From Halocafeteria seosinensis (lineage: Eukaryota): a stretch of 64,000 nt of DNA. Shown one piece after another: positions 1 to 64,000 of the stretch. Numbering within the stretch: position 1 is the first letter of the stretch; every line of letters begins with the position of its first letter. A program made the position numbers and the translations under genes. The stretch covers positions 1 to 64,000 of the forward strand of contig LVLI01000353.1 of assembly GCA_001687465.1 (NCBI GenBank), read 5' to 3'. A model generated the notes under the pieces. The model was not told the origin of the DNA and ran no database searches. It saw only the letters and a program-made list of their open reading frames with translations.

Positions 1-1648
1 GAGTGGGAATACGGGCATGATCCATATCAAGACTGGAAGCACAAACAACGGTGATTCTGGAAATATAGTATTTAGTAGTGGTCAATCTAACGACGGTTCT
101 TCTGGGAGTCTTACATTTGGCACAGGAGTTAGCACAGACGGCGAGAGTGGATACGTAAGCCTCAGTACCGGGAAAGCTGACAGTGCAAACTCGGGCTACA
201 TCCTTTTGGCTACTGGTGATGCGGAAGAGGGAGACTCCGGTGGAATATCACTTCTTGTAGGACGGAGTACGAGTGGGAACGGAGGCAGTGTCATCATACG
301 GGCTGGCTCTGCAGTAGATGCTGGACACTCGGGGGGACACGTAGAGATCTCCAGTGGTGGAGGAAATTGTGGGGGTAGTGGACAAGTAACATTGCAAAGC
401 TCAGATTCTTTGGAAAGCGGAAATACTGGATCATTGAAAATTAATAGTGGTGCTACAGTTTGTGGAACGTCCGGAAGCTTCTCAATACAATCCGGGCGGA
501 GTAACTGTGGATCCTCTGGTTCCATAGCAATCACCACAGGAAATGCCGAGGCTGGCGTTTCTGGACAAATTACATTGAAGACTGGATGCAGCAGTGAAGG
601 AGCATCAGGAAGTTTGTCGCTTCTGGTAGGAGCAACTACCCAAGGTAATGGTGGTTCGATCGTAATCGCTGCGGGTAGTGCTACAGACTCTGGAGGCAAG
701 GGAGGCTCCATTGAGTTTCACAGCGGGGGTGGTAATGAAGGTGATAGCGGAGAAGTGACAATGCGGACTTCCGATGTTGGGATCGAGGGCAGTACAGGAG
801 ATATTGATATCGCGAGTGGGTCCACCAACGTTGGAAATAGTGGTTGGATTCTTGTTCGCTCTGGTAGCGCTGCCACCGGTAACACGGGCACTGTCACACT
901 CAACACCGGAAAGAGTGAGTGTGGCTCTTCTGGTGCCTTCTTGTCGAAAACTGGAAACTCGATTGGCGGAAATAGTGGTGGGTTTAGCTTTACTACCGGG
1001 AATGGGAGGAAAAGCGGGTCCATATCGCTTATTAGCGGCGACGCCTGCTCTGGGCCTTCGGGAGGAATTGTATTGCAAGTTGGAGCGAGCAGTATGAACG
1101 ATGGAGGCTCAGTGATCATCAACGCTGGGTGTTCACAGGGTAGCACTAGTCAGGGTGGTAGCATCTCGTTGACTACGGGGGGTGGTAATGCTGGAGGGAG
1201 CGGAGACATCGATATGAGAACAGCTGACACTCAGGGTTCTGGGGACACTGGCAATCTTCAACTCACAACCGGAAATGCGCAGAGTGGGAATACGGGCATG
1301 ATCCATATCAAGACTGGAAGCACAAACAACGGTGATTCTGGAAATATAGTATTTAGTAGTGGTCAATCTAACGACGGTTCTTCTGGGAGTCTTACATTTG
1401 GCACAGGAGTTAGCACAGACGGCGAGAGTGGATACGTAAGCCTCAGTACCGGGAAAGCTGACAGTGCAAACTCGGGCTACATCCTTTTGGCTACTGGTGA
1501 TGCGGAAGAGGGAGACGCCGGTGGAATATCACTTCTTGTAGGACGGAGTACGAGTGGGAACGGAGGCAGTGTCATCATACGGGCTGGCTCTGCAGTAGAT
1601 GCTGGACACTCAGGGGGACACGTAGAGATCTCCAGTGGTGGAGGAAAT
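1..1648 (+). repeat. Near-identical internal duplication in giant ORF A: 1-367 vs 1282-1648 (offset 1281 nt = 427 codons)
   Basis: Direct comparison shows identity apart from about 2 substitutions (GDSG/GDAG and one synonymous tcg/tca). The copy probably extends beyond the window start. Confidence 0.95.
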
Positions 1649-4600
1649 AGTGGTGGTAGTGGTACCGCTTCATTCAAAAGCTCCGACTCAAACGGAGTCG
1701 GCGATAGTGGGAGCGTGGAGATATTTTCAGGGGATGCTTTGTGTGGCAACACTGGGTCTCTTCTGCTGTTTTCTGGTGACGCCTGGGACGACAGTGGAAA
1801 TGTAAGCCTCCTCTCAGGCAGTAGCTGCGAAGGATCTTCGGGACAGATGGACATTTCCTCTGGCAACGCGAATGTTCTTAGAAGCGGAGATGTGCATGTC
1901 CGCACCGGATCTGCAGGAGCCTGCTCTGGAGAGCTGTTATTCACCACTGGCAATGCCGATGGAGCCTCTGGAAGTATCTCAATCGTGGCTGGGAGTTCGA
2001 ACGTTGGGAACGGTGGCCGGGTGGCCATCAAAGGCGGCACCTCCAGCTCAGGCTCAGGCGGTTACGTACACCTCCTGACTGCGGATCTTACCTCGGGCCC
2101 TAGTGGAGCGATTTCGATATTGACTGGTAGCTCTACAGGGTCTGGGGCCCGCAGCGGTGCTGTGACTATCGCTTCAGGGGAGGCTAACCATTCTAGTGGG
2201 AACATCACCATTGAAACCGGGAAGAGCTCCGCCTCGAAAACAGGGAACCTGCGTGTTCAAAGTGGAGACGGCCACACAGAATCTGGATATTTGTTGATGA
2301 AGTCGGGTAAATCTAATGTGGGGAACTCGGGTCCTATAAGTGTTATTACTGGTTTATCGTGTTGTGGTCGTAGTGGGCATATACTGCTTTCTACAGGTGA
2401 TGCCAATACAAACTCGGGTGGTGTGTCCATTTTGGTTGGATCTTCTACTTCATCAAATGGTGGCGCGGTCCGCATAATTGCTGGAAACAGTAATAACGGA
2501 GCTGGTGGAAGCATCGACGTCAGTTCAGGGCAAGGGAACCTTAGCTCGGGCAATGTATCTGTAGGTTCCGCTAGCGCTGCGAACACTGGGCGGCTCGAAA
2601 TACGCAGCGGAGACGCCTCCCATGCTTCAGGTGGTATATCCGTAGCTTCAGGCAATGCTAATACATCCCTCACAGGCAGTATTACGATAAACTCTGGAAG
2701 TTCCAAGTCTGGTGATAGTGGTGCCCTTTTTCTGATCACGGGATCGTCTGAGTCTGCGAGTAGCGGAAACATTGAACTAGCTAGCGGACTGTCGTGTGGG
2801 GGACTATCCGGAAGTATCAGCTTTGCATCCGGTAATGCGCGCTTATCGTCTGGAAGCGTTACGCTTCGTGTCGGGGATAGTTATTGTGGCCAAGGAGGCA
2901 CTATTACCATTCATGCAGGCAACGCCAACTCTTCTCTACCGGGAGGAAGAATTCGTATCCAGACTGGAGCTTCTGAAAATGGAAATTCTGGATCAGTTTC
3001 AATCCGAACTGGAAAAAGTAACACCAAAAACTCAGGGTATTTGCTTTTCGCATCTGGTGGCTCCTCTTCCGGCAAGTCAGGGGCAATATCCCAAGTCACC
3101 GGCGAAGCTGGAAGCTGCTCCGGGAGGCTGCTATTGGCTACTGGAAATTCTAAAGATTCTTCGGGTAGCTTGATTTTCTCCACCGGGAAATCTAATTGTG
3201 GAGATTCCGGCAGCATTTCTCTTCTTGTTGGTTTGAGTGATACAAACCAGGGTGGCGATGTTTTTGTTCAAGCGGGGAATTCAGTCTCAGGACGTGGAGG
3301 GAACGTGTTTGTTTCCAGCGGCGCCTCCAACAAACAAAGCGGCACCGTCAGTATCGAATCATCAACGAGCACCAATGGCAATACTGGACGAGTACTAATC
3401 GCAACAGGACTGTCAGGTGGCATGAAATCGGGGCAACTAGAAATTGCGAGTGGTACTGCTAACAGTGGGAATAGCGGATCGATTACTATTAAAACGGGAC
3501 AGTCGAACACAAAAACTAGTGGAAGTACTACTGTTTCCACTGGAGACTCGACTTCTGGTTGCAGTGGTAGCGTTTCTATCATCACGGGGTCGTCTGACGC
3601 ATCCTGCAGCGGCTCGATATTTTTACAGACCGGTAACGCCAATACGGCCGCCGGATCCATTTCCCTGTTAGTTGGAGACAGCCAATCTTCCTCTGGAGGA
3701 TGTGTTGTTATCAAAGCCGGGCTCGTAACAGACGGCAATCAGCGTGGCGGTAGTATTTTAATCAGTAGTGGTGGTAGCAATCTCGGAGGGAGCGGGAGAA
3801 TAAGCATGAGAAGCGCAGACACACACGGTACGGGCGATACAGGTAATTTTCTCGTGCAAACAGGAAATGCCGAAACGGGTGATACCGGATTGATTCACAT
3901 TACAACCGGGAGCACAAATGGAGGGGATTCGGGAAACATACTGTTCAACAGTGGGGAGTCCAACGACGGTTCTTCAGGCAGTCTCACCATTGGAACCGGC
4001 TCAACGACAAGTGGTGATAGTGGATATTTAACCCTGAGTACGGGCAAGTCTGATACTGGGAACTCTGGCTATATTTTGCTGGCTACGGGGGATGCGGAAG
4101 GTGGGGATGCAGGAGGTATATCCCTTCTTGTAGGAAAGAGCACTAAGGGAAACGGAGGTAGTGTCATCGTGCGGGCCGGGTCGTCCTCGGATACAGGTCA
4201 TGCAGGTGGTGACCTGCTCATTTCTAGCGGGGGCGGTAACTCTGGAGGTTCCGGGCAGGCCATCTTGCGCACTGCATCATCCAGTGGGTGTGGCAATTCT
4301 GGAAGTCTACAACTCTTAAGCGGCGATACTCTTACAGGGGACACTGGTAACGTAAAGCTAGCAACTGGGACAACTAACGAAGGCAATTCGGGAGCGCTGG
4401 TTCTTGCTTCTGGGGAGTCAGTATCGGGAAGTACCGGAAAGATAACGTTTTCAACAGGGTCTTCCGCTGAGGGAAATAGTGGCTCCTTGATGTGGAGTAC
4501 TGGAGAATCCAATACACAGGATTCTGGCTCCATACTGGTGCAGACCGGTTCCAGTTGTGAAGGCGAAACGGGATCTATTTCTCTTGTCGTCGGCCATTCC

Positions 4601-7600
4601 ACGGAGGGTACAGGTGGTGCCGTCGTGCTCCGCGCTGGAACGAGCACTTGCGCCAAGGGTGGTCTTGTTGACATTGTATCTGGTACTTCTTGCTCAGGAA
4701 CAAGCGGAACTGTCACCATTTCTACTGGCTTGTCTACTTGTGGCGCGTCAGGGGGGTTGTTCGTGGCATCAGGTACCTCCAAAGCAACCAGTGGAGCTAT
4801 GTCCATATCGACAGGAAGTAGTACAGAGAATAACAGTGGAAAACTGAGTTTACGCACGGGGAATGCCTCTGCCAGCACGTCTGGTTACATTCTCTTTCGG
4901 ACTGGAAATTCTGCGCAGGGCTCTGGTGCCTTGTCTGTTCTAACGGGAGTGTCATCAGACGGATACTCAGGGGAAATACTTTTAGAAACAGGTTGCGCGC
5001 TAGCTTCTAATGGAGCCAGCGGGTATATCAGAATGAGGACTGGATGCTCTCAAACGAACAGTGGAGGAATAACTCTAGCAACCGGGGATGTACCAAATGG
5101 GGAGCAAAGTGGTTCAATGTCGATGATGAGTGGTAACTCCCATTCTGGTCATTCAGGAAGTCTCCAATTAAGAAGTGGGCAAGCCAATAGTGGGGATTCT
5201 GGGAGCATTACAGTTGCCACAGGAGAGTCTTGCTCTTCAAACTCTGGCGTTGTAACCATTGAAACAGGGGAATCATTCGTAAGGAGTGGCTCTATAGAAG
5301 TAGGTACTGGTGCATCCACGGGGTCCGCCTCTGGAGATATATCGATGACTTCAGGATCGGCGACATGTCGCAGTGGTAGCGTATCTCTCGTTGTAGGGGA
5401 CGCAAATACCGGAGACACCGGCAACATAGAGATTACTGCAGGAACTGTCACTAACGGGGACGGTAATGGTGGCTCTGTTACACTGCGTAGTGGAGACGCT
5501 TCCAATGGGTCATCTGGATCCGTCGAGGTTCGGAGTGGTGGTGTCAGTGGAGCCGGGGATTCAGGAAGCTTCATTGTAGGTACCGGCAGTACTCCTGATG
5601 GAAACTCTGGTTCAATTTCGATTGTCGGAGGGGACAGTAACGTGGGTGACACTGGAATGATATCAATCGGCTCAGGGAAGACTAATGAAGGAGTCAGTGG
5701 GAGTATTTCCGTCTACTCGGGGGTGGCTTGTGATGGCCAATCTGGGTCGTTGTATCTGTTTACTGGGTGTGCTATCGCCGGGAAATCTGGATCGGCTCGT
5801 CTAATGACAGGCAGTAGTACGTGTGGAGATAGTGGGTCCATTTCTATCACTGCTGGGGAAGCAACCGATGGTAATGGTGGTGGTGTGTTTATTGCTGCCG
5901 GACCCTCTACAGGCTCTTCAGGAAAAGGTGGAAGTGTCACTATACAAGGAGGAAGAAGTTGTCAAGGGCACTCTGGATCACTTAGTTTGCGTACTCTAGA
6001 TTCTTTGGTTTCAGGGAATAGTGGATACCTTCGGATCGGGACAGGAGATGCAGCCACTGGGTCTAGTGGATCGATATCTCTTTGGACCGGGCTAGTTACA
6101 GATGGATCTTCTGGTGGATTCCTTCTTTCATCAGGGGAGGCAACTTGTGGCAACTCCGGCTATATAGCGTTATTAACAGGTGGGGCAGAAACGGACACTG
6201 GTTCCATTTCTCTCGTTGTGGGTACCAGCTCTAAAGGGAATGGGGGTAGTATCTTAGTACGCGCGGGTACGGCTCAAGCCTCAGATGGTAAAGGAGGCTC
6301 TGTATCCATATCTAGTGGTGGCGGGGAGCATGGAGATAGCGGCGATGCGTATGTTGCCACTGGGAGTGTCAGTGAGGACGGAAAGAGCGGTGTACTCGTA
6401 CTGAGCAGTGGCAGTACTTCCACTGGAAATACTGGCTACGCTAAACTAGTAACTGGGGATGCTAATGAAGGCGATAGTGGTATGCTGCGGATTTCTTCAG
6501 GTGAAAGCATTAGCGGTAACAGTGGGCAGATAGACATCAACTCAGGGTCCGTGACAAGTGGAGATAGTGGCTATCTGTCCTTAGCAACAGGAACTTCTGA
6601 AAATGGAGATTCCGGATACATGCTCTTGCAGACAGGACAGTCGAACTGTGGACGAAGTGGTGGTATATCTTTTCTAGTCGGCAAGAGCACAGCGGGAAAT
6701 GGAGGAGATGTGGCCCTCAAAGCTGGGACTGCAATAGCAGCGGGTTGCTCTGGAGGCTCTATACTGATCAAAACTGGCTGTAGCCGGAGCGGAAATAGTG
6801 GGAGACTGGAGTTTGTAACTGGATCAGGTGGATGTTCCGGAGCAAGTGGTACAATTGCGCTGTCGTCTGGTTTGGCGTGCACTGGGGCCTCAGGGAGCTT
6901 ACTGCTCGCATCAGGGCGTTCCGAAAGTGGTGCCTCGGGCACCATGTCGCTTTTGACGGGGGTTGCCGAGAATGGCAACAGTGGAGCGTTTGTGGCATTT
7001 ACTGGTACCGCCTGTCAACGAACAGGTAGTATGGAACTTTCCACGGGTTCTACAACTTCGGGTTCCTCCGGCTCAATACTTGCTGGTACGGGGTCAGGAC
7101 AAAATCGCTCAGGTTCCTTGTCTATTCTAGTGGGCACGTCATGCGGCACAGGAGGCAATATGTTCATCGGCGCAGGGAGAGTGGAAGGTCTGGGGGGCAA
7201 AGGCGGGTCCGCACAATTAGTAAGTGGCTCCGCCACTAATGGAGAGAGTGGGCAGATATCAATCTTGACAGGAGATGTTACTCAAGCCGGTAACACGGGA
7301 AGTATAGTTATGCGTTCAGGCTCTTCGAACAACGGAAGCACCGGAAGCGTTAGCATTTTTTCCGGCAGTAGTTCTAGTGGTGACAGCGGCCGGCTCACAT
7401 TGCGAACCGGTTCTTTGAATGATGGGGAAAGTGGTCCCATTACTCTGCAGACGGGTACAACGAAAACAGGAAATAGTGGGGCTGTAAGCTTCTTAAGCGG
7501 TTCCACAAACGGAAGGAGTGGTTCTTTGACATTCTCGTCTGGGGATTCTAATGTTGGTCCTTCGGGATCGATTTCACTCTCATCAGGAGCGTCCGTATCT

Positions 7601-10600
7601 GCAAACAGTGGCAAAATTGTGTTCACAGCTGGTAGTGCCTGGGGAGTAGGCGGACGGATTAGCATCTCCAGCGGCACTGGACAGGGTGTTTCACGCTCTG
7701 GCGGCATTGGTGTTACGACTGGAGATTCGAATTTGGGAGCGTCGGGAGCCATTAGTCTAACAACAGGCAAGAGTGAAGGGGATAGTTCTGGCGCGATCAC
7801 ATTTATTACAGGTGACTCTCCTAACGGTGGAAACAGTGGACAAATTATGCTATCTAGCGGGGCCGGGAACTCGGGGAAATCAGGAGCCATTCTTATTCTT
7901 TCTGGAAATGCCAATACATCAACTGGCTCAATTTCAGTCTTGGTGGGACATGCGGAGAATGAGGGTGGAGATATAGTGTTTCAGGCTGGTGGTAGCTCAG
8001 AAGAGGATGGTGGCAGTGTTGCTATTACGAGTGGCGGAAGTAACAGCGGCTCCTCCGGGTCCATTTCTTTAGTTTCCCTAGCTTCTTTGGGATCTACTGG
8101 GGGCACCACAATAAAATCTGGCGAAAGTACAGAGGGCAACTCTGGCAGCATGCTGCTTTCATCCGGAAAGGCTGCATCTGGTCGCAGTGGGGAAATCAAA
8201 CTGAAAACCGGATCTAGCAATTGCGGATCTTCGGGTACAATCAGTCTGGAGACTGGGTGCTCCATTGAAGGCACTAGTGGATCGTTGAACTATGTTACAG
8301 GATCCAGTTGCTCAGGTAGCTCGGGGCATATCGCCTTAATATCTGGAAACGCCGACAACGGAAAGTCAGGCTCTCTTTCACTCAATGTAGGAACAGTCAA
8401 TTCTGGAGATGGAGGGAAAATTTGGGTCACCGCCGGTGATAGTTCTGGAGAAAATAGCGAAGGGGGGGGCATCACCTTCATGAGTGGTGGGTCTGCAGAC
8501 GGTGACAGTGGCTCAATATCGCTGCTTACTGGTAAAATACTACAGTCTGGGAATAGTGGGATGTTTTCAGCCACCACAGGAAACGCACAAGGAGGAAATA
8601 GTGGGTCTGTCCTTGTTCGCACTGGGAAGGCATCTCTAGGTGCGAGTGGGAGCTTGACAATGTATTCGGGGGACGCAAATGAAGGTGATAGTGGAGGGAT
8701 CAGCATCACGACCGGAATCACCGACAGTGGTAGCAGTGGCTCAATTGTTCTGGGATCCGGCGATTCCAACAGTGGGAACTCCGGAGCTCTTCGTTTAGTA
8801 ACAGGCGATTCCTCCGCCGGAGGTGCGGGAGACATCTCGGTATTGGTAGGATCTTCGGGCAATGGTAACGGTGGCAGTATTACAATCAAAGGTGGAACGT
8901 CAAAAGCCATCTGTGGAAATGGAGGAGCAATTTCAATATTATCCGGGAAGGGTGGATCAGGAGGGAGAAGTGGCGATATTTCACTGGCCACTGACAGTGC
9001 CTCGTGCCAGGGAAGTGGCAGTCTTTCGATTTATAGCGGACTTTCAGAACTTGACTCTTCGGGATACATCACAATTAGCTCCGGGAAATCATGTTCCGGA
9101 AGAACAGGCTCAGTCCAGATTTCTTCAGGAGTGGGAAATGAAAGAAGTGGCGCAATTATAATTCATTCAGGGAACGGCCAGCAGTCCACTGGTGCTATTG
9201 GCGTACATACTGGAAAGTCCAATTCCGCGAGCAGCGGTTCCATTGCGCTGTCCACCGGAAATGCTAACTCAGGAAAAAGCGGTTCAATGCTTATTAAGAC
9301 CGGTTGTTCGAATTGTGGAAGTACGGGGGCCATCACATTGTCTGTAGGGACGTCTCGGTCAGGAAACGGGGGAGAAATCCTACTGGACTCTGGGAAATCG
9401 GATATAGGGGGCTCCGGGGATGTTTCAATACTGTCTGGGGGCTCTGATAATGGTGATTCGGGGAAGATATCTGTGCAAACTGGCAATGCAATCGAGGGAT
9501 TTAGTGGTTCGCTGGTCTTTGCTAGTGGTAGCGCAAAATCTGGTGACTCAGGAAAAGTGAGCATATCGGCCGGTTCAAGCACATCGGGAAATAGTGGAGG
9601 TATCCACCTGTTAACGGGCAGTGGAAACAAGGCTTCCGGGTCCATTTCTCTGCATGTAGGGTCGTCCAATTCTAGTGGTGGGTCCATTGTGTTGCACGCC
9701 GGATGTACCAAATGTGCAAACGGGGGTAGCGTGCAAATTACGTCAGGAGGCTCTGAAGAGAAAAATTCAGGATCTATCATCCTCTCTACTGGCGTTGCGC
9801 TCCTTGGAAATAGTGGAAGTATAACGTCTGTTACTGGAACCAGTGACAACGGTGCTAGCGGAGCCATCATCCTAGGGAGTGGTTGTGGTCTGAGCTCTGG
9901 AGATATCAGTATATCCTCCGGTCAAGGAAACACTAACACTGGTAAAATGAGTTTAAGGACTGGTACTTCTTGCAGTGGCAACTCGGGAAGCATTGAACTA
10001 AAAACTGGAGACGGAAACTGTGGCAGATCCGGCGATATTCTCATACTTAGTGGCAACGGAAACTCAGCAGCTGGCAGCATTTCTCTGATAGCAGGCCACT
10101 CAGACTGCGGCGATTCGGGGCACATCGTTCTTTCTGGGGGTAGGTCCGATTCTTCAGTTGGAAGGGGAGGTTCCATCTCACTGTTCAGTGGGGCCAGCAA
10201 TGCTGGTAGCTCCGGCGATTTGCACTTGACAACATCAAAGGGCGAAAGCGCCTCTGGAGAACTGCAGCTTCACACTTCAGGTGGCCAAGGTAACTCCGGG
10301 GCGATAAAAATACAGTCAGGAGATTCCGCCACCATGAATTCGGGATTAGTGCTTCTTGAGAGTGGTGATGCGCATTCTTCAAGTGGGGCTATTCGTGTTT
10401 CCACTGGTTCCGTGAATGAGGGAAGCTCAGGAAGTTTGAGGTTCCTCTCGGGAAATACCGAAGATGGCAATTCTGGTGTACTTACAGTATCGACAGGCGT
10501 TGCCTGCAATGGACGGGCTGGTTCAATATCCCTGACAGTGGGAAGTAGTAGCAATGCAGCAGGTGGGGAGATCGCTATCAGCGCTGGTGCTTCGACAAGT

Positions 10601-13600
10601 GGCCAAAATAAAGGGGGGAGTCTCACGATGCTTTCGGGAGCAGGTACGAACGCAGATAGTGGTAGCATTGTCGTGGGATCTTCCAAGGTTACTGGTCTTG
10701 CAAACAGCGGTGCCATTTCTATATCAAGTGGGAAGGGAAACAACGGGGACTCAGGGCCATTGAAGTTGCTGAGTGGTTCGGCGGTGGAAGGGGACACGGG
10801 CGACATCATTATTGCTACAGGTCATAGCTCGTGTGGGGCATCGGGTAATATTGTAATAGAAACTGGGTGTGGAAATGCTAGCGGTTCCGCAGGTTCTATA
10901 TCCGTTTTAATTGGGAAAAGCGGAAGTGGGGATGGTGGAAACATCATTCTCAGCGCTGGTGAATCCTCATGTGGAAACGGTGGCACTATTACAATCCTAA
11001 CAGGAGAGGTCGCTAACGGTGGGACAAGCGGCTCATTCAGTCTCCTCACGGCTGATGCTAATGTTAACGGTGATACAGGGAGCATCCTTTTGAGTACGGG
11101 GACTACCTGCTCGGGGTTTACGGGATGTATACGAATTGTAACCGGCTCCTCCGATACAGGAGATACTGGATACATGTACGCGGCTACCGGAACAGCGATC
11201 AACGGAAAGAGTGGAGCCGTTAGTATTGCAACGGGGGTGTCCGATGACGGAGAGTCTGGGTCTGTTAGAATTTCTAGTGGTGCGTCAAACGGGGGAAATA
11301 GCGGATGGATACTGTTACAAACTGGAGGGGCTGAAAGCGGTGCCTCGGGGGGCGTTTCCATTTCTGTGGGCAACAGTGGCTGTGGTAGTGGTGGTTCTAT
11401 ATTCTTGAGAGCCGGAAATGGTCAAGGTAACGCAGACGGTGGGGCGGTTGTGTTAGAAACAGGTGAATCAGCCCAATCTAATTCTGGCTCTTTGAAACTG
11501 TCCACAGCTGATCAATCGCTAGCGACTTCTGGATCCCTTGTGATTGAGTCCGGAACGTCCTCGTCTGCAGATTCCGGGTCAGTGTTAATGCAGACTGGTA
11601 AAGCCAACGGGCGCAGTGGTGCGTTTTCACTCTTTACTGGCTCTTCCACGTCAAATCGATCCGGAAACTTGGCCTTCTACACTGGTGGCACCAATAGCGG
11701 ACTTAGCGGAGTGTTAACTGCCCGAACTGGAACGAGTATAGAAGGGTCATCGGGGTACCTACTCTTGCAAACAGGTAGCGCTACTTCTGGAGAAGGAGGA
11801 TCGATCTCGCTTCTGGTTTCTTCTGGGGCCAATGGTGGCTCTATCCATATCTCTGCTGGCAATGCGTCCGGATCAGGTGGTAACGGTGGATCAGTGTTAG
11901 TTCAAAGTGGGGGCGGCAATGGCGACGGTTCAGGAGCGGTCTCAATAATGTCCGCCGATGTTTCTCATTGCGGAACTACGGGTTCTTTGGAGATTCGGAC
12001 AGGGAAAACTTTGGACGGAAACACAGGAATAGTAACTGTTTCTTCAGGAAGCTCACAAAGCGGTACAACAGGTTATATCTCTTTTGCAAGCGGTACCTCG
12101 TCCAACGGAGGATCTGGACAAGTTACAATTTCGACGGGGGCCACTACTGAGGGATCGTCAGGCTCGTTGGAGTTGACAACAGGAAGAACAAATTCGGGAA
12201 ATTCCGGGTTTATCTTGATTAGTACGGGTGACTCAGTGGAGGGAATAGGGGGCTCTATTTCGTTTGTGGCCGGTAACAGTAAAGTGCAAGAGGGGGGGTC
12301 AATTTTTGGGGCAGCAGGGGTCTCTAACGATGCTACCGTTGGAGGGTCTATAGAATTCAGAAGTGGGAAAAGCTTACTGGGCTGTTCCGGCGGAATTGGT
12401 ATACGTACAGGATCTGGTAAGATCTCTTCAGGAAATGCCATTCTGAAAACGGGAGAGGCCGACAATGGGAACTCGGGTTCATTCAGTATTTTTTCGGGTA
12501 CTGCTTCCTCCTCCTCGGGGCACCTTGATTTAAGATCTGGTGATGCTTCTTCTGGAGATAGTGGATACATTTTGTTGTCCACCGGTCGAAGTAACTGTGC
12601 TTCTTCAGGAGGCATATCAATATTAGGTGGTAAAGCTTGTGGAGCCGGAGGCTCAATTGAACTGCACGCTGGTAATTCAAAGAGTATGTCGGGGGGCTTT
12701 GTTTCGATTTCCACAGGAAGCGGGTGTCAAGGTAGCTCAGGATCTATTAGCATCGCTACATCAAGCGCTACGAAGAGGACTGGCAGTTTGATTTTGTCCA
12801 CCGGGGTCTCCGAAGAACAGAACTCCGGGGAAATCCTTGTCCAGTCAGGACAAGCTACTGAAGGAAACTCCGGTAACATAGCAATCCGTACTGGTGCTGC
12901 ATGTGAGACTACTGGAAGCATAATACTTAGCTCCGGAAACTCTGCCTCTGGATCGAGTGGAAGTATATCCATTTTGGGTGGAGACGGTTCTTGTTCAGGA
13001 TCACGTGTCAGTATTATAGCAGGATTCTCTGGAGGACCTAATTCAACAGGAGGCAAAATTAGAATTGTTGCAGGGAAATCTAAGTGCTCCTCTAGCGGTC
13101 CTATAACGTTCTCAACGTTTAACTCCCAGAGCTCAACGAATTCGGGTGGAATTTTGTTCTCCACTGGGAGGTCTTGCAGCGGAACCTCGGGTCATTTGAG
13201 TTTCAGCACTGGCGATGGTGTAAACATGGGTAATAGTGGGCTCATTGTAATTCATTCTGGAATGTCGCAGGGCGGAGACACTGGAGCAATTGACCTGTCT
13301 ACGGGGAAAGCAACACTGGCTTCTGGGGACATGAAAATTGCGACAGGAGAATCAAATTGTGGAAACTCCGGTCACGTGAGCATTCTCACAGGGTCTGCAT
13401 GTGGTAGGTCTGGTGGCATTAGCATGATTGCTGGAGCCTCCTCTTCTTCCACTGGCGGCTCTATTGTCATAGAGGCAGGAAGCACGACAAGCACGACGCA
13501 TTCAGGGGGCGCAATAGATTTACACGGTGGTGCAGCTGATGGCGTCGGTCTGAGTTCTGGTAATGTCAGTGTCCAATCAGGATGCTCGATTGGTGGCAGC

Positions 13601-16600
13601 AGTGGGTCAGTAAATATTCTTACGGGTAATGCAGCGGACGCCAGTGGGCGATTGTTTATAAGAACAGGAGCGGCGAACAAGCATTCCGGGAGTTTGTCCA
13701 TTACTACAGGTGCAAGTACTGCCGGTGATACCGGTGGCGTAGTAGTTCTTTCTGGGATGGCCGGCAATAACTCAGGAGACATTCTATTAGCTACTGGGAC
13801 GGCTAACAATGGGAGGTCAGGATCCTTGTCGATATTAACAGGCAGATCGTCGAATGGAGCATCTGGGCACGTAGCAGTTATTGCAGGGGACGCTAACAAT
13901 GGGTTGGGTGGGAGCATTAGCTTGCTTGCGGGTAGCTCCCAAAACCATGCGGCTACCGGAGGGGCAGTAACAATCATTACCGGAAACGGATGTTCTGATA
14001 GTGGAGCTATCCAGATAGAGTCGCACTGTATGTTTTCTGGTTCTTCTGGAAGTATTACATTGCGCAGTGGAGGCCTTAGCCAAGGTGCCACTGGACAGTT
14101 GGCTGTATCATCTGGTGGTAGCAATAGCGGGTCATCAGGAAATATTCTCGTTAGCTCCGGAGAGGCTGGGAACGACAGTGGAAGTATTACACTCAACACC
14201 GGTGCTGCCAACGAGGGGTCCTCCGGCGCCTTAGTCTTGTCGGTAGGAGAATCGAATGAGGGAAATACTGGCTTTTTACTGATGAGGACAGGTAGCGCCT
14301 GCAAAGCAAGTGGCTCCATATCCCTTGTTGCAGGTAGCTCAAATGGGGCAGGAGGGAACTTCTTGATCAAAGCTGGGGACTCGGGTGGAGAAGAAAATGG
14401 CGGGGCGATCATATTGGCATCTGGCAATGCCAACTTTGGCCAGAGTGGTAAAATATCACTGAGCACTGGAAGCAGCTCCTCAGCCGGTAGCTCCGGGGAA
14501 GCCACAATAAAAACTGGCAACTCAGTGAGCGGTGTGTCCGGAAGTATCTCAGTGGTTACTGGACGCTCGAACAGCGGTGACACCGGTTCGGTGGACATAG
14601 CTACAGGGGCGTCCAACTGTGCAGAATCAGGTGCTCTCCTTTTGTATTCTGGAGATAGTAACCAATCGGATTCTGGAGGACTGCTGCTGTCCTCTGGTAC
14701 AAGTAGTAACGGTAACAGTGGGTATATTGCCCTGGTGACGGGGAGTGCTCGTCATCGTACCGGCGCGATATCTATTGTTGTTGGTGAGTCAGAAGTTGAT
14801 GACGGTGGAGTAATCTCTATTCGGGCTGGTAACTCTAATGGGGTGAATGCGAAAGGTGGTTCTGTCAGTGTAGTGTCCGGATCGTCCCTGAACGGGAACA
14901 GCGGTAGCATTGAGCTTCGCACTCGCACATCTAAAAGTGGGAATTCAGGAAGAGTCGCATTTAGTACAGGAAGTTCTTGCCAGGGTTCTTCAGGGAGCCT
15001 ATCCTTCATATCTGGAAATGCAGCGCAGAGAAACTCTGGATCAATACATGTACAATCGGGATCGACTGTTAGTGGTACCAGTGGGAATATCCGAATTGCC
15101 ACCGGCAGAGCGCTCCAGTCCGGCTCTATAAGCGCTATGACTGGAGCAGCGAATGAGGAATCGGGCGACATTGTACTCTCTTCAGGCTCCGCTTCAAACT
15201 CCGGGTCTGTATCTATTGTTGCAGGAGTAGGCAATTCCATGGGAGGAAATGTAGTTCTTATGTCTGGTTCCAGTAACGGACAGAGTGGGTTCGTCAATGT
15301 AATTACGGGGTCCGGCGGTGCTGGTAAATCAGGAGAGCTGTCTCTATTCAGCGGTAGAGGATCTGTGGCAACAGGGAATATCAGGATGTTCTCTGGTGAG
15401 TCACAAGAGGGAAATTCAGGGTACGTAAAAATCTTTACAGGCTGTGCGCATGATGGTAAGAGTGGCTCTTTCGATATTGCGACCGGTAACTCCAATGATG
15501 ATCACTCCGGCTACATAAAATTGAGCACTGGGAGCGGTACGAAGTCGAGCGGTTCCATATCTTTGCTGGCCGGGATCGCCAATACCAATGCTGGGTCAAT
15601 AGTAATGAGTGGAGGCGACTCTTTGTCTGCTGCTGGTTTGGGTGGCTCAATAGAAATTGTTTCAGGAAAAGGAGAAGCTGCTTCCGGGATGTTGGAGTTT
15701 TCCACGGCCAAGGGCGGAAATAGTGGCACCTCGGGTTTGGTCGTGCTGCGCACGGGATCGTCTACCTCTGGAAATAGTGGAAGCGTCTCCGTGTTTACTG
15801 GACAAAGCAATTGTCAACGTTCGGGACATGTTCACATTGGTTCTGGAAATGGGAAAGAGCAAGGTTCCGGTTCCCTTACATTAGCGTCAGGTGACGCCGA
15901 GGCCAAGTTTTCTGGGAGCATTTCCATCTCGACAGGCAACGCCTGCAGTGGAGCCTCTGGATCTATTCTGTACGGGAGCGGAGGGAGCACGAGTGGACCT
16001 AGCGGCTCAATCTCTCTTTTAAGTGGGGCGTCTAACGGAGGAAACACTGGTAGTGTGACGATAAAAACCGGCAAAACATCCACAGAAGCAGAAACGGGAG
16101 ACATCACTGTATCTACTGGCCAGAGCCCTTTAGGAATTTCGGGAGGTATGACCTTGAGGACTGGATGTGCTGATAGTTGGAGTGGTTCTCTTAGTGTTTC
16201 GACTGGTTCCTCCGCTGAAAATAGCGGCTACCTCTATTTCAGTACAGGAAACAGCAACAACGGGAATTCTGGAGCTGTAGACGTTACCACGGGGGCCGCC
16301 TCCTGTAGGGGTAGTGGTGCCATTTCTCTGTCTACTGGCTCGGGCCATAACACGGGAAAGCTTGTGCTGGAGACCGGTGTGTCCAATAAAAGGTCAGGCT
16401 CAATCTATGTGAGCTCCGGTAATGCAGGGATGAGTACTGGAATGGTAAAGATTCTTACTGGAAAAAGTGACTCTGCGTCTTCAGGAAATGTCATACTAGC
16501 GACGGGAAATTCAAACACAGGGCAGAGCGGTGGGGTGGCCATCAAGAGCGGAAAGGGGAACACCAGCGGAGAATTAGAGCTGAGGAGTGGAGACTCAAAC

Positions 16601-19600
16601 TCCGGGAATAGTGGCTCGCTTCGGATGCATTCTGGAAGCAGTAATAACGGGGCTTCGGGCTCAATTTCGATATTAACGGGGAAAGCGCAGGGTGCTACCG
16701 GCGGTTTGGAGATGATAACGGGGACCTCTGCCCTTAGCGACAGTGGGTATATCGAGGTTCAAACTGGTACGGGTAACAAGAGTGGGAGGTTGAGTTTCTC
16801 GACTGGCAATGCTAGCTCTGGAAACACCGGTTACATAGCAATAGTAACCGGAGACAGTGAGGTAGAAACTACTGGTTCAATAAGTATCACAGTTGGGCAA
16901 GCAAACGCTGGCAAGGGGGGGGATGTGCATATCTCGGCGGGTTCTTCTTCTGACCCGTCAAGTGGAGGTGGAAGAATCACCGTTATTAGTGGCGGTGGTA
17001 ATTCCGGAGGCAGTGGAGACGTCAGCATTCGCACAGCGAATGCACTTCACGAAGGAGATACCGGCACGGTTGTGCTCAGTACTGGTAATACCAACACTGG
17101 CAATACTGGAAGCATCACTCTGCGCTCAGGAATGACTACTTCTGGAGACACTGGCGATTTGATCTTTAGTAGTGGTACATCGAAGAAAGGAAACAGTGGT
17201 ACATTGACCCTTGGAACCGGTGCCACAACAAATGGAGACAGTGGTCGTCTTAGTATACGCAGTGGACAAGCGAATAACGGAAATAGTGGATACCTTTTGT
17301 TGGCTACTGGGAGTGCAAATGGTGGTAGTGGTGGATCAATTTCGATGCTAGTAGGGTCAAGTACTGTTGGAAATGGTGGTGATGTGTACATTTCTGCTGG
17401 ATCTTCGACTGATGTGGATGCTCGTGGTGGCAATATACAGATAATTAGTGGCGGCGGTAACACCGGCGGTAGCGGAAGCCTAAGCATTGTTTCAGCGGAT
17501 ACTAATGCTGGTACATCTGGCTCGTTTACTCTTCGCAGCGGGTCTTCAAATACCGGAAATAGTGGAGGGTTGGTTCTGCACACTGGCAATGCGGCTACGG
17601 GCAACTCGGGAACTCTTTCCATGACGACTGGGATGTCCAACTTTGGCTCCAGCGGCAAGGTTGTGTTAGCCACCGGGGGGTCTTGCAACGGGATGACCGG
17701 CTCTATCGATATGAGTACAGGTGCTGCATCTTCTGGTGGTTCTGGGAGAATACTGGTACGCACCGGAGATTCCAATAGTTCTTCTTCCGGGTCAATTTCA
17801 ATGGTAACTGGAACGTCAAACAAGAAAACTGGCGGTCTTACATTTTCCAGCGGGGACGGAAGCGAGAACAGTGGTATCCTTGTGGTCTCCACAGGGAAAA
17901 GCATTTGCGGGAATAGTGGAATGATCACTATTGCAACTGGGAAAAGTGCAGGTACTGGTGCTTCGGGCAACATTGCTATGTCCTCCGGAGAAACTAATCA
18001 AGGATCGTCGGGATCAATATCTATCCTCTCTGGTTCCTCCGCAAGCGCTAACAGCGGCGATATAGTTCTAAGTACGGGAGCCGCTCCTAATGGGAAAGCG
18101 GGTTCCATCCTGCTTGGCACAGCAGCTGGTGGCGATGGTCGGGCAGGAGGCTTTTCTTTAGTTTCCGGGTTATCTTCCAACGGGAATGGTGCGCACGTTG
18201 TAATATTTGCAGGCTCTACCCTTGATATGGACGGAACAGGTGGTTCGGTCTCGATTTCCTCTGGAGGGGGTAGTTGTGGTGATTCTGGTGGGCTTGTGTT
18301 GGAGACTGCAGATGCCCATGCGGTTTCCGGTATTATATCAGTTTCAACTGGTATGTCAGAGAATAACTCGGGAGCGTTGACACTTGGTACGGGAATTGCA
18401 CATTCCGGAACAAGTGGGGGCATTTCTATCTTCACGGGGGTCAGTAACATCGGCCACTCGGGGGTGATCGACATCTTTTCAGGTGACGCCAGTTCCGGTG
18501 CTTCTGGAAAGATTGAGGTGCTTACGGGGTCTTCTTGTAGTGGCAATTCTGGTAGTATTTTGATTAAGTCCGGTGAAGCAAACAGCGGCAGTAGTGGTAG
18601 CCTCTCTCTACTCGCAGGAAACGGAAATTCCGGGGGCAGTGTCGATGTGCGCGCAGGAATGGGCAATAATGGGGACGGTGGTTATGTTGCAGTAATTTCA
18701 GGGTCTTCTTGCAGTGGAAATACCGGCTCAATTTCTCTAGTTACTGCTGACACCGAGTCTAATGCCTCTTCGGGTTTAGTAAACATTCGATCGGGCAACG
18801 CGGGAGGGGCTTCGGGTAGGATTACAATGGAGACAGGAAATGCTGAAGCCAATAGCGGGCACATTAGGTTTGAAACTGGTACCTCTGTCTCCGGTGCGAG
18901 CGGTAGCATTTCTATGTTTACGGGAAAGAGCGACGGTGATTCAGAATCCGGGGCAATAAATTTGACTACAGGCAATGCAAACGGGAAATCAGGGTCGTTA
19001 AATATCTCCTCAGGGAATTCTCTTACGGGGAACTCTGGGGGCATCACAATATCGGTTGGGTCTAGCAGCTCTGGAATGGGTGGGTCTATTTCGATTTCGA
19101 CAGGGGAGAGCAATGCAGAAAACAGCGGACGAGTAGTGCTACTAAGTGGAAACTCTGAGTGTGGTCGATCTGGGACAATAGTTATGACGAGCGGGTCCAG
19201 CAACGCCTCTACAAGTGGGGCAATTTTAGTTGCCACTGGTGCTAGCTGTTCAGGGGCTTCGGGTAGTTTTGAGTACGCAACAGGGGAAAGCCAACATGGG
19301 TCATCAGGCGAATTGACAGTTAGATCGGGAAACGGCATGTCTTCCGGCTCGATTTCCTTAGTGTCCGGAGACTCAGAAGCAGATTCCGGGAAGTTAGCTC
19401 TGGGTACGGGTACGTCAGATGGCTCCAATGCTGGTTCAATACGTATAAGCACAGGAACAGCTAACTGTGGGAGATCAGGTTCGATATCCGTTGTAGTGGG
19501 TCGTAGCACAAATGGAAACGGTGGAATCGTCTCTATCAGGGCGGGTAGCTCTCACAAACTGAAGGGTGGCAGTGTCAGTATCTCTAGCGGAGCTTCCCCT

Positions 19601-22600
19601 ACGGACAGTGGTGATCTCCTCCTACACAGCGCTAGCAGTAACGCAGGTGGCAACAGCGGAGCTTTGAGTATCTTTTCAGGAGATGCAAGTACTGGCGACA
19701 CTGGATCTCTTACTCTACAGACAGGGTCGTCCTCATGCGGGTCTACAGGCAGTTTTGATGTTATTTCAGGAAGTACTAATGTAGGAAATAGCGGAATGAT
19801 TCGCATAGAAACAGGCGCAGCAAACCAGGCTAAGAGCGGGGGTATTCGCCTACGTACTGGAGCCACTTCCTGTGGCAATGCTGGACACATACATATAGCA
19901 ACAGGATCCTCCAAAACCGCCGTTGGCGGTACCTTTTCGCTGTTAGCCGGCTCAAGCGAAACCGCGAGAGGTGGTGACGTTATTGTAGCAGCCGGCTCTT
20001 CATCGGACCCCGATGCGCAAGGTGGAAACGTAAGGATCACGAGCGGAGGTGGCAATGCTGGAGACAGTGGAGCGATAACAATCTATAGTCCCGACGCGTT
20101 GTCAACTGGAAATACCGGGCAAATACTGTTAAGCACTGGAGACGCTAATTCTGGAGACACAGGAGCGATCATATTCCGATCAGGCGTAACAACCTTGGGT
20201 GACTCTGGTGAGGTCATGTTGAGCAGTGGTATGTCCTGTGGAGGAAATAGTGGAACTCTAACGTTAGGCACTGGTGCCACCACAAACGGTGATAGTGGGC
20301 GCATTGTCTTGCAAAGTGGATCTACGAACAACGGGAATGCCGGGTTCATTCTTATTGGTAGTGGTCAAGCAACAAATGGCATCGGTGGATCAATTTCTCT
20401 GTTGGTTGGGTCTAGTGATTCAGGTAGCGGAGGTAATGTATACGTTGCTGCTGGCTCGTCATCGGATTCGACCGCGGCGGGAGGGTCGATACAGATTCTT
20501 AGCGGAGGTGGTGACTCGGGAGGGAGTGGAGACATTTCTATCGAGAGTTCCTCTGCCACGATCGAAGGGAGTACGGGCGCAATCCTCTTAAGTAGCGGTG
20601 ACACTTGTAGTGGGAACACGGGGTCGATCATTCTCCGTTCAGGACTGACAAGTGCAGGTGATTCAGGTGAAGTCATGCTCAGCAGTGGTATATCGCTGAT
20701 GGGTAACAGCGGGAGACTGACACTTGGTACGGGAGCCTCCACGGACGGGGACAGTGGCCGCATTATTTTACATAGTGGTGGAGCAAACAACGGTAATGCC
20801 GGCTATATCGTGATTGGTACTGGGAAAGCGCAATGTGGTGTAGGAGGCTCGATTTCGATCCTCGTAGGCTCAAGTGGAAGTGGTAATGGTGGTAATATTA
20901 ACCTCTCCGCTGGAAGCTCATGTGAACGAGGCGGAGGAATAGTCTTAGCTTCCGGAGAGGGTGAAACGTTTTCGGGGGCTATTTCTATTTTCACCGGAAA
21001 AAGCAATTCCTCTGGAAGCGGAGGTTTAGCCATTGGCACAGGCATATCCGCAAAAGAGTCTGGAAGCGTCCAAATTGACACCGGTACATCCAACGGAGAC
21101 TCCGGCCTGATTCTCATCAGTTCAGGAGATTCGGATACAGGTGTTTCTGGTGAGGTGACGGTGAAAACAGGAGGTGGTTGTAAGCAGTCAGGGCTTATAA
21201 GTATTCGTTCGGGGGAGAGTAATCTTGTGAACTCTGGTTCAATCATCCTCGCTACGGGCAATGCCAATAGCGGTAGATCCGGAAACCTAATTATCTCTGT
21301 TGGACGGGGCAACGAAAATGGAGGCTCAATCCGCATTGAAGCTGGTGCATCCACTGGTGGCAACGGGGGTGGTATAAGTATTACCTCGGGAAATGGCGTT
21401 TCCTCAGGCAAGGTATTTATAGCGTCTGGTAACAGTTCATGCGGAAACAGTGGTAGCCTGAGCATTGTAAGCGGAGAAGCTGAAAACGTCTCTGGGTCGA
21501 TCACGTTTCGTAGTGGTGACGCCGATAAGGATTCAGGAAGCTTGGACATATCCTCTGGAGCCGCACAATCAGGCAACTCTGGATTCATTCTCCTAGCGAC
21601 GGGCCCCTCAAACTGTGGGATAGCCGGGTCGCTTTCTATTGTTACAGGCTCTTCACAAAACAAAGGTTCCAGCATTTACATAAGAGCTGGAGAAACAAAC
21701 TCATCGACTCATGAAGGGGGATCAATCTCGTTAATTACTGGAGATTCAGTGGGGGGAACAACAGGTTCCCTGACCCTTCGTACTTCGGGGAACACTGCAT
21801 CAATGGACTCAGGAGAAATAGGACTAGTCTCTGGACGTGTTAACGAAGGAAATAGTGGTTATATAGCCATATATTCTGGATTGACTAACTGTGGTACCTC
21901 CGGGACAATCAGCGTGACGACAGGTTTATCAACTTCTGGGAACACAGGTGGAATTACAATTGCCACCGGTGTCACGACTGAAGGGGATTCTGGAAGTGCA
22001 ACTTTACGCACAGGGAAATCTACCTCAGGAAACAGTGGTAACGTCTTGATAAGTACAGGGGAAGGTATCAATACTGGCTCAATTTCTGTTGTTGTTGGTT
22101 CAGCTACCACCAACGGAGGATCTCTCGCGGTTATGGCAGGGTCGGCGACGGGGTCAGACGGGATTGGTGGAGCTATCACGATTGCAAGTGGATCTGGAAC
22201 CGCAACAAGTGGTTTTATAGATATTGAGAGCGGTAAAGCTCACGATTCAAGTGGGTCGTTGAGTGTAGAGACAGGAGCGGCTAATAACGGCGATTCCGGT
22301 GATATAAGCATTGGCACTGGGAATTCTAACTCCGGGAAATCGGGGTCTATACTCTTGAGTGTAGGCGATAGTAATCATGGTGGCGTTGGAGCTGTGCAGT
22401 TTCAAACTGGGACAGCAAATGCCGGAGACTCTGGGTCCGTAAAATTTGTGGTCGGGGATAGTGATAGTGGAAATTCTGGCAGTCTTATATTTGTCACGGG
22501 GAAGTCCAATTCGGCCGACTCGGGATCAATTAGAGTTATCACAGGGAACAGTGATTCTGGGAATTCGGGTTCGATTTCCTTGCTCGGTGGGTTGGCGGAA

Positions 22601-25600
22601 AATGGTAACGGGGGTGACATTTTCCTCTCAGCCGGCCGGAGTGAGGCAGGCCGAGGAGGCGATGCAACCATTTTCACAGGTCTTGGTTCCAACGGTGATT
22701 CAGGGGCTCTGTCTCTTATTTCTGCCACGGCAGACGGAAATTCAGGAAGGCTGAGTTTGACTACAGGTAAATCTGCTCAGGAATCTACTGGAAACATCGT
22801 AATGGCATCCGGAACCTCGGGCACGGATAGCGGTACGGTTTCGATTCTGACTGGCGGTGCCAATGGAGACTCAGGTTCTATTACGCTGTCTACGGGTTCA
22901 TCTAATTCCGCCATGTCTGGTGGTATCTCGTTATTTTCTGGAGGCGCGGACTCGAGTGGGTCTGTTGTAATCCGGAGTGGGAATGCCAATGTTGGAGGCG
23001 GGGGCTCTATAGAACTCGAGACTGGCGAATCCTCTCTTTCTAGTAGTGGAGGGATCAGTATTCGAACGGGAGACGTAGACGTAGCAGGGGCTTCCGGAAA
23101 TATCCTATTCTCCACCGGTAGCTCTTGTGATGGAGACACTGGAGGCTTTACGGCGTCTACCGGCTCAACAAACATAGGAAACAGTGGAGCTCTTGAAGTT
23201 CGCTCAGGGATGGCTCAGTGCGGTTCTTCCGGGTTTATCATCCTTCAGACTGGAGATTCCAGAAGCGGAGAAAGCGGGGGTCTAAGCTTTGTTTCAGGAG
23301 CTAGCAATGCTGGCGAAGGCGGGGGAATCGTTCTGTCAGCTGGCTCAAGTGTAGCTTGTGGTTCTGGTGGCTCAATTGACTTCTTTTCAGGCTCTGCATG
23401 CAACGGAGAGACTGGGTCATTGACCATCGTGACCGCCGCAAGCAATTTAGCTAATACCGGGCATATCTTACTCAGTACTGGGAATGCTATCACCGGTTCC
23501 TCCGGTCATGTTGTTTTGTCCACTGGTTCGTCGAAGCATGGAGAAAGTGGAGGAGTTACCATCACGACTGGGGACGTTACTGCCTCTAATGCTGCAGCTG
23601 GAGACTTTGATTGGGAAGCCGGTTCCAGTAGCAAGGGAACAGGGGGGTCAATTCTACTGACCGGTGGGAGCGGAAATCGCGGTGGGTCTGTGTCGATCAT
23701 CGCTGGAGTAGCGTGCAGTAGTTCCGGTATTGGTGGCTGCATCGCTTTTGAGACCGGACGCAACAACGATGGAATGTCAGGTGAACTGTTGCTCTTGACA
23801 GGTGACGGCTGTTCTTCCGGAAGCATCACTCTCGCCACCGGTACTGCTAGCACTGACATATCCGGATCAATCACCGTATCAACAGGTAATAGCGGAAACG
23901 AAGGGGCTGCTGGAGGCATAGAGTTACAAGCGGGTAACAGCATTGACAACACAGGAGCAGGTGGCGGTATCACCGTTCGAGCTGGCAAAAGTAGCACCCA
24001 AGCGGACGGAGGAGACATAGAAATTGTTGGTGGGGGTAGCACTTCTGGCAACGGAGGCTCCGTACGTCTTCAAGCAGGAAACAGCGTACACCACGATGGG
24101 GGTGATTTATCAATTGCCTCTGGCAGCGGAAACACAGAATCCGGGAGTATAGACATCCGGTCAGGGGATGCAAATTCTTCTGGATTCTTAGCTTTAGTGT
24201 CTGGCAAGAGTAGCGGAACCAGTGGTTCTATCAGTTTGATTACTGGATCCAGTAGCACAGGATCCAGCGGGGATATTATACTATCCACGGGAAGTGCATC
24301 AGTGGCTTCTGGAAGCATTTCTTTGTTTGCAGGCGAAAGCAATGGTGACGGGGGTGCCCTTGTTTTACAAAGTGGCCGCAGCAACACTGGCACGAGTGGG
24401 GAGGTCATTATTGCATCTCGCAACGGTCAGTGTTCGGGCTCAATCGAGATTCGTACGGGTAGTTCTGATGTTTCCAGTGGTTTCGTCGACATTAGCACGG
24501 GAGATAGCAACGGTGCAGCTGGCAGCATCAGCATTACCGTAGGCTCGGCTAAGGACAAAGCTGGGGATGTTGTCATTAGGGCTGGCGACGCTTCCTCTGG
24601 TAGTGATTACAATGGGGGATCCGTTTCCATTATAGCTGGCAAAGGACCAAGCGCCGCGACAAAACGCAGCGGCGTCGTGAGAATAGAGACCAGTAGCAGT
24701 ATCTCTGGTGACTCGGGTAAGGTAACATTAGCTACAGGCAACTCGGACGGAGTATCCAATGGCTCGGGTGCTATCACGCTCCAGACTGGGGTAGGAACAG
24801 GTTCTTCCGGGAATATTCATCTCCTAGTGGGTGATTCAAATGCTAACGGTGGATGCATCATACTTTCTGCCGGGAAGTCTGTCCGTTCGGGCACTGGTGG
24901 CACCGTTCTTATACAGGGAGGATCGTCATCCAGCGGGAATGGTGGATATGTCATTTTGTCAGCGGGTAGTGGGTCAGCAAATGGTGGTGCCATTAGTATA
25001 CAAAGTGGCGCTAGCAATTTTGCCCTCAGCGGCAGTGTGCATGTACTTACGGGAGATGCTTGTGAAGGGTCTAGTGGTGATATAGATATCGGGACAGGAA
25101 GAGCTACCTCAGGTAGAAGTGGCGACGTTCAATTTACGACAGGTGATTCAAGTGGAGGCAATAGCGGCGAGCTTGTTTTGGCAAGCGGAAAGGCTTCGAG
25201 TGCTGACGCGCATGGGGGCTCCATATCGATTGTTGTGGGCGCATCCGGCAACAATGCGCGTGGTGGCAACTTGCTCCTTCAGAGTGGGAAAGGTGGCTCG
25301 CACTCTGGAAGTTTGTCGATGATCACAGGTAACGGCGGGAACACCGGCTCCATTGTATTTTCATCCGGCCAGGCGAACAAACAGTCAGGGAAACTTGCCT
25401 TTTCCACGGGGAAATCGAATTGCGGAACGTCTGGTGATATAGTAATGAACATTGGCACATCTGTGAACGGAAACGGGGGCAACTTCCTCGTGACGTTAGG
25501 TAGTGCAGAAACCGGAAACGGAGGAAGCATTAGTCTCCTCAGTGGGGATGGCAATCGGGGTGGTGACATCGTAGTCTCTGCCGGGGATGGTACTTCTAAT

Positions 25601-27115
25601 GATGGTGGTGGTGTTACTATCTCGAGTGGTTCCAGCAACAGCGGTAAATCTGGAGATATAGACATATTTACAGGCGATGGGAGTGATGGGTCTTCGGGTT
25701 CAATTATTCTCAGTACTGGGTCAGCGACTACATGTGGCCGAGCTGGAGGACTAAGTTTGATCACACACGGGGCGGAAAACGGAAACTCAGGTTCGCTTGT
25801 GCTCAGTGTTGGAAGGTCGTTCAATTCAAACGGTGGTTTCATTTCCTTAAATGCTGGGAGCTCAACTGGCGGTAATGGTGGAACTGTGTCACTCATTGGA
25901 GGCAAAGGAGAAAACATGGGTGGCCATGTTGTTTTGGCTTCTGGAGAAGCAAACGGAGACACTGCTCTAAGTGGACTCATCCAAGTTCAAAGCGGAGAAG
26001 GGACAAATGGGGCCGACTCAGGAAACGTGGTCCTTCAAACTGGTTCTGGTGTCAACAGCGGTTCTATCTCGATTATATCGGGTAAAGGGAATGAGATGTC
26101 CGGTCATCTTCGCTTCGCTACTGGAGCAGCAACCAATGGTGATAGTGGTTCATTGGTTTTTGTAGCCGGCGAGGCAACCGCTTCAGGCAGTGGAGGCCAC
26201 ATTTCCTTGTTGGCAGGCTCGTCGAACCTTGGTGACGGTGGAATGATTGTCTTATCAGGAGGAGAAAGCGCTGCTGCGGACGGTGGGGGAGGTGATATCA
26301 TGCTATTTGCCGCTGGGAACACCCAAGCGGGAGGCAGTATTTCCATAGTTGCTGGAAGTAGCGACTCTAATCCCTCATCAAATGCTGGGAACGTGTACAT
26401 TAGTGCTGGTGAGCACAACGGAGCAAATGCTGGCAGGGTGTTATTGACAACGCTAGGTGGTGATAGCGAAATCGACATAAGAAAATCTATCAGGATCGAA
26501 GCGCTTGAAGACGTGACGGTGGATGCTGTGGAGGATTTTACACTCACTGCAAATACTATAGACTTTTTGGTTGCTGGAGGTACGACAGCAGGGGTCAAAA
26601 TAGAGAGCGCGACACAAGCGACATCAGCATCCGCAAGCATTGACATTTCTACAAATGGTGAAGGGGACATGATGTTCACAATTTCCGAATCGACAGGGAC
26701 TTCTGTTTCCCCGGGGGTCTTCAAGATCATTACCACTATACCTGCTAGTACAGCCAACGAGAGAGGCAGGATAAAACTTGGAAGTGATGAAATGGAAGGA
26801 TTCACCGAGTTATGGACGGTCGTTGCTTCGTTTGCAGACGGGAGGGAGCTTGTCGACGGAGAGCAATTCCACGACAGGATTTCTCTCAGTGAGCCGGACT
26901 TCTCAACTATGAATGCTTCAAGAGACATGATTTTCACACAGCTCCCATTCACCCCAGGGATAGTCTCATCGGCAACCGTGAACACGGCCTTCAGCGGCGG
27001 TGGTTCCGGTATCGATCTATACCTCACTAACCCGACAGACACGCCTATCAATATAGAAACTGGGCAGGGTGTGGTCTTCTTGCAAATTATACGGATGACT
27101 GATGGTAGCTCGTAG
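2..27115 (+). CDS. Giant Gly/Ser-rich repeat protein A (>=9037 aa, 5'-truncated by the window); predicted beta-helical fibre with a non-repetitive C-terminal tip
   Basis: A single frame is open from position 2 (agt ggg aat acg ggc atg...) to TAG at 27113-27115. It carries hundreds of 14-16-aa units such as GQILLSTGDANSGDT and GAIIFRSGVTTLGDS; the last ~220 aa are non-repetitive. The ATG at 17 is internal, since the same sequence recurs at 1298. Confidence 0.93.
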   Translation, partial: SGNTGMIHIKTGSTNNGDSGNIVFSSGQSNDGSSGSLTFGTGVSTDGESGYVSLSTGKADSANSGYILLATGDAEEGDSGGISLLVGRSTSGNGGSVIIRAGSAVDAGHSGGHVEISSGGGNCGGSGQVTLQSSDSLESGNTGSLKINSGATVCGTSGSFSIQSGRSNCGSSGSIAITTGNAEAGVSGQITLKTGCSSEGASGSLSLLVGATTQGNGGSIVIAAGSATDSGGKGGSIEFHSGGGNEGDSGEVTMRTSDVGIEGSTGDIDIASGSTNVGNSGWILVRSGSAATGNTGTVTLNTGKSECGSSGAFLSKTGNSIGGNSGGFSFTTGNGRKSGSISLISGDACSGPSGGIVLQVGASSMNDGGSVIINAGCSQGSTSQGGSISLTTGGGNAGGSGDIDMRTADTQGSGDTGNLQLTTGNAQSGNTGMIHIKTGSTNNGDSGNIVFSSGQSNDGSSGSLTFGTGVSTDGESGYVSLSTGKADSANSGYILLATGDAEEGDAGGISLLVGRSTSGNGGSVIIRAGSAVDAGHSGGHVEISSGGGNSGGSGTASFKSSDSNGVGDSGSVEIFSGDALCGNTGSLLLFSGDAWDDSGNVSLLSGSSCEGSSGQMDISSGNANVLRSGDVHVRTGSAGACSGELLFTTGNADGASGSISIVAGSSNVGNGGRVAIKGGTSSSGSGGYVHLLTADLTSGPSGAISILTGSSTGSGARSGAVTIASGEANHSSGNITIETGKSSASKTGNLRVQSGDGHTESGYLLMKSGKSNVGNSGPISVITGLSCCGRSGHILLSTGDANTNSGGVSILVGSSTSSNGGAVRIIAGNSNNGAGGSIDVSSGQGNLSSGNVSVGSASAANTGRLEIRSGDASHASGGISVASGNANTSLTGSITINSGSSKSGDSGALFLITGSSESASSGNIELASGLSCGGLSGSISFASGNARLSSGSVTLRVGDSYCGQGGTITIHAGNANSSLPGGRIRIQTGASENGNSGSVSIRTGKSNTKNSGYLLFASGGSSSGKSGAISQVTGEAGSCSGRLLLATGNSKDSSGSLIFSTGKSNCGDSGSISLLVGLSDTNQGGDVFVQAGNSVSGRGGNVFVSSGASNKQSGTVSIESSTSTNGNTGRVLIATGLSGGMKSGQLEIASGTANSGNSGSITIKTGQSNTKTSGSTTVSTGDSTSGCSGSVSIITGSSDASCSGSIFLQTGNANTAAGSISLLVGDSQSSSGGCVVIKAGLVTDGNQRGGSILISSGGSNLGGSGRISMRSADTHGTGDTGNFLVQTGNAETGDTGLIHITTGSTNGGDSGNILFNSGESNDGSSGSLTIGTGSTTSGDSGYLTLSTGKSDTGNSGYILLATGDAEGGDAGGISLLVGKSTKGNGGSVIVRAGSSSDTGHAGGDLLISSGGGNSGGSGQAILRTASSSGCGNSGSLQLLSGDTLTGDTGNVKLATGTTNEGNSGALVLASGESVSGSTGKITFSTGSSAEGNSGSLMWSTGESNTQDSGSILVQTGSSCEGETGSISLVVGHSTEGTGGAVVLRAGTSTCAKGGLVDIVSGTSCSGTSGTVTISTGLSTCGASGGLFVASGTSKATSGAMSISTGSSTENNSGKLSLRTGNASASTSGYILFRTGNSAQGSGALSVLTGVSSDGYSGEILLETGCALASNGASGYIRMRTGCSQTNSGGITLATGDVPNGEQSGSMSMMSGNSHSGHSGSLQLRSGQANSGDSGSITVATGESCSSNSGVVTIETGESFVRSGSIEVGTGASTGSASGDISMTSGSATCRSGSVSLVVGDANTGDTGNIEITAGTVTNGDGNGGSVTLRSGDASNGSSGSVEVRSGGVSGAGDSGSFIVGTGSTPDGNSGSISIVGGDSNVGDTGMISIGSGKTNEGVSGSISVYSGVACDGQSGSLYLFTGCAIAGKSGSARLMTGSSTCGDSGSISITAGEATDGNGGGVFIAAGPSTGSSGKGGSVTIQGGRSCQGHSGSLSLRTLDSLVSGNSGYLRIGTGDAATGSSGSISLWTGLVTDGSSGGFLLSSGEATCGNSGYIALLTGGAETDTGSISLVVGTSSKGNGGSILVRAGTAQASDGKGGSVSISSGGGEHGDSGDAYVATGSVSEDGKSGVLVLSSGSTSTGNTGYAKLVTGDANEGDSGMLRISSGESISGNSGQIDINSGSVTSGDSGYLSLATGTSENGDSGYMLLQTGQSNCGRSGGISFLVGKSTAGNGGDVALKAGTAIAAGCSGGSILIKTGCSRSGNSGRLEFVTGSGGCSGASGTIALSSGLACTGASGSLLLASGRSESGASGTMSLLTGVAENGNSGAFVAFTGTACQRTGSMELSTGSTTSGSSGSILAGTGSGQNRSGSLSILVGTSCGTGGNMFIGAGRVEGLGGKGGSAQLVSGSATNGESGQISILTGDVTQAGNTGSIVMRSGSSNNGSTGSVSIFSGSSSSGDSGRLTLRTGSLNDGESGPITLQTGTTKTGNSGAVSFLSGSTNGRSGSLTFSSGDSNVGPSGSISLSSGASVSANSGKIVFTAGSAWGVGGRISISSGTGQGVSRSGGIGVTTGDSNLGASGAISLTTGKSEGDSSGAITFITGDSPNGGNSGQIMLSSGAGNSGKSGAILILSGNANTSTGSISVLVGHAENEGGDIVFQAGGSSEEDGGSVAITSGGSNSGSSGSISLVSLASLGSTGGTTIKSGESTEGNSGSMLLSSGKAASGRSGEIKLKTGSSNCGSSGTISLETGCSIEGTSGSLNYVTGSSCSGSSGHIALISGNADNGKSGSLSLNVGTVNSGDGGKIWVTAGDSSGENSEGGGITFMSGGSADGDSGSISLLTGKILQSGNSGMFSATTGNAQGGNSGSVLVRTGKASLGASGSLTMYSGDANEGDSGGISITTGITDSGSSGSIVLGSGDSNSGNSGALRLVTGDSSAGGAGDISVLVGSSGNGNGGSITIKGGTSKAICGNGGAISILSGKGGSGGRSGDISLATDSASCQGSGSLSIYSGLSELDSSGYITISSGKSCSGRTGSVQISSGVGNERSGAIIIHSGNGQQSTGAIGVHTGKSNSASSGSIALSTGNANSGKSGSMLIKTGCSNCGSTGAITLSVGTSRSGNGGEILLDSGKSDIGGSGDVSILSGGSDNGDSGKISVQTGNAIEGFSGSLVFASGSAKSGDSGKVSISAGSSTSGNSGGIHLLTGSGNKASGSISLHVGSSNSSGGSIVLHAGCTKCANGGSVQITSGGSEEKNSGSIILSTGVALLGNSGSITSVTGTSDNGASGAIILGSGCGLSSGDISISSGQGNTNTGKMSLRTGTSCSGNSGSIELKTGDGNCGRSGDILILSGNGNSAAGSISLIAGHSDCGDSGHIVLSGGRSDSSVGRGGSISLFSGASNAGSSGDLHLTTSKGESASGELQLHTSGGQGNSGAIKIQSGDSATMNSGLVLLESGDAHSSSGAIRVSTGSVNEGSSGSLRFLSGNTEDGNSGVLTVSTGVACNGRAGSISLTVGSSSNAAGGEIAISAGASTSGQNKGGSLTMLSGAGTNADSGSIVVGSSKVTGLANSGAISISSGKGNNGDSGPLKLLSGSAVEGDTGDIIIATGHSSCGASGNIVIETGCGNASGSAGSISVLIGKSGSGDGGNIILSAGESSCGNGGTITILTGEVANGGTSGSFSLLTADANVNGDTGSILLSTGTTCSGFTGCIRIVTGSSDTGDTGYMYAATGTAINGKSGAVSIATGVSDDGESGSVRISSGASNGGNSGWILLQTGGAESGASGGVSISVGNSGCGSGGSIFLRAGNGQGNADGGAVVLETGESAQSNSGSLKLSTADQSLATSGSLVIESGTSSSADSGSVLMQTGKANGRSGAFSLFTGSSTSNRSGNLAFYTGGTNSGLSGVLTARTGTSIEGSSGYLLLQTGSATSGEGGSISLLVSSGANGGSIHISAGNASGSGGNGGSVLVQSGGGNGDGSGAVSIMSADVSHCGTTGSLEIRTGKTLDGNTGIVTVSSGSSQSGTTGYISFASGTSSNGGSGQVTISTGATTEGSSGSLELTTGRTNSGNSGFILISTGDSVEGIGGSISFVAGNSKVQEGGSIFGAAGVSNDATVGGSIEFRSGKSLLGCSGGIGIRTGSGKISSGNAILKTGEADNGNSGSFSIFSGTASSSSGHLDLRSGDASSGDSGYILLSTGRSNCASSGGISILGGKACGAGGSIELHAGNSKSMSGGFVSISTGSGCQGSSGSISIATSSATKRTGSLILSTGVSEEQNSGEILVQSGQATEGNSGNIAIRTGAACETTGSIILSSGNSASGSSGSISILGGDGSCSGSRVSIIAGFSGGPNSTGGKIRIVAGKSKCSSSGPITFSTFNSQSSTNSGGILFSTGRSCSGTSGHLSFSTGDGVNMGNSGLIVIHSGMSQGGDTGAIDLSTGKATLASGDMKIATGESNCGNSGHVSILTGSACGRSGGISMIAGASSSSTGGSIVIEAGSTTSTTHSGGAIDLHGGAADGVGLSSGNVSVQSGCSIGGSSGSVNILTGNAADASGRLFIRTGAANKHSGSLSITTGASTAGDTGGVVVLSGMAGNNSGDILLATGTANNGRSGSLSILTGRSSNGASGHVAVIAGDANNGLGGSISLLAGSSQNHAATGGAVTIITGNGCSDSGAIQIESHCMFSGSSGSITLRSGGLSQGATGQLAVSSGGSNSGSSGNILVSSGEAGNDSGSITLNTGAANEGSSGALVLSVGESNEGNTGFLLMRTGSACKASGSISLVAGSSNGAGGNFLIKAGDSGGEENGGAIILASGNANFGQSGKISLSTGSSSSAGSSGEATIKTGNSVSGVSGSISVVTGRSNSGDTGSVDIATGASNCAESGALLLYSGDSNQSDSGGLLLSSGTSSNGNSGYIALVTGSARHRTGAISIVVGESEVDDGGVISIRAGNSNGVNAKGGSVSVVSGSSLNGNSGSIELRTRTSKSGNSGRVAFSTGSSCQGSSGSLSFISGNAAQRNSGSIHVQSGSTVSGTSGNIRIATGRALQSGSISAMTGAANEESGDIVLSSGSASNSGSVSIVAGVGNSMGGNVVLMSGSSNGQSGFVNVITGSGGAGKSGELSLFSGRGSVATGNIRMFSGESQEGNSGYVKIFTGCAHDGKSGSFDIATGNSNDDHSGYIKLSTGSGTKSSGSISLLAGIANTNAGSIVMSGGDSLSAAGLGGSIEIVSGKGEAASGMLEFSTAKGGNSGTSGLVVLRTGSSTSGNSGSVSVFTGQSNCQRSGHVHIGSGNGKEQGSGSLTLASGDAEAKFSGSISISTGNACSGASGSILYGSGGSTSGPSGSISLLSGASNGGNTGSVTIKTGKTSTEAETGDITVSTGQSPLGISGGMTLRTGCADSWSGSLSVSTGSSAENSGYLYFSTGNSNNGNSGAVDVTTGAASCRGSGAISLSTGSGHNTGKLVLETGVSNKRSGSIYVSSGNAGMSTGMVKILTGKSDSASSGNVILATGNSNTGQSGGVAIKSGKGNTSGELELRSGDSNSGNSGSLRMHSGSSNNGASGSISILTGKAQGATGGLEMITGTSALSDSGYIEVQTGTGNKSGRLSFSTGNASSGNTGYIAIVTGDSEVETTGSISITVGQANAGKGGDVHISAGSSSDPSSGGGRITVISGGGNSGGSGDVSIRTANALHEGDTGTVVLSTGNTNTGNTGSITLRSGMTTSGDTGDLIFSSGTSKKGNSGTLTLGTGATTNGDSGRLSIRSGQANNGNSGYLLLATGSANGGSGGSISMLVGSSTVGNGGDVYISAGSSTDVDARGGNIQIISGGGNTGGSGSLSIVSADTNAGTSGSFTLRSGSSNTGNSGGLVLHTGNAATGNSGTLSMTTGMSNFGSSGKVVLATGGSCNGMTGSIDMSTGAASSGGSGRILVRTGDSNSSSSGSISMVTGTSNKKTGGLTFSSGDGSENSGILVVSTGKSICGNSGMITIATGKSAGTGASGNIAMSSGETNQGSSGSISILSGSSASANSGDIVLSTGAAPNGKAGSILLGTAAGGDGRAGGFSLVSGLSSNGNGAHVVIFAGSTLDMDGTGGSVSISSGGGSCGDSGGLVLETADAHAVSGIISVSTGMSENNSGALTLGTGIAHSGTSGGISIFTGVSNIGHSGVIDIFSGDASSGASGKIEVLTGSSCSGNSGSILIKSGEANSGSSGSLSLLAGNGNSGGSVDVRAGMGNNGDGGYVAVISGSSCSGNTGSISLVTADTESNASSGLVNIRSGNAGGASGRITMETGNAEANSGHIRFETGTSVSGASGSISMFTGKSDGDSESGAINLTTGNANGKSGSLNISSGNSLTGNSGGITISVGSSSSGMGGSISISTGESNAENSGRVVLLSGNSECGRSGTIVMTSGSSNASTSGAILVATGASCSGASGSFEYATGESQHGSSGELTVRSGNGMSSGSISLVSGDSEADSGKLALGTGTSDGSNAGSIRISTGTANCGRSGSISVVVGRSTNGNGGIVSIRAGSSHKLKGGSVSISSGASPTDSGDLLLHSASSNAGGNSGALSIFSGDASTGDTGSLTLQTGSSSCGSTGSFDVISGSTNVGNSGMIRIETGAANQAKSGGIRLRTGATSCGNAGHIHIATGSSKTAVGGTFSLLAGSSETARGGDVIVAAGSSSDPDAQGGNVRITSGGGNAGDSGAITIYSPDALSTGNTGQILLSTGDANSGDTGAIIFRSGVTTLGDSGEVMLSSGMSCGGNSGTLTLGTGATTNGDSGRIVLQSGSTNNGNAGFILIGSGQATNGIGGSISLLVGSSDSGSGGNVYVAAGSSSDSTAAGGSIQILSGGGDSGGSGDISIESSSATIEGSTGAILLSSGDTCSGNTGSIILRSGLTSAGDSGEVMLSSGISLMGNSGRLTLGTGASTDGDSGRIILHSGGANNGNAGYIVIGTGKAQCGVGGSISILVGSSGSGNGGNINLSAGSSCERGGGIVLASGEGETFSGAISIFTGKSNSSGSGGLAIGTGISAKESGSVQIDTGTSNGDSGLILISSGDSDTGVSGEVTVKTGGGCKQSGLISIRSGESNLVNSGSIILATGNANSGRSGNLIISVGRGNENGGSIRIEAGASTGGNGGGISITSGNGVSSGKVFIASGNSSCGNSGSLSIVSGEAENVSGSITFRSGDADKDSGSLDISSGAAQSGNSGFILLATGPSNCGIAGSLSIVTGSSQNKGSSIYIRAGETNSSTHEGGSISLITGDSVGGTTGSLTLRTSGNTASMDSGEIGLVSGRVNEGNSGYIAIYSGLTNCGTSGTISVTTGLSTSGNTGGITIATGVTTEGDSGSATLRTGKSTSGNSGNVLISTGEGINTGSISVVVGSATTNGGSLAVMAGSATGSDGIGGAITIASGSGTATSGFIDIESGKAHDSSGSLSVETGAANNGDSGDISIGTGNSNSGKSGSILLSVGDSNHGGVGAVQFQTGTANAGDSGSVKFVVGDSDSGNSGSLIFVTGKSNSADSGSIRVITGNSDSGNSGSISLLGGLAENGNGGDIFLSAGRSEAGRGGDATIFTGLGSNGDSGALSLISATADGNSGRLSLTTGKSAQESTGNIVMASGTSGTDSGTVSILTGGANGDSGSITLSTGSSNSAMSGGISLFSGGADSSGSVVIRSGNANVGGGGSIELETGESSLSSSGGISIRTGDVDVAGASGNILFSTGSSCDGDTGGFTASTGSTNIGNSGALEVRSGMAQCGSSGFIILQTGDSRSGESGGLSFVSGASNAGEGGGIVLSAGSSVACGSGGSIDFFSGSACNGETGSLTIVTAASNLANTGHILLSTGNAITGSSGHVVLSTGSSKHGESGGVTITTGDVTASNAAAGDFDWEAGSSSKGTGGSILLTGGSGNRGGSVSIIAGVACSSSGIGGCIAFETGRNNDGMSGELLLLTGDGCSSGSITLATGTASTDISGSITVSTGNSGNEGAAGGIELQAGNSIDNTGAGGGITVRAGKSSTQADGGDIEIVGGGSTSGNGGSVRLQAGNSVHHDGGDLSIASGSGNTESGSIDIRSGDANSSGFLALVSGKSSGTSGSISLITGSSSTGSSGDIILSTGSASVASGSISLFAGESNGDGGALVLQSGRSNTGTSGEVIIASRNGQCSGSIEIRTGSSDVSSGFVDISTGDSNGAAGSISITVGSAKDKAGDVVIRAGDASSGSDYNGGSVSIIAGKGPSAATKRSGVVRIETSSSISGDSGKVTLATGNSDGVSNGSGAITLQTGVGTGSSGNIHLLVGDSNANGGCIILSAGKSVRSGTGGTVLIQGGSSSSGNGGYVILSAGSGSANGGAISIQSGASNFALSGSVHVLTGDACEGSSGDIDIGTGRATSGRSGDVQFTTGDSSGGNSGELVLASGKASSADAHGGSISIVVGASGNNARGGNLLLQSGKGGSHSGSLSMITGNGGNTGSIVFSSGQANKQSGKLAFSTGKSNCGTSGDIVMNIGTSVNGNGGNFLVTLGSAETGNGGSISLLSGDGNRGGDIVVSAGDGTSNDGGGVTISSGSSNSGKSGDIDIFTGDGSDGSSGSIILSTGSATTCGRAGGLSLITHGAENGNSGSLVLSVGRSFNSNGGFISLNAGSSTGGNGGTVSLIGGKGENMGGHVVLASGEANGDTALSGLIQVQSGEGTNGADSGNVVLQTGSGVNSGSISIISGKGNEMSGHLRFATGAATNGDSGSLVFVAGEATASGSGGHISLLAGSSNLGDGGMIVLSGGESAAADGGGGDIMLFAAGNTQAGGSISIVAGSSDSNPSSNAGNVYISAGEHNGANAGRVLLTTLGGDSEIDIRKSIRIEALEDVTVDAVEDFTLTANTIDFLVAGGTTAGVKIESATQATSASASIDISTNGEGDMMFTISESTGTSVSPGVFKIITTIPASTANERGRIKLGSDEMEGFTELWTVVASFADGRELVDGEQFHDRISLSEPDFSTMNASRDMIFTQLPFTPGIVSSATVNTAFSGGGSGIDLYLTNPTDTPINIETGQGVVFLQIIRMTDGSS

Positions 27116-27413
27116 ACATAACCCATAGACCGCACCCGGCAAGATTACAGCTATGGTAGAACTCGGGTACATACATTATAGTTACCACCATGATATTTGT
27201 ATACCACTTCTTGTTTGTTATTGGTGCTTACCGAACAAAGAATAATGACATCCTTTGTTTACATGGAAATCTCAGATCTGCTTTTCACTGAATCATTGGA
27301 GCACTTCACAAATGCACTCTGCCATTATCCCTAGTGTTAGTGTTTTGTGTCGAAGCAGGGTCATTCGCTGTCTTCAAGTTCACTGTTGCACAGCATTTGT
27401 ATGTATCGTACGG

Positions 27414-28202
27414 ATGGAGGTATCAGTCCCTTCCGGTCTGGTGAACGACAAGAGCACCCATGACGAGGAGTGTTATGAGGGTGGAAGACAAATAGCGCAA
27501 TGGGTGTATAATAGTGGGATCCTCGTAGAGCTTCCAGTCATTGTGCATCATCGAGAATCCATCCCACACCTTCTCACAGGTGCGCCCTCCTCCTCGTCTT
27601 CAGTACATGATGAGGGTGGTGCTCCAGGAGCAGCAGAGACGAGACGATTGCTCTGGACGATTGCGTCGGATCTCTCCATGGCACAAGACAATGGCACTGC
27701 CGAGGAAGTGGCTGTGGACGATGATAATAAGTATGCGCGGTATTTAAAAAGTGACGACTGGAAGGTGGCTGTCCCTGAGGCATCCTCGGGGAAACGGAAC
27801 CAAGGGTGTTTGGCTCTTCGCCTTCGGTCCTCGGACCCCTTCGCACCCAGCACCATAAGTGGCAAGTATCGATTGCGGGGATCCAACTTCTTGTTACGAG
27901 TGCCGAAAAACAGGCAAACAACGTCAGCCAAGGCGGTACTCCACAAGAGGATACCGGGAAGAATAGAGTTTAATAGACCAATGGATGCCGTCTACCTCAT
28001 CTCGAGAGGAGAGGGAGAGAAAACTACTTCCTCTGATACAAATTCTACGATGGCCACATCTGCTGAGGGAGTGGAAATAGAGCAAAAGAAAGATCAACAA
28101 AGCATACCGATCCAATCATTGCCGAACACCCTTTGCTTGAGCCGATTTCCTCGGGACTACTGGAATCACGCAACTTCCAAAACCTCAGCCTCTCATAGCT
28201 GA
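27414..28202 (+). CDS. Protein resembling the N-terminal domain of TFIIIC subunit 5 (Tau95/Sfc1/GTF3C5)
   Basis: Motif order VELPVIV...LALRLRSSDPFAPSTISG...SNFLLRV...IPGRIEFNRPMDAVYL...LPNTLCLSRFPRDYW parallels my recollection of Tau95_N (VEYPG.V / L.L.FRP.DP..HPI / NLLLKV / F..MADFQY / PP.FS...P.DY). Start inferred at MEVSVP (ATG 27414). Confidence 0.55.
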   Translation: MEVSVPSGLVNDKSTHDEECYEGGRQIAQWVYNSGILVELPVIVHHRESIPHLLTGAPSSSSSVHDEGGAPGAAETRRLLWTIASDLSMAQDNGTAEEVAVDDDNKYARYLKSDDWKVAVPEASSGKRNQGCLALRLRSSDPFAPSTISGKYRLRGSNFLLRVPKNRQTTSAKAVLHKRIPGRIEFNRPMDAVYLISRGEGEKTTSSDTNSTMATSAEGVEIEQKKDQQSIPIQSLPNTLCLSRFPRDYWNHATSKTSASHS

Positions 28203-28914
28203 GTTTGGAAGCAATATAATGGTAGTGACGATCCTTTTTCGGGGTTGGGTAGCGCCTAAATGCAATGCTCCCTCTACCCCTTTCATACACATACGCAGGG
28301 AGCGATGAATCGGATAAACTGTACATTGTGGAATGACTTATGGATACACGAAGGTAAACAACACCTCTAAAATCAGACTTGCCCCCTAAGTCGCCTTCAA
28401 GGCTCGTGTTCTGGGTAGAAGTTTAGTTAGCCCTCAGTAGCGGACATAGATAGATATTGAATCGGTATGAGAGCATATACACCAACAAAGAATGGACGGC
28501 GTACTCACACTACCATATCACACTGTATTCCAGAGATCCCAACGTCCGTTTAGAACGTGGAAACGCAGGTGAAGTGCAACTTTAGATACGGCTTCGAAAT
28601 TTACAACAAAGATACGAAGTTATTCCGCATTGAATGACGACGGCACGAGATACTAGAATAAACGCAATTATTTTCAAGCACGTGTTGTTGTAGTGAACAA
28701 TAACCGGAAGGAATCAAATTTTTCTCTGCAGACAGCCGAGTAAGTACATCAGCCAAGTTTTACAAGAACGTATTGAATGACAACAACTACTGGTACTGTA
28801 GTATCATCTGGGACGCAACAAGGTGCATATTAACTGTTGCATACATAATGGTCAAGAGATACCAAGAATTATAACCTTAAACTACTTGTTCGAGTATATG
28901 TAGGGTGAGACGCC

Positions 28915-29130
28915 ATGGAAATTTTTGTAACACTGGGAAGACTTGAACCTGCGTTGATACATGCTACGCTAGCCCACAAAGTAAGGTGTGTCTTCCGGCT
29001 GTTAGGCATCACGAATCAAGGTGGCTTGTATGTAGCTTACCATAAAGGCGAACCTTTAGAGGGAACGTCGTACCTCTTGAAGTGCGGTGTGGCACAATTT
29101 ACGTAATGAAGAAACGGCTTTGGAGAAACC
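28915..29130 (+). pseudogene. Possible degenerate ubiquitin-like domain fragment
   Basis: MEIFVTL...LGI...VAYHKGEPLEGTSYLLKCGV followed by a frameshifted GTIYVMKKRL follows the ubiquitin pattern MQIFV...EGI...LIFAGKQLEDGRTL..YNI...TLHLVLRL. Confidence 0.35.
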
Positions 29131-29155
29131 CAAGTCCAAGCCCTTTCGTATTTGA

Positions 29156-29829
29156 TCACTCTGTTGAGTCCTTGCGGGGTTCTCTCCGCGATTTCCTCTT
29201 GGAATTCGAGACTCGTCGCACGGCGCAGTGTCCAATACCGTACTCAACACCACGCCGCACCAAAAACTCTTCCACATTATCACTCGTCACAGTGTGAATA
29301 CGTCCGTAGCCTAATCGTCTTTCTTTCTCTACAACCATTAGACTCTTACGGACACCTGTCTTCATGGCTGTCATCGCACGTCAGATTACCGGGCTATGCC
29401 GAGTAAGAGACCCTTGTGGACGCGCTAAAACCTTGACATGACGCTCGTGGTAGACACAAAACTGCCCACCAAAACATTCGGAGTCGGAGTTCAGAGCAAT
29501 TAGATTCGTTAAGTTTGCATGAGGCTCATCGCAATGGAAAGCGATATTTGTGCCGTGAATCGGTCCTTCCGTTCTCCTTAAGATGATTATTGGATCGGAC
29601 GACGGAGGCAGTCGTTGCAGTGCCCGCACACTGTTGCCCTTTTTTGCTTCTTCTCCATGCCTTGGAAGAGTGAGTAGCGGAGTGCGGTTGATATAAACGC
29701 CTGTATGTCATGCTCTTCTTGGGAAGCGTGAGCCTTCCAAATGAAGTCGAGAAAGGCTCCAAGAAAGTCAAAATGACTCCTGGGCAACACCCCGCAGCAA
29801 TTTTTATTTGGAGGGTTCTCACCATGCAT
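29156..29829 (-). pseudogene. Disrupted 2OG-Fe(II) oxygenase (P4Hc-like) gene
   Basis: Joined minus-strand pieces read FLGAFLDFIW... [frameshift near 29630] IILRRTEGPIHGTNIAFHCDEPHANLTNLIALNSDSECFGGQFCVY...RPQGSLTRHSPVI*RAMTAMKTGVRKSLMVV. The HxD, GG.F and G.R.SL motifs are present, but an in-frame TGA (29381-29383) and Arg sit where the distal iron-binding His is expected. Confidence 0.7.
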
Positions 29830-30939
29830 CGGGAGGGAGGTGCTCCTTGTTGTATAGAAATTTCATGCACCTGGTCATCGACAGATCAGCATTGTCTGTT
29901 TTGCAAAGTATTCAACCACAGCTATGTACCCTTGCGGACATCTATGTTGGTGCTTCGAGTCTGTTACGGAGGTTATGAAACTTAGTGAAATCTGTCCCAA
30001 ATGCAACGGGGAAATTTCTGAAACTCTTCGAATTTACCTCTAGTGGAGCAAGGCCCAAGACGTTCTGAAAGGATACGTGTGAAGAACCTCATACTAACAA
30101 AGAGTCCGAGCGTTGGTGAGCGCCGGGTTAGGCAATGCAGGAGTGCCCTTGGAAGATCTTCGACGGCGTGAAGATCCCCCCAACTACACTTCCACTCAGC
30201 CGGTACCAGGCCATCAATAATACACCCCACTACTTCTCTAGTGCGACGATCCTGGTGCCAACGATGGATATGGGATGGACTTACTTTGCATTTGTATTAC
30301 TGTTACTGAAGATAACCTGACTACCCTTAAAACACTCACAGCTAATAGAGGGTTTATATATATGTAGTACAATATCTCAGGCACCTCAGGCCTTGCCGCA
30401 CCTGCACCTCTTGCTGTCCTTTAGAATCAACATTTACATGGGACTCTGGCAACTGCAGAACTGTAGCTATCACACGCGCTGGGTGGTAGGCATAGGAACT
30501 TCTGCGGATACAACAGTAAGGTTTCGACGACGACGACGAAGGTGTGACTGATGGCCCACCGGCAGCTGGATGTTAGTTTCGACTCTTGTAGCAGTCGTAG
30601 CATCACCAAGGGACTATGTGATAGTAAAACGAACAGATATTAAGCAAGGCAGATTTCGCTGGCCCCTGTTCGTTGGCAACGCATCTTTACTCGTGCGAAT
30701 ACGGTTCTGGGATCCAAACTCCCTCACACTGTGTCATAGGATGCAGGACAACAAGAAACCTCTCACAATCGGGACGAAACAAACGAAACGGTCGAATTAC
30801 GGACATCCGAGGGACTTTGGTACGGCAACTGTTCCGTTCGTGATGGCGGGGAAGACGCCGGGCTTTTGGAGGTTGAAAACAGATGATGGTCAAGCTGTCC
30901 ATGATGATGTAGACTAGTTTTCTTCCGCTAGGAGCAATA

Positions 30940-31070
30940 CAAATACACACACACACACACGGTATATATGGTATATGGTGTATATAACATATATATACGG
31001 TAGGTACCCAATATATATATTTATACTATATACCGTACCCGTACCGGTATATATATTTGCCAAGGGTGCA
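30940..31070. repeat. (AC)n microsatellite and TA-rich low-complexity tract
   Basis: tacacacacacacacac followed by gtatatatg/atatatat/gtacc-type units. Confidence 0.8.
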
Positions 31071-31254
31071 CCGGTGTGTAGTATTGTATTTATCCTATCA
31101 ACCGGGAGAGTTGGTGACAACTTGGTGTGGAAAACAGGTACTTCTTGGTTTTCAGCATACAAGCGGAAGTCCGGGACCGCTCCACATGTATAGCAACGTC
31201 CCATGCTAGGATCTCCCCCTTCTGCGTTTCCGCTCCAATCGCGCGGGCCTCACC

Positions 31255-31710
31255 TATGCCAGTACATAATTGCGGTGTTTCCAAGGAAAGCGGAAACGAT
31301 TTAACTAAATCAACGTGTATTTAACGAAGCAACTTCCACCCTACACTGGCAGCTACGTCATAGGTATTTTGATCTTGAGTTTTGCTGCCTCATTCATAGC
31401 ATAACCTATGCAACGCTAATAAGCGTTGTGCTAGCCGGGAAAAGTTTCCTTAGCTACGGAAGCAGTTCCAGTTACTGCATATGCCAGTACATAATTGCGG
31501 TGTTTCCAAGGAAAGCGGAAACGATTTAACTAAATCAACGTGTATTTAACGAAGCAACTTCCACCCTACACTGGTAGCTACGTCATAGGTACTTGATCTT
31601 GAGTTTTGCTGCCTCATTCATAGCATACCCTATGCAACGCTAATAAACGTTGTGCTAGCCGGGAAAAGTTTCCTTAGCTACAACTTGTACGGAAGCAGTT
31701 CCAGTTACTG
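31255..31710. repeat. ~225-bp tandem duplication (31255-31477, 31480-31710)
   Basis: Both copies begin tatgccagtacataattgcggtgtttccaagg and end cagttccagttactg. They differ by a few substitutions and a 9-nt insertion (caacttgta) in copy 2. Confidence 0.95.
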
Positions 31711-32196
31711 TCAAGCGAAGGTTCTGGGACTACTAGCGGAGCATATGCTGTACCGAATACCATGCGCAACATGTTTCAGACCACTACAAGAACTAGCAAC
31801 TGTTGCGTGCAGTTACTTGACGATGATTATTTTTTTTCTCACTACCTAGTCCGAGAGTCCAGTCGATTCCGTCGAAACGTTCGAGTTCATTCATTGTTTC
31901 GAACTTCAACAAATAGTTAAGTCCAATAAATGTTTGTCGCCTCCAGAAGGAGGATCCACTCAGCTACAACTTGTGCCCAACTAACTATAAGTCTTATGCA
32001 TAGTATAAGAGAACACTGGTGTTGTTTCTGGATGATTTTGTTTTGGGGAGAAACCCTCCCTGGAAGATAAAGGAAGTTGTATATTTGGCTGGGGTGTCTG
32101 AGGCTGTGGCTCCTGCTGAGGGGGAGCGTTAACGGACGCCCATCAGGGATATTTTTCACAGGCCACCTGACAGTGAACAAGGACTTATTATCGACA

Positions 32197-35100
32197 ATGA
32201 AAGAGTTATTTTCCCTTTCACCGACGTTCAATGGCCTACTCCAGGCCTCCGGAATGGGAGGAGGAGGCGGGCATATTAGGAATTCGGGCGTCCTCCGTGG
32301 TGGAAAACGCGGCGACGCTGCCTCGTCATCTCCCGTGAAATTCTCATGGAGGCCTCAAGGGCACTTTCTCGCCACTGCCGGCGCTAATGGGATTGTCAAC
32401 ATCGTTGACAAAAGCGGACAGCCTGTGACTCACTTTGCGTTGTCGACGAAATCGACTCCAGTGGGCTTGGAATGGGACGCACAAGGAGAGGAATTAGCGG
32501 CGATCCAGGGGGATACCTCGGACGTGACCTTATTCGATTTTAATGCGCGTTCCTCGAAAACGCTGGAAACTTCATTGAAGAACCCGACCTTTGTACGATG
32601 GTCCAAGACTGGGCCGTACCTCGCCATCGGAGACTCGAAGGGAAATGTGCTCTTATACGACAAACAGTCAAAAAAGAAAGTGCCCATTCTCGGGAAGCAT
32701 ACACGAGCAATTGTAGCGGGAGCCTGGTCAGCAGAATGCAAGCTGGCTCTGGGAAGTACAGATAATACGTTGTCCCTCAGGTAGGCTCTATCCCTGTACT
32801 CATCTCCTAGGAAGTTAGTCACCTTACTCTTTCTCTGCAGCGAGTCGAACGGAGACGCGGTTAGTGAGTCCGTGGATCTTAAGGCTTCTCCCACGTTCAT
32901 GCAATTTTCGAACCAGAAGAGAGACAATGGGTTGTCAAGGAATAACGCAAATGCGGAAAATACGATCTCGATCAACCTGGATGGCAAGACGTTATTGCTG
33001 TACGTCACCTTGCTTTTTTTCGTACCGTTCTGTTTATACATGCATGCATATACGGTTTTACTCTTTTCCACCGGCAGTTACAACATAGATGATCCTGATA
33101 ATCCAGTAGAGCTGGCTTTTCAAGCAAAATATGGGAAGATTGTAGCCTTCCGGTGGTTTGGTGATGGGTATCTACTGATTGGGTTTTCGGAGGGTTGGCT
33201 TGTAGTCATTTCCACTCATATTAACGAAATCGGCGAAGAATTACGATCTGCAAGATTTCATAGTGATGGATTAGAAGACATCGCGTACTCGCCTACAACA
33301 CAACGGTGCGCTACGATAGGGGGCAACTCTCTTAAGATAATTGAGACGTCAACTCTGGAGGAACTAACTAACGAAAGCATCTCTATAGACACGTCTGCCG
33401 GTGCTTTTACCCAGTACGTTGCGTTGCAATAACAAAAAGACTATGGCAACTTATTTTAGTTGGGGTTGACGCAGAGTTGATTACGCAATGGACGGACAGG
33501 TTCTTACTGCGGCCACCACCGGAGGATATGTTTACACTTATCTAGGGAAAATGCCTGAGCTATCTGATTCGCATGAATCTAAGTAAGACTACTCCATTAA
33601 TGCTTAATTTACCTTCTTCTTAACGTGACCCATTTTCTTCGCAGGATCGCCTATCTCTCCTCGCTGAAGGAAATAACTGTTTTTGAAACATCCGTTCCTA
33701 GCAACTCTCCTTACGCCGCGTTGTCTTTTCCACTGGAAATCGAACCATCCCGCATATCTCTCGGGTCCTATCACTTTGCTGCAGCTATGAATAATACGGT
33801 GTGGTATTATGGTTTGCCATTACCTCCTGCTGAAGGGCAAGTATCGAACAAAAGGGAGCTAGAGGACTATCGTGACGAAGCATTGGAGAAAGCGAAAGCT
33901 GAAGCAGAATCGCGTACTTACATGTCTACTGTAGACGATATGGCACTGGGTTCAAATTTTGTGGCTGTCCTGTGTGATGGGAAAGTAAACGTCCATTCAA
34001 TCAGACCTCAACCCTACATTGGAAATTCTCTACTGCAGCTTCCTGAAGCCGGGAAAGGCGACTCCATTATTTTACCCGAACATGGGAGCAAGGATAATGG
34101 ACCACAGGCTCGTGTCACATGCGTGGAATGCACCGCTGAATTCGTTGTATATGGCACTGAGGATGGCACCGTTGACTTTTTCTACATCCCGGCATGGAAA
34201 CTACTTGCATCCGCTCAATTTCGGTACGTATTTTCTCTCATGCTATATCACCTCATTCTTGGGTGATCTCGATATCCTATTCCGCAGAAATACTTTTACT
34301 TCAACCGGAATAAGAGCAATCTATCCCAATCCTACGTGCACTCGTGTTTTAATCATAGATGAGGAGCACAAGGGGTACATTTTCAATCCGTCTAACCGAC
34401 TGACAATAGAAATAGAGGATTTCCCCCGAGGCGTAACCAAAGTGATGTGGGACCCCGCAGATTGGGGTGTGTTTTCGGCGTTTAGCAAGCCGGAAATTCA
34501 TGTCTTCCGGCATGTTCCACTGACCCTTAATGGCGCCAGCGTAATCAAGTTTGGAGATGCCTCAATCGGACAATCTGGAGACATTACTGTGACGACGAGA
34601 CGTACAGAATTGCCTTCCGGTGCAGAGCCACTTCTAGTCAATGATGGCATCATTTCATACCGAGCATCGAGTGATGCTTCTGCCGTTGAGAGCGTAACAC
34701 TTAGCTCGTATAGGCCCCTAGTAGGTGGGGGTCAAGTCAATACAGAGCGACGAATGGCTGCTCTAGCACAAGCATTGTTACTGGGGCGGTTCGATACGGC
34801 ATGGGAGCTCTGCCTGACATTGGGTGACCAGATTTGTTGGCTTGCTTTAGCAAACAAGGCCATGGAGGTACTAGACATTGATCGCGCCATCGATGTGTAC
34901 AGGTTCTTAGGTGATGCGGGGATGGTGTTTGCCTTGGAAGCTATCAACGAAGAAGAAGATCAAAGTTTGGTGGCTGGTCATCTCGCTGTGCTTTTCAACG
35001 ATTTTAGTTTAGCACAAGAGCTATTTCTATCTTCTTCTCGTCCTACTGCTGCATTGCAAATGTATCGAGACATGATGCACTTTGAACAAGCTACGACCCT

Positions 35101-37375
35101 TGCCGAGACGCTAGACCCATCCCAAGTTCCGACACTACAAATCCAACATGCCAAGCAGCTGGAGTTTAAGGGTGATTACAACGAAGCGCTGGAGCTCTAC
35201 GATTCCGCCAAGGATGAATTACCACCTCTTAGAGAGACGAAGCAGCCTGAAACAACCGCCCATACGAAAAAGAATACATCATTTGCTGATCTTGCCTCAG
35301 AAGCGGAAGCGTTGTTGGGCGAGACGAAGGTCGACAAAAAGAGCACTAAGTCAGTAGCCAATCCGGAGCAAGCTGGTCAAGGAGGCTTCAACGTGCTTGA
35401 TCACACGAGACTCGGTAGATTACATAGAGCTGCACACGATGGTCTCGCACGATGTTTGCTGCATACTGGTAACATTCGCCGTGGCCTAGACTGTGTCCAA
35501 GACCAATTCTTTGCTCACAAAAGGTTATTGAAAGAAGCAGGTGGCATTCTTGATTCCTTGAATCAGTACAAGGATGCCGCGCGAATGTACGAACGCGCAG
35601 AAGAATTTGAAAAAGCTGCCTCTATATTAATTGCTAACAAAGCCTTCCGAGAAGCGGAACCCCTCATGGACAAAGTTGCCTCTCCCAAGCTGCATCTTCA
35701 ATTTGCCAAGGCTATGGAAGCGTCAAAAGACTACTCAACGGCTGTCAAGTCTTACGAAAGGGCAAAAGACATGGACAATGTTGTTCGACTTCTTGTCGAC
35801 CACTTAGATCAACCTGAACGAGCAGGGAAAATCGTACGGCAGACGAAATCAGCGGAAGCGGCTACATATGTGTCAAGGTACTGTCAAGAAATCAATGACA
35901 ACAGAGGAGCTGTTGAATTTCTTCTGTTGGCGAAAAAACGCACGGATGCCTTTTCACTGGCTATGGCTCACGAAGAAATGCAAGTGTACGTTGATGCTCT
36001 AAGGCGAATCGGCTGGGAAGTGACTAACGAAGACCATGCTCAGATTGCTTCGTACTACGAAGGAAAAGGAAAATATGACGAAGCAGCAAGGCACCATTTT
36101 GCAGGTGGAGATTATCACAAGGCTCTGAAGCTGTTTCTTCAATGTGGAGAACAATGTTTGGAGGAAGCAATCGAAGTTGTGGGGAAAGCAAATACGGACC
36201 CGCTTACTCACATGCTTATCGATTACCTAATGGGCGAGATGGATGGTGTCCAAAAGGATGAGAAGTACATCTTCAAGCTTTATATCGTTCTCGAAAATTA
36301 CGAACAAGCGGCGCGCACTGCAAGGATTATAGCCCAGCATGAAGCAGAAGAGGGAAAATATCGGGCTGCCCACGACTTCCTGTACAAGACACGGCGAGAC
36401 CTTATTAGCCGTGACGTACGAGTGCCTACAGAGCTTTCCCAGCAGCTTGAACTGTTGCATAGCTATATCCTCGTAAAGAAGCGTGTCAAGCTGGGCGACC
36501 ATGTTGGTGCGGCATTCTTGCTAAAGAGAGTAGTTAGTGATATATCCAGTTTTCCTAAGCACACAGTGGAGATCCTAACAAGCGCTGTGATAGAATGCCA
36601 GCGAGCGGGGCTAAAACGAAGCGCCTACGAATATGCCACAATGTTGATGAGGCCAGAGTACCGCAATAGGGTGGATGAAAAGTTCCGCCGCAAGATTGAG
36701 CAACTTGTGCGCCGTCCGAAGACGGAGGAGGCAGATCAAGTAAGCTGTGTGGTTTGGTTTGAGAATATCTTCGAATTACTTTGCGTACATTTCTTGAACA
36801 ATGTTTGAACAATGTATGTATCACAGGAAAAATCCACCTGTCCTCAATGTGATTCCTTTCTTGGCACGTTTGAACTACATTGTCACACATGCAAGACCTA
36901 TTTACCATTTTGCGCAGTAACAGGAAAGCACATGGTCTTGGAGGACTGGTCGTATTGTCCGCATTGCTCATGGCCTGCGCTCTATTCTGCGTTTCAAAGC
37001 TATCTGGAGGAATTCGATACATGCCCTATGTGCGATCAGCATGTAAACAAAAATTGTAAGTTGGATATGTTTAGGGTCTTACATAGGATATAGAATTGTC
37101 TACAACAATAGCAATGTGTTGCAGCAATAGCCGTGGCGAATGATCCAGCTTCCCTCCTTCGCCAAGAAGTCTCCTATATGGAAGGTAAACCTGAAGAGGA
37201 AGAAGGGGCGACAGATCAGAATGAAGATGATGCTCAGCCAGAAGGGGCACCAGAAGAAACCAAGCATAGGTCTCCCAAGAAAGAAGCAGAACATGATAGC
37301 TCTCCTCAAGCTGGTAAGCGCCCAAGTTCGCAGGTCAGTGGCGCACAGGCTGTGTTGGGTGCAATGGGCATATAA
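32197..37375 (+). CDS. WDR19: WD repeat-containing protein 19 / intraflagellar transport protein 144 (IFT-A), 8 exons
   Basis: Motifs MKELFSL, WSKTGPYLAIG, KKVPILGKHTRAI, PVELAFQAKYGKIVAFRWFGDGYLLIGFSEG, ILTSAVIECQRAGLK, and C-terminal CPQC...CHTC...LPFCAVTGKHM...CPHC...CPMC. GT-AG introns at 32781-32840, 33000-33077, 33414-33474, 33583-33644, 34224-34287, 36740-36826 and 37056-37124 restore the frame. Confidence 0.96.
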
Positions 37376-37419
37376 CAGCTATTGAATGAATGACACTTAT
37401 CCATCGTACAATTCCCAAT

Positions 37420-39166
37420 TTAGAATTCGTTTCCTTTGTTTTCCCAAAAGCTGACTATTCCATATTGGCCATTCGTCAGCCACTGACGATCACAATGCTG
37501 CTGCTCAGCAGTCTGAATAGCTTTCTCATCGGCACCAATTAATACGTCGGACTTGCACGTCCTCAGAGCCAGAGTAGCTTTTGAAGGTACACACCTGTGG
37601 TTCAAAAATGTCGTTGAGACAATGCCAAGCCCATATTTCCGTTTCGGCAGCGTTTGTGTACGTACATAGCGACACGACGAAACGGTTCCGTTGCACGAAA
37701 TTTCCTGTCACCGAGAAGCCTTCGATAGTTCGCTGCATAGTCAAGCGAACACTGTGAGGTCGTCGCTTACTGGAGCCAAGGGATTACCATAGGTACGTAC
37801 CATCACCCTTCAAAATGCACAGGTCCATTTGTTCCAAACTTTCCGCGACGTCACTGGGAATATCCCACATCGGACACGGACTATTATAGAACGAATGCGC
37901 TTTGATACAAAGTTTCCTAGATGACAAGTGAGTTCTTATCCGTGATGCAATTTCCTTCCCCTTGCTGGGAACGCCTTCTATCCACTCTAAGTGCTTGAAT
38001 ACGTCGGTTTCCGTGGCATCAGAAACGAAGGTCGGGGACTCCTTGCAGTGAAGTGTCACTACAGCACCGTTTTGCACAAGAAATTCGGAAAAGATAAGGT
38101 CGGACAAGAGCTCGAGTCCACAATTGTCTAGCATGATGGATACTTGAGGCTCTGCAGTTTCTAGTTTGTCACGCAGATATGTGACTGCTCGGCTAGTGTC
38201 GTTAGCCAACAAAGTAGATTCCAAAGAGGAAGTCTCCTTATGTGACGCATCAGATGCAGCACCAGCCGATAGACTTAGATCTGCTCGATTTCCCCATAGG
38301 GATCTGTAATAGCCTTCAAAACGTCAAATGAGCAAGGAAGGACAGGAACTGTGTCGACATTAAAACCTACCTCAGTAGTAGTAGTCGAAGACGTCTGTAA
38401 TGGATGATGTTTGAGACATTGCTTTGGTACTTTTAGGCCCGGTCCATTATTTTTAAAGTTGCTTACCTTGTTTCATGAGTATTCTCAATTGTATGAATCA
38501 TCTCGTTGTACGCTGACTCGGCGGAAACCAGAGCCTGCTGCTTTTGAACATGGAATGGGTCCTGGGCGAATTCAGGAAGACCAGATAGCCTGGCCACTTT
38601 CATGATGCGAAAATACATGTAATTTTCCGACTGCATCGGAAACAATGAGAATAGAGAATCAACTACCATACTTTCAGTCTGTGTGACTTCTTTGCTCTTA
38701 CCACAAACCATGGCGCTGTGCTCCAACGGATAGGTTCTGCACTGGTATACCACCGATATGTAAGTAGGTATCCTTCCCATTCTTTGGTTGATAGACTGGG
38801 GGCCACTTTCTCCTCCGTTTGGTACGCGGGAACCACTAGTTCCGAATCTGTAACAATGTCTCGTTTCAATTGCAGGAATCCGGCAACAGTTTTGGATTCC
38901 AATCTACAGCTCTCTCCGGCGGTGGCCATTAACTCCTTCCCCAATGTTTCCGCATCCATGGGATCAAGTAAACTTTGTTGCTGACGTTCACGTGGGACTT
39001 GTCGATTATTGGCGGTAAATTCCTCGAAGCGGTCACAAACTTCTTGAGGAACTCCATGATTCCGCAGCACCGAGTCCACGATCCGAGGGAGCCGGTCGAA
39101 CACACTCTTGTATGTGAACGAACTTTGTCCTTCTTCGTACGGTATTAGAGGAGGTGGCAGCTCCAT
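37420..39166 (-). CDS. ARMT1: ARMT1-like / DUF89 damage-control phosphatase (spliced)
   Basis: Family motifs SFTYKSVFDRLPRIV, PWFV|SENYMYFRI, DPFHVQKQQAL, LWGNRADLSL, IMLDNCGLELLSDL, HCKESPTFVSDAT, LKGD|ANYRRLLGD, LRTCKSDVLIG and WLTNGQYGIVSF, joined across short GT-AG introns. Confidence 0.9.
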
Positions 39167-39509
39167 GATGTCCCTCTCTATTCCATTCACTTCAATTTCA
39201 GCTAGAGATCACAATCAACCCGGCATCATACCAACACCTACAATTGTAGTTCTTCCCCCCTCCTCCCCCGCTTGTTGGAATTTCATCACGACCGGACAAA
39301 CTTTGTAGCGACTTGGTCCGCAAAACAACAAAAAAGGTTTTCTCGGGACCCCGCAAGGGGCCAAGAGATGCACCACGTCTCTGGCAGAAAATGTCGTATA
39401 TTCGCATACTAAAGCGAGGAATTGCATTGGACGAAGATAGGAGACAATTGATTGTACTCATATTTACGGGTATAATCAGTCACCTCGTGCTGACAGCTCA
39501 TATAGGACC

Positions 39510-41342
39510 ATGTTTAGCCAGTTTTACATCCTCTCTCCCCGAGGGGATACTATTATATCAAAGGACTGTATGTACAATCCACAGAGATACTACAGTATCG
39601 TGCACCCATTGATATACATTCATGGTTTGTTCTGTCTCTCTATTGTGTGTGGAGATGTGCAGTTCGAGGAGATTGTCCTTCAGGAAGCGCAGAGACCTTC
39701 TTCCGCAAAGTCAAATTCTGGAAAGGAGATGCTCCTCCTATCTTTGTACGTAATGAACCTCATTCTATGTTGCATTCGGGCAGTGATGATGCTTTCCATT
39801 GTTTGCGGATTTGCCTCTGTTTTCATTGGACAGAATGTGGAGGGAATCAATTTTCTACACGTGAAGAAGACTTCCCTGTACTTTGTGGGGACAACGAAAG
39901 TAAGCCAGTAGGCTCAATGCTTGCTTTTGTTTGTTTGTGGAAGAAGCATATTGTTTTTACAGTTCAATGTGTCCCCCTCGTTGGCGATCGAACTGCTAGA
40001 TCGACTGGCCAAAGTGTTCAAGGTACGAAGGAATGCCAACTCTGGCGACGAAGCAGCGATGATGTGTGTTTTTTTAATGCATGAGCAGGATTACTGCGGT
40101 CTGATTAGTGAAGAGGCTCTTCGAAAGAACTTTGTCTTGATCTATGAATTACTGGATGAGATGATGGTAAGTTGTGAGATCAATCTGTCACGATGGAGAT
40201 TCGTTGTACTCTGTTGTATGGTGCCTGCAGGACTATGGATACGCCCAAGCGACATCAACAGAACAGCTAAAGATGTACATCCATAATGAGCCCATAATGG
40301 TTAATCACCCACCCTCTAACCCAGGACTAAAGGTACGCAAATGACATCACCTCAAAGTGATTCACGACCTCCCAGACATACATGAATATCAATGAACTTT
40401 TTGCAGCTTTCGGTCTCCAAGACAACTCCTGCCTCAAGCGTGAACAAACCTATTTCCCTCTCTGTCAGTAGGAAAGGAAAGAAGAATGAAATTTTTGTAG
40501 ATATACTCGAAAGACTCAGTGTCGTCTTCAATGCAAACGGTTACGTTCTCAACTCAACCATAGACGGTACAATTCAGATGAAATCCTTCCTGAGCGGCAA
40601 CCCACCTCTGCGAATTGCACTCAATGAGGACTTGATGATTGGGAGGGACGAAGCGGCCGCTGGCCCCTTAGGATATGGTGGTGTGGTGCTAGACGATGCC
40701 AACTTCCATGAGTGCATCAATCTGGATGATTTTGAAGCCGGTAGGGTACTCCATCTAATTCCACCCGAAGGAGAATTTGCAGCGATGAACTACAGATGCA
40801 CAGGAGAATTTAGACCCCCTTTCCGAGTCTTCCCCTTTTTGGAAGAAGTAACAAGTTATAAAATTGAACTCGTACTGAAAGTACGGGCAGACATTCCTGC
40901 GCGGAATTACGGCGCCAATGTTACGATTAACTTCCCAACACCAAAACACGCTACAACAGTTCATCCCGAAGTTGGGTCGGCATCAGGTCCGAAGCCTGCG
41001 ACGACAGCAGCCGCAGATACATCAGGAGGAACGATGGGAACTCCTGCACAAGGTCAAACAGCCGAGTTCGACCAAAAGACGAGGATGGTAACTTGGAAGA
41101 TTAAGAAGTTCCAAGGAGGTTCAGAACACACACTGCGAACGAAAATCACGCTATCGCAAACAAGTGGCGCTAGTCTGCGAAAGGAATTGGCCCCGGTGCG
41201 AATGTCATTCGAGATCCCGATGTACAACGCTAGTGGTTTGCAAGTGCGCTACTTGCACATTGCCGAGGACAGTAAAAGCTATAAGCCTTATAGGTGGGTG
41301 CGCTATGTCTCCACTACCGATAACTATGTCATTCGGCTATAA
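39510..41342 (+). CDS. AP4M1: AP-4 adaptor complex subunit mu (7 exons)
   Basis: MFSQFYILSPRGDTIISKD|FRGD, FNVSPSLAIELLDRLAKVFK|DYCGLISEEALRKNFVLIYELLDEMM|DYGYAQ, KNEIFVDILERLSVVFNANGYVLNSTIDGTIQMKSFLSGNP and FEIPMYNASGLQVRYL...PYRWVRYV; six GT-AG introns. Confidence 0.92.
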
Positions 41343-41358
41343 GCGTCGGACGTGTTGG

Positions 41359-42662
41359 TTAGCTCGAAGCCTTTAGTGCTTTTTCTTTGACTTCTTTTAA
41401 AGCACCGTCTATATCCAGCGTAGAGGACGCACCTTCTCCCTGCATATAGCCAGTAGCTTCATCATCAATAAATAAAAGAACTATAACCACAACGGTATGC
41501 TTACGTATTGCTCGGCAAAGATCTCCTTGGCTGTGTTGAGATGTTCTATTGCCGGAGTGAATTCTTCGACGAATGCCAGCATTAATCCAAGGACGTAGAA
41601 CGCTTCCCCCGTAGCAATATTCTCCTCTCCTAAATGCTTCCTTCTTGAGTTCTTTACTTCATCTAGCATACTCAAGCATTCACTGACGGTTGCGTCAGGA
41701 AGTGCATCTGCACCACCGTTAGGAAATAGATGTAACGCCGCGATACATGAGTTGATCGAGTTCTGCACCAGCATACCCTTCTTTTCGTCCCTCGATCGGG
41801 CATTTATCAGATATTTGTACCAGATATCTAGGATTTTATTATAAAGAGCCAGTGCTTCAGTTGGCCTATGCTGCATCAGGGAAGGATGAGACGAGTGAGA
41901 ACCCCCACCCCGGGTCTTCTGGCGGAATCTTAACAACAAACCTGTTTGAAGAAGACTTTGGCCATCAAGAAATATCCCGGCGTAGTGTCTATGTGCTCTG
42001 GGCCTAGATGTATAGAAGAATAGTAAATGTCCTTTGCAACTTCCTCTGCCGCGTCAGCAACGTGCCCTGGAGGCACAGAACAGAAACAGATCGACGGGCT
42101 CTTTCCTTACCATACGAACGACCGTAAAAGAGTTCCCCAACCTACCTAGTTTGAGATATGATTTTCCGAATTTGCGATGCAAGTTTGCCAGTATTTTCTC
42201 TGATATTTCGTCTCCAAGACGTATGCAGGTCCAATTCGCGATGGACAGTAATTCTTGGGCCTGCGCATACTTGCCTTCCTCCATTTGTGCCTCCGCCAAG
42301 AGGAGGTACGCCGGGATAGATTCCACCGATTCTTTCCCGTGGAGGGCTAGCGTATGTGTAATGCTCTCTTTGGCCAACGAGGTGGCATCCGTCGGGCGCT
42401 GTTGCACAATAGCTTTTCGAGCTTCACTCGAGTATATTTCGCCTAACGCTCTTCGCGTTGTATTGATTGCCTCGTTTGTTTTCTTCCTATCTTCGTGGGA
42501 TCCCACTCCGGACGTATGCGCCCTTTGCTGCAATTTGTCCAACTGGGACAACAACGTCTCTGCTCTATTACGCACGTGCGTATCCTGGATGGCGTTAATG
42601 GAGCCCTCCTCCCCCTCGGTCGCAGGGACAGGATCACCACCTCCATGCTGCTGCTGCTGCAT
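41359..42662 (-). CDS. ZMYND12-like TPR-type helical protein (spliced; no MYND finger visible)
   Basis: Motifs HGKESVESIPAYLLLAEAQMEEGKYAQAQELLSIANW, ANLHRKFGKSY, KDIYYSSIHLGPEHIDTTPGYFLMAKVF, ALALYNKILDIWYKYL and LGEENIATGEAFYVLGL. The last exon ends ...KASS* at 41359. Confidence 0.75.
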
Positions 42663-42930
42663 CGCTTTTCTATTTTTATTTTTATTTTTCTGTTTTGTTG
42701 ACACACTAGAATAGTAGTCAATCGAACAATATGACTCATGAGTTTACTATAGTATAGACTATGGACCATGGAAATTACTGTATAACGGGCCGCAAGTTGA
42801 AGTTGAAGTTATGCAACTAGATTGTCTCATTATCTATCATACATGAGTTGTCCTTATTCCCTCTGTGGTTGTGCAGTATATTGTATGTGAACCACTCAGT
42901 CCCGGTAGCAGATGGATCGTTTGGCATGAA

Positions 42931-44124
42931 ATGGAGGAGGACAGCGCACAGCCAGCCTCCGTCGCACATGGCGAAGACGACGTACCAGAGTCTACCAATG
43001 ACCGCGGCCAAGGGGGAGCTGAGCAAGAGGAGTCCATAAATGGACAAACAGGAGGAGATGACGGTGATAATGACGACAGTAAAGGCCAACGGTCGGAGGA
43101 GCACGTAGCTGAGCAGGAGCATGACGAGGGTGGTGGAAGCAAGGAAGACTCCAAGGGTGAACAAGGGGCTTCAGAATCGGATCTGGACCAAACGCAAAAG
43201 AGCAGTCAAGAATTAGAACGGTGCAAGGGCTGGGAACTTCGATTCCGGTCCTGCAAACGAGATGGCATCGCCGAAGTATTACGGACAGATCTCCGACAGG
43301 TTACGGGGAAGCATCATAAAGCATTGTATGTGTAACTATCGCTATTTTTTCATGCGTTCGTCCAGCAAACCTTGGAGTACGGGCATTGCCTGTGAATTCC
43401 TTACAGGTTGTTTCAGCTGGCGCTCGCTGCTGCGATTAACCGAAACAGTAGGAAACAGACGTTGATGGAGCTACCACTTGTAGTCCAAGACGATGTCGAA
43501 ATGTCCGGTGTATCTCTCTTTGGAAAGGATGGTGTTTATTCAAAGTTCAAAGGGGGCCCTTTGAGGCCCCCTCATCCGCTACATTTAGCAGCTGAGTTGA
43601 ATCGTGCTGAAGTTATTGGAACGCTGCTTCAAATGGGGATGAACGTGGATGCTACCGACGATGTGAGTAGGCAGTTTTGCTGTTTCTGTTTTTATGTACC
43701 CTATCTTGTATGTTTCCGTCTTCCAATGCAGTCGTCTCGAACAGCGCTTCACGTTGCATCCCAGTATGGCTCAAAGGAGACGATAGACACCCTCCTGCAA
43801 CGTAACGCTGATATCAACGCTCGTACCCTGACATTGAAGAGCCCTCTGTTCATCGCAATAGAAAATCGCCAAGAATCAGTGGCCAAGAAACTGCTGGACC
43901 AAGGAGCCGACCCTCTCTTGACCGATGACCTGGGAAGAACAGTGGCAGAAGTCGGCAAGTTGAGGCTTCCCGAAGATAGCTATAAACGACTTGAGGGTGG
44001 TTTGAGAGCGGATGGCAAGACTGTACAAGAGGCATCTTGTACTGGTCATGATGGCGCGTTGGAGGAAAAGTTTGAAAGTACTGGGAACAATGAGTTTAAC
44101 AATATGGTGACAGAGATATACTGA
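42931..44124 (+). CDS. Ankyrin-repeat protein with acidic low-complexity N-terminus
   Basis: HPLHLAAELNRAEVIGTLLQMGMNVDATDD|SSRTALHVASQYGSKETIDTLLQRNADINART...SPLFIAIENRQESVAKKLLDQGADP; introns 43326-43406 and 43663-43731. Confidence 0.85.
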
Positions 44125-44362
44125 GATGTGCATATACGAAGGGAAAAGCAAAATCCAGTGTTGTTAAACATTGTCTTTGCTCCTACTCGAGTCGATATAT
44201 CGGTTGTTTAACTGTGTAAGTAGTTCGAATCTCCCAAGTGAGACCAACACGTATGAGGTAGAAGTTGTACATCACTATAATTTCGACATTTATATATAGT
44301 CGTTTCCTTCTGGTTAGTGATCTTCCTCTTTCCGTTTTGGTTTATCGTACTTTTCGAACGAC

Positions 44363-44881
44363 CTACAATTCCTCTTGTAACCTCCTGTGTTCGTCTGGAG
44401 AGCATTTATGAGGTGCTTCGTCAAAGCATGTTAAGCGGGCAGGGTCGACAATCTTGAAGTGACTGAAGTGGAACCGAATTTTGGTATCCTCATACACGTA
44501 CGTATTGACCGCATAGTCTGGTCCTTTCACTGTCTTTGTAGGGTTCTTTAAGAATTCAATAAACAGAGGACTTGTGTACCGGGAGCCCCGGAATTCCCCC
44601 ACCAATGAATGCGTTCGAGGGCTTTCTTGCACCCATCCAAATCCACTAAGTTCATCCGCTTTCCTAACGAGTCTCTGCATTAGATTCTTCCGATTAAATT
44701 CTCCGGTGATTTCATAACGAAGACCCATAAAGCGATCCTTCATTCTCCATCCTTTGTAGGAATCCCCTGAGCCCGAATCCGGGTACAGCACCTCTACAGC
44801 ATGGACCTTTGTGTCCCACGTCGATGCTACAGCCGTAACAAGAAAGAGCACAAACAAGGATGACCGTGGAAACACCATCAT
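44363..44881 (-). CDS. Signal-peptide-bearing acylphosphatase-like domain protein
   Basis: Hydrophobic leader SSLFVLFLVTAVAST, then LRYEITG...ADELSGFGWVQESPRTHSLVGEFRG resembling the acylphosphatase A..LGL.GWV.N..G.V.G core; ends QEEL. Single exon. Confidence 0.65.
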   Translation of the reverse strand: MMVFPRSSLFVLFLVTAVASTWDTKVHAVEVLYPDSGSGDSYKGWRMKDRFMGLRYEITGEFNRKNLMQRLVRKADELSGFGWVQESPRTHSLVGEFRGSRYTSPLFIEFLKNPTKTVKGPDYAVNTYVYEDTKIRFHFSHFKIVDPARLTCFDEAPHKCSPDEHRRLQEEL

Positions 44882-45487
44882 TCATTTCTTTTTTTACGTT
44901 GTCGATCCAATGCAACGCTACAAATCACACCGAAGCCGAAGTCCTCTTGGGAAACAAAGGGCCACATCCGACGAACACGACAATCAAATATGGTAGTTGC
45001 ACGTTTCATAAACTTTCATGGACGGAAAAGACAATATGTGTGTATTGTATTGTATTATTATTATTATCGAAAAACATGTAACACGTACAGTACGTTGTAC
45101 CAGGTACTGTATTTCAATGCTTACATACATTCCATTTTTAGCGCTGAACTCTTTGGGAAGGGTAAGAGAGAGCTCAGGTGGAAAAACAAACAAAACAGTG
45201 AAAAAACGCCTAAGGATGATACTTACAATATGTAGAACGAACCAGGAACCGGGTTGTGGTAAGTATTGTATTTTGGAGCAAGGCTGCAGGAGCAGCGGGC
45301 CTATCGCTGCTTAACACGGGCGCATACCGCTCCCCGCTAAGAGGATACGGTCAACTCTCCCCGGCCGGTGGGCTTATCTGTCACATATGTGTGTGTGTAT
45401 TTGCATCTGGGTACTATTGCTATTAGCATGACTTTGGACCAGTTAAATAATCAATTTTACTTCAGGGTTTCCACCAACTGAAGCCCA

Positions 45488-45599
45488 CAATAGATGAGTG
45501 AGGTAATAAACAAAGTTTTGAGGTTATTAATCTTTTATTTCCGAGTTAGGTTTTATCTTTGGTTTCAATAGATGAGTGAGGTAATAAACAAAGTTTTGA
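45488..45599. repeat. Perfect 34-bp direct repeat (45488-45521, 45566-45599) within a degenerate ~78-bp tandem duplication
   Basis: caatagatgagtgaggtaataaacaaagttttga occurs twice, and the AT-rich sequences following each copy are also similar to each other. Confidence 0.9.
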
Positions 45600-46123
45600 T
45601 GTTGTTCATTTTTAATTACCTAGCTAGGTTTCCAAGTTAATATTTCTTTCTTTAATCTTCAAATCTTTTATAGTTTGAGATATATACGGATCCCATGTCT
45701 ACCGTGTACATACGTAGGCAACAGACCAAGTACAGCAACTTTGGAATTCCATACCACACTGTACAACCGTGTGGTATCATACATGTATACACAATACTAG
45801 TATGTATGTGGACAGTACCTGGTAGACTGGTGCTGGTTCACAACAGTCCCAGCTTCACAAACTCTCAGCACGAGCCAAGGAGGGTGTCCTGGCATACACA
45901 GGATAGGATATCTCATACGAGCTGATCCGTCGTCATCGATGCATCGAATAGAGAAACAGTGTCGTAGTAGTTGTTGTACAACTACTTGTACAACTGTGCT
46001 GGTATTGCATAGCTTGAAACGAGGGGGTACCGGCATTGCAAGGAGAATAGCACAAAAACAAAGTTGCATTGAATTTTGTACTAGAGGGCAGAGAAGAGTG
46101 AGGGATTGTAGAGGGGATAAACG

Positions 46124-47442
46124 ATGGCGAGGATTCGGCCTGGATTCGAAGCGGTATGGTTGGAATTTTATCTAGACTAGCACTGTATTGTATTGTACAA
46201 GTACCACTACGGAAGCACGCCCCACGGAAAGTTTTCATGGGTATTATTTTGTACATTGCCTTTGTGTGCGCAGATTTACGGGGCGCATTCATGTCTGGCG
46301 GCTCTCCAATACAACTCGAGAAGTGCTTTCCGACGCCTGTACTTGTCCCAGCAACATGAGACGACAGCGCGCCAAGCCATGCAGGAGATCGCCCAATACA
46401 AAACTACAGAGAATGGCAAAAATGTGGATCAAAGCTGGTTTCGTGTGCCTCCGCGAAATACGCGCAATCTGAAACGATTAGCAGAGTGGCGCTGCTCTGT
46501 CGCAGCCCAGATGGCGGTTTGTCGACAAGTCGAGGTACAATTTGTACCCACGAGTACATTGCACTCCCTGGCAGACAACCGACCATCCCATAATGGTATT
46601 ATTCTAGAAGCACGGTCTATACAACCATCCGTCCAAGACTTTGAAAAGGAAGGTCGCCATAGGATTGGCGAAAAGATCAACAAGGGAGACTCAGTGACCC
46701 TACTCGCATTAGATGAGTTGCAGGATGTTCACAACGTCGGCGCCATTGTACGAGCGGCCGCATTCTATGTGAGTATTCTGCGTACCCCATTGCCTAAGAG
46801 CTTTAAAATGCTCAACCAGTGGATGCAGGAGGTTGATGCTATTATCTTGAGTTCCAAGAACATGTGCCCTCTCAACGCTACCGTGAGCAAGACATCCGCG
46901 GGCGCCCTGGAAACCATGGTGGCACTAAAGCGCCTTTTTACAGCAAGGAAGGTGAGGCCATATAGAAATATCTACCACTCTTACTTCTATATTCGTTGTT
47001 GCGTGAATGGACCAGCTTACGGATACTCTAAACAAGAATCGAGAGATGGGGCTTATCAACATTGCGTCATGTAGAAGCGGAGACCGACACAATCACAATG
47101 TCAATGTTCATTCTGCGAATGGATTGAGGCACTCAAGCTTTACCACGAGTCGCAACAAGTTGCTACTAATAGTAAGCTATCCTCGTACTACGTCCTTGGT
47201 CTACTCTGCGTTTATTTGTCTCGAGCATTGCTGGCCCTGAGCTGCAGGGTAATGAAGCCCTAGGACTCAGGAGGCAGCTTGTTAATCGTTGCGATTTGAC
47301 GGCTAGTATCGGTCCGCGCGTACCCAAGCAACAACCGCATTCGTTCGAGGAAATCTTGCCGTGTTCCGAGGTACAGCTTGATTCTCTTAATGCAAGTTGT
47401 GCAGCGACAGCATTACTTCAGCTGCTACAGCAACACCAGTAA
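46124..47442 (+). CDS. SpoU/TrmH-family RNA 2'-O-methyltransferase, MRM1/RlmB-like (spliced)
   Basis: MARIRPGFEA|IYGAHSCLAALQ (intron 46154-46273), SHNGIILEA, LLALDELQDVHNVGAIVRAAAF, PLNATVSKTSAGALE, LLLI|GNEALGLRRQLVNRCD and DSLNASCAATALL; TAA ends at 47442. Confidence 0.88.
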
Positions 47443-47454
47443 CTTCATAGAAAC

Positions 47455-50400
47455 CTACGAAGACAAGCCCTGAAGCCTATCCAGATGCTCTTTGTTGGGT
47501 TGCGCCTTCTGCATTATATGAAGTTTTATAAGGGGAGGACCGATACCGGAATTGTACGGAGCAATAGTTGCGGGAGTTGTTCCATCATTGCCCGTATTTG
47601 CTATCCGAGTGAGCGTGACGCCGAGATTTCCGCCGTTAGTCCCGACAATTGCGTTGTCTTGCACATAGGCTAAGCAGCTCATAAATCGGTGCCACTGAGG
47701 AGGAAGGTAGCATTGAACGTAGTCCCCGATGCTTGAAAAGGCATACCCCGGCAGATGGCTTTGCGAAGCAGACTCTGGAAGGGAGTTCCACTGGACGCCG
47801 CTGAATTGCTGAGAATGTCTGTATGTGTATGTAGCATCTATGCTGGTGGAGTGGTCATCGAGATTTATCGTCCCTGTTACTAGACCAAATATACCACCGA
47901 AGTATCTGTTCTTGGGTAAGTCGAACGGTGCTTGATCGACCTTCCCGTGCATCAATAACTTGGAGTGGTGAGCCGCGTCAAAGGTCCCTATATCTGCTTC
48001 GTTTACCATGGTGTCAAGCTCTGTTTGAGTAATAGTCCTTCCTGTAAAATCTGGATTGTCACCCCTATTATAAATCCCCAAATTGAGCACAACGTCGCCA
48101 CTATTCGGGGAATTCCCGAGTCCCGTTTGAAGGGTAATATCGCCAGCCGGGTTTCCTAATCCCGTCTCCATCTTCAGCCCCAGGTCTTCGATGAATGCAA
48201 CATCGCCAGGACTTCCTACTGCTAGTTTAAAGTTTTCGTCTGCAGAGATTTTGATGTTTCTGAGTTCTCTCATGTTAAGTACCGCTCCGAGAGTCCATTC
48301 CATATTCCCCGAAGCGGTCATCTCTATACTCTTCGCAATTAGGATTTGGGAGGATACTCCTCCTTTCAAAAGCATATCTCCAAACACACCAGTATTGCCC
48401 GGCCGATCCCCACTAGTTATAACGACGTCTCTACCTTGGTTCGAGGTTATTCCGCCCATGATTGATATACTCCCCCCCGAGACTCCTCCATCTCCGGCAA
48501 ACAATAAAATATCCCCTCCGTTTCCATTAGATTTTCCAGACGATAGCTGTATCTGGCTCCCTTTATTCGGATTGCCGGTACCAACACTACTCCCCCCTAA
48601 GATAGAAATGGCTCCTCCATTGAAATTTGAGCCACCGGCGGTGAAAGTAATGTCCCCACCAAACTGAGAGGCAGTAGATGAGACCTCAAACTGCAGGTCA
48701 CCGCTGTCCCCTGCATTCGAAACTCCTGTAATGAAGGAAATGCTTCCCGAGTTAAATCCACTACCCGTAGAAATTTCGATACTACCGCTGTTAAGAGACG
48801 CAGCTGGTGTAGTCACATCAATGTCCCCTCCTCCTCCATTACTATCTCCACCCACAATAACGACGCTGCCACTCAGTCCTTTTCCAACCGAGGCACCGCC
48901 AAATATACTGAGGGCTCCACCCAGGTCACCATTGGTATGACCTGCGCTGAGAGTGAGAGCAGGGACAATCAGTCCATCTCCTGCGGACAACACAATCGCC
49001 CCACCTTCTTGGAATCGTTGTTCACCTGTCGCGAGTGTTATTGCACCGTCGCTATGTTCTGGTGCCGCCTCTCCAGTTGAGAGAACAATACTCCCACTAG
49101 TTTCCTCCGTTGCTGTAGTTCCTGTGAAGAAGTTTAAAACCGACTCCGATCCCTCAAACTGGTCCCCGGAAAACCCGGAACCAATGGACACAAATCCTCC
49201 CTCGTTGGCATCTCCCTGACCACTGCTGAGGACTAACATTCCACCGGCGCCACCACTTTTCTGAGAATCCAAGGTGAATTTCCCTCCAGATGTCCCACTA
49301 GACGAAGTCCCAGAGCTTAAGACTACGCTGCCGCTGTGCAGCAAGGCACTCCCAGTTTCTAGAGCAACAGACGGAGAGTCCTCATCGGACGACGGTATAT
49401 CGAAAGAAATATCCCCTCCATCCATGTTTGCTGTGCCAGTGCGTGTAATTAGATTTCCAGAATTTCCGTTCGCTGAAGAAAAACTCCGTAGCCGGATCGA
49501 TCCGGAAGACCCCAATTTTGAGGAGCCAGAGCTAAAGATCATGAAGCCTCCTTCACCTTTCGCCGCATGCCCGCCTTCAAGACGTATAGATCCACTCCTT
49601 CTTGCCGGATCTGAAGCTGTTCCAGTACTTAATAAGACATCCCCTCCATTGCCGCCAGTGGCCATAGAAGACTGAGCGATAAATGAGCCACTACTGTCAT
49701 TACCGATACCTGTGGAGAGCGAGATATCACCAGAACTAGGGGATACCATTGATACAAGACGATATGAGCCGCTTGCCCCCGATCCCGAATTACCTGTAAA
49801 AAGCGAGAGTGCTCCACTGTTGTTTCCCGAGGAAGAAGTGGATACAAGTACAAACCCCCCACAGCCGTTGCTGCTGGTCCCCGAATATATCATGATCGGA
49901 GAGGAGCTTCCATTACTATTGCCTAGTGCCAACTTCACTGTTCCGCCGTTGCCATTGGAGTTACCTACGAGGGCAGCAATTCTCCCAGAATCCGACGGTG
50001 AATCCCCCGTTGTGATAGACAACGGTGCAGAAGAGCTTTCCCCATCTCCTGTCCGGAGCACCATCATGCCGGAGTCCCCACCAGCGGTATCCGAGCCAAT
50101 ATGAATATTACCTCCATTCTCTCCAGCCATAATGTCGATTTGCCCACCATTAAACGTTTCTCCGCTAGTACTGCCTGAGCGTAGGAGCACGTTTCCAGCT
50201 GTACCAACGTTACTTGATCCTGATATCAGTTGTACGCGCCCGCTGTTTGCGTTGCTTTCCCCACTTCCTATCAATACGGTGCCCGTCTTGGGAGCATCCG
50301 CCGAGAAGATTTTCAGTGAGCCTGAGTTCATATTGGAATTACCGGTAGCAATGTGAGCCCCATTCGAACCAAACTGCAGCGCAATATGCCCACCTCCGTT

Positions 50401-53400
50401 TCCAGCATATAAAGCAACACGGCCTGAACACTTAGACGCACTACCAGATGCCATTTCTATGTATCCAGAGCTACCGGTAGTCGACTTCCCAGTAACTACG
50501 CTGACACTCCCCGATGCATGGCTTGAAGACGCTGACCTGACGACGACAACTCCACTGTTGGTATTTGCCGAAGAAGTGGCTATTTCCATTCCACCAGAGT
50601 TGATTCCATCCCCAGTTCGCACAGTGATGGGAGCTACATTAGCAGAGCTGGTTATCTCAATTTTGCCACCATTACCGTTGCTTGCGACTCCGGCGAAGAT
50701 ATCTATATCACCCCCATTATTTCCTTTGCCGCCAAAGATACGAGCCGAAGCTCCGGCTCCAACGCATGACCTACCGACGCTCAGTGTAAGGGCTCCTGAT
50801 CCATTCCGAGAGTGTAAGCTCACTCCTCCGGATGATTTTCTGGAGTCGCCACTTGCGATCCGAATGTTGCCGGTCGAGGATCCTGACAGTGTTGAGAGAG
50901 CGACATCACCTGACGACGTCCCTATGAACTCACAGCCGCTTTGGAGAACTATCCGCCCGGAACAACCGGTAGGCGTCATACCTACCGCACCACTGCGGAC
51001 TTTAATGCTTCCTCCATTACAACCCCCTCCAGCTTGAAGCCTAAAGTGCGCGCCCCTTTGGGAGGAAGACCCGCCAGCTTGGAGTGTGATTGCTCCCCCA
51101 TCCCCATTCGATGCACTTCCAATCAGCGTTGATATCCCGCCAGTGTTAGCGTTGCTGTCACCGGTAGCTATGATTAATTTTCCGGTGAAACCCGCGTTAC
51201 TTTCGGAGCTACCCAGCAAGAGACCCCCTGTGCTCCCTTCGAAATGTCCCTTCCCTGTTTCGAACCGCACAGATCCAGATTCAACAATACCAGCTCCTGT
51301 TGTTAACGATATTTGAGCTCCATTGGTCGCGCTGGTGCCTAATCGCGTCACGACACTCCCCCCATTGTGTCGCGTAGATTCACCTACCAGAAGCGAGAGG
51401 GCACCAGTATTATCTCTAGAATCTCGCGCTCCAACTACAATGTACCCGGAGTCTTTGTTTGAGTCCCCTGTTTTGAGTTGGATGGAGCCAGAATTTCCCG
51501 CCACGGAAGTGCCACCACTGAGCGTTATTTTTCCTGACGAACCGCTTCCTGACGTTCCTGTGAGCACACAGACCGTTCCAGAGCAACCAAAAGCAGCAGC
51601 CGTCCTCATCGTAAAACGACCGCTATTACCGCTATTGGATTTGCCTGTATCCATGATAACCGAGCCACTCCCCTCGTTTATGGCACTACCGGTGAAAATG
51701 CCAATATGCCCTCCTGCACATCCTTGTGCACAGAGAAGCGAAAGCCCCCCACTAGACACAGAGCCGTCTCCAGTAAATATCTGCACAGCTCCACTGTTTC
51801 CACAGTCTGTATTTCCGCTTCCAATGGTAATACCTCCCGAGTAACCAACTGGAGCAGGACCAGTCTGAAACAAAAGAGAGCCCGAGTTTTCACATGCAGC
51901 CCCGGAGTGCATAATGGCGTTTCCTCCCTCTGCTGATGCTAAAGAAAGACTACCGGAAGTCGCCCCAGAAGAGCCGGATGCAATCGCAAACGTTCCACCT
52001 TTCTGGCCATCCGAGTTCGAAGAGCCGGTAGAAAGCATGATAACACCAGACTCATGCAAACTCTTTCCAGAAATCAGACTTACGTCCCCGCCTTGTTTCT
52101 TCCCGGATGATACGCGGAATAGGATATGACCACTGGAGTCGCATGCATTTCCCGTTTGAAGAAGTATATCGCCACTATCCATGAAGGAGGCAGCACTAGA
52201 AATCGTTGTGTCCACAGCTTCTGCGTCATAACCAAAAGTTATATCTCCCGAGGAAATCCCGCCACCGGTGCTCAACAGGATAGAGCCAGAGTTTCCTGTA
52301 TTGGAGCCACCAGTGGCAATGAGAACAGTCCCAGTGTTTCCTGTATTGGTTTCTCCAGTGCTCAGTTGTATTGCTTTGGATGAACCCTCAGAATTTCCAC
52401 TACTGATTTTGATCCCCTTACTGAGCGACGCTTCCGATGCACCTCCATGTATCAGTAAGTTTCCATTGATACCGGATTGAAGAGTCACCGAACCGCCAGA
52501 GTTGCCGCCAGCGGAAGAGCTTATCAGTGAGATACCCCCGCTATTTTTACCCGAAGTACCCGTAGATACCCATACATCGCCACTTGTTTCAGACGCGGAG
52601 CCGCCGGTTACTAATGTTATCTCACCGGAATCGAGATAAGAGTTCCCGCTACTCAAAAACGCTTTACCGCTTGGACCCCAAATGGCACTGCCTGAAAGAA
52701 CGGACACCGAGCCGGTTGAGTACTGTTTACTGCTCCCGGTGAGAAACGTAAGTATCCCGGAAATTGATCTACCATTTCCTGTATGTATCTCTACACTTCC
52801 ACTGTCCCCAACATTACTGCACACCGACGCCAGTTCAATCCTTCCTGAAGTTTTGCCATCGGCGGTTACCACCTCAATGTTACCACTGCTGCTATCAGGT
52901 GTCTCTCCTGTGTGAATGATCACAGATGCACCGGTAGCATCTCCGCTTCCCACCAGCAAACTTATAGAACCCGCATCTTTCCCTGTTTTGGTGGTGAGCG
53001 ACACATGACCCGAGTTTAACGTGCTTCTGCCAGTGCGCAACTCCATCTGCCCGGATTGATTTGAGGAAGCAGCAGTCCGCAGAGACAACTGGCCACTGCT
53101 AGTATTACCCCTACCAGAAACTAGTGTTATTTGTCCAGAACATTGACCGGAACCTGTTCCTGTAAAGATCGATCCAGAGGCACCGAACCCATCGGTACTC
53201 CCACTGCTGAGGGAGATTGGTCCGCTATGCAAGGCTGCATCCTTACCGAAGAAGTTAATGTTGCCGCTATCTCCCTGGGATTGTCCGCTTGTAAGTTCAA
53301 AGCCGCCACTCGTAGACTCCGTATTTCCAATAAGCAGCTTGATTGAGCCGCTGACCTCACCGTCTCCGGACACTAACTGAAGCATACCTGAGCTTTGAGC

Positions 53401-56400
53401 CGCTCCACCACTTTCAATTGCAATCATGCCACTGTTGCTGCCTGTCGCGTCACCAGTGCTCACCCCAACATTGCCACTGTTAGCCGTTGAATCACCTGTA
53501 TGCACTTCAATCTTACCAGATGTTCCTGAGGTGATACCGCTCAACACATGCACCAACCCTGAGTTGCCGTTGGAATCTCCACTGGCAAGTGCGACGTTGC
53601 CACTGTTCAAAGTTGTAGAGTCTCCTGATTGAAGTATCAATTGACCTCCCGTCCTTCTATGGCTAGTCCCACCTATAGCAATCACATGCCCACCATTCCT
53701 GCTACCCAAAGCTAGAAGCGATATACTGCCACCGATAGAATCAGTCAGACCAGTCGAAATGCTGACATATCCTGTGTTTGCTCCATTAACTGATCCACTG
53801 AGTAGCTCCATTCTTCCTGAGTCACCCCCATTTCCATCGCCAGTACCTAAGGTGAGTCTCCCACTGCCGCCATGAAAACTGCGACCGCTACTTAGCATAG
53901 CCTCACCAGACTCTCCATGATCGGTGAAGCCACCACGTATTTGTACAAATCCAGTCGTACCATCGGTAGAGTCACCCGTTAAAATGGACACGGAACCAGT
54001 ATCTCCGCAGTGTACTGAAGGCACCGTAAATGAGACTCTACCGGAGCCACCACTGTTGCCACCGCCACTGCCTATGAAAATGTCTCCCCCAACATGCTCA
54101 GACGAGTCTCCTCCAGCAAGGACAATGCGGGCACCTTCTTTGATAGAGCTTTGTCCAGCTGCAATGGAGAGTGCCCCGCTAGTGCCTTCAGTGGATTTTT
54201 CTATTGATATATTGATTCGTCCGCTATTCCCCGTGGCACTGATTCCACTTGACAATACAATAGATCCTGAATCTCCGTCTGTACTTTTTCCAGTTCCCAG
54301 TGTTAGTTTTCCAGCATTCCCATCGAAGGAGCGCCCGCTGCTTAAAACTGTACTGCCAGTATCCCCTATTAGTGACGTGTCACCACTTCGATGTCTAACA
54401 GCACCAGTTTTTCCAGATGTACTGTGACCGGAAAATACACTCATCGCCCCAGTAGAAGCGTCATCAATAGGAACGTAGATCCAGACAGCACCAGTATCCC
54501 CAGTCGCATCACCTCCACCACTCGATATTGTAACACTCCCTCCTTGGTTTACCATAGACGTTCCTGAGCTTATTAACATGTCAGAGCCTACTCCATGCGT
54601 TGAATACCCTACTATGAGAGAAATGGAACCTGAGATGTCCCCATCACCGCTTGCAAAGAGAATATCTCCTGATCCACCGCTTCCCAATGCCTCACCTGAG
54701 GCTACTGTTAGGCTCCCTGATGTCCCTAGTACTGTGTTTCCCGTCGAAATTGACACCGAGCCAGCATCGCCATTTGTCGCGGTCCCACTCTTCCCGACTA
54801 TGTCACCAGTATTCCCCGTTGTTGACGACGATGTCAACAAGGTAACTTTCCCGGTGTCAGCAACATCCGAGATCTTTGTGCTTATGTCTACGTGGCCGCT
54901 ACTTCCTTTATTTGTGTGCCCCGTTTCCAATATGATATTCCCACCATTGCCCTCACCAGACTTGCCTACTTCTAGACTGAGACTGCCAGCCGTGCCTTGT
55001 GTACTGTCACCAACTTGTATACTCACATATCCACCGCTATCACCCTCTCCACTGCTCAAGATGATATTTCCGGAGTCACCCCCATTTCCATCGCCAGTAC
55101 CTAACGTGAGTCTCCCACTGCCGCCATGAAAACTGCGACCGCTGCTTAGCATAGCCTCACCAGACTCTCCATGATCGGTGAAGCCACCACGTATTTGTAC
55201 AAATCCAGTCGTACCATCGGTAGAGTCACCCGTTAAAATGGACACGGAACCAGTATCTCCGCAGTGTACTGAAGGCACCGTAAATGAGACTCTACCGGAG
55301 CCACCACTGTTGCCACCACCACTGCCTATGAAAATGTCTCCCCCAACATGCTCAGACGAGTCTCCTCCAGCAAGGACAATGCGGGCACCTTCTTTGATAG
55401 AGCTTTGTCCAGCTGCAATGGAGAGTGCCCCGCTAGTGCCTTCAGTGGATTTTTCTATTGATATATTGATTCGTCCGCTATTCCCCGTGGCACTGATACC
55501 ACTTGACAATACAATAGATCCTGAATCTCCGTCTGTACTTTTTCCAGTTCCCAGTGTTAGCTTCCCGCTTTTCCCGTCATTTGTAGATTGTGACTGTAGG
55601 ACAGCAGCTCCCGTAGAACCAAGATTCGCTTTCCCAGTAAGAGCTGCTACAGAACCAGTGGCGGCACCGTTTGATCCAGAAACTAGAGATATGCTTCCAC
55701 TGTTGCCTGTTTGGGCAGCCGAAGTAGCAAAATCAATTTGTCCCATTGGCCCACTATACAGTGATATGGTTCCACCAGCGGAAGCCCCAGAGTCCCCTGC
55801 CTCCACAACAATACGCCCGCCTTTCGCAGAATCATTCGCAAGTAGTGATACAGCGCCTCCAGCTCCGTTGGATCCGCCCACAGCTATAATAACATATCCC
55901 GTGTTGCCGCAGCTCCCGTTCGTTTTAATTGTTATGCTTCCAGAAGATTTTTGTGACGCACCTCCGCTCTCTATAGCGATGGACCCACTTGAGGCAGAGT
56001 TAGAGACTCCGGTGAGGACCGATAGATCGCCAGTATCACCAGCGTTTGTGGTGCCTGATCTTATGTACAGAAGTCCACTACTGCCACTATTTGTCAATCC
56101 CGAGAAAGCTGATATAGATCCGGTGTTACCACCTTCGCGAGAAAAGAGAGTTATTTTCCCTGAGCTGGTTTTGGAGGTGCCACTTTCAATACTCACGTCG
56201 CCCCCAAATCCATTGTCCGCATCGCCGGAACGGACGTATACGCTTATTTCCGGGGAAATATTGCCCCTACCGGTTTCGATAGTTACACCACTAGCTGTTG
56301 CTGCTGTAAGTGAGCATCCCGTCCGAATAGTAACACCACCCGATGAGCTCTTTGCACTTCCGCTCTGCAGATATATTTCCCCCGATGGTTCGCAGCTGCC

Positions 56401-59400
56401 TTTTCCTGTGAAAAGACTCACTGCTCCTGAGCATCCCTGAGCTTTTCCAGTGAGCATATTAATTTGTCCTGTGTTTCCTCCAGTTCCAGTCGTAGCGGAA
56501 AGGCTCCCTGTGTTCCCTAAAGTGGAAGATCCACTGGCCACCACTATGTCACCTGACGAGCTCGCTACTGAGGTACCAGTTTTAACTTCAACTGAGCCGC
56601 TGTTACTCTTTGCATCCAGCGAAAGAAGGTTCACGTCTCCAGAATTCAAATAAGCATCATTTGCAATAATTGAGATCGACCCAGAAAACATGGATGAAGA
56701 CCCTGTGGAGAACGCAATACCGCCGCTGGCGGTGTTGGCCGTCCCCGTATGAAAGCTGACGTATCCAGAGTCGCCTCCATTGGCGTCCCCTGAAAATGCA
56801 TCCATACTACCGGTCACTTCACCATCATCTGTAAAAGCCGTAATAGAGCCTGTTCGGGCAGTGGTACTTGTACCACTTCGCAACCAAATCAAACCGCTGG
56901 CGACGTCATTGGTCTCCCCAGTCGAGAAGCTCAGTTCACCACTTGTGCGAGCACTACCGCTCCGGATGGTCAATCGTCCCGTGTTCCCACTTCCATCTGA
57001 TGATAACACTTCAAGCACTCCGGTGTTGGTTCCACTGCCTGTTGTGACAGAAATATATCCACCTGGAGATGTTCTAGACGATGTTCCAGAGGAAATCACG
57101 ATGTTTCCTGAATGCAGGTCTGCGTTACCACTATTCATATACAAACTACCTCCTTGGTTTGCGGCTTGCTTGGCCATAAGCGCTATAACACCGCTATTAT
57201 TTCCCTTTCCTGAGACGATGCAAATTGTTTGGGTATCTCTCCCTCGTTGAGACACAATATGGATGTCGCCGGTACCAGTTGCTCCGTTGCCACTTTGCAA
57301 CACAATGCTTCCGCTATCTTCGCAGCTTGACATTCCGCTCTGTAAAGTAATCGAGCCACTACTGGTATCACTGGCACCAGAAACTAGTTTCAATGCCCCG
57401 GATTCTGTAGCTGAACAGGCACTAGAAATACTTAAACTTCCGGAGCTGCCGCTGGCACCCCCTCCTGTAGCGATGCTAATTGCCCCGCCAACTGCCGTCG
57501 CGTCTACAGTAGAGCCCCCCCTGATGACCACATCGGCACCGTTTCCTGAATTTGACACACCGAGGACAATTCCAAAGAGAGAATCCACGTCTGAAGCCGA
57601 TTCACCAATAAAAAAGAGTAGGTCTCCCCTAGAAGATGCTGCTGAGCCAGTTATGATTCGCAGCTTTCCCGCATTTTGCTCGGCAGAATTCCCTGTAATA
57701 ATGGAAACTTTACCGGAGCTACTGACTGCATTCGCACTTGATAAAACTAGAGACCCAGATCCAGAACAAGCGTCTCCTGATTGTATGCGCACCGAGCCAG
57801 TAGAGCCACATGCGGTTCCAGACTGGAGCAGGAGAGTGCCGCTATCACCAGTACGAGCTGCCTCCCCGGTGCTAAGTTTAATCAGCCCACCACGTGTTCC
57901 AGAGCCTCCAATTAAAGAAACGCTCCCACTGTTAGTACCAGCTTGACCAGATAAGAACACAAGTCGTCCCGAACACTGAACAGAGTGGCCACTGAACATG
58001 TCCAGCTCACCAGTCACAGAGTGACCACTGCTAGAGGCGATTTGAAATCTCCCGCTTCTCCCTGCTGTAACATCTCCCGTAGCGTACCGGATATCCCCAG
58101 AAGACGAAGATGTTGACGTGCCAGTGAAGAGATTAAACGTGCCAGTGTTGGAGTTCAACGTGGCACGCCCAGTCTTTATGTACAGGTCCCCCGTTACACC
58201 GTCGTCGGTGTCCTCCGTTAGTATTTTTGACCGAATGCTTCGCGAAACCATAACAACGTGCCCTCCTCGCATTTCAGCCGAGCCGGACTCTATTACCAGA
58301 GGGGAAGGTTTACCCTTCGTGGACGCGCCACTGATGATTGAAAGCGGTCCGGAAGCTATCTCAATCCTACCGCTATTGGCACCGGTCGCAAGCCCTGTGG
58401 AAACAATTATTTCCCCACTCCTTCCTTCCTTGGCGTCTCCAGTCAGTGCAACCATTGCACCACTCGTTCCGATCTTACTATTGCCCGTCTCGAGAACGGC
58501 ATCCCCGGTATCTCCTGACACCACCGCTACCCCGGACAACACCAGCATGGCACCGGTGTTCTCCTTGGTAGTGAAGCCACTATCGATCAACACACTGCCC
58601 GAATCGCCTTGTAGGACGTTTGAAGTTATGATGTTGATGCTTCCTGAGCAAGTCGTATCTCCTGTTCCAGAAGAGATAGATACTGGACCGCCGATTTTCG
58701 TCGAAGAACAGCCAGCGCTGATGACGACGTCACCATGGTTAAAAGCCAGACCTTCTCGAACGACAACAGAAATGCTACCAGCACTACCTTCAGTTGATGC
58801 AGCAGAGGACCGTAACAGAATATACCCGGCATTGCCACTTTCCGTTGCTCCTCCAGAGAGTCGTATCCCGCCGGAATCGCCACAGTTGCTACCACCTGTG
58901 AGAAACAGGAGTCTGCCGGATCGTGTTGCGGCGACTCCGGTAAACAAGCTTAGGCTCCCCGAGGAACCATTAGTGGATTCGCCAATGAATAGCTCTACGT
59001 GTCCTGTGTTCCCCATGTTCGCATATCCCGTTTTCATCGTCAATTTCCCGGATCTATGGCTATTTCCAGAGGTGAAAATGGACACAGACGCCCCATCACC
59101 CCCTTCAATGCTGCCTCCACCAGAGATCTTGGTTTCTCCAGAGTCCCCACTGAGCTTCGACGTTCCACTTTGTGCGACAAATCTTCCTCCGTTCCCATCT
59201 GTAGCATCCCCTCCCCGAAGTAAGATGCGTCCGCCATCGCCGGTACTGGTTGAACCCGTTCTAAAGGAGATGAAGCCAGCTGCACCACATTCAACTCTTC
59301 CACTTGACAACTGAAAAGAACCGCTAAGTGACTTCCCCCCAGATGTCAAGAGGTCAACTCTGCCGGTGTCTCCTTCACTTGACTCTCCCGTCGAAATGGT

Positions 59401-62400
59401 CATCTCGCCACTGTCGAGTTGCGACTTTCCTGAGAACAACACAACCTCACCTGACCTTCCTGAGTTAGATTCACCGCTTCTGAAAGATAACTGTCCTGTA
59501 GCGGCTTGAGTGCTTTCAGCAGACTTGAGGGTCACGGTTCCGGAGACGCCTTTAGAAGTACCCGAATAGAAACCAATCCATCCACCCTCAACGGAGCCAC
59601 AGCCTGCGTGGAGAATAATGCATCCGCTGTCCCGCTTGGAGTTTCCAGTCAACATGGAAATACTTCCCATTGTGTTTGAGGATATTATCTTCATTCGCAC
59701 GTAGCCGCTAGTTCCTTGTTCTGATGCGCCTGAGTAAAACCACAAGCCTCCTGAATCCTTGTTTGCGTCGCCAGTGCTGAGAGTGACAGAGCCTGAAGAC
59801 ATACCACTGCAACCAGTATCCAGCGACACAGATCCTGAGTTTGCAGTCGAGGTGCCGGACAAAATGCTTATACCACCTGTAGAAATGGCACTTGAGCTTC
59901 TGAGTGCGACGTTTCCAGAAGATGTTCCGGCTGTGCCGGTAGTAGTAGAAACGAGTCCCGACGTGCCGCTCCTGGAGGATCCGGTCATCATGGTAATCGT
60001 ACCCGAGCTCTTATTCCCTCGTCCTGTACTAAAAGTGACACTCCCACCAGCAACTTCTCCAAATGATGACAAAGCTCTAATGTCTCCAGAATTGCCTGCG
60101 TTTGATACTCCTGTGCGCAGCACTTGGAAGCCGCTACATTCCACTTCCGCGGTCCCTGTTACAACCTTTACTTGGCCGGAGTCTGAGGTAGCAGCTTCAC
60201 CCGTAAAAGTAGCAACACTGCCGGTGTTCATAGATTCTTTAACGCCCGAACGGAAGCTGACTCCACCACTACGTTGGTCTCCCTCCAGTGTTAGAACAAG
60301 CACGCTTCCTGTTTGTCCTGATTCTACAGAGCCGCTCCGGAAAGTGATAGTTCCCGAAGAGGCTCCTTCACCAGTACTCACATTTATGTCTCCAGAAGAG
60401 TGACTGCTTTCTCCACTGTTGATTGTCAAGCCACCGGTATCTTGACAATTGCTGCTTCCAGAGGCCAAGAAAACATTTCCAGACCGGTGGCTCGAAGCTC
60501 CAGAACCTAGTTCAAGGTGTCCGCTTGTTGCATCACGGCCGGTGCTCAGTTGTATGTCGCCACTGCGCTTGCTAGCTCTCCCTGTGAAAGCCCGCACTGC
60601 CGACGACCTACATGCGTCTCCACTCACAAACAGGATGTTCCCTGAGTTTCCTTCCACAGCATTCCCCGTTGAAAAACTAATATACCCTGACTTTGCAGTG
60701 TGCATAGAATTGCTTGAGTGAAGGGTGATTTGACCTTCCGCAACGACATTGACTTCACCACCGCGAGTTGACTGCGAACTAGCAGAAAAGACGACAGCAC
60801 CAGTTTGTCGGGAAGCATTTCCTGTTATCAGCGAAATGGATCCAGAGTTCCCGAACAAGGTATTGCCTGAGTGAATGAGCACTCTGCCAGATGTTTTGAG
60901 CCCTTGAGCGTTTCCTGTTTCCATCAACACGTTCCCAGAATAGCCGCCGCTATTCCCTGTCGTGACTTCAATCCTCCCAGAATCTATCTGTGAACCACCT
61001 GTCAAAAGTTCAACCTTTCCAGTATTCTTATCTGCAGAGCTCCCGCTTCCGGCTAGGACTGCTCCCGAGTTTTCACTGGAGGACCCTGACATATAGTCCT
61101 GACTGCCAGTGTTCCCAACTCCAGAGGAAGATGTGCTGGTTAGTATGCTGCCACTGCAAGATCCGGTACCACTTAGCAAGTAGAAACTACCTCCATGAAA
61201 AGTGGAAGAGTGGGATGAGCCACTTCTTATGGCAATGGAGCCACCAACAGCATGTCCTGTTGAAACAACAAGCGAAATTGCGCCTGAATTTCCGGACAGC
61301 GAATCACTAGTCCTAAGCCGCATGGTACCACTGTTTCCCTCGTTAGATGTGCCAGTAACGAGGGTTACCATGCCACTTCGAGAATTACCTATTCCACTGC
61401 CAATAGTGGCACCCCCACTTTTTCCCCGCAAGGACCTTCCGGAACTCAAAACAACTCTGCCGCCGTTTCCCTCCTGAATTGTCCCAGTGTCAATATGGAT
61501 GTAACCAGAATTCCCTTTCGGTGTACTTCCCGAGATACCTAGAATGGCTCCAGAATAGGAGTTGCTAGAGGGGCTACGTATATAGGCAGAACCGCTATGG
61601 CATCCATGCCCAGTAAAGACGGAAACAGCTCCGCCTTCGTTTACAGCAGCTTGTCCTGCACGTACAAGGACATCTCCGCCTGTGGCATGTGATCGTCCGA
61701 CTAAAAGAGACACGGACCCAGTAGAAATGCCTGCTGTGGCGGAATTGAGCAAGATATGACCGGTCGATGCGTCATCAGCGTTCCCGGAAACCAATGCAAT
61801 GGCACCACTGGAACTATGCTTAGCATCGCCGGAGGCGAGGAGCACCGCACCACTGTTTCCCTGGGTAGTCTTCCCTGAACCGAGTATCCCATTACCGCTA
61901 TCCCCATCGGAGCACCTGCCAGAACCTATACTTATTGGTCCGGTGTTTCCTTCCGGGGTAATGCCGCTTCTAACTGACATTCTTCCTGTCGACCCCGTCT
62001 TACTGATGGTCGATGCTATATGGAGGGCTCCGCTGTCACTAGACGACCCCCCTCCACTGGATAGGGATAACGCTCCCCCGATATTGGATACGGCGTCTCC
62101 CGCCTGTATAGTAACGGCACCGCCGTTGCCTTTATTCGAACTTCCCACAGAGAGGGAAATAGGCCCTGAGTTTCCGTGGGTGGATGAGCCGGAGTACAAA
62201 AGCGCGTCTCCACTCATGTCATTCCCATTACCGGAAGCAATGCGGATATTTCCCGAGTTATCACCGTTTCCCGAGTGTATCGTGATCTGACCCGAGTGGC
62301 TCTTACCAGAGGCGCCTGATCGCAGCGTCAACGAACCAGAGCCTCCGCGTTCTGTGTTCCCACTAACAAAAGAAACGAAACCACTGTTGTTATCCTGTAA

Positions 62401-63999
62401 GGCAGCACCTGAGGCTACAGTTATCGGTGCGGATCGTGTGAGTGAATTTCCAGAATCTAAGAGAATACAGCCTGAATCCTGCATGGAGTTGCCCGAAACA
62501 ATGGAAACTGAGCCACTGGTTTGAGAATCACTCGTTAACAGCTTCAAATCACCACTGTTTCCATTGCCCGCGTCTCCCGTCGTCAAGCGAGCAGATCCAC
62601 TAGAGGTGTTGGTCTTACCGGAACGAATAAGTATGTTTCCTGAAGCCATGTTGGCAGTACCGGTCATTATTGAAGTGCTCCCCGATTCGACATTTCCCGT
62701 TCCAGTGCTCAGGCTTATATGCCCGGAACAATGAAGAGCGCTCCCGGTCTCAAGCCGAAAGACGCCACTGTACTTGTTAGCATCCCCAGAGTATATCACA
62801 CCACGACCACTGTTCTCATTAGAATCACCACTACGGAAGCTGATCACACCAGTGCTACTGCCGGCCTCAGATCCAATTAGCAATTTTCCAGAATTTCCGT
62901 CCGAAACGCCAGAAGCTACTTCGACGAAGCCCGTGTCGCGCAGCTTTGAATTTCCACTATCAATATTCAGTGATCCACTGCACCCATAGTGTGTTGATCC
63001 CGTCACGACAGAGACACTACCACTTTCAAGATTTCCTAACTTCGTTTGAGAAATGAGGAAGCCACTTGCTGCTTCTATGCAGTTCCCTGATTGTATGGTG
63101 ATAGCTCCCGTATCCTGGAACTGAGACGACCCCGTCGACATCGATAGATCGCCCGAATTTGCTCCTGCACCTGAACGAACTTCAAACTTCCCGGTGTAGC
63201 CGGCCTGTGAGCAGCCAGAAATAAGTGACAGTGAGCCACTAGCCATGGTGGCGTCTGCAGAATAAGCAACTATGCCTCCAGTTCCAAGATTACTCTTCGC
63301 AGTTTTCGCAAGTAGAGAACCCGAGCATTCTAGGCCTGTTCCTGTCAGCCAGGAAATATCTCCCCCATTACCATGGAGAGACTTCCCGGCCTTGATGGTA
63401 ATATAGCCTCCATTTCCGCATGTAGAACGTCCTGCAAGAAGCGACAGTGAACCGCTAGCGTCCCCACGATTGGAAGTCAACGCAATATGACCGCTGGCAC
63501 CATTACTACAGCCAGATCCGGTCCTGAATTCAATATATCCAGTTCTTTCTGCGCCCCTACCAGTTTTGATAGTTATACGTCCACTTTTCCCGTTAGTATC
63601 GCCAGTGTAGACGTCTACTGAGCCGGTCTCCTCATGCAGCGATACAAAACCAGAATGAATATCGACCGCCTTGGAGTGTCCACAAGCGTTCAGTCCGGAA
63701 GCAATTTTGACATGTCCTCCATGCACATTTGAGGGACCACCTTTAATCTGAATTGATCCTCCATAGTCCTGACTGCTTCCGGAAGTAATACTGATACTTC
63801 CGGATTTGCATACGGAAGAACCAGTAGAGACAAGGACGCGGCCTGAATTCGACGTTCCAAGTCCGGTCGTTAGAAGGACGTCATGTGACTTAAAGTCATT
63901 CTGAAATCCAGTGACGACAAGAACGCCACCGCTCAGACCATTTGGTGCTGCCCCACTGGAAAAATCTACTGAGCCAGTATCTGCGCTATTTGAAGACCC
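47455..63999 (-). CDS. Giant Gly/Ser-rich repeat protein B (>=5514 aa, 5'-truncated by the window); paralog of protein A
   Basis: The minus frame is open from the window edge; my manual translation of 63999-63727 gives GSSNSADTGSVDFSSG...GGSIQIKGGPSN with no stop. It continues to TAG at 47455 with the same repeat consensus, shared motifs (GRLTLGTG, SGGGNSGGSG) and a ~300-aa non-repetitive C-terminus. Confidence 0.93.
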   Translation of the reverse strand, partial: GSSNSADTGSVDFSSGAAPNGLSGGVLVVTGFQNDFKSHDVLLTTGLGTSNSGRVLVSTGSSVCKSGSISITSGSSQDYGGSIQIKGGPSNVHGGHVKIASGLNACGHSKAVDIHSGFVSLHEETGSVDVYTGDTNGKSGRITIKTGRGAERTGYIEFRTGSGCSNGASGHIALTSNRGDASGSLSLLAGRSTCGNGGYITIKAGKSLHGNGGDISWLTGTGLECSGSLLAKTAKSNLGTGGIVAYSADATMASGSLSLISGCSQAGYTGKFEVRSGAGANSGDLSMSTGSSQFQDTGAITIQSGNCIEAASGFLISQTKLGNLESGSVSVVTGSTHYGCSGSLNIDSGNSKLRDTGFVEVASGVSDGNSGKLLIGSEAGSSTGVISFRSGDSNENSGRGVIYSGDANKYSGVFRLETGSALHCSGHISLSTGTGNVESGSTSIMTGTANMASGNILIRSGKTNTSSGSARLTTGDAGNGNSGDLKLLTSDSQTSGSVSIVSGNSMQDSGCILLDSGNSLTRSAPITVASGAALQDNNSGFVSFVSGNTERGGSGSLTLRSGASGKSHSGQITIHSGNGDNSGNIRIASGNGNDMSGDALLYSGSSTHGNSGPISLSVGSSNKGNGGAVTIQAGDAVSNIGGALSLSSGGGSSSDSGALHIASTISKTGSTGRMSVRSGITPEGNTGPISIGSGRCSDGDSGNGILGSGKTTQGNSGAVLLASGDAKHSSSGAIALVSGNADDASTGHILLNSATAGISTGSVSLLVGRSHATGGDVLVRAGQAAVNEGGAVSVFTGHGCHSGSAYIRSPSSNSYSGAILGISGSTPKGNSGYIHIDTGTIQEGNGGRVVLSSGRSLRGKSGGATIGSGIGNSRSGMVTLVTGTSNEGNSGTMRLRTSDSLSGNSGAISLVVSTGHAVGGSIAIRSGSSHSSTFHGGSFYLLSGTGSCSGSILTSTSSSGVGNTGSQDYMSGSSSENSGAVLAGSGSSADKNTGKVELLTGGSQIDSGRIEVTTGNSGGYSGNVLMETGNAQGLKTSGRVLIHSGNTLFGNSGSISLITGNASRQTGAVVFSASSQSTRGGEVNVVAEGQITLHSSNSMHTAKSGYISFSTGNAVEGNSGNILFVSGDACRSSAVRAFTGRASKRSGDIQLSTGRDATSGHLELGSGASSHRSGNVFLASGSSNCQDTGGLTINSGESSHSSGDINVSTGEGASSGTITFRSGSVESGQTGSVLVLTLEGDQRSGGVSFRSGVKESMNTGSVATFTGEAATSDSGQVKVVTGTAEVECSGFQVLRTGVSNAGNSGDIRALSSFGEVAGGSVTFSTGRGNKSSGTITMMTGSSRSGTSGLVSTTTGTAGTSSGNVALRSSSAISTGGISILSGTSTANSGSVSLDTGCSGMSSGSVTLSTGDANKDSGGLWFYSGASEQGTSGYVRMKIISSNTMGSISMLTGNSKRDSGCIILHAGCGSVEGGWIGFYSGTSKGVSGTVTLKSAESTQAATGQLSFRSGESNSGRSGEVVLFSGKSQLDSGEMTISTGESSEGDTGRVDLLTSGGKSLSGSFQLSSGRVECGAAGFISFRTGSTSTGDGGRILLRGGDATDGNGGRFVAQSGTSKLSGDSGETKISGGGSIEGGDGASVSIFTSGNSHRSGKLTMKTGYANMGNTGHVELFIGESTNGSSGSLSLFTGVAATRSGRLLFLTGGSNCGDSGGIRLSGGATESGNAGYILLRSSAASTEGSAGSISVVVREGLAFNHGDVVISAGCSSTKIGGPVSISSGTGDTTCSGSINIITSNVLQGDSGSVLIDSGFTTKENTGAMLVLSGVAVVSGDTGDAVLETGNSKIGTSGAMVALTGDAKEGRSGEIIVSTGLATGANSGRIEIASGPLSIISGASTKGKPSPLVIESGSAEMRGGHVVMVSRSIRSKILTEDTDDGVTGDLYIKTGRATLNSNTGTFNLFTGTSTSSSSGDIRYATGDVTAGRSGRFQIASSSGHSVTGELDMFSGHSVQCSGRLVFLSGQAGTNSGSVSLIGGSGTRGGLIKLSTGEAARTGDSGTLLLQSGTACGSTGSVRIQSGDACSGSGSLVLSSANAVSSSGKVSIITGNSAEQNAGKLRIITGSAASSRGDLLFFIGESASDVDSLFGIVLGVSNSGNGADVVIRGGSTVDATAVGGAISIATGGGASGSSGSLSISSACSATESGALKLVSGASDTSSGSITLQSGMSSCEDSGSIVLQSGNGATGTGDIHIVSQRGRDTQTICIVSGKGNNSGVIALMAKQAANQGGSLYMNSGNADLHSGNIVISSGTSSRTSPGGYISVTTGSGTNTGVLEVLSSDGSGNTGRLTIRSGSARTSGELSFSTGETNDVASGLIWLRSGTSTTARTGSITAFTDDGEVTGSMDAFSGDANGGDSGYVSFHTGTANTASGGIAFSTGSSSMFSGSISIIANDAYLNSGDVNLLSLDAKSNSGSVEVKTGTSVASSSGDIVVASGSSTLGNTGSLSATTGTGGNTGQINMLTGKAQGCSGAVSLFTGKGSCEPSGEIYLQSGSAKSSSGGVTIRTGCSLTAATASGVTIETGRGNISPEISVYVRSGDADNGFGGDVSIESGTSKTSSGKITLFSREGGNTGSISAFSGLTNSGSSGLLYIRSGTTNAGDTGDLSVLTGVSNSASSGSIAIESGGASQKSSGSITIKTNGSCGNTGYVIIAVGGSNGAGGAVSLLANDSAKGGRIVVEAGDSGASAGGTISLYSGPMGQIDFATSAAQTGNSGSISLVSGSNGAATGSVAALTGKANLGSTGAAVLQSQSTNDGKSGKLTLGTGKSTDGDSGSIVLSSGISATGNSGRINISIEKSTEGTSGALSIAAGQSSIKEGARIVLAGGDSSEHVGGDIFIGSGGGNSGGSGRVSFTVPSVHCGDTGSVSILTGDSTDGTTGFVQIRGGFTDHGESGEAMLSSGRSFHGGSGRLTLGTGDGNGGDSGNIILSSGEGDSGGYVSIQVGDSTQGTAGSLSLEVGKSGEGNGGNIILETGHTNKGSSGHVDISTKISDVADTGKVTLLTSSSTTGNTGDIVGKSGTATNGDAGSVSISTGNTVLGTSGSLTVASGEALGSGGSGDILFASGDGDISGSISLIVGYSTHGVGSDMLISSGTSMVNQGGSVTISSGGGDATGDTGAVWIYVPIDDASTGAMSVFSGHSTSGKTGAVRHRSGDTSLIGDTGSTVLSSGRSFDGNAGKLTLGTGKSTDGDSGSIVLSSGISATGNSGRINISIEKSTEGTSGALSIAAGQSSIKEGARIVLAGGDSSEHVGGDIFIGSGGGNSGGSGRVSFTVPSVHCGDTGSVSILTGDSTDGTTGFVQIRGGFTDHGESGEAMLSSGRSFHGGSGRLTLGTGDGNGGDSGRMELLSGSVNGANTGYVSISTGLTDSIGGSISLLALGSRNGGHVIAIGGTSHRRTGGQLILQSGDSTTLNSGNVALASGDSNGNSGLVHVLSGITSGTSGKIEVHTGDSTANSGNVGVSTGDATGSNSGMIAIESGGAAQSSGMLQLVSGDGEVSGSIKLLIGNTESTSGGFELTSGQSQGDSGNINFFGKDAALHSGPISLSSGSTDGFGASGSIFTGTGSGQCSGQITLVSGRGNTSSGQLSLRTAASSNQSGQMELRTGRSTLNSGHVSLTTKTGKDAGSISLLVGSGDATGASVIIHTGETPDSSSGNIEVVTADGKTSGRIELASVCSNVGDSGSVEIHTGNGRSISGILTFLTGSSKQYSTGSVSVLSGSAIWGPSGKAFLSSGNSYLDSGEITLVTGGSASETSGDVWVSTGTSGKNSGGISLISSSAGGNSGGSVTLQSGINGNLLIHGGASEASLSKGIKISSGNSEGSSKAIQLSTGETNTGNTGTVLIATGGSNTGNSGSILLSTGGGISSGDITFGYDAEAVDTTISSAASFMDSGDILLQTGNACDSSGHILFRVSSGKKQGGDVSLISGKSLHESGVIMLSTGSSNSDGQKGGTFAIASGSSGATSGSLSLASAEGGNAIMHSGAACENSGSLLFQTGPAPVGYSGGITIGSGNTDCGNSGAVQIFTGDGSVSSGGLSLLCAQGCAGGHIGIFTGSAINEGSGSVIMDTGKSNSGNSGRFTMRTAAAFGCSGTVCVLTGTSGSGSSGKITLSGGTSVAGNSGSIQLKTGDSNKDSGYIVVGARDSRDNTGALSLLVGESTRHNGGSVVTRLGTSATNGAQISLTTGAGIVESGSVRFETGKGHFEGSTGGLLLGSSESNAGFTGKLIIATGDSNANTGGISTLIGSASNGDGGAITLQAGGSSSQRGAHFRLQAGGGCNGGSIKVRSGAVGMTPTGCSGRIVLQSGCEFIGTSSGDVALSTLSGSSTGNIRIASGDSRKSSGGVSLHSRNGSGALTLSVGRSCVGAGASARIFGGKGNNGGDIDIFAGVASNGNGGKIEITSSANVAPITVRTGDGINSGGMEIATSSANTNSGVVVVRSASSSHASGSVSVVTGKSTTGSSGYIEMASGSASKCSGRVALYAGNGGGHIALQFGSNGAHIATGNSNMNSGSLKIFSADAPKTGTVLIGSGESNANSGRVQLISGSSNVGTAGNVLLRSGSTSGETFNGGQIDIMAGENGGNIHIGSDTAGGDSGMMVLRTGDGESSSAPLSITTGDSPSDSGRIAALVGNSNGNGGTVKLALGNSNGSSSPIMIYSGTSSNGCGGFVLVSTSSSGNNSGALSLFTGNSGSGASGSYRLVSMVSPSSGDISLSTGIGNDSSGSFIAQSSMATGGNGGDVLLSTGTASDPARRSGSIRLEGGHAAKGEGGFMIFSSGSSKLGSSGSIRLRSFSSANGNSGNLITRTGTANMDGGDISFDIPSSDEDSPSVALETGSALLHSGSVVLSSGTSSSGTSGGKFTLDSQKSGGAGGMLVLSSGQGDANEGGFVSIGSGFSGDQFEGSESVLNFFTGTTATEETSGSIVLSTGEAAPEHSDGAITLATGEQRFQEGGAIVLSAGDGLIVPALTLSAGHTNGDLGGALSIFGGASVGKGLSGSVVIVGGDSNGGGGDIDVTTPAASLNSGSIEISTGSGFNSGSISFITGVSNAGDSGDLQFEVSSTASQFGGDITFTAGGSNFNGGAISILGGSSVGTGNPNKGSQIQLSSGKSNGNGGDILLFAGDGGVSGGSISIMGGITSNQGRDVVITSGDRPGNTGVFGDMLLKGGVSSQILIAKSIEMTASGNMEWTLGAVLNMRELRNIKISADENFKLAVGSPGDVAFIEDLGLKMETGLGNPAGDITLQTGLGNSPNSGDVVLNLGIYNRGDNPDFTGRTITQTELDTMVNEADIGTFDAAHHSKLLMHGKVDQAPFDLPKNRYFGGIFGLVTGTINLDDHSTSIDATYTYRHSQQFSGVQWNSLPESASQSHLPGYAFSSIGDYVQCYLPPQWHRFMSCLAYVQDNAIVGTNGGNLGVTLTRIANTGNDGTTPATIAPYNSGIGPPLIKLHIMQKAQPNKEHLDRLQGLSS
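53819..55560 (-). repeat. Near-identical internal duplication in giant ORF B: 53819-54306 vs 55073-55560 (offset 1254 nt = 418 codons)
   Basis: The 488-bp copies have about 4 differences by eye, and the encoded peptide (LTLGTGKSTDGDSG...GDGNGGDSG) is identical. Confidence 0.95.
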
Positions 64000-64000
64000 C

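Follow-up and report, generated by a model that had tools for sequence, protein, structure and literature searches.

The window, a 64,000-nucleotide stretch of a Halocafeteria seosinensis contig, begins inside a single reading frame (gene A; positions 2..27115, plus strand, frame +2) that is open at its 5' side and runs through 9037 codons up to a stop at 27115. A second 5'-open frame (gene B; 63999..47455, minus strand, 5514 aa, 350 repeat units) lies tail to tail with gene A, 20 kb apart from it. The features of the locus are as follows.

2..26476, plus strand: shaft of gene A, 589 repeat units, each about 15 aa long, with the pattern G-x-I/L-x-L/I-x-T/S-G-x-S-x-x-G-N/D-S; 5' end outside the window
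2..381, plus strand: gene A internal in-frame duplication, copy 1, from blastn self-comparison; the window begins inside this copy
1283..1662, plus strand: gene A internal in-frame duplication, copy 2, from blastn self-comparison
26477..27115, plus strand: non-repetitive C-terminal tip of gene A (about 210 aa)
27249-28202: Tau95-like gene
about 32071-36808: WDR19/IFT144 gene
37784-38323: ARMT1-like gene
40386-41342: adaptor mu subunit gene
41481-42743: TPR gene
43396-44124: ankyrin gene
about 45900-47600: SpoU gene with four GT..AG joints
47455..48384, minus strand: C-terminal tip of gene B (about 310 aa), which does not align with that of gene A
48385..63999, minus strand: gene B shaft, 350 units, more degenerate than those of gene A and likewise periodic over 10 units; its 5' end lies beyond the window
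55068-55566 and 53814-54312, minus strand: gene B internal duplication, 499 nt, 98.6% identical

At the composition of the window, a stop-free run as long as gene A would arise by chance with a probability of about 1e-198. The encoded protein contains 21.8% Gly, 20.7% Ser and 8.4% Thr, so that 41% of its residues are Gly or Ser, and it carries 39 N-glycosylation sequons. Segmentation yielded 589 consecutive units from aa 5 to about aa 8825 with a mean spacing of 14.98 aa. The spacing is 14-16 aa in 526 of 588 cases, 13-17 aa in 585, and never exceeds 18 aa, which indicates that no intron-sized insert interrupts the repeat. A loose form of the repeat motif occurs 500 times, compared with a mean of 20 and a maximum of 31 in 100 shuffles. 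Among the 588 complete units, the first Gly is present in 585 and the second in 549, while positions 3 and 5 are hydrophobic in 576 and 572, respectively. The Asn/Asp position is filled in merely 235 units, and is thus a preference rather than a ladder; 69 units match the strict full consensus. The hydrophobic autocorrelation is 0.43 at lag 15 and -0.04 at lag 12. Each unit is predicted to form one β-strand plus a loop. A super-period of 10 units, corresponding to a module of about 153 aa, is found in both genes (z of 8.6 in A and 4.5 in B), and Cys pairing between neighbouring units showed no enrichment at lags 1-6.

The two copies of the gene A duplication are 98.9% identical and are offset by 1281 nt, or 427 aa. 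Over the 27 kb of gene A, blastn detected five self matches at the DNA level, the units having diverged. The recent in-frame duplications (427 codons in A, 418 codons in B) suggest that both genes are still growing by internal duplication. Comparison of the two genes gave no blastn match at the DNA level, and their tips do not align (best E of 0.26); by these comparisons the paralogue pair is old. No S74/ICA domain was found in the gene A tip with an ICA profile and six-frame translation, nor in gene A, gene B or the six frames of the window with Pfam or a profile built on six relatives. An EGF head is likewise missing from the visible parts of A and B. The gene A tip contains no transmembrane stretch, the top 19-residue hydropathy over the whole frame being 1.68.

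The initial annotation had proposed a giant frame of at least 9000 aa, about 600 uninterrupted units of 14-16 aa and a distinct tip after the repeat. The 9037-aa frame, the 589 units and the roughly 210 non-repeat residues at 26477-27115 bear out all three proposals. Its consensus holds for the nearly invariant Gly and hydrophobic positions and fails for the Asn/Asp ladder. Its paralogous pair stands in the second, 350-unit gene, with the correction that the pair is old.

DNA of the window is present in four sequencing runs of one study, X1 to X4. All 30 bins of positions 1-20000 are covered by X1, which differs there at 275 bases and has no listed indel. Among the 40 of these 275 differences that are listed, 24 are synonymous (pN/pS of 0.23, p of 6e-6); at the level of sequence, these 40 show the gene A protein to be under selection. 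X1 may be the sample from which the window originates, and is therefore not counted as independent support for the assembly. The depth of X1 doubles at 668-2001, 5337-6670 and 16676-17342, so the exact number of gene A units could differ from that given here. One X1 contig goes back by 1316 nt at window positions 5372-6687. The doubled depth and the back-jump possibly reflect copy-number variation of repeat blocks, or additional near-identical blocks upstream. Contigs of X2-X4 bridge four GT..AG gaps in the SpoU gene, as spliced RNA would (the runs are not recorded as RNA), and cover 19, 28 and 18 of the 30 bins in the gene B region (44001-64000). Together, the skipped GT..AG stretches and the coverage indicate transcription of gene B. 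X2-X4 do not cover 1-20000 and contain 0.29-0.31 of the words of 20000-27500, neither of which counts toward expression of gene A.

The genes between A and B (27249-47400) are of ordinary, intron-bearing eukaryotic housekeeping types, and the presence of IFT144/WDR19 among them indicates that the host is a flagellated eukaryote, putatively a stramenopile. Several minor features were noted in this region. Upstream of the WDR19 gene, a sequence of about 225 nt is duplicated in tandem (98%) at 31255-31681. A single-exon frame of 172 aa on the minus strand (44363-44881) has a signal-peptide-like start, is covered by X2-X4 contigs and has no Pfam match. A short, high-copy interspersed element lies at about 45277-45398, where the X1 depth reaches about 20,100 versus about 85-100 around it. 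Many loose contig ends fall on this element, which is also found in X2-X4 and has no Rfam match.

A phmmer scan with the last 1037 aa of gene A returned 405 matches. Among the best 150 of these, 145 contain at least three adjacent unit pairs at a spacing of 13-18. Thirty of the best 150 were looked up. Those with a species name come from Lagenidium, from two species of Aphanomyces and from Achlya; the five eukaryotic records named in this way are all from oomycetes, and one record is from a metagenome and labelled 'tail fiber domain-containing'. Of 30 relatives picked as phage-like, five match PHROG families outside the repeat, with a tail, head-decoration or virion family as the best match in four of the five. 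The gene A tip is 46-49% identical to relative P0001, and over 164 aa it shares 35% identity with the C-terminal portion of P0053, a phage-like fibre (pairwise E of 7e-9); an atlas lookup of the tip scored under 0.9 and serves as a lead only.

An S74/ICA domain occurs in 22 of the best 150 relatives, including one from Achlya and one from Aphanomyces, and is usually followed by repeat units. In P0009, P0005, P0017, P0117 and P0133 the domain is internal, with repeats on either side and up to three domains per protein, and several of the internal domains lack the Ser of the cleavage motif. Such domains are possibly internal folding stations, or the chains possibly polyproteins of several fibre segments.

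In P0040 and P0150 this repeat is joined to a head that matches each of the six types of chain in 9UFE, a tubular mastigoneme structure (best E of 3e-32 and 2e-30, respectively), and in P0040 the head is preceded by a signal-peptide-like start. The EGF-plus-linker segment of these two proteins is also present in P0008 (3935 aa; E of 6e-15), which has no match in the PDB. The OCM-type head is therefore found in two of the best 150 relatives, or three if P0008 is counted. The same 150 include four clear and two weaker PSI-type heads, and other relatives have phage-type N-termini. The occurrence of the repeat behind PSI heads and phage-type N-termini suggests that it serves as a shaft module in general. 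Neither an EGF-linker segment nor a PSI head was found within the window. The prokaryote-like repeat protein P0045 contains, at residues 19-287, three copies of the linker that follows the EGF portion in the OCM fusions (best E of 3e-7).

Six slices of the repeat and tips gave no match to Pfam (0/6) or PHROGs (0/6). Searches of GenBank phages gave none, those of PDB sequences gave three chance antibody rows, and profiles against the PDB gave none. Word-indexed homologue searches returned no match, a weak result given the low sequence complexity. Viral contigs searched with a gene A slice and P0018 yielded no relative. A search of viral contigs with P0093 found 15 loci, all through its non-repeat domain and none encoding the repeat, and one with P0053 found two short unannotated phage matches. 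Scanning metagenome contigs with a 5' slice and the OCM-fusion alignment yielded no relative. In the atlas the repeat lies closest to viral and oomycete clusters (0.97, with low recognition; a lead only). The repeat is a widespread family outside Pfam, common to oomycetes, other protists and phage-like fibres. No description of this 15-residue repeat family was found in the literature covered, which leaves out most subscription papers and preprint supplements.

An AlphaFold2 model of gene A aa 354-656 was computed from an alignment of 70 rows consisting of the window's own overlapping self-repeat slices. The model has a pLDDT of 88.6 and a pTM of 0.77, and DSSP assigns β pairing to 2 of 303 residues, as expected of one chain lifted from an intertwined trimer. 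Compared with 48,161 solved chains, it reached a Z score of at least 2 with only four, in a range that the tool calls uninformative.

6wv2: Z 3.9, rmsd 5.7, 194 residues aligned
2c3f: Z 3.6, rmsd 5.5, 191 residues aligned
4ufq: Z 3.1, rmsd 6.0, 158 residues aligned
24qj: Z 2.3, rmsd 5.2, 122 residues aligned

All four are phage proteins, three hyaluronidases and one tailspike chain, and the three hyaluronidases are intertwined triple β-helices. In BFVD, two uncharacterised Caudovirales proteins match the model with E values of 2e-5 and 7e-4. According to a preprint on the TLP-12 proteins (10.1101/2025.09.30.679562), ICA promotes triple-β-helix folding and TLP-12 rises 9.6 Å per two-strand repeat, from which 4.8 Å per strand was adopted here. 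At 4.8 Å per unit, the 589 units of gene A span 283 nm and the visible units of gene B 168 nm, both values being lower bounds. Taken together, the monomer model and the ICA domains of the relatives suggest that gene A probably encodes a three-chain intertwined β-helix, a thin and stiff rod at least 0.28 µm long.

In such a structure, each unit would contribute a short strand, whose Ile/Leu residues (positions 3 and 5) point to the axis, followed by a Gly-bounded Ser/Asn loop. A single chain would be an open coil in need of two partner chains, so that each additional unit would add about 4.8 Å and the number of units would set the length of the rod. The C-terminal tip may set the three chains in register, with folding proceeding toward the N-terminus. 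The relatives would use the S74/ICA chaperone for register; there is none in the visible 9037 aa of gene A.

TLP-12 candidates are described in the same preprint (10.1101/2025.09.30.679562) as giant (about 20,000 aa) Gly/Ser-repeat triple-β-helix proteins of protists, for example the 19,853-aa Amoebophrya candidate A0A8J1ZHD7. Gene A resembles these proteins in being a giant, Gly/Ser-rich protist chain of short repeats (at least 9037 aa), in the association of three chains as a triple β-helix with 4.8 Å per strand, which for gene A is a prediction, and in its link to the ICA chaperone, which for gene A runs through relatives with internal ICA. In contrast, the TLP-12 repeat is 12 residues long (GSxxSx7) and forms two strands of 3 residues, and the chain closes with an ICA at its C-terminus, whereas gene A has a period of 15 and a single, longer strand per unit, and ends in a tip domain that lacks ICA. 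The relatives of the gene A repeat are oomycete and phage-like, unlike those of TLP-12. Gene A contains 116 G-[ST]-x-x-[ST] motifs and no pair of them at a spacing of 12. Membership of gene A in TLP-12 was rejected on account of the period of 15 and the missing C-terminal ICA. Its Ser/Thr-rich loops are at most compatible with a dense O-glycan coat of the TLP-12 kind.

Phage triple-stranded β-helix fibres (the streptococcal phage hyaluronidase of 2c3f and 6wv2, Hyal_Sk 4ufq and the S74-chaperoned tail fibres) are the sole structural neighbours of the model with a pLDDT of 88.6, as hyaluronidases and a tailspike, at weak Z scores. The S74 chaperone of such fibres is also found in relatives of gene A, and phage-like proteins share the same repeat and a tip related to that of gene A. 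However, a phage fibre chain has a few hundred residues and is in some cases an enzyme, whereas gene A is a eukaryotic nuclear gene with about 590 strands per chain, and the phage hyaluronidase fibres have no sequence match with it by phmmer or profile. The third related system is the OCM/Mas proteins of stramenopiles (9UFE; PnMas1-3), with an OCM-type EGF head fused to the repeat in P0040 and P0150; the solved chains of 9UFE are EGF-type, 209-748 aa long, and are not matched by the repeat profile. The β-helical fibre of the initial annotation, most likely an intertwined trimer of about 0.3 µm, thus finds support in the confident model, the four structural matches, the S74/ICA domain of 22/150 relatives and the TLP-12 value of 4.8 Å per strand. 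Its description as an undescribed system was overstated, as giant protist triple-β-helix proteins had been proposed in a 2025 preprint and the repeat belongs to a broad family already present in oomycetes and phage-like proteins. Among the roles that it had offered, a surface hair gained support from the OCM-type heads of relatives; no such support was found for an extrusome, a tether or an adhesin.

Stramenopiles are characterised by tripartite flagellar hairs, which reverse the thrust of the flagellum. The hairs are tubular and bear one to three terminal filaments (PMC2108286), which in small marine heterokonts are 0.3-0.4 µm long (PMC9310263); PnMas1/2 are located in the tubular shaft of the hair. 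The 283-nm lower bound for gene A is near this filament length, which could be chance. The OCM head of the relatives is the sole link found to a characterised eukaryotic structure; together with the length near filament size it favours a hair filament. The trimer rod of gene A would accordingly form one of the fine filaments at the ends of the tubular hairs on the flagellum. At its N-terminus, beyond the window, the protein would have a signal peptide and be fixed to the hair shaft by an anchoring head, which is of OCM/EGF type in some relatives; a second type of filament would come from gene B. A three-chain fold combined with this flagellar-hair role, with the 5' end outside the window, is our tentative reading, at somewhat less than an even chance. 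It is doubtful, though conceivable, that the terminal filaments of stramenopile tripartite hairs are single giant trimers with a 15-residue repeat and tip of phage-fibre type, their length given by repeat number (at least 589 for gene A, about 0.3 µm) and genes A and B serving different filaments of one hair. No protein assigned to terminal filaments was found in the literature covered, which excludes most subscription papers. In the searched part of supplement 1 to a Phytophthora zoospore proteome (PMC12223298), no S74 or tail-fibre term occurs. An 812-aa EGF protein annotated 'protein autoprocessing' in that study has similar spectra in cell and flagellar fractions, and no link to it was drawn.

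The fold evidence applies equally to a general cell-surface glycofibre, tether or adhesin of a TLP-12-like kind, unconnected to hairs, whose tip would bind substrate, prey or host and whose paralogues would supply two tips. The likeness between the gene A tip and the C-terminal portion of a phage-like fibre and the unrelated tips of A and B would suit such a fibre, as would the Gly/Ser content of 41% and the 39 sequons, as in a glycan-coated fibril. The TLP-12 candidates belong mostly to parasitic or symbiotic alveolates according to the preprint (10.1101/2025.09.30.679562), and the OCM head is missing from most relatives of gene A. Yet the visible part of gene A is without a membrane anchor, and mastigoneme proteins provide the only characterised eukaryotic structural link, so that a surface fibre of this kind is possible and, on the whole, unlikely.

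An improbable arrangement is a single-chain parallel β-helix with two or three units per turn, which would give a shorter and thicker rod of about 0.1-0.15 µm. A single-sequence model of the last 537 aa of gene A adopts such a fold and matches tailspikes, lyases and adhesins (best Z of 13.8), and the unit lengths of gene A have some power at period 2 (2.1 times the mean). The pLDDT of this model is 41.5, however, versus 88.6 for the open coil, and the ICA chaperone of 22 of the best 150 relatives speaks against a single chain. Foldseek of both models against the PDB returned nothing at E of 0.001. Adjacent units of gene A are anti-correlated in charge at strand positions 4 and 6 (z of -3.7) and in volume at position 4 (z of -3.9), and no anti-correlation of charge or volume was seen at lag 2. 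The complementarity at lag 1, rather than lag 2, fits stacking of each unit on the next unit and not a single-chain helix. This signal was not reproduced in gene B (z of +1.2 and -1.8), and the noise among the 78 tests per gene is evident from a value of -3.3 at lag 4.

An internal discharged thread, an extrusome or infection structure kept in a vesicle, would suit the size and the secreted-type composition, and is highly improbable, as no relative, paper or neighbour gene ties the family to extrusomes and the neighbours are housekeeping genes. An assembly artefact or a non-functional insert of phage DNA, for which the start of the window inside a 98.9% duplicate, the doubled X1 depth over three stretches with a contig jumping back 1316 nt, and the phage-like counterparts of repeat and tip might be cited, is scarcely credible given the diverged units with five DNA-level self matches in 27 kb, the X1 coverage of 30/30 bins of 1-20000 with no indel listed and a pN/pS of 0.23, the intron-bearing eukaryotic neighbours and the coverage of gene B by spliced-type runs.

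If the three-chain fold is true, the kind of protein encoded by gene A would, next to TLP-12, represent a second design of giant eukaryotic triple-β fibre, and its roughly 590 strands would have to fold in register with no ICA chaperone adjacent to them. As a flagellar-hair filament, gene A would be a concrete candidate for the terminal filament, whose length rule of 4.8 Å per unit is testable and whose unique tip could be targeted with antibodies. Should the link to hairs fail, gene A still marks a widespread repeat family that has no Pfam entry.

Follow-up and report, generated by a model that had tools for sequence, protein, structure and literature searches.

ORF A, in the 64,000-nucleotide window analysed here, is a nuclear eukaryotic ORF of more than 9,000 codons, and its product was predicted to form a three-chain fibre with a build like that of a phage tail fibre. 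On the modelling described below, we consider with moderate confidence that ORF A encodes a giant homotrimeric adhesive fibre with a trimerising and probably glycan-binding tip, and not a membrane-piercing spike.

ORF A and its genomic context

ORF A (2..27115, forward strand) is stop-free, has no visible intron and encodes at least 9,037 aa, which is a lower bound since its 5′ end and N-terminus lie beyond the window. Over the same span the other two forward frames contain 390 and 548 stops. The neighbouring genes (WDR19, an adaptor mu subunit, ARMT1-like and ankyrin genes) possess GT-AG introns of 63-95 nt, confirming the eukaryotic nuclear context claimed in the earlier note. Transcript runs X2-X4 were spliced at these introns, with GT-AG ends at 13 of the 15 joints listed and none in X1. 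Reads from X2-X4 cover the neck and knob of ORF A with no joint inside, so the 3′ end of ORF A is transcribed. The stop codon and likely 3′ UTR were placed at 27113..27212 (forward), as contigs from two spliced runs stop at 27212, a weak indication from one study.

A convergent, paralogue-like ORF B (47455..63999, reverse strand; at least 5,514 aa) has the same shaft repeat and an 8-periodic neck at about 48211-48351 (reverse; lag 8 z 2.9). Its C-terminal domain differs from the ORF A knob. ORF B would be a second fibre carrying another tip.

Shaft, neck and predicted trimer

The order of parts in ORF A is shaft, neck, linker and knob. The shaft (2..26464, forward) consists of about 588 imperfect 15-residue Gly/Ser-rich repeats, each with one hydrophobic strand and a glycine loop. 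Its motif was matched 494 times, against a shuffle maximum of 28, with a spacing mode of 15. The repeat is a low-complexity sequence. In BLOSUM autocorrelation lag 15 dominates the shaft and is gone at about 26393, and the switch from a 15-residue to an 8-residue period noted earlier was borne out. The neck (26465..26578, forward; 38 aa) holds 4-5 octamers, including IRIEALED, VTVDAVED and FTLTANTI, which do lie in frame at 26489-26560. In a window picked post hoc, lag 8 reached z=4.3, a value attained by none of 3000 shuffles and equalled in 12 of 8,781 shaft windows, and it alone stood out among the 12 lags tested. Lag 8 was not significant (p=0.57) in the neck of P0002, the only homologue found, which has a one-residue insertion there.

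The C-terminal part was modelled as a homotrimer with ESMFold2 (P0001 residues 40-271), giving an ipSAE of 0.79 in three runs against 0.00 for the best of 3 controls. Among solved microbial homo-pairs, 21 of 30 passed the ipSAE mark; none of 23 single chains did, and only one of seven eukaryotic proteins without an older solved relative. The mark was calibrated on dimers and applied here to a trimer, and a pass could reflect model memory of solved triple helices. The runs share at least 81% of contacts, with partner pLDDT of at least 66. The trimer interface, as read from contact lists rather than coordinates, takes in nearly all of residues 44-104, and i/i+8 inter-chain pairs in the neck (60/68, 70/78, 71/79 and 76/84 in P0001 numbering) are as in a triple beta-helix. 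The ORF A product is thus predicted to be a homotrimer whose 8-periodic neck is intertwined and whose tip is a small beta-sandwich, also trimeric, as the earlier note had anticipated.

The linker (26579..26758, forward; about 60 aa) has four or five short strands connected by long S/T/G-rich polar loops. It is the least conserved part (21 of 60 residues identical to P0002) and only partly confident in the trimer model, its interface residues being limited to 94, 98-104, 113-117 and 126. The neck and the globular end of ~115 aa described earlier are both present, but the neck is only 4-5 units long and the end, a 118-aa knob, does not directly follow it.

Predicted fold of the knob

The knob (26759..27112, forward) was modelled as an all-beta domain of 8 strands (pLDDT 72), predicted to trimerise, and is identical to P0002 at 58 of 118 residues. 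The motif D-[VI]...A-x-V...L-x-N-x-T given earlier proved loose: ORF A has D-M-I, and A-x-V and L-x-N-x-T are not exact in P0002. In a VIA search of 48,161 chains, 9 of the top 24 were fibre or tailspike tips or H-type lectins, including KP32gp38 488-580 (Z 7.2, rmsd 3.5 over 90), discoidin I 152-253 (Z 7.0, rmsd 3.0 over 89), LKA1 gp49, phi297, the R1 pyocin foot 603-701, AP22 gp54 and SLL-2; AP22 gp53 ranked 29. All Z were below 8, a level that may signal just a common arrangement. The matched ranges agree with the set of foot domains listed in Table 2 of PMC6363177, of which five of six non-pyocin members were recovered. Atlas pointed to H_lectin, Gp53-like_C and K1-lyase_C (0.77-0.84), as leads only. 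A catalytically irrelevant dUTPase-like fold fits equally well: dUTPase-fold proteins took 14 of the top 24 rows, level with the lectin class, and predominated in one further comparison. The likeness to phage-fibre tips proposed earlier thus holds in that phage tailspike and pyocin fibre tips are among the neighbours, but at Z about 7 and tied with dUTPase folds. The discoidin-like fold also occurs in eukaryotic lectins.

Foldseek searches of PDB and BFVD returned nothing at E<=0.001, and Pfam, PHROG, NCBIfam and PDB sequence searches gave no match. Profile comparison with K1 lyase, gp53, gp54 and the ORF B tips, of low power, gave no signal (27-34 of 40 shuffles were as good).

The knob likely binds glycans, as does the discoidin-like foot domain found in phage tailspikes and in pyocin fibres. 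It is also likely to start trimerisation. The lectin-like domain of KP32gp38 is required for trimerisation and on its own did not bind capsule (PMC13082707), so the fold is no proof of sugar binding.

Possible phage link and comparison with known fibres and spikes

The shaft search gave 3 matches among 7,993 candidates. In 3 of 12 viral loci (L002 annotated), relatives of one lie downstream of genes for tape measure, hub and wedge. The shaft repeat is thus also present in phage contigs with contractile-tail modules, in genes that occupy the tail-fibre position. The ORF A repeat matrix matched 4-29 times in all six such phage proteins, where shuffled sequences gave at most 1-2 matches, and not at all in 3 control fibres; on L002 it matched 8 times forward and 4 times on the reversed sequence. 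The strongest indication of a link to phages is this repeat, which is absent from the argument of the earlier note. Sequence and profile searches connected the knob with no phage family, and the knob and its one sequence relative, P0002, are too few for a tree. Phage ancestry or domestication of ORF A is no more than plausible.

In the adhesive fibre that we favour, likely secreted or surface-displayed, the knobs would trimerise first and the octamer neck would then put the three chains in register. The 15-mer strands could next zip up to continue the neck as a three-start beta-helix, the glycine loops staying flexible. The gp5 helix measures 110 Å for 23 strands (PMC3004832); at the resulting figure of about 4.8 Å per strand, the part of the fibre encoded in the window would span about 0.28 micrometre if the shaft is a beta-helix. 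A gp5/VgrG/gpV-like spike, as suggested earlier, is not supported. Those spikes have the VxG octapeptide and the HxH apex as signatures, whereas ORF A has neither and its helix is short and internal, not terminal.

Two convergent repeat genes and their shaft

ORF A (2-27115, + strand) ran for 9,037 codons without a stop, the window start already lying inside the frame, and ORF B (47455-63999, - strand, 5,514 codons) was oriented towards it. Glycine and serine together made up about 40% of both proteins, with a lag-15 periodicity, and 494 copies of the shaft repeat motif were counted in A, where 200 shuffles gave no more than 28. No introns were found in A over 27 kb or in B over 16.5 kb, and their neighbours have many. 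The genes between A and B were identified from Pfam as WDR19, an adaptor mu subunit, an ARMT1-like gene, an ankyrin gene and SpoU, which indicates a eukaryotic nuclear locus. Seven of the nine neighbouring ORFs scanned had a Pfam match (one of them weak). No phage tail module with baseplate genes was found among these nine, and the downstream neighbours of A were eukaryotic housekeeping genes. The 39 N-glycosylation sequons and 113 cysteines in the sequence of A would be compatible with export, and a C-terminal membrane anchor was not detected in its last 300 aa (highest 19-residue hydropathy 1.21).

Several further features were observed in the window. A 380-nt duplication inside A (2-381 and 1283-1662, 98.9% identity, 427 codons apart) reflects either recent lengthening of the shaft or an overlap in the assembly at the edge of the window. 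The stretch 29437-30656, of which 1,218 nt were missing from one contig of sequencing run X1, is likely a polymorphic mobile element. Very high-depth repeats were present at about 30065-30576 and about 45298-45398, and a 232-nt tandem duplication with 94% identity at 31255-31710.

Out of 7,993 candidates, a 566-aa shaft query recovered three proteins of 670-825 aa (E 5e-12 to 4e-6), and no family matches were found for them. Relatives of the shaft-repeat protein P0006 were found at 12 viral loci. At the viral loci L002-L004 the shaft-like gene comes after a conserved gene run, which in L002 matched tape-measure, baseplate hub, two wedge and one baseplate protein family, while the fibre gene of L002 itself had no PHROG match. 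The position downstream of tape-measure, hub and wedge genes is the usual one for tail fibres. A position matrix derived from the repeats of A gave 4-29 matches in all six proteins tested, with shuffle maxima of 1-2, 0-4 matches in reversed sequences and none in three control fibres. The repeat is low in complexity, so that convergence of the shaft is possible. The shaft end of A had no relative in prokaryote genomes or phage records. Two of the fibre-position genes (L002:7770-9671 and L003:8001-9959) carry about 20 glycine-rich 15-mer repeats, belong to no PHROG or Pfam family and could serve as a compact, manageable model of how the shaft folds. A more acidic form of this repeat, with a spacing of 16-18, was seen in proteins of 317-336 aa from large viral contigs (L008:7824-8774), around which no tail module was seen.

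A may perhaps have been domesticated from a phage fibre. It is also possible, if doubtful, that A is a native eukaryotic repeat fibre without a phage donor, in which shaft and neck are convergent and the tip came from eukaryotic H-type lectins. The tip fold is present in Dictyostelium discoidin and coral SLL-2 (PMC6363177, excerpt), the final 231 aa of A lie closest to an Atlas cluster that is 90% eukaryotic (score 0.87), GC3 of A (0.43) is near that of neighbouring exons (0.46 and 0.48), and tblastn found no phage record matching tip or shaft. However, the sole shaft matches found are short proteins with a phage-like layout, one shaft-match family lies in a contractile-tail module and has the same directional repeat, and the lack of introns throughout A and B sets them apart from their intron-rich surroundings.

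The C-terminal knob

The sole homologue of the C-terminus of A among 1.84 billion representatives was P0002, a singleton of 331 aa (E 6e-38) with its parts in the same order as in A. Identity was 24/55 in the shaft end, 16/38 in the neck, 21/60 in the linker and 58/118 in the knob. Word-based searches with this C-terminus detected no homologue among longer proteins, the two-sequence alignment as query returned P0002 only, and no relative was found in viral contigs, metagenome contigs or phage records. The C-terminal domain of B, of about 200 aa, was unlike the tip of A and had no relative in phage records or viral contigs. No alignment between the two tips was found, and the idea that they are one domain gained no support from sequence comparison.

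A single-sequence AlphaFold model of the last 271 aa of A reached a pLDDT of 39. With the two-sequence alignment, AlphaFold2 predicted the knob (26759-27112) as eight strands, with pLDDT 72 and pTM 0.61. Foldseek with this model gave no matches at E<=0.001, and among the BFVD rows pp65 and a dUTPase stood beside proteins of phage tails and of giant viruses. In a VIA-align comparison of the knob with 48,161 chains no match reached Z 8, and both fold classes scored up to Z 7.2. The top 24 rows comprised 11 dUTPases or dCTP deaminases, 9 fibre or tailspike tips or H-type lectins, 1 unrelated protein and 3 further viral proteins that we take to be dUTPase-derived. The lectin-class matches covered discoidin I 152-253, LKA1 gp49 674-769, phi297 650-746 and R1 pyocin 603-701, with AP22 gp53 180-271 at rank 29. 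The C-terminal domain of discoidin I matched with Z 7.0 and an rmsd of 3.0 over 89 residues, and SLL-2 with Z 4.9. These ranges, including SLL-2, correspond to the discoidin-like foot group of PMC6363177 (excerpt); agglutinin, the sixth member in that excerpt, was absent among the 50 matches listed. The earlier note had likened the tip to those of phage fibres, and tailspike and pyocin tips are indeed among its structural neighbours, but all at Z below 8 and tied with dUTPases.

A second VIA comparison, ranked by Foldseek, returned mainly dUTPases, although its first match was KP32gp38, whose matching lectin-like domain drives trimerisation and showed no binding on its own (PMC13082707, excerpt). 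One Atlas lead for the tip of A was the C-domain of K1 lyase, a trimeric beta-sandwich dome (PMC8822698, excerpt). With HMMER filters on, a Pfam search up to E 10 matched the knob to none of PF09458, PF21882 and PF24146, and Atlas scores were below 0.9. Profile comparison with the tips of K1 lyase, gp53, gp54, the shaft-repeat protein P0004 and B gave no signal, 27-34 of 40 shuffles being as good. The sequence tests point to neither the lectin-foot nor the dUTPase class.

With the two classes tied on Z, we prefer to read the modelled knob as a lectin-like foot, because of the lower rmsd and because this fits its position at a fibre end. It is unlikely that the knob is instead a catalytically dead dUTPase-fold trimerisation cap, the fibre then being structural and its tip not sugar-binding. 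Viruses have repurposed the dUTPase fold, as in herpesvirus pp65/pp71. Besides the many dUTPase-class rows in both VIA comparisons, such rows align across the whole 1-120 range of the knob, and the BFVD rows for pp65, UL83 and a dUTPase had probabilities of 0.93-0.99, but E of 0.05-0.14. However, dUTPases are over-represented in the PDB, and dUTPase-class rmsd was 3.8-5.1, with discoidin I and phi297 lower at 3.0-3.1. When 83 viral dUTPases from 84 fetched loci were made into a profile, no signal was seen, since 43 and 94 of 300 shuffles did as well, and hhalign of the knob against this profile gave a probability of 1%. Three catalytic motifs were absent from the knobs of both A and P0002. The candidate descent of the last strands of the knob from a dUTPase was not supported by the profile, hhalign or motif tests.

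The neck and the predicted trimer

The octamers quoted in the earlier note were present in the frame of A at 26489-26560. The 8-residue periodicity of the neck (26465-26578) was confirmed by lag-8 autocorrelation (z=4.3; 0 of 3000 shuffles as high), and 12 of 8,781 shaft windows reached the same value. In B the neck gave z=2.9 at lag 8 (p=0.003); the neck of P0002 has a one-residue insertion, and its lag-8 signal was insignificant. The proposed succession of neck and knob held for the octamers, of which there are only 4-5 units, and for the 118-residue knob, but the two are separated by a stretch of about 60 residues made up of short strands with polar loops.

Residues 40-271 of P0001, the numbering used for the C-terminal part of A, were folded as three copies with ESMFold2, in three runs with three controls. 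The homotrimer expected in the earlier note was predicted with an ipSAE of 0.79 in the three runs, against 0.00 for the best control, with contact agreement of at least 81% and pLDDT of at least 66. In calibration with two copies, 21 of 30 solved homo-pairs from microbes passed the ipSAE mark and none of 23 single chains did; for eukaryotes it was reached by 17 of 29 overall, by 1 of 7 lacking an older solved relative and by 0 of 30 single chains. Passing the mark may reflect memory of solved complexes. One predicted interface takes in almost all of residues 44-104, and the tightest neck pairs are inter-chain at i/i+8 (60/68, 70/78, 71/79 and 76/84). As read from these contact lists rather than from coordinates, the neck is predicted to be an intertwined, three-start beta-helix, as had been proposed. 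The second interface lies in the knob (169-175, 186-189, 206-227, 239-247 and 258-266), with an expected error of 0.9-1.4 A for knob-knob contacts.

The 8-residue period and the predicted intertwined trimer would also suit a domesticated puncturing spike of the gp5/VgrG/gpV kind, acting as the needle in an injection apparatus or extrusome, but we consider this very improbable. The gp5 octapeptide has Gly at position a, Asn/Asp at b and Val at g, and gp5 contains eleven VXGXXXXX repeats and 18 intertwined strands (PMC3004832, excerpt). The pattern G-[ND]-x4-V had no match in the necks of A, B or P0002, and A has 4-5 strands. Spikes of the gpV type start with an OB-fold at the N-terminus and carry an HxH apex or PAAR cap (bioRxiv 10.1101/2023.02.25.529910, excerpt), but HxH is absent from the last 300 aa of A, where the helix is internal and followed by 178 aa including a blunt, globular beta-sandwich. 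None of gp5, VgrG and gpV was among the 50 VIA matches listed for the model, which comprised the knob without the neck, and the nine neighbouring ORFs held no tail or baseplate genes. The spike identity suggested in the earlier note was thus not supported. The predicted helix of A works like a fibre neck, not like a needle.

Transcription, assembly and known fibres

The region was contained in four sequencing runs from one study (X1-X4), none of them recorded as RNA. Runs X2-X4 skip stretches of 63-95 nt within neighbouring genes, with GT-AG ends at 13 of the 15 joints listed (15 further joints are unlisted, and none of those listed came from X1), so that these three runs look like spliced RNA. 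Contigs from them extend over 25043-27212, 25508-27115 and 26286-27115, all without a joint. The absence of their coverage upstream of 22,200 carries no weight. Taking X2-X4 as RNA on account of their splice joints, the neck and knob of A are transcribed and unspliced. The 3' part of B was likewise covered by the spliced runs. A short gene just downstream of A (27354-28494), whose 317-aa frame had no Pfam match, was also present in them. It is hardly credible that A is an artefact, a contaminant or a silent endogenous virus fragment, for although the named genomes have no orthologue and A contains the near-identical 380-nt duplication, its 27 kb are stop-free, P0002 is 47% identical with the same domain order, the DNA-like run X1 covers A at a depth like that of its neighbours, and its 3' end is covered by the spliced runs.

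In assembly, the knobs likely trimerise, the octamer neck likely sets the three chains in register, and the 15-mer strands likely extend as a three-start helix with the glycine loops outside. At 4.8 A for each of 588 repeats, the part of the fibre in the window would then be no shorter than about 0.28 micrometre. A eukaryote may perhaps have taken a phage tail-fibre chassis, by which we mean the 15-mer shaft, triple beta-helix neck and lectin-like foot, and enlarged it by a factor of more than ten. A and B would then belong to a family of sub-micrometre fibres that differ by exchangeable tips and serve as receptor-binding filaments. If so, phage-style filaments could catch bacterial prey or attach to surfaces.

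No description of such a protein was found in the literature searched. Phages already provide examples of the parts, and eukaryotic lectins of the tip fold; what appears to be new is the scale, the occurrence in a eukaryote and the pairing of two genes with two tips. Phages and tailocins bind receptors through triple beta-helical fibres with lectin-like feet, and an intronless, transcribed eukaryotic version of more than 9,000 residues, accompanied by a sister gene with a different tip, would carry this architecture over to the surfaces or extrusive organelles of eukaryotic cells. It would also open a way into a 15-mer repeat fold that is so far undescribed, and the last 240 aa of A make a small, expressible test piece.

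Among known systems, T4 gp5, VgrG and P2 gpV share with A the 8-residue period and the predicted three-start beta-helix, but A lacks the VxG octapeptide and HxH, has 4-5 strands and does not end in the helix. Trimeric dUTPases and the inactive proteins derived from them in viruses show a possible resemblance at the level of the fold (Z up to 7.2, below 8), whereas the knob has neither the catalytic motifs nor a profile signal. H-type lectins (the C-terminal domain of discoidin I, SLL-2) resemble the knob in predicted fold and trimer; unlike them, it has no Pfam H_lectin match and sits at the end of a giant shaft. The fibre-position genes of contractile-tail phages (P0006, L002-L004) have the same directional 15-residue repeat of a strand plus a glycine loop, but are of 630-670 aa with about 20 repeats, their own baseplate-proximal N-terminus and a C-terminal domain unrelated to that of A. 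The R-type pyocin and AP22 gp53 fibres and the LKA1, phi297 and KP32gp38 tips are elongated homotrimers with a discoidin-like foot (PMC6363177, excerpt), as predicted for A. In contrast to these, A shows no detectable sequence identity and no phage tail genes nearby, has a glycine-rich 15-mer shaft, and is a eukaryotic nuclear gene at least 13 times longer.
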